From Squalus acanthias (lineage: Eukaryota): 64,000 nucleotides of DNA. The stretch lies in assembly GCA_030390025.1 (NCBI GenBank), contig JASTWF010000180.1, positions 682,001 to 746,000 of the forward strand, read 5' to 3'. Numbering within the stretch: the first letter of the stretch is position 1; each line of letters begins with the position of its first letter. The position numbers and the translations under genes are program-made. The notes under the pieces were generated by a model. It was not told where the DNA came from, ran no database searches, and saw only the letters and a program-made list of their open reading frames with translations. Below, one piece after another: positions 1 through 64,000 of the stretch.

Positions 1-290
1 TCTGCGCTCACGCTAAATTAGGCAGGGTTTAAAAGAGAATTCGAAAAGTAAAATAAATCGAAGCATTTGATTCGGCGACATGAGAACTAAATAATTGCCC
101 TAATGAACGGATCCGAGTAATTAAGCCTTACAAAGCACGATTGTTGCTGTAGTTATCCATAGTCTAATGTGCATAAACCTGATGCATAAATAATGACATA
201 ACTGCAATTTGGAACTGCAAACTTACTGCATCAAAGGCAACAGATGTAATTGCGCTACTCTAGGTTTTTGTCAGGGTCTGTGGCACTGTG

Positions 291-356
291 TCACTTATGG
301 ATCAACAGCTACTCCGCTTACGTTTGGGAAAGGAACCAAACTGTTAGTAACACCAA
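291..356 (+). CDS. TRAJ: TCR alpha J segment J1
   Basis: GGTTTTTGT(263)-12-CACTGTG; TYGSTATPLTFGKGTKLLVTP; donor GTGAGT. Confidence 0.92.
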
Positions 357-641
357 GTGAGTATTGCAATATTTATTGTGTTTCTTCTAGTGTAAATACT
401 GCAGAAGGCACAGATCCCAATACCATCCTATAAAGTAACTGGAGTCCAAATACAGACATAACCGGTGGGAGAAAGGGGGTGGGGAAGAAAGGCAGATGAC
501 ATCTAGGATGAGTTACCAGGAGAAACCTATTGTGTCCATTGCCAGTAAATTGGATCAGGCGGTGGAATTTTAATAGAATGTTCATAAAATGATGAAGGGT
601 TTAAAAGAGCGAATTCGGAAAGATTATGTCCTGTGGTTGGG

Positions 642-783
642 GAAGAAAGAAAGACATAACGAAAGAAATAACGAAAGAAATAACGAAAGAAAGAGCGAAA
701 GAAAAGTAGAAGACAGAAAGACAGAAAGAAATTACGAAATAAAGAAATTATGAAAGAAAGAAAGCAAGAAAGAAAGAAAGAAA
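642..783 (+). repeat. Imperfect (GAAA)n purine microsatellite
   Basis: Runs of GAAA/GAAAGAAATAAC units. Confidence 0.85.
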
Positions 784-873
784 CTCACAGACCTACAATG
801 TTCAATGATCCGTTATTCAAGTTGCCCATCTGGTCTGGTGCCCGGAGTTTTTGCTAAGCTTTGCGGCACCGTG

Positions 874-939
874 TGCTTTCTGGAGCAGCTGGTGGCAAGC
901 TGACATTTGGAAATGGAACCAAACTGCTGGTGGAGCCAA
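874..939 (+). CDS. TRAJ: TCR alpha J segment J2
   Basis: AGTTTTTGC(846)-12-CACCGTG; LSGAAGGKLTFGNGTKLLVEP; GTAAGT. Confidence 0.92.
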
Positions 940-1447
940 GTAAGTGTTTAAGACGTTGTTCTGCCGCCGCTGGTTCCATTCTAAAATATCGCTGTATTTG
1001 GGAAGACGCACGGAGTCCAGGAAGAGCCGTAATGGCATCACCTGAACTTGTTCTCCTAGTTAGTTTAAATCCCCATTCCGGGCGCGCCTCCTCTCTCCAT
1101 CTCACTCACTTCTTTTTAATCAATGACTCCAAGACCTGACAATATGTTCACCGAAGTAAACTAAAAGCTGCCGTAAAGTTGCAACTAAGACCTTTCCCGG
1201 ACAGAGAAGCAATCGGCTGCCGATACAGGCTGGAGTCAGGCAATTCTGCACCATTTCTAATCGCACCGTGACGGAAATGATTTCCCGCCAAACAGTATAA
1301 GCGGCTCCCTTTCGCTTCGGGACATATAGGTCGCGGAGTTGCTGTCCGCGAGGTCCATTCCGCGGCCTTCTTTATGTTGCCGGTGGTATGGTTTAGTTGT
1401 CACTGGGGAAAATGGAGGGTCTTTTTGTCAGGGCGTGCACCGCTGTG

Positions 1448-1513
1448 TGAATATAGGGACAGGAGGATGGAAGACCAGCTTTGGGAGGGGGACAACTCTG
1501 ACAGTCCAACCCA
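1448..1513 (+). CDS. TRAJ: TCR alpha J segment J3
   Basis: TCTTTTTGT(1420)-12-CGCTGTG; NIGTGGWKTSFGRGTTLTVQP; GTAAGT. Confidence 0.9.
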
Positions 1514-1529
1514 GTAAGTAGATTTAAGG

Positions 1530-1622
1530 ATGAAAGGTCATCGACCTGAAACGTTAACTCTCTTTCTCTCTCCACGGATGCTGCCTGGCCTGCTGAGTTT
1601 TTCCAGCGTTTTCTGTTGTTAT
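1530..1622 (+). mobile_element. Short retroelement terminus (probably Penelope-like pseudo-LTR with a truncated hammerhead motif) with 15-bp TSD
   Basis: Flanked by direct repeat TAAGTAGATTTAAGG (1515-1529, 1623-1637); contains ATGA-a-AGGTC-atc-GACCT-GAAAC. Confidence 0.65.
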
Positions 1623-1719
1623 TAAGTAGATTTAAGGGTCCTCTCAGTGACGTTAACTGCCAGATGATCCGTCTGCGACATTACGAGGGCTAGCTCAGAA
1701 AGCTTTAGTGAGATGAATA

Positions 1720-2480
1720 TACCATCCTGCGTAAACTTGTGCTCATCCAAAACTCTGCTGCCCCGTGTCCTAACTCGCCCCAAGTCCCGTTCCCCCATCA
1801 CCCCCTGTGCTCGCTGACCTACATTGGCTCCCGGTTCGGCAATGCCTCGATATTGAAATTCTAGTTCCGATATGTAACAATAACATTTCTATTCATCAAT
1901 GTTTTTGATTTTCTTTAAATCGCACATTATCGTATTTAATCACTCACCCATACGAACAGAGACATTCTTTATATTATCCGCATTCTTCCGAGAACCCTGT
2001 GTTCCTCCAAGTCCCATTCACCCATCACCCCCTGTGCTCGCTGACCTACATTGGCTCCTGGTCCAGCTACGGCTCAATTCTAAAATTCTCATCCTTGTTT
2101 CCAAATCCCTCCATGGCCCTCGCCCCTCTCCCTGTCTCTCTAACCTCCTCCAGCCCCTACAACCCTCCAAGATCTCTGCACTCCTCCATTTCTGGCCTCT
2201 TGTGTATCCCCGATTTCCTTCGCTCCACCATCGGCCTTCAGCTGCCTGGGCCCTAAGCTCTGGAATTCCCTCCCTAAATCTCTCCGCCTCGCTACCTCTC
2301 TCTCTCCTCCGATAAGTCAGTCCTTATAACCTACCTCTTTGACCAAGCGTTTGGTCACCTGCCTTAATATCTCCTTATGTGGTTCGGTGTCAAATTTTAT
2401 CTGACAACGCTCCTGTGAAGCGTCTTGGGACGTTTTACTGCGTTAAAGGCGCTATATAAATACAAGTTGCCGTTGTTGTG
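1720..2480 (+). mobile_element. L2/CR1-clade LINE 3' fragments (partly duplicated)
   Basis: Translates to PVLADLHWL..RL..KILILV.KSLHG, the ORF2 C-terminus of L2-like LINEs; tail GCTATATAAATACAAGTTG(TTG)n. Confidence 0.8.
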
Positions 2481-2596
2481 GTAAAGCAATAGGAAGAAGC
2501 ATTAAGAAGTGCCGGTGTGTGAGGCTCTGAACTTGTAAGTGGGAGGTATGGATGCGCCACTGTCCTTGTCTTTCTATCGATATCTGTGCACACAAC

Positions 2597-2781
2597 GGGG
2601 GTAATTTTAACTTTGCTCGATGGGGTAAAATAGGCGATCTAGAATCTGACGCCCGTTATACGCCTCGCCTGATTTTCCTTCCCATTAAAGTCAATGAAAG
2701 GCGAAGTCGGGCGGACGTACTGCGGACGGCTAACCCGAGAGCGCCCGTTTTACTCTATCGCCCACAGTTGGAATTACACCC
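2597..2781. mobile_element. Degenerate palindromic MITE-like element
   Basis: Imperfect inverted ends GGGGGTAATTTTAACT / AGTTGGAATTACACCC, inner GGCGAT/ATCGCC, centre CCATTAAAGTCAATG. Confidence 0.5.
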
Positions 2782-3118
2782 AGTGGAACTGTTGGTCCGA
2801 AATGTACATTAGAATTCAGTGAAACATCAATAATAATGTCGCACATAAACAGGGCCAAATCCAAAATGTTAGGAAGCAGCTGATGAAGATGGTAATGTGG
2901 GCGATGATGATAATTATTATTGCTACACTTCAGAAAAAAGTACTTCATTTGGCTTTGAAGCGCATTGAGGCGTCCTGAAGTCTTTAAGGCCGCCCTATAA
3001 TTTCCAGTTGCATCTATATCACTATCGTTCTCGCATTCATCAAGTCATTGACAGCAATGCTATTACCATTGGCATGGTGTCTGCTGCTTATGTTTTTGCT
3101 GTGGTGTTAGTTACTGTG

Positions 3119-3181
3119 TGAATCAAGGAGCAGGTTACGGGCTCACCTTTGGAAACGGGACCAAATTGTCTGTAGTACCCA
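3119..3181 (+). CDS. TRAJ: TCR alpha J segment J4
   Basis: TGTTTTTGC(3091)-12-TACTGTG; NQGAGYGLTFGNGTKLSVVP; GTAAGT. Confidence 0.92.
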
Positions 3182-3199
3182 GTAAGTACAACATCATAA

Positions 3200-3604
3200 A
3201 GACCGTGCATTTATATGGCGCCTTTAATGTAGTAAAACGCCCCAGGTCACTTCACAGAAAGCGAAATCTGACAACAAATAACACCGAGCCAAAGTAGGCC
3301 ATATTAGCAGCGGGTGCTTGGTCAAAGAGGTAGGGTTTAAGTAGAGTCTTCAAGGAAGAGAAGTAGAGAGGCTGAGATGTTTAGGGAGGGAATTCCAGAG
3401 TTAGGACCTAGAAGGCTGTAGGCGCGGCCGCCAAAGTTGGGGCGAAAGAAGTGGGGGATGCACACAAGAGGCCAGAATTAGAGGAGCTCAGATATCTCAG
3501 AGGGTTGCGGGGCTGGAGGAGGTTAGAGAGATAGCGAGGGGCGAGGTCATGGAGGGATTTGAAATCAAGGATGAGAATTTTTAAATTGAGCTGTAACTGG
3601 ACCA
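3200..3604 (-). mobile_element. L2-like LINE 3' fragment (continues at 3981-4030)
   Basis: Reverse complement of the 2030-2470 element; KILILDFKSLHDLAPRYLSNLLQP. Confidence 0.8.
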
Positions 3605-3980
3605 TAGGATTATAGCGGATATATGGCACAGAAACAGGCCATTCGGCCCAACCAGTCCATGCCGGCGTTTATGCTCCACTCGAGCATCCTCCCGTCTTTC
3701 CTCATCTAAATCTATCAGCGTAACCCTCTATTCCCTTCTCCCTCATCTGCTTGTCTAGCCTCCCCTTAAACGCATCGATACTATTCGCTTCAACCGCTCT
3801 CTGTGGTAGCGAGTTCCACATTCTCACCACTCTCTGGGTAAAGAAGTTTCTTCTGAATTCCCTATTGGATTTCTTGGTGACTATCTTATATTGATGGCCT
3901 CGAGTTATGCTCTTCCTCACAAGTGGAAACATTCCCTCTGTATCCACTCTTTCAACATTTTTCATCATTTTATAGACCTC
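3605..3980 (-). mobile_element. CR1-type LINE 3' fragment nested in the L2-like element
   Basis: EVYKMMK..RVD..MFPL..TRGH..RRNFFTQRVVRMWNSLP, the CR1 ORF2 C-terminus. Confidence 0.85.
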
Positions 3981-4856
3981 TAGGAGCCAATGTAGGTCAG
4001 CGAGCACAGGGATGTTGTGTGAACGGGACTTGGAGGAACAGAGACTTCTCGGAATAATGTTGATAATATCAAGAATGTTTCTGTTCGTGTGTGTGTGTGA
4101 TTAATTACGATAATGTGCGATTTCAAGAAAACAGAAAAATGATGAATAGAAATGTTATTGTAAAACAACAAGTGTAAGGTACAGTGTGTGGAGATCAACT
4201 ATGCGTCCGGCTATAGCTCAGGTGTCTTTATCTATTTCATATGGGATGGAACTGTATGTATGCCTAGTGAGTATTCTAATTGCTTTATTTAATGAGACGC
4301 TAAGCAGTATCTTTCGTCCCAACTCCATCGTTGAGAGAACGATTTCCACCTACATTTATCAAACAAATAATAGGCTGATAGACATAATGTAAAATCATCC
4401 ATTCAACTTTATATAAATTATAGCATAACGTTACTTTTAGTGAATGAAGCATAACTGACTATTACGCTTATTTCAAATAACAATCTTATTAATATTACTT
4501 CTCATTCATTCAATGTGTACAAAACTGATAGTGCAGCATTGACTGAGGTAAATTATAATGTAGCTCTCCTGTGTTGTCTAGAATTAAAGCCGAATTGCAT
4601 TTTGAAATGTACAGGACGTGAGTTTGTTTTTAAAGTTTGAACACTTCGTAATCAAACATCAGTTAATATATTTCTTAACGCGTATGAAGACGGCGTGACT
4701 GACTTGCTAGAATCGAGATTAGGTTGGAAACCAAAATTAAGACAAATAAGGTGATAGATGAATGCAAGGAGAGATGTAGATAATGGGGAGATGCAGATGG
4801 ATGCTTGCGTGCAGTTATCTGGCGGGGCGGTTTTTGTCCTGTATTGTGATACTGTG

Positions 4857-4919
4857 TGACTCAAAGTGGGAGCTTCAAGCTTATATTCGGCGATGGAACT
4901 AAACTCTCGGTATTGCCCA
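4857..4919 (+). CDS. TRAJ: TCR alpha J segment J5
   Basis: GGTTTTTGT(4829)-12-TACTGTG; TQSGSFKLIFGDGTKLSVLP; GTAAGT. Confidence 0.92.
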
Positions 4920-5254
4920 GTAAGTATATCCTTATCATATTGCAAACATGTAGCCACAGGTTAGATTTTGTTTTACAGGGAAATTGTTGCAATCCTGGAA
5001 AGTTGCAGGTAAAAACTAAGAAAAATAAATGAATGCAATTGGGCGAAGGGAAAGCGCTAAAGGCGTTCCTAAACGTTTCGAAAACACAACATAATTCTTT
5101 CGACGAGTCTTGCCGCTCAGCTTAAAGCATAACTATGGAAGAATAGAGTTAAATGAAGAGGGGTGGCGTATAAACGCCGGCCTGTTCCTGCGCTGTAGAC
5201 TCTGTGTAATTCTATGTAATATCTCAGAACGCTATGTAAAGCAACACCATACAT

Positions 5255-5838
5255 GTATTTCTAGACTTGACTATTTCAACGCACTCCTGGCTGGCCTCCC
5301 ATCTTCCACCCTCCGTAAACTTGAGGTCATCCAAAACTTGGCTGCCCGTGTCCTAACTCACACCAGGTCCAGTTCACCCATCTCCCCTGTGCTTGCTGAC
5401 CTACATCGGCTCCCGGTTAAGCAGCGCCTCGATTTCAAAATTCTCATCCTTGTTTTCAAATCCCTCCATGGCCTCGCCCCTTCCTATCTCTGTAATCTCC
5501 TTCAGCCCCACAACCCCCAGAGATATCTGCGCTCCTCTAATTTTGCCCTCCTGAGCATCCCTGATTATAATCGCTCCAGCATTGGTGGCCGTGCCTTCTG
5601 TTGCCTAGGCCCCAAGCTCTGGAATTCCCTGCCCTAAACCTCTCCGCCTCGCTACCTCACTTTCCTCCTTTAAGACGCTCCTTAAAACCCTACCTCTTTG
5701 ACCAAGCTTTTGGTCACCTGCCCTAATTTATCCTTATGTGGCTCGGTGTCAAATTTTTTGTCTTAAAATACTCCTGTGCAGCGCCTTGGGACGTTTTACT
5801 ACGTTAAAGGCGCTATCTAAATACAAGTTGCTATTGTT
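5255..5838 (+). mobile_element. L2-like LINE 3' fragment
   Basis: SRLDYFNALLAGLP..IQNLAARVLT..LHRLPVKQRLDFKIL..GGRAF..GPKLWNSLP. Confidence 0.88.
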
Positions 5839-6052
5839 GGAGATTGCTCCGGTCGCTAACTTTAGCCGAATGACGCGTGCCTGCTTATCGCGTTACACAT
5901 AGCGAACAGAGCAATTCTTCCCCATCATTGTTAATGAGGGTAAAAGGTGACCCAAATATCTGATCGTGTAAGCGACGCCGAAGGATATCGAAAACTCCTG
6001 TTAGACAGTGAGCGTCGTGGGGAAGGTTTCTGTCACCTTGTGAACGACTGTG

Positions 6053-6118
6053 TGAGATTTGGAACGGGTACTGGGAGGCAAAGCTTTGGCAGCGGGACCA
6101 AGCTGATCGTGGAGCCCA
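6053..6118 (+). CDS. TRAJ: TCR alpha J segment J6
   Basis: GGTTTCTGT(6025)-12-GACTGTG; RFGTGTGRQSFGSGTKLIVEP; GTAAGT. Confidence 0.9.
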
Positions 6119-6439
6119 GTAAGTAGCCGTTCATATTTGGGAATATTTAGACGCTTTATTTGCTTTTGAACAAAAAACAAATAGGTGAGCTTCAGTAAAT
6201 GTTGTTAATTATAAGGAGAGCGATCAACAGACAGAAGGTATAGCTATCCAGTTATTGATATATTTGCACTCTGAATTGCTTTTATTTCTGTCTGTCTCCC
6301 AGACCACAAATTGAAATGAGATTTGAAAAAAGCATGCATTAGAACATGCTAAGAAAAATGCACAGAAACCACCACCCTGTCCTGGGGTCTCAACTTTTTT
6401 TTACCATATATATTATTGACTTGGATGAAAGGATGGAGA

Positions 6440-7640
6440 ATTGCATTTCCACGTTTGAGATGACACTGTGTTAGGAGGCACGGTCACTTGTGTGGATGGT
6501 AGCAGGAAGTTAAAACGGGAGCTAGCCGGACTAAGATGGGGTAAAGTAATCAAAAAGGCGTATGGAATGCTGGCCTTTATCTCACAGGGTCTGGAAGAAC
6601 ACACGTGAAGAAAGTTTTGCTTCAATTGTACTGAGCCTTGGTCAGACCCTATCTGGAGTACTGCATTCAGGTTTTTTTAAATTTTATGTGGGAGTCACTG
6701 GCAAGGTTGGCATTTATTGCCCATCCCTAATTGCCCTTGGAGAAGGTGGTGGCGAGCCGCCTTCTTGAACCGCAGAAAAATCAACCACATTGCTGTGGGT
6801 CTGGAGTCACATATAGACCAGACCAGGTAAAGACGGCAGATTTTCTTCCCTAAAGGACATTAGATGGGTTTTTAGGACAATCTGGTAGTATTCATGGTCA
6901 CCATTACTGATGCTAGAATTTAATTCCAGTTTTATTTAATTAATTGAATTTAAATTCCCCAGTTGCCCGTGGTGGGATTTGAACTCACGCCTATCAGATC
7001 ATTAATCCAGGTCTCTGGTTTACTAGTCCAGTAAAATAACCACTCTGCTACCGTACCCGTTTTGGGCACTGCACCTTAGGGAGGATACATTGGCCTTGGC
7101 AGGGGCTACAGTACAGTACAGTGCAGATTCAGCAGAATGATATCGGGGCTCAAAGAGGTAAGTTACGAATATCGCTGGTATAAACTTGCCTGGAGTTCAG
7201 AAGGTTGACGGGTTGATCTAATCGAGGTGCTGAAACCATAAAGGCATTCGAAAGATGCAGAAAAAAATCTATTTGCTCTGATGGGGAAATCCAGAACAAG
7301 GAGGCATAATTTTAAAATTAGAGCCAAGCCTTTTAGGAATGAAATCAGGCGGCACATTTTTCACACAAAGGGCAGTGGAAATTTAGAAATCTCCTCAGCA
7401 AAATACACCAGCTGCTGGGCGAATTTCACTTTTAAAGGCTGTGATCGATAGATTGCTGTTAGAGTTGTCAGGGGCTGAATGAGCTACTCCTGTTCCTATA
7501 TTCCTTGTTAGGTAAGGGTACCAAGAGATATGGAGCGAGGGCAGTAAGTTGAGTTGAGGTACGGATCAGCCAGCACCGAATAGAATGATGGAACAGGCTC
7601 AGGGGCTGTGTAGCACATTCCTGTTTCTATGACCCTGTGT
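6440..7640 (+). mobile_element. Decayed CR1 LINE fragment interrupted by a SINE
   Basis: Homologous to 10733-11695 (GGAATGCTGGCCTTTAT.., CTGGAGTACTGCATTCAG|TTTTGGGCAC.., GATCTAATCGAGG..). Confidence 0.7.
6671..7058 (-). mobile_element. tRNA-derived SINE with LINE-like 3' tail
   Basis: Minus strand has A box TAGCAGAGTGG and B box GAGTTCAAATCC; tail AAGGGCAATTAGGGATGGGCAATAAATG also present at 8100-8197, 9960-10020 and 10238-10310. Confidence 0.75.
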
Positions 7641-7707
7641 TCCAACGTCGTTAAGTATAAACAAGCTATCCACCAATATAGTTTTTGTCATGGAATTTGG
7701 CACTGTG

Positions 7708-7767
7708 AGAATTACGCAGGTAGTAAGCTAACGTTTGGAAGCGGGACGAAGGTGTCAGTCGAACCCA
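7708..7767 (+). CDS. TRAJ: TCR alpha J segment J7
   Basis: AGTTTTTGT(7680)-12-CACTGTG; NYAGSKLTFGSGTKVSVEP; GTAAGT. Confidence 0.92.
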
Positions 7768-7981
7768 GTAAGTAATGCGTCAAGAACTTGTTGAAAACTG
7801 CTTTAACACGTTTTGTTGCGTTCCATTAAATGTGGATTCTCCGCTGACACAATAGACTGATTAAAAAACGAGAGCAGGCAATAAGTCCCTTTAAAAAAAA
7901 GAGTAGCACTCGAGTGACTGTTAATGCAAATGTCTTTATACCTGCTGTGGGATAGATTTTGTCAAGCGGTTTAGCACTGTG

Positions 7982-8044
7982 TGAATACTGGATCAGCAAT
8001 GGAACTCACATTCGGAAGTGGAACTAGACTGACTGTCCAGCCGA
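7982..8044 (+). CDS. TRAJ: TCR alpha J segment J8
   Basis: AGATTTTGT(7954)-12-CACTGTG; NTGSAMELTFGSGTRLTVQP; GTAAGT. Confidence 0.9.
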
Positions 8045-8851
8045 GTAAGTTGGCATTTGCAATTTGTTCAGCATTTCGCTCTCTCAACACCAATGTTTTT
8101 GAATTAATTCTGGGGCTGTGGGCGTCGCTAGCCAGGCCAGTCTTTATTGCCCATTTCTAGTTGCCCTTGAAAAGATGGTGGTGAGCCTTCTTCTTAACCC
8201 AGATTAAGTCCATGTTATTGCTTGTATTTCTTAACAAACCACGTTTGTCCAGTAGCAAGGATGAGAATAGCATAATGAACACAATTGACAATTATGACAA
8301 TACTGAAATAAGATTTATTTGTGTGTTATGTGTAACGAAATCGTAACTAGGTCTCCCATATCAGAGATCCATGGGAAATCACATGATATGTTTCTCAAAC
8401 ATTAAGCGATACTTGACTGACAACCGGTAAAAAAAAAACCAGGGAAAGGATGAAGTACTTTTATAAAAGCATAAACTGCATTTGGCGCCGTTAAATTGAG
8501 ATCGAATTAATACAAGTATAATTCTAACCTCCCTTCCTCATTGCACAATGATTGAGTCCTGTGGCAAAATCATTCTAAAATACTGGGGGGGAAAGTAATA
8601 AACGTTAGCACTGATGCATCATTATCTTTTAGGGGAGATGCTGTGCAGCTGAAGGATCTGAATACCGGGTCAAATTCAGACACGATAGTGGACATATGGT
8701 ACTAACTTGCTCAATTAATTCAAAACGGAACAGTCTCTCACCAAATGCCTATATTGGACCAGTCGCATAGAATTACAATTTACTGCTTTATGGCTTAAGA
8801 GGAATAACAAAAAGACAAATATTGGAAAATGCAACTGGAAAGCGTTCTTGC

Positions 8852-8925
8852 GGCCGGTTGGCTCAGTTGGTTAGAGCATGTTGCTTATTGATGCCAAGGT
8901 CACCGGTTCGATCCCGTGTACCGAT
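8852..8925 (+). pseudogene. tRNA-Ile(AAT)-like pseudogene / SINE head
   Basis: GGCCGGTTGGCTCAGTTGGTTAGAGC..GCCAAGGTC..GGTTCGATCCC closely follows vertebrate tRNA-Ile; anticodon arm and acceptor 3' strand are disrupted. Confidence 0.75.
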
Positions 8926-8944
8926 GAAGTAATTGTAAAGATAC

Positions 8945-9050
8945 AAATTTGCAGGACTATGTAGGGAAAGAACTAATTGTACAGCTCGTTCAAAGAGCCA
9001 GCACAGGCACGATGTGCCGCATGGCCTCTTTCTGTGCTGTAAGATTCTAC
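8945..9050 (+). mobile_element. CR1-type 3' UTR fragment
   Basis: AGCTC..CAAAGAGCCAGCACAGGCACGATG..TGGCCTCTTTCTGTGCTGTAAGATTCTA matches the tail at 11600-11690. Confidence 0.7.
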
Positions 9051-9103
9051 ATTAGACGTCCTGTGCGCCGATGGGGGTTTTTGTAAGTATCTTTAACACT
9101 GTG

Positions 9104-9169
9104 TGAATTCTGGAGGAGCAGCTGGCAAGTTAATATTCGGAAGCGGGACGAAATTATTAGTAGAACCCA
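9104..9169 (+). CDS. TRAJ: TCR alpha J segment J9
   Basis: GGTTTTTGT(9076)-12-CACTGTG; NSGGAAGKLIFGSGTKLLVEP; GTAAGT. Confidence 0.93.
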
Positions 9170-9660
9170 GTAAGTATCGGAAAATAATTTCATGGCAATT
9201 ATTCAAACGTCAAATGCTCCCTGTAAAGGTTTCACCTATTGTTATAGTTATGGCGAGAAGAAGAAAAATATTGAAAACGGTGATAAATGTGCGCTGACTG
9301 TCCCTCATCGGTTTTAGACTTATTGGCAACATTTGGGATTTAAACGGGCGAAAGTTACGTAAATACATGCACATCAAACAAGAAAGATTAGTGCAAAATA
9401 ACTTAATTAGGGCTTAGCGTTGGAGGTCGATCTGTTGGGTGGTTAGTAGCATTGATAGAATGAATAGTCGTATATTGCAGGTGATACCATTATAATTTCT
9501 GATACAATCGATAGCCATATTACTGGGATGTGAAATGTGCGATTGGATGTGCCAGTGAATAGAATGGTAAGGCTGAGGTTCTTGGTTGTAAATCAAGAGG
9601 AGCAATGATAGGCGAAGGTGAGGTGTAGTTGAGGTTATTGTTCGGGTGTTTATCGATGTG

Positions 9661-9726
9661 TGGCGTCTGGAGGTGCAGGGAACAAGCTCATCTTTGGCCC
9701 AGGGACCACATTGGCCGTGGTACCAA
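9661..9726 (+). CDS. TRAJ: TCR alpha J segment J10
   Basis: GGTTATTGT(9633)-12-CGATGTG; ASGGAGNKLIFGPGTTLAVVP; GTAAGT. Confidence 0.88.
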
Positions 9727-9797
9727 GTAAGTACTGTGTATGATAGCGTGATATCAGCATCCACACAATAGAATTATTTTGCTCGCCAATTCTGTAG

Positions 9798-10020
9798 CGC
9801 GCATGGGAACACCACCACCTCCAAGTTCCCCTCCAAGTCACACACCATCCTGAATTGGAAATTTATCGGCCGTTCCTTCTTCGTCGCTTGGTCAAATTCC
9901 TGGAATTCCCTACCTAACAGCACTGTGGGAGTACCTTCACCACACGGACTGCAGCGGTTCAAGAAGGCGGCTCACCACCACCTTCTCAAGGGCAATTAGG
10001 GATGGGCAATAAATGCTGGG
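9798..10020 (+). mobile_element. LINE 3' end fragment
   Basis: ..TCCTGGAATTCCCTACCTAAC (WNSLP)..TTCAAGAAGGCGGCTCACCACCACCTTCTCAAGGGCAATTAGGGATGGGCAATAAATG. Confidence 0.75.
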
Positions 10021-10104
10021 TAGTGTCGCTAAGCTAGTGAATGTTAATGCAGATGCCTTTATACCTACTGCGGGATAGATTTTGTCAAGCGGTTTAGCAC
10101 TGTG

Positions 10105-10167
10105 TGAATACTGGATCAGTAGGCAAACTCACATTTGGAAATGGAACTAGACTGACTGTCCAGCCAA
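10105..10167 (+). CDS. TRAJ: TCR alpha J segment J11 (paralog of J8)
   Basis: AGATTTTGT(10077)-12-CACTGTG; NTGSVGKLTFGNGTRLTVQP; GTAAGT. Confidence 0.9.
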
Positions 10168-10732
10168 GTAAGTTGTCATTTGCAATATGTTTAGAATTTC
10201 TCTGTGTAAACACAAATGTTTTTTTGTTAAATTAATTCTCGGGCAATTAGGGATGGACCATAAATGCTGACCTTGCCAGCGACGCTCACATCCCGTGAAT
10301 GAATAGGAAAAATTGAAGTGAAAAATGAATCAAAGTCATAGACATGAAGTATAGCCAATCGGGATAGGTACGGGAGGGTTAGTACTTAGCATGTAATCCT
10401 CTCCCGTGATATTTTAGTGGCACCGTTTTTTTAAAAAACGAGCAAAAATGTTACGTGTCTTCATATACATTCTTTGATTAATCAAATAATCGCTTAACAT
10501 GAGACATTACAACCTTTATTTGAAAAAGCATACACGTATTGGCAAATGGTTTTAGAAATGATATTTTTAAGTGTATAATGAGGTCAAACATTTATATTTC
10601 TAAGCTAACGACAGGCTGGTCTGAATTGCATTACTGTGCTTCTAATTTGCTAATTGTAGACTGACAAGAAGTATATGACTATCGAGATATATATATATTA
10701 AATTATCAAAGTTAAACCGTCACATTAAGGAA

Positions 10733-11695
10733 TTGACTTGAATATAGGGGGTATGATTAAGAAGTTTGCAGATGATACTAAAATTGGCTGTGTGGTTGAT
10801 AATGAAGAAGAAAGCTGTAGACTGCAGGACGATATCAATGGACTGGTCAGGCGGGCAGAACAGTGGCAAATGGAATTCAATCCGGAGAAGTGTGAGGTAC
10901 TGCATTTGGGGAGGGCTAACAAGGCAAGGGAATACAGTATAAATGGTAAAACACTGAGAAGTGTAGAGGAACAAAGGGACCTTGGAGTGCATGTCCACAG
11001 ATCCCTGAAGGTAGCAGGACAGGTAAATAAGGTGGTTAAGAAGGCATACGGGATACTTGCCTTTATTAGTCGTGGCATAGAATATAAGAGCAGGGAGGTT
11101 ATGCTTCAACTGTATAAAACACTAGTTAGGCCACAGCTAGAATACTGTGTGCAGTTCTGGTCACCACATTACAGGAAAGATGTGATTGCACTAGAGAGGG
11201 TACAGAGGAGATTTACAAGGATGTTGCCAGGAGTAGAGAATTTTAGCTATGAGGAAAGATTTGATAGGATGTGGTTGTTTTCTTAGGAACAGAGGAGGCT
11301 GAGGGGAGACCTTACTGAGGTGTATAAAATTATGAGGGACCTAGAGAGAGTGGATAGGAAGGACCTATTTCCCTTAGCAGAGAGGTTAATAACCAGGGGG
11401 CAAAGATTTTAAATAATTGGCAGAAGGATTAGAGGGGATTGAGGAGAAATCTTTTCACCCAGAGGGTGGTGGGGGTCTGGAACTCACTGCCTGAAAGGGT
11501 GATAGAGGCAGAAACCCTCATCACATTTAAAAAGTACTTGGATATGCACTTGAAGTGCCGCAACCTACAGGGCTACGGACCAAGTGCTGGAAAGTGGGAT
11601 TAGGCTGGAGAGCTCTTTGTCGACCGGCGCGGACACGATGGGCCGAAATGGCCTCCTTCCGTGCTGTAAATTTCTATGATTCTATGATTCTATGA
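10733..11695 (+). mobile_element. 5'-truncated CR1 LINE (RT C-terminal half + 3' UTR)
   Basis: KFADDTK RT motif, WQMEFNPEKC, LYKTLVRPQLEYCVQFWSP; terminal (TTCTATGA)n; in-frame stop. Confidence 0.93.
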
Positions 11696-12012
11696 ATTGG
11701 AGCACTATACTCGTCATTCTAAATTCGATTTTTATTGACTATGCCAAAACAGCGACAGGAACTTCAGAAAATTCGCTATTAGCGAAGTAAAAACCCGCCA
11801 CTGCCACGAACACTGCAACTCAACCTGAAAAGTTGGATGGTTGTGTGGCGGGAGGGGGTTGATGGACAAGGCGAAGGCTTCGCATGTTTATCTTTTCTCT
11901 CTAAGTGCTGCGGAAAGAATCAAAATTAAGCCCCACTACGGAACAGAAACAGCTTTCAGATCTTTGCTTCCGCCTGTATGCAATAGTTTTTGTGAAGGGG
12001 TTAAAGGCCGTG

Positions 12013-12081
12013 TGAACTATGGAGCAGGAGGCATCAGCAAGCTGATACTTGGAAGTGGAACCAAGTTAACTGTGGAACCCA
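12013..12081 (+). CDS. TRAJ: TCR alpha J segment J12 (non-canonical LGSG)
   Basis: AGTTTTTGT(11985)-12-GGCCGTG; NYGAGGISKLILGSGTKLTVEP; GTGAGT. Confidence 0.85.
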
Positions 12082-12236
12082 GTGAGTTTTCTAGCTATGG
12101 ATTCTGACTATTTCCATTGTGAAATAAGTTAATTGTCCCGATGTAATACCTTTATGGAGTATGTTGAACATTGGAGTACAACTATGGTGTCCGTAGTTGG
12201 AATAGTTTGTAGATGTCCGGAGGATAGATAGAGGAG

Positions 12237-12347
12237 TCATAGAGTAATAATGGCACAGAAGGAGGCCATTCTGCCCATCGAGTCCGTGCCGGCTCTCTGT
12301 AGAGCAATCCAGTCAGTCCCATTCCCCCGCTCTATCCCCGTAGCCCT
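12237..12347 (-). mobile_element. CR1-type 3' UTR fragment
   Basis: Reverse complement of GGGCAGAATGGCCTCCTTCTGTGCC tail. Confidence 0.7.
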
Positions 12348-12630
12348 TTCCGATGTATAGAGGGGGGAATAAAACAACTTTGCTCGGTTTCGCATGAAAC
12401 TGTTTGATCCTGACCCCGAATAACAAAAGTGGAAGAAAAGGATAACCCGAATTTTCGGGAGCAGAAAGCGAATCAATTAATCAATATAAATATCTAAGTG
12501 TAACATTTTAGGTTTTTTTTTCCAAATGAAGTAGATTAATTGTGTGATTGTGAACTTGGAGACGACAATTGCTAGGCGTGTGCTAATGCAGTCGGGGGCT
12601 GAGGTTTTTGTTAGGGAGAGCAACGCTGTG

Positions 12631-12692
12631 GGCAACTTCAGGCGTTACTAAGCTAACCTTTGGGAAAGGAACGAAACTTACAGTGGAGCCAA
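12631..12692 (+). CDS. TRAJ: TCR alpha J segment J13
   Basis: GGTTTTTGT(12603)-12-CGCTGTG; ATSGVTKLTFGKGTKLTVEP; GTGAGT. Confidence 0.92.
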
Positions 12693-13134
12693 GTGAGTAT
12701 CCGAACGTATTATGTATTTAATAATGGGACGAATATTGGCTGAAATCGCTTGAGGCTTGCATTACATATTTGATAGTGGGAATAGTTGCTTCTGCAGTTC
12801 CAACCATCCCTGTACATCTTTAACATTGCAGGAAATACACATAAACTTACAAAACACTAGCAAGAGATGGGAGTAAGTCAGTTTTATATTCTTTTGCATC
12901 CCTATCACGAAAGAATGGTGGAGAGAGAGAAAAAACATGAGATAATAGACAAGACCGATACAAAACTGAACAGTCATATAGGATGACGATTGTCATTAAT
13001 ACGAAATGTGAACAAGTTAAAGTGTTTTTTTTTCTAAAGCAAATATTCAATGGGCTTATTATCTTATTACAATAACACGGAAATGGCAGCTTATCATAAA
13101 TGAGGAGGTTTTTGTCATGAGACTGAATGCTGTG

Positions 13135-13197
13135 TGACAGATGCAACGGGATTCAAGCTGATATTTGGACTTGGGACCAGACTTACTGTTGAACCGA
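13135..13197 (+). CDS. TRAJ: TCR alpha J segment J14
   Basis: GGTTTTTGT(13107)-12-TGCTGTG; TDATGFKLIFGLGTRLTVEP; GTAAGT. Confidence 0.92.
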
Positions 13198-13785
13198 GTA
13201 AGTGCATTGCCCAGAATCATGATCTATCTGTCTTTGGCAACGACATTGGGAGAAATTGTAGCCCTTACATTCTCTTTCCATTGTAAGTGCTATATAATAT
13301 TCCACTTAGTGGAGTCAGTTTGGTCCCGGTAGAATATAGACAACGGCATTGTGCAGAGGGTTGGTCAATTAAAAATGTACAGAAAAGAGTTATTTCTAGG
13401 CATAGCTTGCAAGTTAATAACTGCTGACAGGATCAGGTTGAATTAGGTGCCCGGGTTAACTGCAGAAGAGTTTGGGGTGAGATTAGACCTCGGCGGAGAC
13501 GCGAAAGAGGCGGCATCGCTTTTGCCGCACATTATACGACACGCCCGATATTCAGTGCTATTGAAGTCGGTAACTTCATACCAGACGGGGCATTTATCGG
13601 TGTGATAACTTCGCAGTCTATATCCGATTTGCACTCCCCCCCCCCCCCCCCCTATAAGTCCAAAAGATAGAATTATTATCTAAGTGTGACAAAGCCTTTT
13701 CAAAGTCTGGATGGGCAGCACCAGTGATAAGGTCCCAGATCCGCATGGACCGATGGTATTTTTTGCAATGGCGTGTAACGCTGTG

Positions 13786-13851
13786 TGACATCTGGTGGTG
13801 GAGCTAACAAGCTAACATTTGGAAGTGGCACCAAGTTACTCGTGGAACCCA
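13786..13851 (+). CDS. TRAJ: TCR alpha J segment J15
   Basis: ATTTTTTGC(13758)-12-CGCTGTG; TSGGGANKLTFGSGTKLLVEP; GTGAGT. Confidence 0.9.
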
Positions 13852-14315
13852 GTGAGTACTGAAATGTCCATTGAGTATATAATATCTGATTAGGTACAGT
13901 AAACCAGGTTTTGAAACATCGCAGCGTGTGTACATCCCAGTTGAAACATTGTCTGGATCTCTGGAGAATCCAACTGGTTGTCGAGATCGATGGAAGCCAG
14001 GAAAAGGTGTGTTCAACCCTTTGCTTCCATCGATCTCTACAAGCAGTTACTGAAGGAGTCAATGGTTGGACACTGTCCAGTTTCCACTGTGCCTTTTATC
14101 AGAACCTGTATTTATAGAACACCTTTAATGCAGGTCAAGGCAAAATAATACGAAAGTCTGCAGTGTATTTCTGTGATAGTATAATAAAGCAACGCCAACA
14201 ATTAATCTTCAAAGACTTCTAGTTAAAACACCGATGCTCGGAAATAAAGTAATAACTCATATGGACAATATATTATTCTGCTCTCCCTGACTGCAGAATT
14301 CACAGTAGAATAAAC

Positions 14316-14937
14316 ACAACAACAACAACTTGTATTTATATAGCGCCTTTAACGTAGTAAAACGTCCCAAGGCGCTTCACAGGATTATTTTAAGACAAAA
14401 AAAATTGACACTGATCCACATAAGGATAAATTAGGCCAGGTGACCAAAAGCTTGGTCAAAGGTCGACTAGGCCTGTATTCACTAGAGTTTAGAAGAATGA
14501 GAGGGGACCTCATTGAAACGTATAAAATTCTGACAGGGTTAGACAGACTGGATGCAGGGAGGATGTTTCCCCTGTCTGGAACGAGGGGTCACAGTCTCAG
14601 GATACGGGGTAGGACATTTTGGACTGAGATGAGGAGAAATTTCTTCACTCAGAGGGTGGTGAACCTGTGGAATTCTCTACCACAGAAGGCTGAATATATT
14701 TAAGAAGGAGACAGATAGATTTCTAGACACAAGGGGCATCAAGGGGTATGGGGAGAGAGCGGGAATGTGGTATTGAGATAGAGGATCAGCCATGATCATA
14801 TTGAATGGCGGAGCAGGCTCGAAGGGCCGAATGGCCGACTCCTGCTCGTATTTTTCTATGTTCTGAAGAGGTAAGTTTTAAGGAGCGTCTTAAAGGAGGA
14901 AAGAGAGATAGCGAGGCGGAGAGGTTTAGGCAGGGAA
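14316..14937 (-). mobile_element. L2-like 3' end split by a CR1 insertion
   Basis: (CAA)n-CTTGTATTTATATAGCGCC tail; resumes at ~14865 after the CR1 piece. Confidence 0.75.
14461..14862 (+). mobile_element. CR1 LINE 3' fragment
   Basis: RLGLYSLEFRRMRGDLIETYKIL..RRNFFTQRVVNLWNSLP. Confidence 0.88.
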
Positions 14938-14999
14938 TGGGTGTGAAGAATAAGTGTGTCCAACGAGGGTGAGTTTTTGTTAGGATGTTTATTGGTGTG

Positions 15000-15062
15000 T
15001 GAATACTGGAGGAGCTCAGAAGCTCACTTTTGGAACTGGAACTAAACTCGTTGTGATACCGA
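15000..15062 (+). CDS. TRAJ: TCR alpha J segment J16
   Basis: AGTTTTTGT(14972)-12-TGGTGTG; NTGGAQKLTFGTGTKLVVIP; GTGAGT. Confidence 0.9.
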
Positions 15063-16281
15063 GTGAGTACCAACAAAGTGCATTGAAGTGTCTGCAATGC
15101 CATTTAATGTTTTATTACAAGATTCTGAGTTAAGGCAATATTATTGATCGGAAACTGTTGTGTGGTTTGTGATAACTTTTCAGAGTGGGTTCATTCATCT
15201 AACAAAAAGGAAAACATGAATTTATAAACCTGGGGTGGGTTTTCTCTTAGAATCACGATTCAGCTAAATAAATTGACATTTAGAAGGACTACAGGCTGGA
15301 TTTGCAGTGAGTCGTTAACCTGTACCAAACAGAGTTGAAGTCAGGTTAATCTTAATACTGTATGCCCTCTAAAAGATACAAAGTTAAGAAAAGAATGCAA
15401 TGCAATTAGATTTTTTTAAATTGAATGATTAGCATGCACGATTACCTGCCACGGGTGATAATGAGACGAATATCCTTTGAAAATGGAGCTTCTGAGGTAG
15501 ATTTGATATACTGATTGGCACTGCAACATGTGTAAACCTTGTTATTTTCTAAGGCTGACAACATGTCGCCATGTATTCCTGTGGTTAGCTGTTCATAAAC
15601 ACAAGCTTATGCATGCGTATTGTGGAGTGATTATATTTGTTAAAAATAAATATGGTGTGAGCGTTAGAATAGGAATCAGAAAGGTCGGATAAGGAATAAG
15701 AACTAAATTAACAGTAGAAATATTGTTCAACAACGTATCATTATTGAAATCTTGGCGTTTTCTGCCAGCAACATGTATCTGAAAGATTTGTTTTTTAAGT
15801 CTACAATCTCCAACAACTCGTAATACTGAGAGAGGGTTTGTATTAAATTATTGTCTTGTATTTTATATGAAGTGTAATATCATGAACCTAGACTTGGGGG
15901 AAATAAACAGTAGTTATGGCCAATCAACACTGAAATCGATATTTTACTAGGATTCGAGCTTCCAATCACTACTGATACAATGTCACAGCATCCTAACTTA
16001 ACATTATAATATTTTTCCAGGACATCACTCTTTTTGATTATTTTTTGACCTCTGCAAATATTTTGACAACATCTTAACAATCTAGTGTGCTTGTTCCCCG
16101 TATAATTGTGTACTCAAAGATATTGCATAATTCGAATGGCATTATATTAGAATATGAGGGAGAAATAGTGTGTAATTTAAAAGTAACAGCACGCGATGGG
16201 TGTAGAAAAGACGATACATTGTGGTTCAACAGGTGATGCAGTTGAGTACAACAGGTTTTTGTTAAGGCATATCCCACTGTG

Positions 16282-16346
16282 CGATTATGGAGGAGGGCTG
16301 GAAAAGCTAACATTTGGAAAAGGAACCAGTCTATTTGTAGAACCCA
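16282..16346 (+). CDS. TRAJ: TCR alpha J segment J17
   Basis: GGTTTTTGT(16254)-12-CACTGTG; DYGGGLEKLTFGKGTSLFVEP; GTAAGT. Confidence 0.92.
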
Positions 16347-16403
16347 GTAAGTGTGTTGCCGTTTGTTAAATTAACAAATAAGATAGCGTCACTATAAAAC
16401 AAT

Positions 16404-16778
16404 GAACATAGGAACATAGGAACGGGAGGAGGTCATTTAGACCCTCGAGCCTGTTCCGCCATTCATTGAGATTATGGCTGATCTGTGACCAAACTCCATA
16501 TACCCGCCTTTGCCCCATTTCCCTGAATACCTTTGGTTAACAAAGATATATCAATTTCAGATTTACAATTATCAATTGACCCAGCATGAACTGCTGTTCG
16601 AGGAAGAGAGTTCCAAACTTCTACAACCCTTTGCGTGTAGAAGTGTTTCCGAACTTCACTCTTGAAACGCCTGGCTCTAACTTTTAGACTATGTCCCCTA
16701 GTTTAGATTCCCCAACCAGCGAAAATAGTTTCTCTCTATCTGCCCGATCAGTTCCCCTTAATATCTTGAAATCTTCGA
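16404..16778 (-). mobile_element. CR1 LINE 3' fragment
   Basis: (GAACATAG)n tail, CCCTCGAGCCTGTTCCGCCATTCA.., ORF2-end homology. Confidence 0.75.
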
Positions 16779-16844
16779 TGCTTACTGTTTTGTTGTGTTT
16801 ACATGATATATTGTTACTTGAGGTGAATTGTCAAGTTGTGCATA

Positions 16845-17170
16845 TAGAGTTGCATAGGATTACATAGGATATACGGCACAGAAACAGGCCATTCGACCCA
16901 ACCAGTCCATGCCGGCGTTTATGCTTCACTCGAGCCTCCTCCCGTCTTTCCTCATCTAAATCTATCAGCATAACCCTCTATTCCCTTCTCCCTCATAAGC
17001 TTGTCTAGCCTCCCCTTAAATGTATCTCTACTATTCGCTTCAACCACTCCCTGTGGTAGCGAGTTCCACATTCTCACCACTCTCTGGGTAAAGAAGTTTC
17101 TTCTGAATTCCCATTGGGTTTCTTGGTGATTATCTTATAATAATGACCTCTAGTTTTGCTCTTCCCACAA
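16845..17170 (-). mobile_element. CR1 LINE 3' fragment
   Basis: Near-identical to 3610-3925. Confidence 0.85.
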
Positions 17171-17479
17171 TTGGGCAAGTTATTAGGGGAATAATGTGGC
17201 CTTTCGCCAACGGCTGGGTTGATAAGTGCAGACCAATAACAATGGTTTGGAATAATGTTGCAAACTTTAAAAAATGTCTATATTGCGGGTTTTAAGGAGG
17301 ACGCTAGCACTTTTGAGGACAGGAATAGGTTGGGGGATAATACATAGAATTAAGTCACTTGAATCGTTTTGTCTTGAAATTGTTGCGGACGATAAAAGTG
17401 TCTAGTTATCAACGGCAGAAACGTCCTCCCGACATCAAAATAGCAGGAAGGGGTTTTTGTACCGGTGATTGGTACTGTG

Positions 17480-17545
17480 TGAATGCTGGAGGAGGAATCG
17501 GGAAGCTAACATTTGGACCAGGAACCAAGTTAATCGTGGCACCCA
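17480..17545 (+). CDS. TRAJ: TCR alpha J segment J18
   Basis: GGTTTTTGT(17452)-12-TACTGTG; NAGGGIGKLTFGPGTKLIVAP; GTAAGT. Confidence 0.93.
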
Positions 17546-17969
17546 GTAAGTCTTTGAAATCGCAATTCATCAATATTCTTGACCTGGTGTCGAATTTGCT
17601 GATCTTGTTGCAAGCATGTCAGAAACTTCAAGTAAAACGAAGCAAGACATAACTGTATATTTACTGAAATAATTTATAAAACATAAAGCATAAGTAAATA
17701 GGTTTGTTGAAGTATAAAGTGCGTTCTGGAGAGGAAGTGACTTTTGCAGTAGACATTGCTGGCGACCCTATCCCCAGAAATGGAGATAGAGGAGCCGAGG
17801 AAGAGAAGGAATGAGTTGGAGATGGACGGTGCGAAGGTACGGGAGGGATGGAAGTTGGAAGCAAAGTTGATGAAATTTTGCCGATTTATTTGGACAGCAA
17901 AAGATACTAACTGAGTAACTATCTAAAGAGTTGACTAGAAAGGTTTTTGTGCAGGCGTTAGGCGTTGTG

Positions 17970-18032
17970 TGAATGCAGGTGGAGTAACTCCACTGATATT
18001 TGGAAATGGGACCAGACTGACTGTAGCACCCA
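17970..18032 (+). CDS. TRAJ: TCR alpha J segment J19
   Basis: GGTTTTTGT(17942)-12-CGTTGTG; NAGGVTPLIFGNGTRLTVAP; GTAAGT. Confidence 0.9.
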
Positions 18033-18129
18033 GTAAGTAAGATAGCGTATTGTTGAATACAATCAACAGTAACAATCAATTGTTCAAGTGGTACTTACAG
18101 GTGCACGGTTTAATAAAATATTGTTAACT

Positions 18130-18797
18130 TCGGCAATTAGGAAAGCAAATGGTATGTTGGCCTTTATTACAAGAGGATTTGAGTATATGAGTAAAGATGT
18201 CTTACTGCAATTATATAGGGCCCTGATGAGACCACACAAATAGAGTATTGTGTACAGTTTTGGTCTCCTTACCTAAGGAAGGATATACTTGCCGCAGAGG
18301 GAGTGCAACGAAGGTTCACCAGACTGGTTCCTGGGATGGGGGGATTGTCCTATGAGGAGAGATTGAGTAGACTAGGCCTATATTCTCTAGAGTTTAGAAG
18401 AGTGAGAGGTGATCTCATTGAAACATACAAAATTCTTACAGGGCTTGACAGGGTAGATGCAGGGAGGATGTTTCCCCTGACTGGGGAGTCTAGAACACGG
18501 GGTCACAGTCTCAGAATAAGGGGTCGGCCATTTAGGACTGAGATGAGGAGAAATTTCTTCACTCAAAGGGTGGTGAATCTTTGGAATTCTCTGCCCCAGA
18601 GGGCTGTGGAGACTCAGTCGTTGAATATATTCAAGACAGAGATCGATAGATTTTTGGATATTAAGGGAATCAAGGGATATGGGGACAGTGCAGGAAAGTG
18701 GAGTTGAGGTAGAAGATCAGCCATGATCTTATTGAATGGTGGAGCAGGCTCGATGGGGCCAAATGGCCGACTCCTGCTCCTATTTCTTAGGTTCTTA
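18130..18797 (+). mobile_element. 5'-truncated CR1 LINE
   Basis: QRRFTRLVPGMGGLSYEERLSRLGLYSLE..WNSLPQ plus 3' UTR. Confidence 0.9.
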
Positions 18798-18814
18798 ACT
18801 TATTTTAATAGATT

Positions 18815-19065
18815 CTCATTAAATAAGGTAGATTTACTTGAGCTGTTCCAAATTATGAAGGGGTTTGACAGAGTAAATAAGGAGAAACTGTTTCAATTGA
18901 CAGGAGAGTCGGTAACCAGAGGATTTAAGATAATTGGCAAAAAAAGCAGAGGGGATAATGAGGAGAAATTATTTTTATGCAGCGAGTTGTTATGATCTGA
19001 ATGCACTACCTGAAAGGGTGGTGAAAGCAGATTCAACAATAACATTCAAAAGGGATTTGGAAATA
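18815..19065 (+). mobile_element. Older CR1 fragment
   Basis: DLLELFQIMKGFDRVNKEKLF..TRG.. degenerate. Confidence 0.7.
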
Positions 19066-19694
19066 AATAGAAACACCATTGATTCAATATTGGTGTTAAC
19101 TTTTGTGCATTTAAATAAAAGGTACATCAATATACCAATTTATGTAATATTATTTCTCTGTACGGTGAAAATAGCTCTCAAACAAAGGTTGCTACAGCGT
19201 TACTGCGGACAATGTGTATAGTGAAGTATCGAGGATAAATCAGAAGGAAATCAAGCAATTGGAGTTATTCTAACATCACTGTTTAAATATTGCATCTCTT
19301 ATTATAACTGATTGTTGAAATGTCGTCAAAAGTGGACCACATTAGGTTAAAGGGCAGGTTTTCTTTAATGAGCTTCGGATACCCAAACGCAATCACCTGA
19401 GCTAGCGTTTGAAAGTAAGCCTGTTCCGTGTTGTTCATTAATGCTAAATCACGCTAACTCGTCAGTTGTTAGTTATGTATAGCGAGGTTTTGTAAAAAAT
19501 GATTGTAACATCGAAAACTATCAGTATGATCCCTTCAGTTAATAATGTGATCGAGGTTCCCATCACTATCATGGAGACAACTCAATGGAAATCGGCTATT
19601 TTTTCGTATCTGCACGCTATGCCTAATAGTGTGCATCGTGATGACACATCACTTGATAGCAAGAGGGGTTTTTGTGAATCAAGTTGTCACTGTG

Positions 19695-19757
19695 GGAAGG
19701 ATGGAAGTGGTTATAAGCTCATATTCGGGACCGGGACCAAACTCACTGTAATTCCAA
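19695..19757 (+). CDS. TRAJ: TCR alpha J segment J20
   Basis: GGTTTTTGT(19667)-12-CACTGTG; KDGSGYKLIFGTGTKLTVIP; GTGAGT. Confidence 0.93.
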
Positions 19758-20331
19758 GTGAGTATGGAACTGTTTATATTTGGAGTAAGTGGTGCTTACA
19801 AGAGATGTATAAATTTACACCGACCAGCGAAATTTGGAAGTGCAAATGGGAATGGTTAGAAACTACATTAAACAACATAGATACAATCGTTTTAACATTG
19901 TAAAAGGTCGATTAAGAAGCAAAAAGGGGTACCATTGAGAAATGTAACTAAAATGTTATGTCACAGCATTGACCATATGTCTGGCCAATATCATTAACTG
20001 GCATATGGGATAGTATTGAACATGAGGAGTTCATCAATCTATTCTTTACTCAATTGTAGCAAAATTAGTTAAAGATGAACTGTGCTGGGTTCTGTTAGGA
20101 TTGAAAGTGTTATGGTGTAGATGAGAGAACGCAGTCTTCATATAATATGTGAAGTTAGCTCAGGTTAAATTCGGCAGTAGAAAAGGAGATTTCAACTGAG
20201 CCCATAGTGTTAGACTGGAATGTTTTGCAACCAGAACATATTCTCAGATCACCTAAAATTAGAAGTCGTAGCAGGGTATGCCGCCAAATGGGACTGCAGC
20301 CAGGGTTTGTGTTATGAAATATGTTAGCGTG

Positions 20332-20394
20332 TGAGTTATAGCAGCGGTAGCGAACTGATTTTTGGAAATGGGACGAAATTAACTGTGGAACCAA
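20332..20394 (+). CDS. TRAJ: TCR alpha J segment J21
   Basis: GGTTTGTGT(20304)-12-TAGCGTG (weak); SYSSGSELIFGNGTKLTVEP; GTAAGT. Confidence 0.85.
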
Positions 20395-20880
20395 GTAAGT
20401 GTTGTAAATGGTCATTCATTATTCATATAACTGGACGTAAACCCGGGGATAACATTTACTGAGACTTCTGAGAATTTTGCATAGGTTAAGATGTTGCACC
20501 CGATAATGAACAAAGGGGAAAACGTTACATCCATTCCCTTTACTGTGTGTGGCTAATGATTAACTGAAAGAAAGCAAACATTGAATATTGGCAACAGCTA
20601 ATTATAATGAAGTGAATTTGCAGTTGGCATCTTCAATTTTCGTGCGAAGGAGTCCATTGTTTTGAAAGTGATAAGGTCGCATTTCGTAATGGGACAAAAC
20701 ATAGATAAGAGCTAACTGGCACTGCACTTTGCGAATTTAAATCAGTTTCTATATTGGATGATTTCTGGATAGGATGTTGCGATGAACTAAGGCAACAATG
20801 GCACCCAAACTTTCAATTATATTCCTCCCCATCCCTTTCACGGTAGAAATGTAGTTTTTGTCAATCTGGTTGTCACTGTG

Positions 20881-20942
20881 GGAGGATGCTAGTAGTTACA
20901 AACTCATATTCGGATCTGGCACCAAACTTGCTGTACAACCAA
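20881..20942 (+). CDS. TRAJ: TCR alpha J segment J22
   Basis: AGTTTTTGT(20853)-12-CACTGTG; EDASSYKLIFGSGTKLAVQP; GTAGGT. Confidence 0.92.
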
Positions 20943-21210
20943 GTAGGTATAAGACTGTTTATCTCGACCATTAGATCGAGGTGCAGAATCTTTAAGTTCG
21001 CAGTCGTGAGATATATTGTGGTTATATAACGATAGGCCAGGTGAAATATAGGACGAGAATTCGAAAGTAATGCTGCAATTGATCAATAAAATCTCATTAA
21101 TAGTGCTCTGCTGCCAGATTTTGTATCTGGATGCTACGGTGAGTTGTATTGGGTTAGGTATTTCAGCCAGAATGAACTGAAGGCTTTGTGTTGTGGAGTA
21201 TGGCACTGTG

Positions 21211-21273
21211 TGGGTTATACTGGCGACAGCAAACTTACTTTTGGAAGCGGAACAAAGTTAACTGTGGAACCTA
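21211..21273 (+). CDS. TRAJ: TCR alpha J segment J23
   Basis: GCTTTGTGT(21183)-12-CACTGTG; GYTGDSKLTFGSGTKLTVEP; GTAAGT. Confidence 0.9.
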
Positions 21274-21863
21274 GTAAGTATCACAAGCTGTATTAAGTTA
21301 AATATGTTACGGCCTATAACCTTAGGATGATCTTAAATCTGGTTAATGAAAAGAATTGACGATTATTGAGTAATTTGGATCATTTGGGCAAACAACTGAT
21401 TGGGTCTGAGCAAGGACTAACCAAAACAAAGCAAGTAATATCGACAAACAGAGTTATACTGTCGTGAAGTTCGGACTCCTTGCTTGAGTTTTCCTGAAGG
21501 AATCCGTGCTATGTAAAAGCTGATGTCTGAAAGAGGGACTAAACTCATAGTGACGTTGAGTAAGCGTAAATATTTACATATTTAACTAACTTCTACAATT
21601 CGAAGATTTCTGAGCATTTTATATTTTCAGGGAACAGGGTATGTTCATGTCAGGGATTAAAGATGGCCGTTGAACTCGGGTCCGAAGCTATTAATGTTGT
21701 TTTAAACGCAGTTTTCTCATGAAACGCCACTTTGAATTAATCTGATTTGCTGTCAGTTAGCCCAGTAACTTGTACTGATTTAGTGCAGTGCAGATTTTTA
21801 AGAAATAACAAATGATGCGATGTCTGGCTGGGGCAGGTTTTAGTATTAGCATATCAGGCTGTG

Positions 21864-21920
21864 TGAACTTTGCTGAGAAGGTGATCTTTGGACCTGGGAC
21901 CAGGCTCCAAGTTATACCAA
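21864..21920 (+). CDS. TRAJ: TCR alpha J segment J24 (family C)
   Basis: GGTTTTAGT(21836)-12-GGCTGTG; NFAEKVIFGPGTRLQVIP; GTAAGT. Confidence 0.9.
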
Positions 21921-22160
21921 GTAAGTGGGATGTTTCAGGGTGTGCGTTTTATGTGTTAGACCAGAGAAGAGAGGCATGGCATGGAATGACGTGAAATATG
22001 AATCAAATCCTGTTTCAGGTGATTTGGCTCATGATTACGTACTTTGGAACTGACCTCCTTCAAAAATGCGAAAGATATGGCGATAATTTGCATCGAGAAT
22101 GTGTGAGGGAGATGGATCATTGTTCAGGAAGGGATTTTTGTTGCGGGGTGTAACGGTGTG

Positions 22161-22220
22161 TGAATACTAACACCGGCACGCTGATATTTGGAGCTGGGAC
22201 AAAGCTCAGAGTACAACCCA
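22161..22220 (+). CDS. TRAJ: TCR alpha J segment J25 (family D)
   Basis: GATTTTTGT(22133)-12-CGGTGTG; NTNTGTLIFGAGTKLRVQP; GTAAGT. Confidence 0.9.
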
Positions 22221-23577
22221 GTAAGTTCTTTTATATAACCATGTTATTTCTCTCCAATAGACTACCTGTAAAATAAATCACATTAAATCTCTTCTTTAGT
22301 CTTCCCACATATAATTAATCATCTTCAAAATAAACTGATGTTTAGCACAATTAATACTGAGTTTCTTGAAACAACCGGCACTACTTTGCACCCATCTCCG
22401 ACTCTCCAAAGAATGCGGGGTGTTAGTTAGTACTGAGATAAGACTTTACAAGTGTCTGAATGATATTTCAAATCTTCGATGAAGATGTAAGCTGAGGACC
22501 TGAATGCCATTGAAATAGTTTCCATTGCTCTTAATTTTCCATAAAACATTTTTTGCGGCCCTTGCGTAATCTGCATCAATTGCAAATGGAGTTATAATTA
22601 ATGTATATTACCACTTTGTTGGGTAGTTTTGAGATAGTGTGCAATGTATAGAAACTAAACGGTGGTAGCAGAATTTTAGCAGTGGTGAATGTGCTTAGTT
22701 TTCATTAGCAACTTGTCAAAAATAGTTTACCTCGTCTGCTAATGATCAGGAAGAAATGATAAAGTAATTGGCCCATAGGAAACTGACCACCGGACATGGT
22801 CTCAACTTTATTGCTTTAGTTCAGTGAGTGCCTTCGATGTTCTCCTTATTTAGGCTTAAAGTTTGATCAAATATTACTCTCATTTACCGATGAACAATAT
22901 GTCTAACAATTTTTATTACTTAGTTGTACCATTTTATTTAGAAAGTTCCAAATGTTAGCAGATTATTGCCAGCATGATAGTCTTTAATACAATATGCCAA
23001 TTATATTAAAGACTATAATGATAGACATAATCTGGAAACTACTTACCAGCTATTGACGTTAGCCACAGGACAATAAAGACACATGACTGCAATAGCACAA
23101 CCTAAGCTTTCATTAATGAAGTAACCAACTGAAATTGGGAGGGAAGTGCCAGAAATCATAGCTTTGCTCAGTTGCTGTCAGCCCATCCTGTGCGTTAGAA
23201 AGTTGTAAGATGGATCTCCACTCTATGCCTAAAACATGTAATGCAAGTTGATAGTCCAGAGAAGTACTGAGAGAGTGTTTCACATACAAAACTACTTGGG
23301 AAGCATTCGGGGAGTTCTGGTGAACTGATATATAAATGGTAGCCTGACCTTTTTAATGTACAAGCAATGAGTTATGCTTGGGTTATGAAGAGAATGAATA
23401 AAAAGAACAGTCATATGTGCCTAATGATTATCGATGGTCATTTAAAATGGTTTGTACAGACAGTTTCGCAATAATGGGATTTAGTGATACCAAGTATTCA
23501 AATATAACTGCCAGACAGAGCAGCAATGTACTAAAGTTGTTCTGAAGGGGGTTTTTGTTAAAGGACTCAATGCTGTG

Positions 23578-23637
23578 TGAATGCTCAAGGTGGCAAGCTT
23601 ATCTTTGCAAAAGGGACCAAGTTAACTGTTGAGCCAA
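23578..23637 (+). CDS. TRAJ: TCR alpha J segment J26 (family A, non-canonical FAKG)
   Basis: GGTTTTTGT(23550)-12-TGCTGTG; NAQGGKLIFAKGTKLTVEP; GTAGGT. Confidence 0.87.
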
Positions 23638-23908
23638 GTAGGTAATCATTAATAACTAAAGACTGTCTGTCTACTTACTATATGTGTACGTTTTCTGTAC
23701 TGCCGACATTGTATCAAATCACTTCTCTAAATGTTCAATTAATCCTCAATATTGGAACATTTATGCCACTTCTTATTGGAGTTGGGATATCATAATTCAA
23801 GATTATTGTCAACATTATAGTCTTTCATATATATATATTCCCTATGTAACAGTGGTACATAGGGAACCACCACTATCCTGAGTTCTTGTGAAGGGATAAA
23901 TTACTGTG

Positions 23909-23971
23909 TGGATTCTGGAGGATATGGTAAAATGGTATTTGGAAGCGGCACCAAGCTCATTGTTAATCCTG
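23909..23971 (+). CDS. TRAJ: TCR alpha J segment J27 (singleton)
   Basis: AGTTCTTGT(23881)-12-TACTGTG; DSGGYGKMVFGSGTKLIVNP; G|GTAAGA. Confidence 0.9.
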
Positions 23972-24314
23972 GTAAGATCTCAATCATAGTTACTCAAAAT
24001 AATCAGGCAAATTCGTTTGCAAGCAAATTATAAATTTTGGTCAAAATAATGTACAGATGGCCAATGGACACCAAATAAATCTAGCCAAAATTAAACTATA
24101 GTTTTACATTCTGCAACGAGGTGGCATTAATGTGTGTGACCGACTGAACTTAATATTGATTTAAATAAGCTGGGAATAATGCAAGATGAGACACTTGTTG
24201 ATATTTGAACTTGGAATATTGATAATGCATAAGAGTAACATACAGTTGATTTTGTACATAGTCTATATGTTTGGCATCAGGTAAAGGGTTTATGCACGGG
24301 TATGTAATGCTGTG

Positions 24315-24371
24315 TGAATAGTCTCAATAAGCTAATATTTGGATCTGGGACCAAACTAATCGTGCAACCTA
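24315..24371 (+). CDS. TRAJ: TCR alpha J segment J28 (family B, ancestral type)
   Basis: GGTTTATGC(24287)-12-TGCTGTG; NSLNKLIFGSGTKLIVQP; GTAAGT. Confidence 0.9.
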
Positions 24372-24474
24372 GTAAGTGAAGTTTAATTCTGCATCTTTTT
24401 GTCATGATGATGATAGTCAAACCACTGTTTTGTTAATAAGTATCGTCGGTTCGTTAAATTAACAGAAAATAATA

Positions 24475-24910
24475 ACTATCAGGAAGACTGAATAGGCTGG
24501 GATCATTTCATCATTTATCTGGAACAGAGAAGGCTGAGCTCTTTAACATTATGAAGGGGTTGGATAGGGTAGACGTAGAGAAGATGTTTCAACTTGTGGG
24601 GGAGATCAAAACTAGGGGACATCAATGTGAGATAGTCACTGATAAATCCAATTGAGAATTCAGAAGAAATGTCTTTACCCTGAGCGTGGTTAGAAATGTG
24701 GAACTCACTACCACATGAAGTAGTTGATGCGAATAGCATAAAGATTCATTTAAGGAGAAGGTAGCTAAGTACACGATGGAGAAAGGAGTAGAAGGCTAGG
24801 CAGAGAGGGTGAGATGAAGTAGGTTGGGAGGAGGTTCGTGTGGAGCATAAACACGGACATAGACCAGTCGGGGCGAATGGTCTCTTTCTGTGCTGTAAAC
24901 TCCATGTAAA
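24475..24910 (+). mobile_element. CR1 3' fragment between family B and C J segments (co-amplified in every A-B-C unit)
   Basis: RLNRLG..RRL..FNIMKG..FPLVGE.KTRGH..FTQRV..WNSL; copies start near 28765, 30580, 33245, 35060, 37725, 39520, 41440, 43965, 46460, 48940, 50780, 52510, 54350, 56170, 58795. Confidence 0.85.
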
Positions 24911-25072
24911 GGTTATTTGGCATGGAAGAGATTAACTTTTGGCACATCACAAATTTAAAGACAAGTGTAAACATTCCAAAATGTAATTCAATAAACAGGT
25001 GGTTCTTTAAGAAATAACAAGCGATGTAATGACTGGCTGGGGCAGATTTTAGTATTAACATATCAGGCTGTG

Positions 25073-25129
25073 TGAACGTTGCTGGTAAGATGATCTTTGG
25101 ACCTGGGACCAGGCTCCAAGTTATACCAA
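25073..25129 (+). CDS. TRAJ: TCR alpha J segment J29 (family C)
   Basis: GATTTTAGT(25045)-12-GGCTGTG; NVAGKMIFGPGTRLQVIP; GTAAGT. Confidence 0.88.
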
Positions 25130-25377
25130 GTAAGTGAGATGTTGAAGGGCGTTTGTTTTATGTCTTAGCACATAAAAGAGAAGCATGCCATCAGGTTCAT
25201 TGAAATATGGATCAAATTCAGTTTTATGTAATTTGGCTCACAGCGCTGTCATTATGTAATTTGGAAATGATCTACCACAAGAAACTCAACGGGGCGCCCT
25301 TAACTTGTATCGGGGATGTGTGAGGGGGATGACTCATTGTTCAGGAAGGGATTTTTGTTGAGGGGTGTAACGGCGTG

Positions 25378-25437
25378 TGAGTGCTGACTCCTACAAGGTG
25401 ATATTTGGAGCTGGGACAAAGCTCAGAGTTCAACCCA
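25378..25437 (+). CDS. TRAJ: TCR alpha J segment J30 (family D)
   Basis: GATTTTTGT(25350)-12-CGGCGTG; SADSYKVIFGAGTKLRVQP; GTAAGT. Confidence 0.88.
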
Positions 25438-25444
25438 GTAAGTT

Positions 25445-25684
25445 ACACAGAATTACATAGGATATACTGCACAGAAACAGGCCATTCGGCTCAACTAGTC
25501 CATGCTGGCGTTTATGCTCCACTTGAGCCTCCTTACATCCTTCATCATCTAACTCTATCAGCATAACCCTCTATTCCCTTCTCCCTCATATACTTATCTC
25601 GCCTCCCCTTAAATGCATCTGTACTATTCGCCTCAACCACTCCCTGTGGTAGCGAGATCTACATTATCACCACACTCTGGCTAA
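25445..25684 (-). mobile_element. CR1 3' fragment inserted just after the J30 donor
   Basis: Same family as 3605-3980 and 16845-17170; absent after paralog J25. Confidence 0.85.
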
Positions 25685-26216
25685 AGTTGTTTTATATATC
25701 CATATTTTTCTCTCCAATAGACTATCTGTAAAATAAATCATACTAAATCCCTGCTTGGTCATCCCACATATAATTAATCATCTTCCAAATAAATTGATGT
25801 TCAGCACAATTAATACTGACCTTCTTGAAACAAACGGCACTACTTTGGACCCATCTCTGACTCTCCAAAGAATGCGGGGTGTTAGTTAGTACTGAGATAA
25901 GACTTTACAAGTGTCTGAATGATATTTCAAATCTTCGATGAAGGTGCAAGCTGATGAGCTGAACGCTCTCGTAATCGTTTCCATTGCCCTTAATTGTCCA
26001 TTAAATACATTCTTGTGGCCCTCATATATAATCTGTATAAATTGAAAATGGAGTTGGAATTAGAATATATTTCTGTTTTGTCGAGTTGTGTAGCGATAGT
26101 GGGCGATTTGTAGCAACTAAACGCTGGTAGCAGAATTTTAGCAGTGTATCAGTGGCGAATGTGATTATTTTGCATTAACAACTTGTCAGCAATCGTTTAC
26201 CTCGTCTGCTAATGAT

Positions 26217-26366
26217 GCGGAGATGCCGGTGTTGGACTGGGGTGGACAAAAGTGAGAAGTCGCACAACACCAGGTTATAGTCCAACAGTTTTATTTGAAA
26301 TCACAAGCTTGTGATTTCAAATAAAACTGTTGGACTATAACCTGGTGTTGTGCGACTTCTCACTTT
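26217..26366. mobile_element. 150-bp insertion containing a 118-bp perfect palindrome, 14-15 bp TSD
   Basis: Palindrome 26249-26366 centred on AAG|CTT; TSD (T)CGTCTGCTAATGAT; empty site at 22732-22750. Confidence 0.85.
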
Positions 26367-27209
26367 CGTCTGCTAATGATCAGGAAGAAATAATAAAGTA
26401 ATTGGGTCATAAGAAAGTGGCCACGTGAAATGGCCTCAAATTCATTCTTTTCACACTGAAAGTGCCTTCGATATTCACCTCATTTGGGATCAGATCAAAT
26501 CTTACTCTCATTTACAGATGAAAAATATGTCAATGTCTAATTATTATTGTTAATTGTTTTCAAGTAACAAATTCCAAATGTTACCAGATTATTGTCAGCA
26601 TTATAGGCTTTAATATAATGTGGCAATTATATTAAATACTATAATTCTGGCAATAATCTGGAAACTAATTGCAGCTATTGACGTTAACTACTGGAAAATA
26701 AAGAAACGTGATTGAAATAGAACAACCTGAGCTTTCAGTAATGAAGTACCCAACTGAAATTGGGAGAGAAAAGTGCGAGAAATCATATCTTTGCTGAGTT
26801 GTTGTCACTCCATTCTTCGAGTTAGAAAGTTGCGAGGTGGATCTCCACTCTATACTGAAAACATGTAATCCAAGTTGATAGTCCAGCGAGGTACTGAGGG
26901 AGGGTTCCACTTTTAAAAGTACTTGGGAAGCATTTGGAGAGTTCTGGTGAACTGATGTATAAATGGTAGCCTTAGCTTTTTAATGCACAAGAAATAAGTC
27001 CGGCTTGGGTTATAAGCAGAATAAATAAAACAATATATATAGTCACATAAGCCTAATAATTAGCAATGGTTATTTAAAATGGTTTGTACAGACAGTTTCA
27101 TAATAATGAGATTGAGTGACACCAAGTATTCAAATATAACCGCCAGAAAGAGCAGTAATCTACTAAAGTTAGTCTGAAGGGAGTTTTTGCTAAAGAGCGC
27201 ATTGCTGTG

Positions 27210-27272
27210 TGAATGCTGGAGGTAACTATAAGCTTACCTTTGGAAAAGGGACAACGTTAATGGTGCAGCCAA
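27210..27272 (+). CDS. TRAJ: TCR alpha J segment J31 (family A with B-like 3' end)
   Basis: AGTTTTTGC(27182)-12-TGCTGTG; NAGGNYKLTFGKGTTLMVQP; GTAGGT. Confidence 0.9.
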
Positions 27273-28125
27273 GTAGGTATTCATTAATAACTATTTACTT
27301 ACATATATGTGTGTGTTCTCTGTACTGCCTACAATGTATCAAATCATTTCTCTATACGGTCAATTTATCCTGAATATTGGAACATTTATGCAGCTTCTTA
27401 CTGGAGTATGGATATCATAATTCAGGTATCATGAGTGATGGTTCTGAGCAGTGCAGTTAATTGTCTGCCCTTATGCACCTTATTAACCTGTGTTGACCAC
27501 GATATTGGAGTGTGGATATCATAATGCAGGAATATTGCCAGCATTATAATCTTCAATTAAAGACGATAATGCTTACAATCACCTTGAAACTAATTACCAG
27601 CTATTGACGTTCACTACAGGACAATAAAGACACTTCACTGTAATAGAACAATTTAAGCTTTCATTAATGAACCAACCGACTGACATTGGGTGAGAAGTGT
27701 CAGAAATCCTAGATTTGCTCAGCTGTTTTCAGCCCGACCTTCGAGTTAGAAAGTTGCGAGGTGGATCCCCGCTCTATACATAAAACATGTAATGCAAGTT
27801 GATAGTCCAGGGATGTACTGAGGGAGGGTTCCACTTTCAGGAAAACTTGGGAAGCACCCGGAGAGTTCAGGTGAACTGATATCTAAATGGCAGCCTTATA
27901 TTTTAATGAAGAAGAAATAAGTCATGCTTGGGTTATCAACAGAATATTTTTTTTAAAGTCATATATGCTTAATAATTATCAATATTTATTTAAAATGGTT
28001 TGGAGAGAAACTTCCATAATAATGGGATTCGGTGATGCCAAGTATTCAAATATAACCGTCAGACAGAGCAGCAAGGTACTAAGGTTAGTCTGAAGGGAGT
28101 TTTTGTTAAAGGGCGCAATGCTGTG

Positions 28126-28188
28126 TGAATCTTGGAGGTACCGATAAGCTTATCTTTGGAAAAGGGACAAAGTTAACTGTGGAGCCAA
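28126..28188 (+). CDS. TRAJ: TCR alpha J segment J32 (A)
   Basis: RSS 28098-28125; NLGGTDKLIFGKGTKLTVEP; GTAGGT. Confidence 0.9.
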
Positions 28189-28466
28189 GTAGGTATTCAT
28201 TAATAACTATAGACTGTCTATTTACTTATATATCTGAGTGTGTTCTCTGAACTGCCTGCAACGCATCAAATCATTTCTCTAAATATTCAATTACTCCTGA
28301 ATATTGGAGCATTTCTGCAGCTTCTTCTTGGAGTATGGATAGGATAATTCAGGGAATAATGCAAGATTAGGCATGTGTTAATAATTCAACCTGAAATATT
28401 GATAATACATATATATAGCGTACAGTTGATTTCATAGATAGTCAATACGCTTGGCATCAGATAAAG

Positions 28467-28509
28467 GGTTTCTGCATTGTGCAAGTAATGCATTGTGCAT
28501 AATCTCAAT
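28467..28509 (+). pseudogene. Relic family-B RSS + J 5' stub (first of 10 copies)
   Basis: GGTTTCTGC..TAATGCATTGTGCATAATCTCAAT vs intact B GGTTTATGC..TAATGCTGTGTGAATAATCTCAAT; other copies start at ~30283, 32948, 34764, 37430, 39228, 41145, 50485, 54057, 55874. Confidence 0.8.
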
Positions 28510-28611
28510 TTATGATGTGCAAACCACGTCTTCAAACATAACGGCCAGAAAGAGCAATAATGTACAAAAGTTAGTCTGAAGGGAGTTTTTGCTGAAGGGT
28601 GTAATGCTGTG

Positions 28612-28671
28612 TGAATGCTGGAGGTATCAAAATAACATTTGGATCTGGGACCAAACTAATGGTGCAGCCAA
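28612..28671 (+). CDS. TRAJ: TCR alpha J segment J33 (chimeric B')
   Basis: RSS 28584-28611; NAGGIKITFGSGTKLMVQP; GTAAGA. Confidence 0.9.
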
Positions 28672-29356
28672 GTAAGAGAAGCTTAATTCTGTATTTTTCT
28701 ATTATGATGATCACAGTCAAAACATTGTTTTGTAAAAAGCATTATCAGTTCGTTACAATTAAAGGTAACTATCAGCAAAGGACTGAACTGGCTGGGGATC
28801 AGTTCTCCAGGAAAGAGAAGGCTGAAGGGTGACTTAATAGAGGTCTTCAACATCGTGAAGAGGTTAGACTTACAGAAGATCTTTCCACTTGTTGGGGGGA
28901 CCAAAACTAGGGCTCATCTGTAAGATATAGTCATTAATAAATTCAATAAAGAAATCGGGAAATGGTTATTTACCCAGAGAGTGCTTAGAATGTGGAACTC
29001 GCTACTACATGGAGAAGTTGATGGGAATAGCATAGATGCATTTAAAATAAGCACATGAGGGGGAAAGGATAAGAACGATATGCAGAGAGGGTTTGATAAA
29101 GTAGGCAGGGAGAGGCTTGTGTGGAGCATAAACCCGGGCACAGACCAGTTGGGCCGAATGGGTTGTTTCTGTGCTGCCAATTCTATGTAATTCTATGTAA
29201 AAGTTATTTGGTATGGAAGATATTAACTGTTTGAACATCATGAATTCAAAGGGAAAGATAAAAGTTCCAAAACTCAAAAAACGGGAAGTCTTTAGAAATA
29301 ACAAGTGATGTAATGTCTGGCTGGGGAAGGTTTTAGTATCAGTATATCAGGCTGTG

Positions 29357-29416
29357 TGAATGTTGCTGGTAATAAGCTGATCTTTGGAACTGGGACCAGG
29401 CTCAATGTTATCCCAA
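29357..29416 (+). CDS. TRAJ: TCR alpha J segment J34 (C)
   Basis: RSS 29329-29356; NVAGNKLIFGTGTRLNVIP; GTAAGT. Confidence 0.9.
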
Positions 29417-29941
29417 GTAAGTGAGATATTTAAGGATGTCTGTTTTATATGCTAGAGCATAAAAGAGAAGCTTGTCAACAAATTAATTAAAATGTGGATC
29501 AAATAGAGAAAAGTGTCAGAAATCATAACTTTGCTCTGTTGCTGGCAGCCCATCCTTCGAGTTAGAAAGTTGTGAGATGGATCCTCACTCTATACTGAAA
29601 ACATGTAATGCAAGTTGATAGTCCAGCGCAGTACTGAGGGAGGGTTACATTTTCAGAACTACTTGGGAAGCATTCAGAGAGTTCTGGTGAACTGATATAT
29701 AAATGGACGCCTTAGTTTATTAATGAAAAAAGTAAGTTCTGCTTGAGTGATGAACAGAATATTGAAAAAAAAATGTAGATGTACCTAATAAATAACAATG
29801 GGCATTTGAAAACGGTTTCTACAGATAGTATCGCAATTATGGGATTGAGTGATACCAAGTATCAAATATAACCGCCAGAAAGAGCAGCAATGTACTAACG
29901 TTAGTCTGAAGGGAGTTTTTGTTAAAGGGCACAATGCTGTG

Positions 29942-30004
29942 TGACTGCTGGAGCTAGAGATAAGCTTATCTTTGGAAAAGGGACAAAGTTAACTGTGGAG
30001 CCAA
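29942..30004 (+). CDS. TRAJ: TCR alpha J segment J35 (A)
   Basis: RSS 29914-29941; TAGARDKLIFGKGTKLTVEP; GTAGGT. Confidence 0.9.
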
Positions 30005-30427
30005 GTAGGTATTCATTAATAACTATAGACAGTCGATTTAATTACATATCTGTGTGTGTTCTCTGAACTGCTGACAATATATCAAATCATTTCTCTAAAT
30101 GTTCAATTACTCCGGAATATTGGAACATTTATGCAGCTTCTTCTTGGAGTATGGATATGATAATTCATGGAATAATGCAAGAATAGGCATGTGTTAATAA
30201 TTCACCCTGGAATATTGATAATGGATATATATAACGTACAGTTGATTTTGTACATAGTCAATATGCTTTGCATCAGATAAAGGGTTTCTGTACTGGCAAG
30301 TAATGCATTGTTGCATAATCTCAATTTATGATGTGCAAACCAAGTATTCAAATATAACTGCCAGAAAGAGCAGAAATGAACAAAAGTTAGTCTGAAGGGA
30401 GTTTTTACCAAAGGGCGCAATGCTATG

Positions 30428-30487
30428 TGAATGCTGCAGGTTACAAACCAACATTTGGATCTGGGACCAAACTAATGGTGCAGCCAA
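30428..30487 (+). pseudogene. TRAJ: TCR alpha J segment J36 (B'), probably non-functional RSS
   Basis: AGTTTTTAC(30400)-12-TGCTATG (GTG lost); NAAGYKPTFGSGTKLMVQP; weak donor GTAACA. Confidence 0.75.
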
Positions 30488-31178
30488 GTAACAAAAGTTT
30501 AATTCTATATTTTTTAGTGTGATGATCACAGTCAAAACATTGTTTAGTTAATAAGTATCGTCAGCTCGTTACATTTAAAGGTAACTATCAACAAAGACTG
30601 AACAGGATGGGGTTCAGTTCTCTGGGAAAGAGAAGGCTGAAGTGTGACTTAATAGAGGTCTTCAACATTATGAAGAGGTCAGACTTATAGAAGATCTTTC
30701 CACTTATTGGGGAGACCAAAACTAGAGCTCGTCTGTATGATATAGTTACTAATCAATCCAATAAAGTATTCAGGAGAATGTTATTCACCCAGAGAGTGCT
30801 TAGAATGTGGAACTCGCTACTACATGGAGTAGTTGATGGGACTAGCATAGATGCATTTAAGATAAGCACATGAGAGGGAAAGTATTAGAAGGATCTGCAG
30901 AGAGGGTTTGATGAAGTAGGGAGGGAGGAGGCTTGTGTGGAACAGAAAGCCGGGCACAGACCAGTTGGGCCGAATGGGTTGTTTCTGTGCTGCCAATTCT
31001 ATGTAATTCTATGTTAAAGTTATATGCTCTGGAAGATATTAACTGTTTGCACATCATAAATTCAAAGGGAAATGTAAATATTCCAAAACTTAACTCAAAA
31101 AATGGATACTTCTTGAAGAACTAACAAGTGATGTAATGTCTGGCTGGGAAGGTTTTAGTATTAGTATATCAGACTGTG

Positions 31179-31235
31179 TGAATCGTGCTGATAAGCTGAT
31201 CTTTGGATCTGGGACCAGGCTCAATGTTATCCCAA
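31179..31235 (+). CDS. TRAJ: TCR alpha J segment J37 (C)
   Basis: RSS 31151-31178; NRADKLIFGSGTRLNVIP; GTAAGC. Confidence 0.9.
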
Positions 31236-31756
31236 GTAAGCGAGATGTTTAAGGATGTCTGTTTTATGTGTTAGAGCACAAAAGATAAGAAAGTTAACAA
31301 ATTAATTAAAATATGGATCAAATGGAGAAAAGTGTCAGAAATCATAACTTTGCTCTGTTGCTGGCAGCCCATCCTTCGAGTTAGAAAGTTGTGAGATGGA
31401 TCCTCACTCAATACCGAAAACATGTAATGCAAGTTGATAGTCCCGCGCAGTACTGAGGAGGGTTACATTTTCAGAACTACTCGGGAAGTCTTCGGAGAGT
31501 TCTGGTGAACTGATATATAAATGGTAGCCTTAGCCTATTAATGAAAGAAGTAAGTTAAGCTTGAGTGATGAACGAGTATTTTTTAAAAAAGCAAATATAC
31601 CTAATAAATAACAATGGGCATTTGAAAACGGTTTCTACAGATTGTATCACAATTATGGCATTGGGTGATCCCAAGAACAAATATAACCGCCAGACAGAGC
31701 AGGAATGAATTAAAGTTAGTCTGAAGGGAGTTTTTGCTACAGGACGCAATGCTGTG

Positions 31757-31819
31757 TGAATACTGGATCTGGCAACAAGCTTATCTTTGGAAAAGGGTCA
31801 AAGTTAACTGTGGTGCCAA
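31757..31819 (+). CDS. TRAJ: TCR alpha J segment J38 (A)
   Basis: RSS 31729-31756; NTGSGNKLIFGKGSKLTVVP; GTAGGT. Confidence 0.88.
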
Positions 31820-32607
31820 GTAGGTATTCATTAATAACTATAGACTGTCTATTTACTTACATATATGGGTGTGTTCTCTGAACTGCTTACAATGTATCAA
31901 ATCATTTCTCTGAACTGTTCAATTACTCCTGAATATTGGAACTTTTCTTATTTCTTATTGCAGTAAGGATATGATAATTCAGGTATCATGAGTGATGGTT
32001 CTGATATGTGCAGTTAATTGTCTGCCATTATGCACCTTATTAACCTAAAATGATGATCTGAATTGAACATGATATTGGAATATGGATATCATAATGCAGC
32101 ATTATTGCCAGCATTATAATCTTCAATTAAACACTATAATGCTTCCAATTATCTTGAAACTATGTAGCAGCTATTGACGTGAAGTACAGGACAATAAAGA
32201 CACTTGACTGTAATAGAACAACCTAATCTTCCATTAATGAACCAACAGACTGACATTGGGAGAGAAGTGTCAGAAATCCGAGGTTTGCTGTGTTGTTGTC
32301 ACTCCATTCTTTGAGTTAGAAAGTTGCGAGGTGGATCCCGCTCTATAATTAAAACTGGTATATAAATGGCAGACTTAGCTTCTTAATGCACAAGAAATAA
32401 GTCATGCTTGGGCTATAAACAGAATAAAATACTTAAAAAGTCATTTATGCATAATAATTATCAATGGTTATTTAAAATGGTTTCTGCAGATAGTGACACA
32501 GTAATGGGATTGAGTGATATCAAGTATTGAAATATAACCGCCAGAAAGAGCAGCAATGTACTAAAGTTAGTCTGAAGGGAGTTTTTGTTAAAGGCCGCAA
32601 TGCTGTG

Positions 32608-32670
32608 TGAATACTGGAGCTAACACCAAGCTTATCTTTGGAAAAGGGACCAAGTTAACTGTGGAGCCAA
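32608..32670 (+). CDS. TRAJ: TCR alpha J segment J39 (A)
   Basis: RSS 32580-32607; NTGANTKLIFGKGTKLTVEP; GTAGGT. Confidence 0.9.
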
Positions 32671-33091
32671 GTAGGTATTCATTAATAACTATAGATTGTC
32701 TATTTACTTACATATATGTGTGTGTTCTTTGCACTGCCCACAATGTAGCAAATCATTTCTCTAAATGTTCAGTTCATCCTGAATATTGGAACATTTATGC
32801 AGCTTCTTATTGAGTATCGATATGATAATTCAGGGATTAATGCAAGAATATGCATTTGTTAATAATTCAACCTGGAATATTGATAATGCATATATATAAC
32901 GTACATTTGATTTCGCAGATAGTCGATCTGCTTGGCATCAAGTAAAGGGTTTCTGCACAGCCATGTAATGCATTGTGCATAATCTCAATTTATGATGTGC
33001 AAACCACGTATTCAAACATAACGTCCAGAAAGAGCAGTAGTGAACTAAAGTTAGTCTGAAGGGAGTTTATGCCAAAGGGCGCAATGCTGTG

Positions 33092-33151
33092 TGAATGCTG
33101 CAGGTTACAAAGTAACATTTGGATCTGGGACCAAACTAATGGTGCGGCCAA
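33092..33151 (+). CDS. TRAJ: TCR alpha J segment J40 (B')
   Basis: RSS 33064-33091; NAAGYKVTFGSGTKLMVRP; GTAAGA. Confidence 0.9.
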
Positions 33152-33847
33152 GTAAGAGAAGTTTAATTCTGTATTTTTCTATTATAATGATCACTGTCAA
33201 AATATTGTTTTGTTAATAAGCATCATCAGTTGTTACAATTAAAGGTAACTATCAGCAAAGACTGAACAGGTTGGGGATCATTACTCTCGGAAAGAGAAGG
33301 CTGAAGGGTGACTTAATAGGCGTCTTCAACATGATGAAGGGGTTAGACTTATACAAGATCTTTCCACTTGTTGGGGAGATCAAAACTAGGACTCATCTGT
33401 ATGATATAGTTACTAATAAATTCAATAAAGAAATCAGGAAAATGTTATTTACCCAGAGAGTGGTTAGAATATGGAACTCGCTACTACATGGAGTAGTTGA
33501 TGGGAATAGCATAGATGCATTTAACATAAGCACATTTGGAGAAAGGATTAGAAGGATATGCAGAGAGGGTTTGATAAAGTAGGCAGGGAGGAGGCTTGTG
33601 TGGAGCATAAACACGGGCACAGACCAGTTGGGACGAATGGGTTGTTTCTGTGCTGCCAATTCTATGTAATTCTATGTGAAAGTTATTTGGTATGGAAGAT
33701 ATTAACTGTTTGCACATCATAAATTCGAAGGGAAAGATAAAAATTCCAAACCTCATAAAACGGATGGTTCTTTAAGAAATAACAACTGATGTAATGTCTG
33801 GGAATGTCTGGCTGTGGAAGGTTTTAGTATTAGTATATCAGGCTGTG

Positions 33848-33907
33848 TGAATGTTGCTGATAGGAAGCTGATCTTTGGAACTGGGACCAGGCTCAATGTT
33901 ATTCCAA
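33848..33907 (+). CDS. TRAJ: TCR alpha J segment J41 (C)
   Basis: RSS 33820-33847; NVADRKLIFGTGTRLNVIP; GTAAGC. Confidence 0.9.
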
Positions 33908-34425
33908 GTAAGCGAGATGTTTAAGGATGTCTGTTTTATGTGTTAGAGCATAAAAGAGAAGCAGGTCAACAAATTAATTGAAATATGGATCAAATGGAGA
34001 AAAGAGACAGAAATCATAACTTTGCTCTGTTGCTGGCAGCCCATCCTTCGAGTTAGAAAGTTGTGAGATGGATCCTCACTCTATACTGAAAACATGTAAT
34101 GCAAGTTGATAGTCCAGCGCTGTACTGAGGGAGGGTTACACTTTCAGAACTACTTGGGAAGCCTTCGGAGAGATCTGGAGAACTGATATATAAATGGTAG
34201 CCTTAGCTTATTAATGAAAAAAGTGCATTATGCTTGAGTGATAAAAATAATATATTTTAAAGCAGAGATACCTAATAAATAACGATGGGCATTTGAAAAC
34301 GGTTTCTACAGATAGTATCACAATTATGGCTGTGATACCAAGTATTCAAATATAACTGCCAGACAGAGCAGCAATGAACTAAAGTTAGCCTGAAGGGAGT
34401 TTTTGTTAAAGGGCTCAATGCTGTG

Positions 34426-34485
34426 TGAATCCTGGAACTAACAAGCTTATCTTTGGAAAAGGGACAAAGTTAACTGTGGAGCCAA
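34426..34485 (+). CDS. TRAJ: TCR alpha J segment J42 (A)
   Basis: RSS 34398-34425; NPGTNKLIFGKGTKLTVEP; GTAGGT. Confidence 0.9.
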
Positions 34486-34907
34486 GTAGGTATTCATTAA
34501 TAACTATAGACTGTCTATTTACTTACATATATGTGTGTGTTCTCTGCACTGCCCACAATGTATCAAATACTTTCTCTAAATATTCAGTTCATCCTGAATA
34601 TTGGAACATTTATGCCGCTTCTTAATGGGATATCGATATGATAATTCAGGGAATAATGCAAAATTCTGCATTTGTTAGTACGTTAACCTGCAATATTGAT
34701 AATGCATATATATAACGTACAGTTAATTTCATAGATAGTCAATCTGCTTGGCATCAGCTGAAGGGTTTCTGCACTGCCATGTAATGCATTGTGCATAATC
34801 GCAATTTATGATGTACAAACCATGTATTCAAACATAACGGCCAGAAAGAGCAGCAATGTACTGAAGTTAGTCTGAAGGGAGTTTTTGCCAAAGGGTTTAA
34901 TGCTGTG

Positions 34908-34967
34908 TGACTGATGGAGGTTACAAAGTAACATTTGGATCTGGGACCAAACTAATGGTGCAGCCAA
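34908..34967 (+). CDS. TRAJ: TCR alpha J segment J43 (B')
   Basis: RSS 34880-34907; TDGGYKVTFGSGTKLMVQP; GTAAGA. Confidence 0.9.
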
Positions 34968-35662
34968 GTAAGAGACGGTTAATTCTGTATTTTTTATTAT
35001 GATGATCACAGTCAAAACATTGTTTTGTTAATAAGTATCGTCAGTTCGTTACATTTAAAGGTATCTATCAGCAAAGACTGAACAGGCTGGGGATCAGTTC
35101 TCTGGGAAAGATAAGGCTGAAGGGTGACTTAATAGAGGTCTTCAACATTGTGAAGAGGTTAGACTTATAGAAGATCTTTCCACTTGTTGGGGAAACCAAA
35201 AGTAGGGCTCATCTGTATGATATAGTTACTAATAAATTCAATAAAGAATTCAGGAAAAAGTTAGTCACCCAGAGAGTGTTAGACTGTGGAACTCGCTACT
35301 ATATGGAGTAGTTTATGGTAATAGCATAGATGCATTTAAGATAAGCAAATGAGGGAGAAAGGATTAGAACGATATGCAGAGAGGATTTGATAAAGTAGGG
35401 AGGGAGGCGGCTTGTGTGGAGCATAAACCCGGGCACAGACACTTGGGCTGAATGGCCTGTTTCTATGCTGCCAGTTCTATCTAATTCAATGTAAAAGTTA
35501 TTTGGTATGGAAGATATTAACTGTTTGCACATCATGAATTCAAAGGGAAAGATAAAAGTTCCAAAACTCAAAAAACGGATGGTTCTTCAAGAAATAACAA
35601 GTGTTGTAATGTCTGGGAATGTCTGGCTGGGGAAGGTTTTTGTATTAGCATATCAGGCTGTG

Positions 35663-35722
35663 TGAGTCTTGATAATACTAAGCTTATATTTGGATCTGGG
35701 ACCAGGCTCAATGTTATACCAA
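35663..35722 (+). CDS. TRAJ: TCR alpha J segment J44 (C)
   Basis: RSS 35635-35662; SLDNTKLIFGSGTRLNVIP; GTAAGT. Confidence 0.9.
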
Positions 35723-36241
35723 GTAAGTGAGATGTTTAAGGATGTGTTTTTTATGTGTTAGAGCATAAAAGAGAAGCAGGTCAACAAATTAGTTAAAATG
35801 TGGATCAAATGAAAACGGTGTCAGAACTGATAACTTTGCTCTGTTTCTGTCAGCCCATCCTTCGAGTTGTGAGATGGATCCTCACTCTATACCGAAAACA
35901 TGTAATGCAAGTTGATAGTCCAGCGCAGTACTGAGGGTGTTTTCCACTTGTAGAACTACTTGGGAAGCATTCAGCGAGTTCTGGTGAACTGATATATAAA
36001 TGGTAGCCTTAGCTTCTTAATGCACAAGAAATAATTCATGTTTGGTTTATAAACAGAGTAAAAATGTTAAAAGGTCATATATGCCTAATAATTATCCATG
36101 TTTATTTAAAATGGTTTGGAGAGAAAGTCTCACAATAATGGGATTGAGTGATACCAAGTATTCAAATATAACAGCCAGAAAGAGCAGCAATGTACTGAAC
36201 TTAGTCTGAAGGGAGTTTTTGCTAATGGACGCAATGCTGTG

Positions 36242-36301
36242 TGAATGCTGGAGCTGGCAAGCTTATCTTTGGAAAAGGGACAAAGTTAACTGTGGAGCTA
36301 A
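36242..36301 (+). CDS. TRAJ: TCR alpha J segment J45 (A)
   Basis: RSS 36214-36241; NAGAGKLIFGKGTKLTVEL; GTAGGT. Confidence 0.88.
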
Positions 36302-37088
36302 GTAGGTATTCATTAATTACTATAGACTGTCTATTTACTTACATATATGTGTGTGTTCTCTGCACTGCCCACAATGTATCAAATCATTTCTCTAACTGTT
36401 CAATTACTCCTAAATATTGGAACATTTCTTATTTCTTATTGGAGTAAGGATATGATAATTCAGGTATCATGAGTGATGGTTCTGATATGTGCAGTTAATT
36501 GTCTGCCATTATGCACCTTATTAACCTAAAATGATGATCTGAATTGAACATGATATTGGAGTATGGATATCATAATTCAGGATTGTTGCCAGCATTATAA
36601 TCTTCAATTAAACACTATAATGCTTACAATCATCTTGAAACTAATTGCCAGCTATTGACGTTAACTACCTGACAATAAAGACACACGACTGTAATAGAAC
36701 AACCTAATCTTCCATTAATGAACCAACCGACTGACATTGGGAGAGAAGTGCCAGAAATCCGAGGTTTGCTCTGTTGTTGTCACTCCATTCTTTGAGTTAG
36801 AAAGTTGCGAGGTGGATCCCGCTCTATAATTAAAACTGGTATATAAATGGCAGACTTAGCTTCTTAATGCACAAGAAATAAGTCATGCTTGGGCTATAAA
36901 CAGAATAGAAAACTTAAAAAGTCATTTATGCATAATAATTATCAATGGTTATTTAAAATGGTTTCTGCAGATAGTGACACAGTAATGCGATTGAGTGATA
37001 TCAAGTATTGAAATATAACCGCCAGAAAGAGCAGCAATGTACTAAAGTTAGTCTGAAGGGAGTTTTTGTTAAAGGCCGCAATGCTGTG

Positions 37089-37151
37089 TGAATACTGGAG
37101 CTAGACACAAGCTTATCTTTGGAAAAGGGACAAAGTTAACTGTGGCGCCAA
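37089..37151 (+). CDS. TRAJ: TCR alpha J segment J46 (A)
   Basis: RSS 37061-37088; NTGARHKLIFGKGTKLTVAP; GTAGGT. Confidence 0.9.
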
Positions 37152-37573
37152 GTAGGTATTCATTAATAACTATAGACTGTCTATTTATTTACATATCCGA
37201 GTGTGTTCTCTGCACTGCCCACAATGTATCAAATAATTTCTCTGAATGTTCAGTTCAATTTGAATATTGGAACATTTATGCAGCTTCTTATTGGAGTATC
37301 GATATGATAATTCAGGGAATAATGCAAGAATAGGCATTTGTTAATAATTCAACCTGGAATATTGATAATGCATATATATAACATACAGTTGATTTCGTAG
37401 ATTGTCAATCTGCTTGGCATCAAGTAAAGGGTTCCTGCACTGGCAGGTAATGCATTGTGCATAATCTCAATGTATGATGTACAAACCAATTATTGAAACA
37501 TAACGGCCAGAAAGAGCAGCAATGAACTAAAGCTAGTCTGCAGGGAGTTTTTGTTAAAGGCCGCAATGCTGTG

Positions 37574-37633
37574 TGAATGATGGAAGTTTCAAAGTAACAT
37601 TTGGATCTGGGACCAAACTAATGGTGCAGCCTA
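37574..37633 (+). CDS. TRAJ: TCR alpha J segment J47 (B')
   Basis: RSS 37546-37573; NDGSFKVTFGSGTKLMVQP; GTAAGT. Confidence 0.9.
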
Positions 37634-38320
37634 GTAAGTGAAGTTTAATTCTGTATTTTTATTATGATGATCACAGTCAAAACATTGTTTTGTCGATAAG
37701 CATCATCAGTTCATTACAATTAAAGGTAACTATCAGCAAAGACTGAACAGGTTGAGGATCAGTTCTCTGGAAAGAGAAGGCTGAAAGGTGACTTAATAGA
37801 GGTCTTCAACATGATGAAGGGAATAGACTTATAGAAGATCTTTCCACTTGTTGGGGAAACCAAAACTAGGAGTCACCAATCGGAGATAGTCACTAATAAA
37901 TCCAATAAAGAATTCAGGAGAAACTTATTTACCCAGAGAGTGCTTAGAATGTGGACCTCGCTACTACATGGAGTAGTTTATGGGAATAGCATAGATGCAT
38001 TTAAGATAAGCACATGAGGAAGAAAGGATTAGAAGGATAGTTAGAGAGGGTTCGATAAAGCAGGCAGGGAGGAGGCTTGTGTGGAGCATAAACCCGGGCA
38101 CAGACCAGTTGGGCCGAATGGGTTGTTTCTGTGCTGCCAATTCTATGTAATGTTATTTGCTATGGAAGATATTAACTATTTGCACATCATAAATTCAAAG
38201 GGAATGTAAAAATTCCAAAACTTAACTCAATAAACAGATGGTTCTTTAAGAATAACAAGTGATGTAATGTCTGGGAATGTCTGCCTGGGGAAGGTTTTAG
38301 TATCAGTATATCAGGCTGTG

Positions 38321-38380
38321 TGAATCTTGCTGGTAATAAGCTGTTCTTTGGATCTGGGACCAGGCTCAATGTTATCCCAA
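38321..38380 (+). CDS. TRAJ: TCR alpha J segment J48 (C)
   Basis: RSS 38293-38320; NLAGNKLFFGSGTRLNVIP; GTAAGT. Confidence 0.9.
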
Positions 38381-38889
38381 GTAAGTGAGATGTTTAAGGA
38401 TGTCTGTTTTATGTGTTAGAACATAAAAGAGAAGCAGGTCAACAAATTAATTAAAATGTGGATCAAATAGAGAAAACTGTCAGCAATCATAACTTTGCTC
38501 TATTGCTGGCAGTTAGAAAGTTGTGAGCTGGATCCTCACTCTATACCGAAAACATGTAATGCAAGGTGATAGTCCAGCGCAGTACTGAGGGAGGGTTCCA
38601 TTTTCAGAACTACTTGGGAAGCATTCGGGAAGTTTTGGTGAACTGCTATATAAATGGTAGCCTTAGAGTATTAATGAAAAAAGTAAGTTATGCTTGGGTG
38701 ATAAAAATAATATATTTTAAATCAGAGATACCTAATAAATAACAATGGGCATTTGAAAACGGTTTCTACAGATAGTATCGCAATTATGGGATTGTGTGCT
38801 ACCAAGTATTCAAATATAACCGCCAGAAAGAGCAGCAATGAACTAAAGTGAGTCAGAAGGGGGTTTTTGTTAAAGGCCGCAATGCTGTG

Positions 38890-38949
38890 TGAATGATGGA
38901 GCTAGAAAGCTTATCTTTGGAAAAGGGACAAAGTTAACTGTTCAGCCAA
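38890..38949 (+). CDS. TRAJ: TCR alpha J segment J49 (A)
   Basis: RSS 38862-38889; NDGARKLIFGKGTKLTVQP; GTAGGT. Confidence 0.9.
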
Positions 38950-39371
38950 GTAGGTATTAATTCACAACTGTAGACTGTCTATTTACTTACATATCTGGGT
39001 GTGTTCTCTGAACTGCTGACAATGTATCAAATCATTTCTCTAAATGTTCAATTCATCCTGAATATTGGAACATTTATGCCGCTTCTTATTGGAGTAGGGA
39101 TATGATAATTCAGGGAATAATGCAAGATTAGGCATTTGTTAATAATTCAACCTGGAATATTGATAATGCATATATATAACGTACGGTTGATTTCATAGAT
39201 AGTCAATATGATTGGCATCAGGTAAAGGGTTTCTGCACTGCCATGTAATGCATTGTGCATAATCTCAATTTATGATGTGCAAACCAAGTATTCAAACATA
39301 GCGGCCAGAAAGAGCAGTAATGTACTGAAGTTAGTCTGAAGAGAGTTTTTGTTAAAGGCCACAATGCTGTG

Positions 39372-39431
39372 TGACTACTGGAAGTTTCAAAGTAACATTT
39401 GGATCTGGGACCAAACTAATGGTGCAGCCTA
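39372..39431 (+). CDS. TRAJ: TCR alpha J segment J50 (B')
   Basis: RSS 39344-39371; TTGSFKVTFGSGTKLMVQP; GTAAGA. Confidence 0.9.
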
Positions 39432-39935
39432 GTAAGAGAAGTTTCATTCTGTATTTTTATTATGATGATCACAGTCAAAACATTGTTTTGTTAATAAGTA
39501 TCGTCAGTTCGTTACAATTAAAGGTGACTATCAGCAAAGACTGACCAGGCTGGGGATCAGTTCTCTGGGAAAGAGAAGGCTGAAGAGTCACTTAATAGAG
39601 GTCTTCAACATGATGAAGAGGTCAGACTTATAGAAGATCTTTCCACTTGTTGGGGAGACCAAAACTAGGGCTCATCTGTAGGATATAGTCATTAATAAAT
39701 TCAATAAAGTAATCAGGAAAAAGTTATTTACCCAGAGATTGCTTAGAATGTGGAACCCGCTACTACATGAAGTAGTTTATGGGAATAGTATAGATGCATT
39801 TAACATAAGCACATGAGGGAGAAAGGAATAGAAGGATATGCAGAGAGGGTTCGATTTAGTAGGGAGGGAGGAGGATTGTGTGGCGCATAAACCCGGGCAC
39901 AGAACACTTGGGATGAATGGGTTGTTTCTGTGCTG

Positions 39936-40031
39936 TAAGAAATATAGAAACAGAGAAACATAGAAGATAGGAGCGGGAGTGGGTCATTCGGCCCCTCGAG
40001 CCTGCTCCGCCATTCAATGCGATCATTGCTG
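39936..40031 (-). mobile_element. Unit-specific CR1-type 3' tail insertion
   Basis: (AGAAACAT)n-like tail + GGTCATTCGGCCCCTCGAGCCTGCTCCGCCATTCAAT, absent from other units. Confidence 0.75.
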
Positions 40032-40222
40032 AAATTCTATGTAATTCTATGTAAAAGTTATTTGATATGGAAGATATTAACTGTTTGCACATCATGAATT
40101 CAAAGGGAAAGATAAAAGTTCCAAAACTCCAAAAACGGATGGTTCTTTAAGAAATAACAAGTGAAGTAATGTCTGGGAATGTCTGGTTGGGGAAGGTTTT
40201 AGTATTAGTATATCAGGCTGTG

Positions 40223-40279
40223 TGAATCTTGCTGATAAGCTGATCTTTGGAACTGGGACCAGGCTCAATGTTATACCAA
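40223..40279 (+). CDS. TRAJ: TCR alpha J segment J51 (C)
   Basis: RSS 40195-40222; NLADKLIFGTGTRLNVIP; GTAAGT. Confidence 0.9.
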
Positions 40280-40803
40280 GTAAGTGAGATATTTAAGGAT
40301 GTCTGTTTTATGTGTTAGAGCACAAAAGAGAAGCAGGTCAACAAATTAATTGAAAAATGGATCAAAGGGAAATAAGTGTCAGAAATCATAACTTTACTTT
40401 GTTGCTGGCAGCCCATCCTTCGAGTTAGAAAGTTGTGAGATGGATCCTCACTCTATACCGAAAACATTTAAGAAAGTTGATAGTCCAGCGCAGTACTGAA
40501 GGAGTATTACATTTTCAGAACTACTTGGGAAGGCTTCGGAGAGTTCTGGTGACCTGATATATAAATGGTAGCCTTAGAGTATTAATGAAAAAAGAAATTT
40601 GTGCTTGGGTGATACACAAAATATTTTTATTAAAATCAGATTTGCCTAAAAAATAACAATGGGCATTTGGAAACGGTTTCTACAGATAGCATCACAATTA
40701 CGGGATTGAGTGATACCAAGTAATCAACTATAAACACCAGACAGAGCAGTAATGAACTAAAGTTAGTCTGAAGGGAGTTTTTGTTAAAGGCCGCAATGCT
40801 GTG

Positions 40804-40866
40804 TGAATGATGGAGGTTACACCAAGCTTATCTTTGGAAAAGGGACCAAGTTAACTGTGGAGCCAA
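40804..40866 (+). CDS. TRAJ: TCR alpha J segment J52 (A)
   Basis: RSS 40776-40803; NDGGYTKLIFGKGTKLTVEP; GTAGGT. Confidence 0.9.
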
Positions 40867-41289
40867 GTAGGTATTCATTAATAACTATAGACTTTCTATT
40901 TACTTACATATATGTGTGTGTTCTCTGCACTGCCTATAATGTATCAAATCATTTCTCTAAATGTTCAGTTCATACTGAATATTGGAACATTTATGCCGCT
41001 TCTTAATGCGGTATTCATATGATAATTCAGGGAAAAATGCAAAATTTTGCATTTGTTTGTATTTTACCCTGGAATATTGATAATGCATATATATAACGTA
41101 CATTTGATTTCGTAAATAGTCAATCTGCGTGGCATCAGGTGAAGGGTTTCAGCACTGCCATGTAATGCATTGTGCATAATCTCAATTTATGATGTGCAAA
41201 CCAAGTATTCAAACCTAACGGCCAAGAAAGAGCAGTAATGAACTAAAGTTAGTCTGACGGGAGTTTTTGCCAAAGGCCGAAATGATGTG

Positions 41290-41349
41290 TGAATGTTGGA
41301 GGTTACAAACTAACATTTGGATCTGGGACCAAACTAATGGTGCAGCCAA
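41290..41349 (+). CDS. TRAJ: TCR alpha J segment J53 (B')
   Basis: RSS 41262-41289 (TGATGTG); NVGGYKLTFGSGTKLMVQP; GTAAGT. Confidence 0.88.
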
Positions 41350-42039
41350 GTAAGTGCAGTTTAATTCTGTATTTTCTATTATGATGTTCACAGTCAAAAC
41401 ATTGTTTTGTTAATAAGTTTCGTCAGTTCATTATAACTAAAGGTAAATATCAGTAAAGGCTGAACAGGCTGGGGATCAGTTCTCCAGGAACGAGAAGGCT
41501 GAAATGTGACTTAATAGAGGTCTTCAACATTATGAAGAGGTTAGACTTATAGAAGATCTTTCCACTTGTTGGGGAGACCAAAACTAGGGCTCATCTGTAT
41601 GATATAGTTACTAATCAATCCAATAAAGAATTCAGGAGAAAGTTATTTACCCAGAGAGTGTTAGAATGTGGAACTCGCAACTAAATGGAGTATTTGATGG
41701 GAATAGCATAGATTCATTTATGATATCAACATGAGGGAGAAAGGATTAGAAGGATCTGCAGAGATTGTTTGATAAAGTAGGGAGGGAGGAGGCTTGTGTG
41801 GAGCATAAACCCGGGCATAGACCAGTTGGGCCGAATGGCCTTTTTCTTTGCTGTCAATTCTATGTTAAAGTTATTTGTATGGAAGATATTAACTGTTTGC
41901 CCATCATAAATTTAAAGGGAAATGTAAACATTCCACAACTTAACTCAAAAAACGGGTGGTTCATTAAGAAATAACAAGTGATATTATGTCTGGGAATGTC
42001 TGGCTGGGGAAGGTTTTAGTATCAGTATATCAGACTGTC

Positions 42040-42099
42040 TGAATCTTGGTAATACTATGCTGCTCTTTGGATCTGGGACCAGGCTCAATGTTATCCCAA
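42040..42099 (+). pseudogene. TRAJ: TCR alpha J segment J54 (C), broken heptamer
   Basis: GGTTTTAGT(42012)-12-GACTGTC (terminal GTG lost); NLGNTMLLFGSGTRLNVIP. Confidence 0.8.
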
Positions 42100-42623
42100 G
42101 TAAGTGAGATGTTTAAGGATGTCTCTTTTATGTGTTCGAGCATAAAAGAGAAGAAAGTCAACAAAGTAATTAAAATGTGGATGCAATGCAGGAAAGTGTC
42201 AGAAATCATAACTTTACTCTGTTGCTGGCAGCCCATTCTTCGAGTTAGAAAGTTGTGAGATGGATCCTCACTCTATACCGAAAATATATAATGCAAGGTG
42301 ATAGTCCAGCACAGTACTGAGGGAGGGTTCCATTTTCAGAACTATTTGGGAAGCATTCAGAGAGTTCTGGTGAGCTGATATATAAATGGTAGCCTTAGAG
42401 TATTAATGAAAAAAGTAAGTTATGCTTGAGTGATAAACAGAATATTTTTATTAAAGTCAGATACGCCAAAAAATAACAATGGGCATTTGAAAACGGTTAC
42501 TACAAATAGTTTCACAATTATGGCATTGAGTGATACCAAGTTTTCAAATATAACCGCCAGACAGAGCAGCAATGTACTAAAGTTAGTCTGAAGGAAGTTT
42601 TTGCTACAGGGCGCAATGCTGTG

Positions 42624-42684
42624 AATGATGGAGCTATCACTAAGCTTACCTTTGGAAAAGGGACAAAGTTAACTGTGGAGCCAA
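42624..42684 (+). CDS. TRAJ: TCR alpha J segment J55 (A)
   Basis: RSS 42596-42623; lacks leading TG; NDGAITKLTFGKGTKLTVEP; GTAGGT. Confidence 0.88.
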
Positions 42685-43433
42685 GTAGGTATTCATTAAT
42701 GACTATAGACTGTCTATTTACTGACATATATGTGTGTGTTTTCTGCACTGCCCACAATGTATCAAAAAAATTCTCTATACGTTCAATTAATCCTGAATAT
42801 TGGAATATTTATGCCGCTTCTTATTGGAGTATGGATATCATAATGCAGGATTATTGCCAGCATTATAATCTTTAATTAAAGACTATAATGCTTACAATCA
42901 TCTTGAAACTAATTACCAGATGTTGACGTTAACTACAGGACAATAAAGACACATGACTGTAATAGAACAACCTAATCTTTCATTAATGAACCAACAAACT
43001 GGCATTGTGAGAGAAGGGTCAGAAATCCTAGGTTTGCTTAGTTGTTGTCAGCCCAACCTGTGCGTTAGAAAGTTGCGAGGTGGATCCTCGCTCTTTATCG
43101 AAAACATGTACTGCAAGTTGATAGTCCAGCGAAGTACAGAGGGAGTGTTCCACTTTTAGAACTACTTGGGAAGCATTCGGGGAGTTCTGGTGATCTGATA
43201 TATAAAGGGTAGCCTTAGCTTTATAATGCTCAAGAAATTAGTCATGTTTGGATTATCAACAGAATATTTTAATTAAAAAAGTCACACATACCTAATAATA
43301 AAATGGTTTGTACAGATAGTTACACAATAATGGGATTGAGTGATACCAAGTATTCAAATATAACCGCCAGACAGAGCAGCAATGTACTAAAGTTAGTCTG
43401 AAGGGAGTTTTTGTTAAAGGCCGCAATGCTGTG

Positions 43434-43496
43434 TGAACCTTGGAGGTAACAACAAGCTTATCTTTGGAAAAGGGACAAAGTTAACTGTGGAGCCAA
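43434..43496 (+). CDS. TRAJ: TCR alpha J segment J56 (A)
   Basis: RSS 43406-43433; NLGGNNKLIFGKGTKLTVEP; GTAGGT. Confidence 0.9.
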
Positions 43497-43819
43497 GTAG
43501 GTATTCATTAATAACTACAGACTGTCTATTTATTTGCATATATGTGTGTGTTCGCTGGACAGCCTACAATGTATCAAATCATTTCTCTGAATGTTCAGTT
43601 AATCCTGAATATTGGAACATTTATGCCGCTTATTATTGGAGTATGGATATGATAATTCAGGTATCATAAGTGATGCTGGATTAATGCAAGAATAGGCACT
43701 TGTTAATAATTAACCTGGAATATTGATAATGCTTAAAAATAGCATACAGTTCATTTCATAGATAGTCAATATGCTTGGTATCAGTTAAGAGAGTTTATGA
43801 ACTGGTATGTAATGATGTG

Positions 43820-43876
43820 TGAATAATCTCAATACACTAACATTTGGATCTGGGACCAGACTAATGGTGCAGCCAA
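43820..43876 (+). CDS. TRAJ: TCR alpha J segment J57 (B, ancestral type)
   Basis: AGTTTATGA(43792)-12-TGATGTG (weak); NNLNTLTFGSGTRLMVQP; GTAAGT. Confidence 0.82.
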
Positions 43877-44530
43877 GTAAGTGCAGTTTAATTCTGTATT
43901 TTCTATTATGATGATCACAGTCAAAACATTGTTTTGTTAATAAGTATCGTCAGTTCGTTACAATTAAAGGTGACTATCAGCAAAAGCTGAACAGGCTGGG
44001 GATCATTTCTCTAGGAAAGAGAAGGCTGAAGTGTGACTTAATAGAGGTCTTCAAGATTGTGAAGAGGTTAGACTTAGAGAAGATCTTTCCACTTGTTGGG
44101 GAGACCAAAACTAGTGCCCATCTGTATGATATAGTTACTAATACATCCAAATTAGAAAGTGGAACTCGCTACTACATGGAGTAGTTGTTGGGAGCAGCAT
44201 AGGTGCATTTAACATACGCACATGAGGGGGAAAGGATTAGAAGGAGCTGCAGAGAGGGTTAAATAAAGTAGGGAGGGAGGAGACTTGTGTGGAGCATAAA
44301 GACGGGCACAGAACACTTGGGATGAATGTTTCTGTGCTGCCAATTCTATGTAATTCTATGTAAAAGTTATTTGGTATGGAAAATATTAACTGTTTGTAAA
44401 TCATAAATCAAAGGGAAAGTTAAAAGATCCAAAACTCATAAAACGGATGGTTCTTTAAGAAATAACAAGTCATGTAATGTCTGGGAATGTCTGGCTGCGG
44501 AAGGTTTTAGTATCAGTATATCAGGCTGTG

Positions 44531-44590
44531 TGAATGTTGGTAATGATAAGCTGATCTTTGGAACTGGGACCAGGATCAATGTTATACCAA
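44531..44590 (+). CDS. TRAJ: TCR alpha J segment J58 (C)
   Basis: RSS 44503-44530; NVGNDKLIFGTGTRINVIP; GTAAGT. Confidence 0.9.
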
Positions 44591-45114
44591 GTAAGTGAGA
44601 TGTGTAAGGATGTCTGTTTTATGTGTTAGAGCATAAAAGAGAAGCAGGTCAATGAATTAATTAAAATGTGGATCAAATGAAAAAAGTGTCAGAAATCATA
44701 CCTTTGTTCTGTTGCTGGCAGCCCATCCTTCGACTTAGAAAGTTGTGAGATGGATCCTCACTCTATACCGAAAACATGTAATGTAAGTTGATAGTCCAGC
44801 GCAGTACTGAGGGAGGGTTCCACTTTCAGAGCTACTTGGGAAGCCTTCGTAGAGTTCTGATGATCTGATATGTAAATGGTAGCCTTAGCATATTAACGAA
44901 AAAAGTAAGTTATGCTTGGGTGATAAACAGAATATTTTTATTAAAATCAGGTTTGCCGAAAAATAATAATGGGCATTTGAAAACGGTTACTACAAATAGT
45001 TTCACAATTATGGCATTGAGCGATACCAATGTTTTCAAATATAACGGCCAGACAGAGCAGCAATGCACTAAAGTTATTCTGAAGGGTATTTTTGCTACAG
45101 TGCGCAATGCTGTG

Positions 45115-45177
45115 TGAATGATGGAAGTATCAATAAGCTTACCTTTGGAAAAGGGACCAAGTTAACTGTGGAGCCAA
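45115..45177 (+). CDS. TRAJ: TCR alpha J segment J59 (A)
   Basis: RSS 45087-45114; NDGSINKLTFGKGTKLTVEP; GTAGGT. Confidence 0.88.
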
Positions 45178-45926
45178 GTAGGTATTCATTAATAACTATA
45201 GACTGTCTATTGATTTACATATATGTGTGTGTTCTCTGAACTGCCCACAATGTATCAAAAAATGTCTCTATACGATCAATTAATCCTGAATATTGGAATA
45301 TTTATGATGCTTCTTATTGGATTATGGATATCATAATACAGGATTATTGCCAGCATTATAATCTTTAATTAAACACTATAATGCTTACAATCATCTTGAA
45401 ACAAATTACCAGCTATTGACGTTAACTACAGGACAATAAAGACACATGACTGTAATAGAACAACCTAATCTTTCATTAGTGAACCAACAGACTGGCATTG
45501 GGAGAGAAGGGTCAGAAATCCGAGGTTTGCGCAGTTGTTCAGAGCCCATCTTGTGCGTTAGAAAGTTGCGAGGTGGATCCTCGCTCTATATCGAAAACAT
45601 GTAACGCAAGTTGATAGTTCAGCGAAGTACAGAGGGAGTGTTCCACATTTAGAACTACTTGGGAAGCATTCGGGGAGTTCTGGTGATCTGATATATAAAT
45701 GGTAGCCTGACCTTTCCAACGCACAAGAAAAAGTCCTGTTTGGATTATCAACAGACTATTTTAATAAAAAAAGTCACACATACCTAATAATTAAAATGGT
45801 TTGTACAGATAGTTGCACAATAATGGGATTGAGTGATCCCAAGTATTCAAGTATAACCGCCAGGCAGAGCAGCAATGCACTAAAGTTAGTCTGAAGGGAG
45901 TTTTTGTTAAAGGACGCAAGGCTGTG

Positions 45927-45989
45927 TGAATGCTGCAGCTAACGATAAGCTTATCTTTGGAAAAGGGACCCAGTTAACTGTGGAGCCAA
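45927..45989 (+). CDS. TRAJ: TCR alpha J segment J60 (A)
   Basis: RSS 45899-45926; NAAANDKLIFGKGTQLTVEP; GTAGGT. Confidence 0.9.
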
Positions 45990-46312
45990 GTAGGTATTCA
46001 TTAATAACTATAGACTGTCTATTTACTTACATATATGTGTGTGTTCTCTGAACTGCCTACAATGTATCAAAAAATTTCTCTGAATGTTCAATTAATCCTG
46101 AATATTGGAACATTTATGCCGATTATTATTGCACTATGGATATGATAATTCAGGTATCATAAGTGATGCTGGATTAATGCAAGAAGAGGCACTTGTTAAT
46201 AATTAACCTGGAATATTGATAATGCTTAAATATAACATGCAGTTCATTTCATAGATAGTCAATATGCTTCGCATCAGGTAAAAGAGTTTATGAACTGGTT
46301 TGTAATGATGTG

Positions 46313-46369
46313 TGAATAATCTCAATGCACTAACATTTGGATCTGGGACCAGACTAATGGTGCAGCCAA
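46313..46369 (+). CDS. TRAJ: TCR alpha J segment J61 (B, ancestral type)
   Basis: AGTTTATGA(46285)-12-TGATGTG (weak); NNLNALTFGSGTRLMVQP; GTAAGT. Confidence 0.82.
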
Positions 46370-47024
46370 GTAAGTGAAGTTTAATTCTGTATTTTCTATT
46401 ATGATGATCACAGTCAAAACATTGTTTTGTTAATAAGTATCGTCAGTTCGTTACAATTAAAGGTGACTATCAGCAAAAGCTGAACAGGCTGGGGATCAGT
46501 TCTCTAGGAAAGAGAAGGCTGCAGTGTGACTTAATAGAGGTCTTCAACATTGTGAAGAGGTTAGACTTAGAGAAGATCTTTCCACTTGTTGGGGAGACCA
46601 AAACTAGTGCCCATCTGTATGATAAAGTCATTAATACATCCAAATTAGAATGTGGAACTCGCTACTACATGGAGTAGTTGATGGGAATAGCATAGATGCA
46701 TTTAACATACGCACATGAGGGGGAAAGGATTAGAAGGATCTGCAGAGAGGGTTAAATAAAGTAGGGAGGGAGGAGGCTTGTGTGGAGCATAAAGACGGGC
46801 ACAGAACACTTGGGATGAATGTTTCTGTGCTGCCAATTCTATGTAATTCTATGTAAAAGTTATTTGGTATGGAAGATATTAACTGTTTGCACATCATAAA
46901 TTCAAAGGGAAAAATAAAAGTTCCAAAACTCATAAAACGGATGGTTCTTTAAGAAATAACAAGTGATGTAATGTCTGGGAATGTCTGGCTGCGGAAGGTT
47001 TTAGTATCAGTATATCAGGCTGTG

Positions 47025-47081
47025 TGAATGTTGGTAATAAGCTGATCTTTGGAACTGGGACCAGGCTCAATGTTATACCAA
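47025..47081 (+). CDS. TRAJ: TCR alpha J segment J62 (C)
   Basis: RSS 46997-47024; NVGNKLIFGTGTRLNVIP; GTAAGT. Confidence 0.9.
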
Positions 47082-47603
47082 GTAAGTGAGATGTGTAAGG
47101 ATGTCAGTGTTTTGTGTTAGAGCATAAAAGAGAAGCAGGTCAACAAATTAATTAAAATGTGGATCAAATGAAAAAAGTGTCTGAATTCATACTTTGCTCT
47201 GTTGCTGGCAGCCCATCCTTCGAGTTAGAAAGTTGTGAGGTGGATCCTCACTCTACACCGAAAACAGGTAATGCAAGGTGATAGTCCAGCGCAGTACTGA
47301 GGGAATGTTCCACTTTCAGAACTACTTGGGAAGATTTCAGAGAGTTCTGGTGATCTGATATATAAATGGTAGCCTTATCTTATTAATGAAAAAAGTAAGT
47401 TCTGCTTGAGTGATGAAAAGAATATTTTTATTCAAATCAGACATGCCAAAAAATAACAATGGGGATTTGAAAACTGTTACTACAAATAGGATCACAATTA
47501 TGGCATTAGGTGATACCAAGTATTGAAATATAAACGCCAGAAGGAGCAGCAATGTACTAAAGTTAGTCTGAAGGGAGTTTTTGCTACAGGGCGCAATGCT
47601 GTG

Positions 47604-47666
47604 TGAATGATAGAGCTACCAATAAGCTTACCTTTGGAAAAGGGACAAAGTTAACTGTGGAGCCAA
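47604..47666 (+). CDS. TRAJ: TCR alpha J segment J63 (A)
   Basis: RSS 47576-47603; NDRATNKLTFGKGTKLTVEP; GTAGGT. Confidence 0.9.
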
Positions 47667-48408
47667 GTAGGTATTCATTAATGATTATAGACTGTCTATT
47701 TACTGACATATATGCGTGTGTTCTCTGCACTGCCCACAAATAGTTTCTCGATACGATCAATTAATCCTGAATATTGGAATATTTATGCCGCTTCTTATGG
47801 GAGTGTGGCTATAATAATGCAGGATTATTACCAGCATTATAATCTTTAATTAAAGACTATAATGGTTACAATCATCTTGAAACTAATTACCAGATGTTGA
47901 CGTTAACTACAGGACAATAAAGACACATGACTGTAATAGAACAACCTAATCTTTCATTAATGAACCAACAGACTGACATTGGGAGAGAAGGGTCAGAAAT
48001 CCTAGGTTTGCTCAGTTGTTCTGAGCCCATCTTGTGCGATAGAAAGTTGTGAGGTGGATCCTCGCTCTATATCGAAAACATGTAATGCAAGTTGATAGTC
48101 CAGCGAAGTGCAGAGGGAGTGTTCCACATTTAGAACTACTTGGGAAGCCTTCGGGGAGTTCTGGTGAACTGATATATAAATGGTAGCCTGACCTTTCTAA
48201 CGCACAAGAAATAAGTCATGTTTGGATTATCGACAGAATATTTTAATTAAAAAAGTCACATATGCTTAATAATTAAAATGGTTTGTACAGATTGTTACAC
48301 AATAATGGGAATGAGTGATAGCAAGTATTCAAATATAACTGCCAGACCGAGCAGCAATCTACTAAAGTTAGTCTGAAGGGAGTTGTTGTTAAAGGCCGCA
48401 ATGCTGTG

Positions 48409-48471
48409 TGAATCTTGGAGTTAACACCAAGCTTATCTTTGGAAAAGGGACCAAGTTAACTGTGGAGCCAA
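48409..48471 (+). CDS. TRAJ: TCR alpha J segment J64 (A)
   Basis: AGTTGTTGT(48381)-12-TGCTGTG; NLGVNTKLIFGKGTKLTVEP; GTAGGT. Confidence 0.87.
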
Positions 48472-48794
48472 GTAGGTATTCATTAATAACTATAGACTGT
48501 CTATTTACTTACATATATGTGTGTGTTCTCTGTACTGCCCACAATGTATCAAATCATTTCTCTGAATGTTCAATTAATCCTGAATATTTGAACATTTATG
48601 CCGCTTACTATTGGAGTATGGATATGATAATTCAGGTACCATGAGTGATGCTGGATTAATGCAAGAATAGGCACTTGTTAATAATTAACCTGGAATATTG
48701 ATAATGCTTAAATATATCATACAGTTAATTTCATAGATAGTCAATATGCCTGGCATTAGGTAAAAGGGTTTATGCACTGGTATGTAAGGCTGTG

Positions 48795-48851
48795 TGAATA
48801 ATCTCAAGAAGCAAACGTTTGGATCTGGGACCAAACTAATGGTGCAGCCTA
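48795..48851 (+). CDS. TRAJ: TCR alpha J segment J65 (B, ancestral type)
   Basis: GGTTTATGC(48767)-12-GGCTGTG; NNLKKQTFGSGTKLMVQP; GTAAGT. Confidence 0.87.
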
Positions 48852-49561
48852 GTAAGTGCAGTTTAATTCTGTATTATTTATTATGATGATCACAGTCAAA
48901 ACATGGTTTTGCTAGTAAGTATCGTCAGTTCGTTATAATTAAAGGTAAATATCAGCAAAGACTGAACAGGCTGGGGATCATTTCACTCGGAAAGACAAGG
49001 CTGAATAGTGAATTAATAGAGGTCTTCAACATTATGAAGGGGTTAGACTTATAGAAGATCTTTCCACTTGTTGCAGAGACCAAAACTAGGGCTCATCTGT
49101 ATGATAGAGTTACTAATAAATCCAATAAAAAATACATGAGAAACTTATTTACCCAGAGAGTGGTTAGACTGTGGAACTCGCTACTTCATGGTGTAGTTGA
49201 TGGGAATAGCATAGGTGCATTTAAGATAAGCACATTTGGAGAAAGGAATAGGAGGATCTGCAGAGAGGGTTTGATAAAGTAGGGGGGAGGAGGCTTGTGT
49301 GGAGCATAAACCCGGGCACAGACCAGTTGGGCCGAATGGGTTGTTTCTGTGCTGCCAATTCTATGTTTAAGTTTAATTTCTATGCTAAAGTTATTTCGTA
49401 TGGAAGATATTAACTGTTTGCACATCATAAATTCAAAAAGGAAATGTAAACATTCCACAACTTAACTCAAAAAACAGATGGTTCCAGAAGAAATAACAAG
49501 TGATGTAATGTCTGGGAATGTCTGGCTGGGGATGGTTTTAGTATTAGTATATCAGGCTGTG

Positions 49562-49621
49562 TGAATCTTGGTAATAATTAGCTGGTCTTTGGATCTGGGA
49601 CCAGGCTCAATGTTATCCCAA
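49562..49621 (+). pseudogene. TRAJ: TCR alpha J segment J66 (C) with in-frame stop
   Basis: RSS 49534-49561 intact; NLGNN*LVFGSGTRLNVIP (TAG 49579-49581). Confidence 0.85.
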
Positions 49622-50142
49622 GTAAGTGAGATGTTTAAGGATGTCTGTTTTATGTGTTAGAGCACAAAAGAGAAGCAGGTCAACAAATTAATTGAAATAT
49701 GGATCAAATGGAAAAAGTGTCAGCAATCATAACTTTGCTCTGTTGCTGGCAGCCCATCCTTGAGTTAAAAAGTTGTGAGATGGATCCTCACTCTATAGCG
49801 AAAACATGTAATGCAAGTTGATAGTCCAGCGCAGTACTGAGTGAGGGTTCCATTTTCAGAACTACTTGGGAAGCATTCGGAGAGTTCTGGTGAACTGATA
49901 TATAAATGGTAGCCTGAGCTTATTTATGAAAAAAGTACGTTTATCCTTGCGTGATGAACAGAATATTTTAAAAATCAGATATACCTAATAAATAACAATG
50001 GGCATTTGTAAACGGTTTCTACAGATAGCATCACAATTACGGGATTGTGTGATACCAAGTAAACAAATATAACCGCCAGAAAGAGCAGCAATGTACTAAA
50101 GTTAGTCTGAAGGAAGTTTTTGTTAGAGGCCGCAATGCTGTG

Positions 50143-50205
50143 TGAATGCTGGAAGTGCCACCAAGCTTATTTTTGGAAAAGGGACAAAGTTAACTGTATT
50201 GCCAA
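50143..50205 (+). CDS. TRAJ: TCR alpha J segment J67 (A)
   Basis: RSS 50115-50142; NAGSATKLIFGKGTKLTVLP; GTAGGT. Confidence 0.9.
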
Positions 50206-50629
50206 GTAGGTATTCATTAATAACTATAGACTGTCTATTTATTTACATATCTGTGTGTGTTCTCGGCACTGCTGACAATGTATCAAATCATTTCTCTAAA
50301 TATTCAGTTCATCCTGAATATTGGAACATTTATGCCGCTTCTTAATGGGGTATCGATATGATAATTCAGGGAATAATGCAAAATTTCTGCATTGTTTATT
50401 ATTTTAACCTGGAATATTGATAATGCATGTATATAACGTACAGTTGATTTCGTAGATAGTCAATCTGCTTGGCATCAGTTAAACGGTTTCTGTACTGGTC
50501 TGTCATGCATTGTGCATAATCTCAATTTATGATGTACAAACCAAGTATTCAAACATAACGGCCAGAAAGAGCAGCAATGTACTAAAGTTTTTAAAGAAGG
50601 GAGTTTTTGCCAAAGGGTGTAATGCTGTG

Positions 50630-50689
50630 TGAATGATGCAGGTTACAAACTAACATTTGGATCTGGGACCAAACTAATGGTCCAGCCAA
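50630..50689 (+). CDS. TRAJ: TCR alpha J segment J68 (B')
   Basis: RSS 50602-50629; NDAGYKLTFGSGTKLMVQP; GTAAGT. Confidence 0.9.
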
Positions 50690-51385
50690 GTAAGTGAAGT
50701 TTAATTCTGTATTTTTCTATTATGATGATCACAGTCAAAACATTGTTTTGTTAATAAATATCGTCAGTGCGTTACATTTAAAGGTAACTATCAGCAAAGA
50801 CTGAAAAGGCTGGGGATCAGTTCTCTGGGAAAGAGAAGGCTGAAGTGTGACTTAATAGAGGTCTTCAACATTATGAAGAGGTTAGACTTAGAGAAGATCT
50901 TTCCACTTGTTGGGGAGACCAAAACTAGGGCTCATCTGTATGATATAGTTACTAATAAATCCAATAAAGAATTCAGGAGAAAGTTATTTACTCAGAGAGT
51001 GTTAGACTGTGGAACTCGCTACTACATGGAGTAGTTGATGGGAATAGCATAGATGCATTTAAGATAAGCACATTTGGAGAAAGGATTAGAAGGACCTGCG
51101 GAGAGGGTTTCATAAAGTAGGGAGGGAAGAGGCTTGTGTGGAGCATAAACACGGGCACAGGCCAGTTGGGCCGAATGGGTTGTTTCTGTGCTGCCAATTC
51201 TATGTAACTCTATGTTAAAGTTATTTGGTATGGAAGATATTAACTGTTTGCACATCATAAATTCAAAGGGAAAGATAAAAGTTCCAAAATTCATAAAACG
51301 GATGGGTCTTTAAGAAATGACAAGTGATGTAATGTCTGGGAATGTCTGGCTGGGGAAGGTTTTAGTATCAGTATATCAGGCTGTG

Positions 51386-51445
51386 TGAATCTTGGCAATA
51401 ATAAGCTGATCTTTGGATCTGGGACCAGGCTCAATGTTATACCAA
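51386..51445 (+). CDS. TRAJ: TCR alpha J segment J69 (C)
   Basis: RSS 51358-51385; NLGNNKLIFGSGTRLNVIP; GTAAGT. Confidence 0.9.
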
Positions 51446-51969
51446 GTAAGTGAGATGTGTAAGGATGTCTGTTTTATGTGTTAGAGCATAAAAGAGAAGC
51501 AGGTCAATTAATTAATTGAAATGTGGATCAAATAGAGAAAAGTGTCAGAAATCATAACTTTGCTCTGTTGCTGGCAGCCCATCCTTGAGTTAGAAAGTTG
51601 TGAGGAGGATCCTCACTCTATACCGAAAACATGTAATGCAAGTTGATAGTCCAGCGCAGTACTGAGGGAGGGTTACACTTTCAGAACTACTTGGGAAGCA
51701 TTCGGAAAGTTCTGGTGAACTGATGTATAAATGGTAGCCTTAGCTTATTAATGAAAAAAGTAAGTTCTGTTTGAGTGATTAACAGAATATTTTTATTCAA
51801 ATCAGATGTACCCAAAAAATAACAGTGGGCAATTGAAAACGCATTCTACAGATAATATCACAATTATGGCATTAGGTGATACCAAGTAATCAAATATAAC
51901 CGCCAGACAGAGCAGCAATGTACTAAAGTTAGTCTGAAGGGAGTTTTTGTTGAAGGGCGCAATGCTGTG

Positions 51970-52032
51970 TGAATGCTGCAGGTATCAATAAGCTTACCTT
52001 TGGAAAAGGGACAAAGTTAACTGTGGAGCCAA
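51970..52032 (+). CDS. TRAJ: TCR alpha J segment J70 (A)
   Basis: RSS 51942-51969; NAAGINKLTFGKGTKLTVEP; GTAGGT. Confidence 0.9.
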
Positions 52033-52356
52033 GTAGGTATTCATTAATAACTATAGACTGTCTATTTACTTACATACATGTGAATGTTTTCTGCACTACC
52101 TAAAATGTATCAAATCATTTCCCGATATGTTCAGTTAATCCTGAATATTGGAACATTTATGCTGCTTATTATTGGAGTATGTATTTCATAATTCAGGTAT
52201 TCTGAGTGATGTTGGATTAATGAAAGAATAGGCACTTGTTAATATTTTAATCTGGACTATTGATAATGTTTAAATATAATATACAGTTGATTTCGTAGAT
52301 AGTCAATATGCTTGGCACCAGGTAAAAGGGTTTATGCACTGGCATGTAATGCTGTG

Positions 52357-52413
52357 TGAATACTCTCAATAAACTAACATTTGGATCTGGGACCAAACTA
52401 ATGGTGCAACCAA
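52357..52413 (+). CDS. TRAJ: TCR alpha J segment J71 (B, ancestral type)
   Basis: GGTTTATGC(52329)-12-TGCTGTG; NTLNKLTFGSGTKLMVQP; GTAAGT. Confidence 0.9.
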
Positions 52414-53130
52414 GTAAGTGAAGTTAAATTCTATATTTTCTATTATGATGATCACAGTCAAAACATGGTTTAGATCATAAGTATCGTCAGTTCATTAAAA
52501 TTAAAGGTAAATAATAACTATCAGCAAAGAATGAACAGGCTGGGGATCATTTCTCTAGACAAGAGAAGGCAGAGTGGTGATCTTATCGAGGTCATTAACA
52601 ATATGAACGGGCTTGATAGGGTAGACATTGAGAAGATCTTTCCACGTGTTGGGGAGATCAAAGCTAGGGCTCATCAATATGAGATAGGCACTAATACATC
52701 CAATAAAGAATGTAGGAGAAACTTATTTACCCAGAGAGTGATTTGAATGTTGATCTCGCTACTATATGGAGTAGTTTATGGGAGTAGCATAGATGCATTT
52801 AAGATAACAACATGAGGGAGAAAGGATTAAAAGAATCTGCAGAGAGGATTTGATAAAGTAGGGGGGAGGAGGCTTGTGTGGAGCATAAACACGGGCACAG
52901 ACCAGTTGGGCCGAATGGGTTGTTTCTGTGCTGCCAGTTCTATGTCATTCTATGTTAAAGTTATTTGGTATGGAAGATATTAACTGTTTGCTCATCATAA
53001 ATTCAAAGGGAAATGCAAACATTCCAAAACTTAACTCATAAAACGGATAGTTCTAGAAGAAATAACAAGTGATGTAATGTCTGGGAATGTCTGGCTGGGG
53101 AAGGTTTTAGTATTAGTATATCAGGCTGTG

Positions 53131-53190
53131 TGAATCTTGGTACTGATAAGCTGATCTTTGGAACTGGGACCAGGCTCAATGTTATCCCAA
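53131..53190 (+). CDS. TRAJ: TCR alpha J segment J72 (C)
   Basis: RSS 53103-53130; NLGTDKLIFGTGTRLNVIP; GTAAGT. Confidence 0.9.
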
Positions 53191-53715
53191 GTAAGTGAGA
53201 TGTTTAAGGATGTCTGTTTTATGTGTTAGAGCACAAAAGAGAAGCAGGTCAACAAATTAATTGAAATATGGATCAAATAGAGAAAAGTGACAGAAATCAT
53301 AACTTTGCTCTGTTGCTGGCAGCCCATCCTTCGAGTTAAAAAGTTGTGAGGTGGATCCTCACTCTATACCGAAAACATGTAATGCAAGTTGATAGTCCAG
53401 CGCAGTACTGAGGGAGGGTTCCATTTTCAGAACGACTTGGGAAGCCTTCGGAGAGTTCTGGTGAACTGATATATAAATGGTAGCCTTAGAGTATTCATGA
53501 AAAAAGTAAGTTATGCTTGGGTGATACACAGAATATTTTTATTAAAATCAGATATGCCTAAAAAATAACAATGGGCATTTGAAAACGGTTTCTACAGATA
53601 GCATCACAATTACGGGATTGGGTGATACCAAGTAAACAAATATAACCGCCAGACAGAGGAGCAATGTACTAAAGTTAGTCTGAAGGGAGTTTTTGTTAAA
53701 GGCCGCAATGCTGTG

Positions 53716-53778
53716 TGAATGCTGAAGGTAACACTAAGCTTATCTTTGGAAAAGGGACAAAGTTAACTGTGGAGCCAA
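53716..53778 (+). CDS. TRAJ: TCR alpha J segment J73 (A)
   Basis: RSS 53688-53715; NAEGNTKLIFGKGTKLTVEP; GTAGGT. Confidence 0.9.
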
Positions 53779-54200
53779 GTAGGTATTCATTAATAACTAT
53801 AGACTGTCTATTTATTTACATATATGTGTGTGTTCTCTGCACTGCCCAACATGTATCAAATCATTTCTCTAAATGTTCAGTTCATGCTGAATAGTGGAAC
53901 ATTTATGCCACTTCTTAATGGGGTATCGATATGATAATTCAAGGAATAATGCAAAATTTTGCATTTGTTCGTATTTTAACCTGGAATATTAATAATGCAT
54001 ATATACAACGTACATTTGATTTCGTAGATAGTCAATCTGCTTGGCATCAGGTGAAGGGTTTCTGCACTGCCATCTAATGCATTGTGCATAATCTCAATTT
54101 ATGCTGTGCAAACCATGTATTCAAACATAACGGCCAGAAAGAGCAGTACTGTACTAAAGTTTGTCTGAAGGGAGTTTTTGCTAATGGCCGCAATGCTGTG

Positions 54201-54260
54201 TCAATGCTGGAGGTTTCAAACTAACATTTGGATCTGGGACCAAACTAATGGTGCAGCCCA
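54201..54260 (+). CDS. TRAJ: TCR alpha J segment J74 (B')
   Basis: RSS 54173-54200; NAGGFKLTFGSGTKLMVQP; GTAAGA. Confidence 0.9.
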
Positions 54261-54959
54261 GTAAGAGAAGTTTAATTCTGTATTTTCTATTATGATGATA
54301 ACAGTCAAAACATTGTTTTGTTAAAAAGTATCGTCAGTTCATTGCAATTAAAGGTAACTATCAGCAAAGACTGAACAGGCTGGGGATCAGTTCTCTAGGA
54401 AAGAGAAGGCTGAAGTGTGAATTAATAGAGGTCTTCAACATGATGAAGAGGTTAGACTTATAGAAGGTCTTTCCACTTGTTGGGGAGACAAAAACTAGGG
54501 CTCATCTGTATGATATAGTTACTAATCAATCCAATAAAGAATTCAGAAGAAAGTTATTTACCCAGAGGGTATTTAGAAAGTGGAACTCGTTACTACATGG
54601 AGTAGTTGATGGGAATAGCATAGATGTATTTATGATAACAACATGAGAGAGAAAGGATTAGAAGGATCTGGAGAGAGGGTTTGAAAAGTAGGGGGGAGGA
54701 GGCTTGTGTGGAGCATAAACCGGGCACAGACCAGTTGGGCCGAATGGGTTGTTTCTGTGCTGCCAATTCTATGTAATTCTATGTTAAAGTTATTTGGTAT
54801 GGAAGATATTACCTGTTTGCAAATCATAATTTTAAAGGGAAATGTAAACATTCCAAAGCTTAACTCAAAAAACAGATGGTTCATTAAGAAATGACAAGTG
54901 ATGTAATGTCTGGGAATGTCTGGCTGGGGAAGGTTTTAGTATCAGTATATCAGGCTGTG

Positions 54960-55016
54960 TGAATCCTGCTGATAAGCTGATCTTTGGATCTGGGACCAGG
55001 CTCAATGTTATACCAA
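54960..55016 (+). CDS. TRAJ: TCR alpha J segment J75 (C)
   Basis: RSS 54932-54959; NPADKLIFGSGTRLNVIP; GTAAGT. Confidence 0.9.
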
Positions 55017-55532
55017 GTAAGTGAGATATTTAAGGATGTCTGTTTTATGTGTTAGAGCATACAAGAGAAGCAGGTCAACAAATTAATTAAAATGTGGATC
55101 AAATGAAAAAGTTGTCAGAAATCATAACTTTGCTCTGTTGCTGGCAGCCCATCCTTCGAGTTAGAAAGTTGTGAGGTGGATCCTCACTCAATACCCAAAA
55201 TATGTAATGCAAGTTGATAGTGCAGCGCAGTACTGAGGGTGGGTTACATTTTCAGAACTACTTGGGAAGCATTCAGGAAGTTCTGGTGATCTGATATATA
55301 AATGGTAGCCTTAGAATATTAATGAAAAAGTAAGTTATGCTTGGGTGAATATTTTTATTAAAATCAGATAGGCCTAAAAAAATAACAATGGGCATTTGAA
55401 AACGGTTTCTGCAGATAGTTTCACAATTATGGGATTGTGTGATCCCAAGTATTCAAATATAACCGCCAGACAGAGCAGCAATGAACTAAAGTTAGTCTGA
55501 AGGGAGTTTTTGTTAAAGGGCACAATGCTGTG

Positions 55533-55595
55533 TGTATGATGAAGTTGTCAACAAGCTTATCTTTGGAAAAGGGACAAAGTTAACTGTGGGGCCAA
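55533..55595 (+). CDS. TRAJ: TCR alpha J segment J76 (A)
   Basis: RSS 55505-55532; YDEVVNKLIFGKGTKLTVGP; GTAGGT. Confidence 0.88.
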
Positions 55596-56017
55596 GTAGG
55601 TATTCATTAATAACTATTGACTGTCTATTTACTCACATATATGTGTGTGTTCTCTGCACTGCCCACAATGTATCAAATCATTTCTCTAAATGTTTAATTA
55701 CTCCTGAATATTGGAGCATTTATGCAGCTTCTTATTGGAGTAGGGATATGATAATTCAGGGAATAATGCAAGAATAGGCATTTGTTAATAATTCAACCTG
55801 GAATATTGATAATGCATATATATAACGTACAGTTGATTTCGTAGATAGTCGATCTGCTTGGCATCAGGTGAAGGTTTTCTGTACTAGCATGTAATGAATT
55901 GTGCATAATCTCAATTTATGATGTACAAACCAAGTATTGAAACATAACGGCCAGAAAGAGCAGTAATGTACTAAAGGTAGTCTGAAGGTAGTTTTTGCCA
56001 AAGGGTGTAATGCTGTG

Positions 56018-56077
56018 TGAATGCTGGAGGTTTCACACTAACATTTGGATCTGGGACCAAACTAATGGTGCAGCCAA
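56018..56077 (+). CDS. TRAJ: TCR alpha J segment J77 (B')
   Basis: RSS 55990-56017; NAGGFTLTFGSGTKLMVQP; GTAAGT. Confidence 0.9.
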
Positions 56078-56779
56078 GTAAGTGAAGTTTAATTCTGTAT
56101 GTTTTATTATGATGATCACAGTCAAAACATTGTTTTATTAAAAAGTATCATCGGTTCGTTATAATTTAAGGTAACTATCAGCAAAGACTGAACAGGTTGG
56201 GGATCATTACTCTCGGAAAGAGAAGGCTGAAGGGTGATTTAATAGACGTCTTCAACATGATGAAGGGGTTAGACTTATAGAAGATCTTTCCACTTGTTGG
56301 GGAGACCAAAACTAGGGCTCATCTGTATGATATAGTTACTAATACATCCAATAAAGAATTCAGGAGAAAGTTATTTACCCAGAGAGTGGTTAGAAAGTGG
56401 AACTCGCTACTACATGGAGTAGTTTATGGGAATAGCATAGATGCATTTAACATAAGCACATGAGGGAGAAAGGGTTAGAAGGATATGCAGAGAGGGTTTG
56501 ATAAAGTAGGGAGGGGAGAGGCTTGTGTGGAGCATAAACCCGGGCACAGACAAGTTGGGCCGAATGGGTTGTTTCTGTGCTGCCAGTTCTATGTAATTCT
56601 ATGTAAAAGTTATTTGGTATGGAAGATATTAACAGTTTGCATGTCATAATTTTAAAGGGAAATGTAAACATTCCAAAACTTACCTCATAAAACGGATGGT
56701 TCTTTCAGAAATAACAAGTGATGTAATGTCTGGGAATGTCTGGCTGGGGAAGGTTTTAGTATTAGTATATCAGGCTGTG

Positions 56780-56839
56780 TGAATGTTGCTGGTACTAAAC
56801 TGATCTTTGGAACTGGGACCAGGCTCAATGTTATCCCAA
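56780..56839 (+). CDS. TRAJ: TCR alpha J segment J78 (C)
   Basis: RSS 56752-56779; NVAGTKLIFGTGTRLNVIP; GTAAGT. Confidence 0.9.
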
Positions 56840-57365
56840 GTAAGTGAGATGTTTAAGGATGTCTGTTTTATGTGTTAGCGCACAAAAGAGAAGCAGGTCA
56901 ACAAATTAATTGAAATATGCATCAAATGGAGAAAAATGACAGAAATCATAACTTTGCTCTGTTGCTGGCAGCCCATCCTTCCAGTTAGAAAGTTGTGAGA
57001 TGGATCCTCACTCTATACCGAAAACATGTAATGTAAGTTGATAGTCCAGCACAGTTGTCTGAGGGAGGGTTCCACTTTCTGAACTACTTGGGAAGTCTTC
57101 GGAGAGTTCTGGTGAGCTGATATATAAGTAGTAGCCTTAGCTTATTAATGAAAAAGGTAAGTTATGCTTGAGTGTTAACAGAAAAAAAATATTTAAATCA
57201 GAGATACCTAATAAATAACAATGGGCATTTGAAAACGGTTTCTACAGATAGTATCACAATTATGGCAATGGGTGCTATCAAGTATTCAAATATAACAGCC
57301 AGAAAGAGTAGCAATGAACTAAAGTTAGTCTGAAGGGAGTTTTTGCTAAAGTGCGCAATGCTGTG

Positions 57366-57428
57366 TGAATGATGGAGGTTTCAACAAGCTTATCTTTGGA
57401 AAAGGGACAAAGTTAACTGTTGAGCCAA
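57366..57428 (+). CDS. TRAJ: TCR alpha J segment J79 (A)
   Basis: RSS 57338-57365; NDGGFNKLIFGKGTKLTVEP; GTAGGT. Confidence 0.9.
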
Positions 57429-58261
57429 GTAGGTATTCATTAATAACTATAGACTGTCTATTTACGTACATATATGTGTGTGTTCTCTGCACTGCCCACA
57501 ATGTATCAAATCATTTCTCTAAATGTTCAATTACTCCAAAATATTGGAACATTTATGCCGCTTCTTATTGGAGTATGGATATGCTAATTCAGGTATCATG
57601 AGTGATGGTTCTGATCAGTGCAGTTAATTGTCCTATATTATGCACCTTATTAGCCTAAAATGATTATCTGAGTTGAACATGATATTGGAGTATGGATATC
57701 ATAATTCAGGATTATTGCCAGCATTATAATCTTTAATTGAAGACTACAATGCCTGCAATCATTTTGAATATAATTACCAGCTATTGACGTTAACTACCGG
57801 ACAATAAAGACACATGACTGGAATAGAACAACCTAAGCTTTCATTAATGAACCAACAGACTGACATTGGGAGAGAAGTGTCAGAAATCCGAGGTTTGCTC
57901 AGTCGTTGTCAGCCCAACCTGTGCGTTAGAAAGTTTTGAGATGGATCCCCGCTCTATACATAAAACATGTAATAACCTTTATAGTCCAGCGAGGTACTGA
58001 GGGAGTGTTCCACTTTGAGAAGTACTTGGGAAGCACCCAGGGATACCTTTATAATGCTCAAGAAATAAGTCATGCTTGGGTTATTAACAGAATATTTTCT
58101 TTAAACAGTCATACATGCTTAATAATTAAAATGGCTTGTACAGATAGTTTCGCAACAATGGGATTGAGTGATCCCAAGTATTCAAATGTCACTGCCAGAT
58201 AGAGCAGTAATCTACTAAAGTTAGTCTGAAGGGAGTTTTTGTTAAAGGCCGCAATGCTGTG

Positions 58262-58324
58262 TGAACCTTGGAGGTAACACCAAGCTTATCTTTGGAAAAG
58301 GAACAAAGTTAACTGTGGAGCCAA
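58262..58324 (+). CDS. TRAJ: TCR alpha J segment J80 (A)
   Basis: RSS 58234-58261; NLGGNTKLIFGKGTKLTVEP; GTAGGT. Confidence 0.9.
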
Positions 58325-58638
58325 GTAGGTATTCATTAATAACTATAGACTCTCTATTTACTTACATATATGTGTGTGTTCTCTGCACAGCCTACAAATT
58401 ATCAAATCATATCTAAATTAATTCTTAATATTGGACATTTATGCCGCTACTTATTGGAGTTGGGATATAGTAATTCAGGTATCATGAGTGATGCGGGAAT
58501 AATGCAAGATTAGGCACTTGGTAATAATTTACCCTGGAATATTGATCATGTTTAAATATAACATATATTTGATTTCGTAGATAGTCAATATGCCTGGCAT
58601 CAGGTAAAAGGGTTTATGCACTGTCATGTAATGCTGTG

Positions 58639-58695
58639 TGAATACTTTCAATAAACTAACATTTGGTTCTGGGACCAAACTAATGGTGCAACCAA
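58639..58695 (+). CDS. TRAJ: TCR alpha J segment J81 (B, ancestral type)
   Basis: GGTTTATGC(58611)-12-TGCTGTG; NTFNKLTFGSGTKLMVQP; GTAAGT. Confidence 0.9.
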
Positions 58696-59412
58696 GTAAG
58701 TGAAGTTTAATTCTGCATCTTTTATTAAGATGATCATAGTCCAAAGATTGTTTTGTTAATCAGTATCATCAGTTCGTTACAATTAAAGGTAAATAATAAC
58801 TATCAGCAAAGACTGAACAGGCTGGGGATCATTTCTCTAGACAAGACAAGGCTGAGTGGTGACCTTATCAAGGTAATTAACGGTATGAAGGGGCTTGATA
58901 GGGTAGACATAGAGAAGATCTTTCCACTTGTTGGGGAGACCAAAGCTAGGGCTCATCAATATGGGATAGGCACTAATACATCCAATAATGCATTCAGGAG
59001 AAAATTATTTACCCAGAGAGTGCTTAGAATGTGGAACTCGCTTCTACATGGAGGAGCTAACGGGAATAGCATAGATGCACTTAAGATAAGCCCATTGGGA
59101 GAAAGGATTGGAAGAATATGCGGAGAGGGTTCGATAAAGTAGGCAGGGAGGAGGCTTGTGTGGAGCATAAACCCGGGCACAGACCAGTTGGGCCGAATGG
59201 GTTGTTTCTGTGCTGCCAATTCTATTTAATTCTATGTTAAAGTTATTTGGTATGGAAGATGTTAACTGTTTGCACATCATAAATGCAAAGGGAAATGTAA
59301 ACATTCCAAAGCTTAACTCATAAAACGGATGAATCTTTAAGAAATAACAAGTGATGTAATGTCTGGGAATGTCTGGCTGGGGAAGGTTTTAGTATGAGTA
59401 TATCAGGCTGTG

Positions 59413-59472
59413 TGAATCGTGCTGATAATAAGCTGATCTTTGGATCTGGGACCAGGCTCATTGTTATCCCAA
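59413..59472 (+). CDS. TRAJ: TCR alpha J segment J82 (C)
   Basis: RSS 59385-59412; NRADNKLIFGSGTRLIVIP; GTAAGT. Confidence 0.9.
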
Positions 59473-59993
59473 GTAAGTGAGATGTTTAAGGATGTCTGTT
59501 TTATGTGTTAGAGCATAAAAGAGAAGCAGGTCAACAAATTAATTGAGATATGGATCAAATGAAAAAAGGGTCAGAAATCATAACTTTGCTCTGTTGCTGA
59601 CAGCCCATCCTTGAGTTAGAAAGTTGTGAGATGGATCCTCATTCTATATCGAAACCATATAATGCAAGTTGATAGTCCAGCGCAGTACTGAGGGAGGGTT
59701 CCATTTTCAGAACTACTTGGGAAGCATTCGGGGAGTTCTGGTGAACTAATATATAAATGGTAGCCTTAGAGTATTAATGAAAAAAGTAAGTTCTACTTGA
59801 GTGATGAAAAGAATATTTTTAAAAATCAATTATACCTAATAAATAACAATAGGCATTTGAAAACGGTTTCTACAGATAGTATCACAATTGTGGCATTGGG
59901 TGATCCCAAGTATTCCAATATATCCGCCAGACAGAGCAGCAATGCACTAAAGTTAGTCTGAAGGGAGTTTTTGCTAAAGGACGCAATGCTGTG

Positions 59994-60056
59994 TGAATGC
60001 TGGAGTTGCCACCAAGCTTATCTTTGGAAAAGGGACAAAATTAACTGTGGAGCCAA
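59994..60056 (+). CDS. TRAJ: TCR alpha J segment J83 (A)
   Basis: RSS 59966-59993; NAGVATKLIFGKGTKLTVEP; GTAGGT. Confidence 0.9.
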
Positions 60057-60361
60057 GTAGGTATTCATTAATAACTAAAGACTGTCTGTTTACTTACATA
60101 TGTGTGTGTGTTCTCTGCACTGCCTGCAATGTATCAAATCATTTCTCTACATGTTCAAGATAATCCTGAATCTTGGAATATTTATGCCGCTTATTATAGG
60201 AGTATGTATTTCATAATTCAGTTATTCTGCTTGATGGTTCAGATCAGTGCAGTTAATTGTCTACCATTATGCATCTTCTTAACCTAAAATGATGATCTAA
60301 ATTGAACATGATAACCTCCATCCATTTTCCTTTGGAAAACGCCAAATAATGTTGTGTATTA

Positions 60362-60545
60362 AACAACAACAACATCTTGTATTATCAAACAAAATTTCAC
60401 ACCGAGCCACATAAAGAAATATTTGAATGGCTGATCTAAAACTTGCTCCAGCACGAAGATCTTCAGGAGATTCTTAAAGGAGGAGAGAGAAATGAAGAGA
60501 TGGAGAGGTTTAGGGAGAGAATGACAGACCTTGGTGCCTAGGTCG
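60362..60545 (-). mobile_element. Decayed L2-like 3' end co-amplified in the A-only units (also ~61395, 62378, 63385)
   Basis: (CAA)n-CTTGTATT..ACACCGAGCCACATAA..GGAGAGGTTTAGGGAG, homologous to 14316-14937. Confidence 0.7.
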
Positions 60546-61003
60546 GTGGACCAACCGACTGAAGTTTGAAGAGAAAAGTGTCAGAAACAATAACTTTGCT
60601 CAATTGCTGGCCGCCCATTCTGTGCGTTGGAAAGTTGTGAGATGGATCCCCACTCTAGAGATGAAACATATAATCCAAGATGATAATCCAGGGAAGTACT
60701 GAGGGAGGGTTCCACTTTCAGAGGTTCTTGGAACTCTATGGAGAATTCTGATGAACTGATATATAAATGGTAGCCCAACATTTTTAATGAAAGAAAGAAA
60801 TATGTCGTGGCTAGGCTACAAACACGATACAAAATAGTCATGTGTGCACAATAATTCTCAATAGTCATTTAAAATGGTTTCTACAGATAGTTCCATAATA
60901 ATGGGATTGAGTGATCCCAAGTATTAAATATAACCGCCAGACAGAGCAGCAATGCACTAAAGTTAGTCTGAAGGGAGTTTTTGTTAAAGGCTGCAATGCT
61001 GTG

Positions 61004-61066
61004 TGAACTATGGAGGTAACGATAAGCTTACCTTTGGAAAAGGGACAAAGTTAACTGTGGAGCCAA
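61004..61066 (+). CDS. TRAJ: TCR alpha J segment J84 (A)
   Basis: RSS 60976-61003; NYGGNDKLTFGKGTKLTVEP; GTAGGT. Confidence 0.9.
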
Positions 61067-62032
61067 GTAGGTATTCATTAATAACTGTAGACTGTCTATT
61101 TACTTATATACATGTGTGTGTGTGTGTGTGTGTGTTCTCTGCACTGCCTGCAATGTACGAAATAATTCGAAATAATTACTCTATATGTTACTTAACTGCT
61201 GAATATTGGAACATTTATGTCGCTTCTTATTGGAGTATGCATATGAAAATTCAGTTATTTTGTGATGGTTATGGGAAGTGCAGTTAATTGTCTGCCATTG
61301 TGCCACTTATTAACCGAAAATGATTATTTGAATTGAACATGATAACCTGCATCCATTTTCCTTTGGAAAAATGCCAAGTAATGTTGTGTATTAAACAACA
61401 ACAACAACTTGTATTATCAAACAAAATTTCACACCGAGCCACATAAAGAAATATTAGAATGGCTGATCGAAAGCTTGGCTCCAGCGCGTAGGTTTTCAGG
61501 AGATTATTAAACGAGGAGAGAGAAATAAAGAGGTGGAGAGGTTTAGGGAGAGAATGCCTGTCCTTGGAGCCTCGGTAGCTGAACCAACCGACTGATGTTT
61601 GGAGAGAAAAGTGTCAGAAATTATAACTTTGCTCAATTGCTGGCAGCTCAACATTTGCGTTGGAAAGTTGTGAGATGTATCCACACTCTAGAGAAATATA
61701 TAATCCAAGATGATAATCCAGGGAAGTACTGAGAGACTGGAGCATTATCAGAGGTTCTTGGCAATCTTTCAGAGAGTTCTGATGAACTGATATATAAATG
61801 GTAGCCCTACATTTTTAATGAACAATTAATAAGTTATTCTTGGGCTATACACAGGCTTAAAAAAGTCATGTTTGCCCAATAATTCGCAATGGTCATTTAA
61901 AGCGATTTGTACAGATAGTTCCAAAATAATGCAATTCAGTGATACCAAGTATTCAAATATAACCGCCAGACAGAGCAGCAATGTACTAAAGTTAGTCTGA
62001 AGGGAGTTTTTGTTAAAGGGGGCAATGCTGTG

Positions 62033-62092
62033 TGAACTATGGAGCTAACAAGCCTATCTTTGGAAAAGGGACAAAGTTAACTGTGCAGCCAA
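62033..62092 (+). CDS. TRAJ: TCR alpha J segment J85 (A)
   Basis: RSS 62005-62032; NYGANKPIFGKGTKLTVQP; GTAGGT. Confidence 0.88.
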
Positions 62093-63001
62093 GTAGGTAT
62101 TCATTAATAACTACAGACTGTCTATTTACTGACATATATGTGTGTGTTCTCTGCACTGCCTACAATGTATCAAATCATTTCTCTATATGTTCAATTAATC
62201 CTGAATATTGGAACATTTAAGCCGCTTCTTATTGGAGTATGGATATGATAATTCAAGGATTAAGAGTGATGATTCTGATCAGTGCAGTTAATTGTCTACC
62301 ATTATGCACCTTATTAACCTAAAATGATGATCTGAATTTAACACGATTACCTGGATCCAAATAAAGTGCTGTATTAACCAACAACAACAACTTGTATTAT
62401 CAAACAAAATTTCACACCGAGCCACAAAAGAAATATTAGAATGGCTGATCCAGAGCTTACTCCAGCACGTAGGTTTTATGGAGAATATTAAAAGAGGAGA
62501 GAGAAATAAAGAGGTGGAGAGGTTTAGGGAGAGAATGACAGCCCTTGGTGCCTAGGTCGGTGGACCAACCGACTGAAGTTGGGAGAGAAAAGTGTCAGAA
62601 ATCATAACTTGGCTCAATTGCTGGCCGCCCATCCTGTGTGTTGGAAAGTTGTGAGATGGATCCCCACTCTAGAGATGAAACATATAATCCAAGATGATAA
62701 TCCAGGGAAGTACTGAGGGAGGGTTCCACTTTCAGAGATAATTGATAATCTATTGGAGGTTTCTGATGAAATTATATATAAATGGTAGCCCAACATTTTT
62801 AATGAAAAAAAAGAAATATGTCGTGGCTAGGCTACAAACAGGATACAAAATAGTCATGTGTGCATAATAATTATCAATCGTCATTTAAAATGCTTCCATA
62901 ATAATGGGATTCGGTGATCCCAAGTATTCAAATATAACCGCCAGACAGAATGTACTAAAGTTAGTCTGAAGGGAGTTTTTGTTAAAGGCCGCAATGCTGT
63001 G

Positions 63002-63064
63002 TGAACTATGGAGGTACCGAAAAGCTTACCTTTGGAAAAGGGACAAAGTTAACTGTGGAGCCAA
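63002..63064 (+). CDS. TRAJ: TCR alpha J segment J86 (A)
   Basis: RSS 62974-63001; NYGGTEKLTFGKGTKLTVEP; GTAGGT. Confidence 0.9.
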
Positions 63065-63993
63065 GTAGGTATTCATTAATAACTGTAGACTGTCTATTTA
63101 CTTATATATATGTGTGTGTGTGTGTTCTCTGCACTGCCTGCAATGTACGAAATAATTCGAAATAATTACTTTATATGTTACTTAACTCCTGAATATTGGA
63201 ACATTTATGTCGCTTCTTATTGGAGTAAGCATATGAAAATTCAGTTATTTTGTGATGGTTATGGGAAGTGCAGTTAATTGTCTGCCATTGTGCCACTTAT
63301 TAACCGAAAATGATTATTTGAATTGAACATGATAACCTGCATCCATTTTCCTTTGCGAAAATGCCAAGTAATGTTGTGTATTAAACAACAACAACATCTT
63401 GTATTATCAAACAAAATTTCACACCGAGCCACATAAAGAAATATTAGAATGGCTGATCGAAAGCTTGCTCCAGCACGTAGGTTTTAAGGAGATTATTAAA
63501 GAAGGAGAGATAAATAAAGAGGTGGAGAGGTTTAGGGAGAGAATGCCTGTCCTTGGAGCCTCGGTAGCTGAACCAACCGACTGATGTTTGGAGAGAAAAG
63601 TGTCAGAAATCATAACTTTGCTCAATTGCTGGCAGCTCAACATTTGCGTTGGAAAGTTGTGAGATGTATCCACACTCTAGAGAAATATATAATCCAAGAT
63701 GATAGTGCAGGGAAGTACTGAGAGACTGGAGCATTATCAGAGGTACTTGGCAAGCTTTCAGAGAGTTCTGATGAACTGATATATAAATGGTAGCCCAACA
63801 TTTTTAATGAACAATTAATAAGTTACTCTTGGTCTATAAACAGGCTTAAAAAAGTCATGTGTGCCCAATAATTCGCAATGTTCATTTAAAGCGATTTGTA
63901 CAGATAGTTCCAAAATAATGCATTTCAGTGATACCAAGTATTCAAATATAACCGCCAGACAGAGCAGCAATGTACTAAAGTTAGTCTGAAGGG

Positions 63994-64000
63994 AGTTTTT
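63994..64000 (+). promoter_or_regulatory. Start of the RSS nonamer of a further family-A J segment (cut by window end)
   Basis: Standard A upstream flank ending GTCTGAAGGGAGTTTTT. Confidence 0.8.

Follow-up and report, generated by a model that had tools for sequence, protein, structure and literature searches.

J arrays are usually pictured as expanding by duplication of whole segments. In rat J-kappa, unequal crossing-over is said to have produced duplications and a germline change of a CDR3-end codon; reportedly, whole J units were duplicated there and no displaced relic of a recombination signal sequence (RSS) was left. In the fish TRAJ arrays described by Giorgetti et al. (2023, PMC10322711), the J segments carry a 12-RSS, TG follows the heptamer, lengths fall into whole-codon classes, and the RSS register is fixed in cartilaginous and bony fish; the "rogue" elements reported there have an RSS displaced by 1-2 nt. 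The number of J-alpha segments and their 5' codons are described as setting much of fish TCR-alpha diversity, with junctions partly germline-determined (PMC10322711, PMC13433984). For nurse shark, Lee et al. (2000, PMC2193156) report germline-joined Ig light chain genes with V-J joins at the RSS border, loss of the RSS and P nucleotides. Gene conversion in a shark antigen-receptor complex is reported for the UrIg2 C domains (PMC12227049).

The window analysed here, a stretch of 64,000 nucleotides from Squalus acanthias, is a TCR J-alpha array containing ten J segments, termed B', that are family-B units with a 119-120-nt family-A block inside. The B' segments share the 12-RSS, the TG after the heptamer and the whole-codon length classes of the fish arrays and keep their fixed RSS register; whereas the rogue elements have a slightly displaced RSS, B' has a grafted second RSS and forms a chimeric J family. 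As in the nurse shark genes, heritable remodelling occurred near the RSS, but in B' an RSS was gained and the break lies 14 nt inside the coding end. As is said of rat J-kappa, a new J arose by germline exchange with diversification at the CDR3 end. B' also resembles ectopic gene conversion in tandem arrays, where the donor is retained, recipient flanks lie on both sides and the junctions show homology or microhomology. Unlike in the usual case, the B' tract carries a recombination signal and changes the driving RSS, and it adds 119 nt instead of overwriting, so that the former signal survives as a fossil. No precedent for a chimeric J with a relic RSS was found among the open-licence papers searched.

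Results

The J-alpha array

A scan of the whole window gave 84 FGxG J segments and two further J with variant motifs (FAKG at 23604 and LGSG near 12040). With both counted, the families comprise 27 A, 6 B, 10 B' and 17 C segments and the J numbering of the preliminary description is reproduced, its 16 B and B' units lying at the positions it gave. The J lengths from heptamer to Phe are 23, 26, 29 and 32 nt, in steps of whole codons; TG opens the coding end in 74/84 segments, and the Lys-Leu sequence AAGCT is common to most J of the array. B and B' units are interspersed, B' being commoner in this window than its parent family (10 versus 6), and the unit order shows plainly that the array owes its shape to unequal exchange. 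An E-family J, present between A and B in the older unit, is deleted from the amplified units. No C exon was recognised among the ORFs of the window, and Rfam gave 0 matches; the best PDB matches of one B' peptide were mostly TCR alpha chains, which are weak matches (best E 0.009).

The ten B' units and the six uninserted B segments (RSS and J) are as follows.

28467..28509, + strand, B' unit 1, relic (B RSS and 14-nt coding stub, 13-nt spacer)
28510..28628, + strand, B' unit 1, A-derived 119-nt insert; new nonamer 28584; J NAGGIKITFGSGTKLMVQP ends 28671
30283..30487, + strand, B' unit 2, probable pseudogene; relic 30283-30325, insert 30326-30444
32948..33151, + strand, B' unit 3; relic 32948-32989, insert 32990-33108, new nonamer 33064
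34764..34967, + strand, B' unit 4; relic 34764-34805, insert 34806-34924, new nonamer 34880
37430..37633, + strand, B' unit 5; relic 37430-37471, insert 37472-37590, new nonamer 37546
39228..39431, + strand, B' unit 6; relic 39228-39269, insert 39270-39388, new nonamer 39344
41145..41349, + strand, B' unit 7; relic 41145-41186, 120-nt insert 41187-41306, new nonamer 41262
50485..50689, + strand, B' unit 8; relic 50485-50526, 120-nt insert 50527-50646, new nonamer 50602
54057..54260, + strand, B' unit 9; relic 54057-54098, insert 54099-54217, new nonamer 54173; coding end TC, not TG
55874..56077, + strand, B' unit 10; relic 55874-55915, insert 55916-56034, new nonamer 55990
24287..24371, + strand, uninserted divergent B in the older, unamplified unit
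43792..43876, + strand, uninserted B with weak RSS (AGTTTATGA / TGATGTG)
46285..46369, + strand, uninserted B with weak RSS
48767..48851, + strand, uninserted B
52329..52413, + strand, uninserted B
58611..58695, + strand, uninserted B

Anatomy of the B' units

The A-derived block, 119 nt long in eight units and 120 nt in two, contains upstream flank, a 12-RSS and the first five codons; the new RSS sits inside it, 74-75 nt in from the left and 17 nt short of the right end. In B, the stretch from heptamer to Phe consists of 14 + 9 nt; in B', the same 14 nt are followed by the insert and then by the same 9 nt. The change is therefore a pure insertion in which all 23 B coding bases are retained and none is lost, and not the cassette "replacement" that had been proposed: what was displaced is the original RSS of B along with the first four B codons. 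They now lie 116-117 nt upstream of the new signal; the distance between relic and new nonamers, reported earlier as 116-117 bp, is 116 nt in 6/10 units and 117 nt in 4/10. The B pattern quoted in the preliminary description holds as a consensus, except that the nonamer varies (GGTTTATGC in 4/6, AGTTTATGA in 2/6). A-type sequence does follow the coding stub as described there, but 13 nt (TTATGATGTGCAA), which are degenerate A upstream sequence, intervene between AATCTCAAT and ACCAAG.

The insert matches the A consensus over 113 columns with a score of 177 (maximum of shuffles, 32), and its match to B is limited to a 14-nt heptamer core. At the right junction the J frame is kept in register; A sequence gives way to B between −10 and −7 of the Phe codon, where the left break also lies. 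The left junction lies at a 7/8-nt microhomology between B ATCTCAAT and A ATCACAAT. A microhomology of at least 7/8 occurs at the expected site in 11/27 A copies against 1.5% of random 23-nt windows; as the A copies are not independent, this amounts to roughly one test with p ~0.015. A 17-nt upstream segment present in the five amplified B is absent from all ten B'.

The J length from the heptamer to Phe is 26 nt in all ten B', as in the short class of A (5/27), which includes the most divergent A. Every B' has an open FGxG frame and a GT donor at +34, and nine of the ten have a 5' 12-spacer RSS whose heptamer ends in GTG (CAC). The exception, at 30454 in unit 2, has TGCTATG without GTG and the donor GTAACA, which points to a probable pseudogene. 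TG stands at the coding start in conserved register in 9/10.

Ancestry and single origin

Separate trees place the new RSS and 5' block of B' with A, the relic with B, and the FR4 and intron with B (100/100 in each case). It is thus borne out that B' is chimeric in the germline, its RSS and CDR3 end being of A type and its FR4 and donor of B type; a grouping of the RSS/5' block with B, named in advance as contrary evidence, did not appear. The ten relics form one clade (98/94), so that one founder was later amplified, as the preliminary description had held. In the left-flank tree B' is likewise one clade (100/98), and the left module has a single origin. In the right-flank tree no B' clade was recovered (3 changes; AU p = 0.073), with 0 diagnostic positions among 515 columns. 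The most divergent B, at 24287..24371, has no insert, which polarises the insertion as derived.

No single donor clearly stands out among the 27 A. The copy with the best donor-like layout, whose Phe codon is at 34452, is

34317..34442, + strand, A copy with ATCACAAT microhomology, shortened spacing to ACCAAG and a short 26-nt J

Its alignment to the insert has a single 1-nt gap, and it ranks only third of 27 by substitutions. No relic was found upstream of A (27/27) or anywhere in the window outside B' units, so a two-step intermediate is not seen. The idea that the A upstream flank is itself an older B relic was rejected (consensus score 18, shuffle mean ~17.5, p 0.40-0.48; 12-21 per copy).

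The displaced signal

The relic resembles the B RSS and coding stub at 36/42 nt with a score of 54, against a mean of 14.2 and a maximum of 31 for 2000 dinucleotide shuffles, which disposes of the objection that it is no more B-like than random sequence. The in-register relic heptamer ends in TTG in 10/10, the GTG kept by all B being lost. A shifted CATTGTG occurs in eight relics, at the 14-nt spacing noted earlier in seven and at 15 nt in one; two relics lack it. Its GTG end arises from the last G of the old heptamer and the TG that opens most J-alpha coding ends, and the earlier emphasis on this motif is weakened accordingly. CAC is described as needed for RAG cleavage (PMC10536018). A functional 12-RSS has CAC at 12 ± 1 nt from the nonamer, and the shifted heptamer of the relic lies at 14-15 nt. 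Between the relic stub and FR4, 2-5 in-frame stops occur in all ten B', so that joins at CATTGTG could give only stop-bearing products. The term "dead" is therefore apt for productive use, and less certain for RAG cutting.

It is improbable that the relic is kept for a function, as a second RAG site at the shifted heptamer (reverse complement CACAATG) or as a promoter-like element. CACAATG is a preferred heptamer type, and nonamer-less cryptic sites are reported to be cuttable (PMC10536018); if spacer length is disregarded, the scores of the shifted site, 8.5-19.5, resemble those of B. At spacings of 11-13 nt, however, the best nonamer reaches only −2.7 to −10.8, every join would meet stops, and neither heptamer nor nonamer is conserved (2 events versus 3.2 expected neutrally, and 4 versus 4.2). 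Little variation is seen over 21-33 nt at the junction (pointwise P 0.013 and 0.002), but significance disappears on scan correction (P 0.17-0.81), which leaves conservation of the relic unsupported. The relic did not decay significantly faster than the flank on the founder branch (4/42 versus 4/113, p = 0.14, with eight columns straddling the 17-nt indel dropped; 10/121, p = 0.51, with them included). These results suggest that the relic is a passenger in B' units, and annotation tools should not count such relics as J pseudogenes or extra RSS.

Signal strength and selection

RSS matrix scores have a median of 21.9 for the new B' signals, 23.9 for A and 16.0 for B, and range from −0.4 to 8.8 for the in-register relics. 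The FR4 of B' is under purifying selection, with 1 replacement state against 10.5 expected at the flank rate (P = 3e-4) and 3 silent states against 3.5. This constraint indicates that the B' family probably works through the new, better-scoring RSS, presumably in T cells. The CDR3 codons of B' show 12 replacement and 0 silent states (p = 0.02; P = 0.07 and 0.06 against the flank rate), which is suggestive of diversifying selection. A protein search with a J query of ~20 residues, which is weak evidence, gave no candidate for expressed B' chains among longer proteins. The units offer a natural experiment, in which one FR4 stands under two RSS types and an optimal heptamer lies at a 14-nt spacer.

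Discussion

The founding event

SDSA/MMEJ mechanisms are a route to chimeric genes. We consider it probable that a single germline break was repaired by a templated copy of A, that the product was amplified, and that B' is used through its new RSS. What we infer beyond the anatomy, namely that there was one break instead of two events, how it was repaired, which type of A was the donor and that T cells use B', would run as follows. A double-strand break would have occurred once in the germline inside a family-B J at the CDR3/FR4 border, between the CDR3 codons (..CTC AAT) and the Lys-Leu preceding FGxG. Repair would have been ectopic gene conversion of the synthesis-dependent type, templated by a sibling short-type A J of the same tandem array: the FR4 end would have paired in register with the A J, and 119 nt would have been copied leftwards, from five codons through the RSS into ~75 nt of the flank upstream, before the new strand rejoined the other end at the 7/8-nt microhomology. 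The displaced RSS and codons would thereby have been separated from FR4 by stops, and the old heptamer of the founder would then have lost its essential GTG. The A-B'-C unit of ~1.8 kb would have been multiplied by unequal exchange, and V-J joining through the new RSS would place a CDR3 end of eight A-like codons on a B framework.

As expected of conversion, the tract comes from a paralogue and has recipient sequence on both sides, with J homology at its right junction and microhomology at its left. The coincidence of the two junctions and the absence of intermediates would fit a single non-reciprocal event, yet the flank trees differ. The coincidence is modest evidence, as it covers ~3-6 of ~47 positions by a hand estimate, and a later B-to-B' conversion would shift the apparent junction to the same limit.

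Alternative origins

Two ordinary events are a less likely alternative. A microhomology-mediated duplication or deletion would have fused the B 5' part to an A flank, giving a relic followed by a whole A, and an unequal crossover in register between this A and a B J would then have supplied the B FR4 and intron. The array was evidently moulded by unequal exchange, the deletion of the E-family J is a precedent for such deletions, and the disagreement between left- and right-flank trees, with no B' clade on the right, is what a two-step origin also predicts. Against this, no relic-plus-A intermediate exists among the 27 A, and the crossover would have had to strike within the opening 3-6 nt of J homology, at precisely the site of the earlier break. 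The reverse polarity, with B' ancestral and plain B arising by precise deletion of 119 nt, is highly implausible. B is interspersed with B', and each end of the insert can be read as bearing a short (T)CAA repeat. Yet all B keep the in-register GTG heptamer that is gone from all ten relics, the divergent B of the older unit has no insert, and the 12-14 differences between the insert and present-day A copies are of the same order as the 9-13 among B' copies.

A lymphocyte editing enzyme acting in germ cells (RAG or AID) is very unlikely to have caused the break or the move of the RSS. AGCT, an AID hotspot, adjoins the break in the divergent B, but AAGCT encodes Lys-Leu in most J here and is hence uninformative; nor are hypermutation-like tandem changes in excess near B' J (5 versus 5.5 expected, ratio 0.91). 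Shark TCR-alpha is reported as an AID target in the thymus (PMC5931798), and for nurse shark, germline joining of a RAG-like kind has been described (PMC2193156). The (T)CAA repeat could be taken for a 3-5 bp target-site duplication of the sort left by RAG transposition, but the A donor supplies the same bases. In B', however, the break lies 14 nt into the coding end, off the heptamer border where RAG cuts, the stub is still joined to its RSS, and the insert carries its RSS internally without signal ends, which makes germline RAG unlikely; the junction position by itself largely refutes it.

Meaning and later exchange

The B' units show that a new J family can arise below the level of the segment, by bringing in the RSS and CDR3 end of another family. 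On the single-break account B' is a clear case of an ordinary DNA-repair process, of a kind already known, making a new immune gene family; it preserves both parents and a fossil of the old signal, and the offspring family outnumbers its parent. The "modular shuffling" of the preliminary description fits one founding event; as a repeated process it is hinted at by suggestive later patches. A broader reading is improbable: the RSS and CDR3 end would be an exchangeable germline module, with breaks at the CDR3/FR4 border possibly made by a germ-cell lymphoid enzyme, repair from siblings, continuing micro-conversion that moves CDR3 codons and RSS variants from family to family, and the relic as a decoy. 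If it held, module exchange would generate J families by a germline-inherited analogue of somatic gene conversion, and, if RAG still cuts CACAATG in the relic, each unit would contain a decoy and a productive site 116 nt apart.

A and B' share 19 polymorphisms against 13.5 ± 2.6 expected (p = 0.03), but among 270 pairs no A-to-B' conversion tract reaches global significance (lowest global p = 0.24); the sharing is suggestive of A-to-B' conversion that still goes on. An exchange in the other direction, B to A, is the likely explanation of a short patch with three consecutive B-diagnostic bases:

27258..27272, + strand, B-type FR4 patch in an otherwise A-type J, likely a B-to-A micro-conversion

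The J array and its setting

The scan of the window yielded 84 FGxG J segments on the forward strand and none on the reverse strand, each with a 12-spacer RSS upstream and a GT donor 34 nt past the Phe codon, and two further J have variant motifs. The PDB matches of one peptide from B′, the ten chimeric units analyzed below, were weak and mostly TCR alpha chains. A reverse-transcriptase fragment, presumably of CR1 type, matched cartilaginous fish best, with reptile matches behind at 44–51% identity. Because of the J/RSS layout, these PDB matches and the reverse-transcriptase matches, the array is read as a TCR J-alpha array of cartilaginous fish. From about 27 kb on, it consists of repeats of three families, which are 80–89% identical, with A-B′-C and A-A-B-C among the unit types.

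Individual features of the array
10729–11283: reverse-transcriptase fragment; best named animal matches Mobula, Chiloscyllium, Leucoraja and Callorhinchus, 58–70% identity
11985–12075: variant J, LGSG in place of FGSG
21.8–25.5 kb: older, diverged unit, family order C, D, A, E, B
23550–23637: oldest A J, variant, FAKG in place of FGKG
49555–49621: broken C-family J, in-frame TAG

The extra J of the older unit (E, 23938) lies between its A and B and is absent from the amplified units (23640–24290 compared with the amplified A-B intervals). The joining point of the A and B flanks lies 17 nt apart between B and B′ units. Every B and B′ intron contains a retrotransposon remnant, a truncated 3′ end that bears a short repeated tail (28770–29200 and equivalents), which we take to be CR1-like and which was amplified together with the unit; its indels separate an older group of B copies (24338, 52380, 58662) from a derived one. 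Within the CDR3 part of the J at 6055–6118 lies a second FGxG-like motif (RFGTGTGRQSFGSGTKL), which may have arisen by internal duplication. The A-family J at 42617–42684 has no TG after the heptamer and 27 nt to Phe, which indicates an RSS displaced by two bases, resembling the "rogue" elements of PMC10322711.

Structure of the B′ units

The preliminary description of ten chimeric units was confirmed. In each, the B upstream flank leads to a decayed B RSS with the first 14 coding bases (the relic), then to an A-type insert with a new RSS (119 nt in eight units, 120 nt in two), and then back to B, with its last nine bases before Phe, its FR4, its donor and its intron. The distance between the relic and new nonamers, described as 116–117 bp, is 116 in six units and 117 in four. 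The relic matches B at 36/42 positions and the insert matches A across 113 columns, both well beyond what 2000 shuffles gave, and relic-like sequence is confined to B′ units.

The heptamer-to-Phe distance in B is 23 nt, and B′ retains all 23 bases, divided 14 + 9 by the insert. The cassette replacement proposed earlier is therefore not what occurred; the event is an insertion. In all ten units the B′ J itself measures 26 nt between heptamer and Phe, the length found in the short A class (5/27 A). The nonamer of one B′ unit, at 33064–33072, reads AGTTTATGC with a B-like ending, either a point mutation or a micro-conversion from B.

Ancestry of the B′ units

In the tree of the RSS and 5′ block, the ten new blocks joined the 27 A rather than B (support 100/100), and the ten relics grouped with the six B (100/100), confirming their proposed origin, and formed a single clade (98/94); in the FR4 and intron tree, B′ joined B (100/100), the alignments of both trees being short and their bootstraps not fully settled. 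The left 156 nt recovered B′ as a clade (100/98). All ten units have the same four relic changes and the same four flank changes and lack a 17-nt segment of the five amplified B, and the divergent B at 24338 has an intact RSS and no insert. The sequences indicate that B′ descends from one founder and that B is ancestral. In the right 700 nt, the B′ clade was not recovered (3 changes; AU p = 0.073) and 0/515 columns were B′-diagnostic, a result that suggests either that units exchanged sequence later or that the origin took two steps.

Origin of the insertion

Base by base, A-type sequence gives way to B-type between −10 and −7 of the Phe codon; the right junction thus keeps the register, and with it the frame and the TG start. 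At the left junction, ATCTCAAT of B meets a ATCACAAT-like site of A; within the 23-nt window where the site is expected, 11/27 A match at 7/8 or better, against 1.5% of random windows, which amounts to about one test because the A copies are related. The 13 nt after this junction align to A upstream sequence. The short A at 34452 aligns to the entire insert with a single 1-nt gap; it ranks only third of 27 by score, so that score does not pin the donor to any one A copy.

Both junctions coincide at one point in B, with no B base lost, and the simplest cause would be one double-strand break inside a B J, repaired from a neighbouring A. The template would pair in register at the Lys-Leu/FGxG end, copying would run leftwards from there, and the new strand would rejoin at the microhomology. 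Break repair by copying with microhomology rejoining is a known pathway. A two-step origin, in which an intermediate of relic and A was followed by a crossover, keeps real weight because later B-to-B′ conversion could mimic the coinciding junctions, and the right-flank result fits it; however, the required intermediate is missing among the 27 A copies, and the crossover would have to fall among the first few of the roughly 47 positions of homology (3–6 of 47 by hand count). Nurse shark is reported to have germline RAG activity (PMC2193156), which acts at the heptamer border. It is unlikely to have made B′, since the break falls 14 nt into the coding end and the insert has no signal ends.

Most likely the process belongs with ectopic gene conversion or templated insertion between paralogues of a tandem array, by which chimeric genes are known to form. 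Gene conversion is also reported in the shark antigen-receptor complex (PMC12227049). No chimeric J of this kind, with a relic RSS pushed out of place, was found in the passages covered of PMC10322711, PMC5931798 and PMC13433984 or in searches of open-licence papers. The case is real and well resolved.

State of the relic

The term "dead RSS" proved apt for productive use: the in-register heptamer ends in TTG in 10/10 relics, so that the CAC needed by RAG (PMC10536018) is lost, and 2–5 stops precede FR4 in every unit. Judged from its sequence, the relic is useless for productive joining, and occasional cryptic RAG cutting may occur there. The shifted CATTGTG, previously noted as near-consensus at 14-bp spacing, is present in 8/10 relics and fits the account of a good heptamer in the same review; however, it lies 14–15 nt from the nonamer. 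No nonamer was found 11–13 nt from it and no conservation of it was detected, and its GTG derives from the TG that opens 74/84 J. Low variation across the junction (pointwise P 0.002–0.013) was lost after scan correction (P 0.17–0.81).

Function of the B′ J

In B′ FR4, a single replacement state stands against 10.5 predicted from the flank rate, the neutral reference (P = 3e-4), and silent states are about as frequent as under neutrality (3 against 3.5). The likeliest source of this constraint is use through the new RSS, since the stops cut the relic off from FR4. With a matrix trained on the window's 25 unamplified RSS, the median score of the new B′ RSS was 21.9, above B (16.0) and below A (23.9). 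The B′ unit 30454, whose new heptamer has lost GTG, is a probable pseudogene, and its score of −16 is an artefact of a mis-sited match. The B′ CDR3-end codons have 12 replacement and 0 silent states (p = 0.02), an excess that is borderline against the flank rate (P about 0.06–0.07). That a stronger RSS and more CDR3 variety account for the spread of B′ is plausible but unproven. The A-family CDR3-end codons (27200–63070; six codons, 21 long A) have 24 replacement and 3 silent states (pN 0.38, pS 0.20; p = 0.054), a hint of diversifying selection in the germline.

Possible exchange after founding

A and B′ have 19 shared polymorphisms against 13.5 expected (p = 0.03), and unit 30454 has A states at both B′-diagnostic sites. 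No A-B′ tract was globally significant (best p = 0.24), and later exchange between A and B′ is suggestive only. At the array's 5′ edge, the A J 27239 is the nearest or tied-nearest A for 6/10 B′ inserts. It carries three consecutive B-type FR4 bases (27258–27272), giving LMVQP for LTVEP, a patch that is likely a B-to-A micro-conversion.
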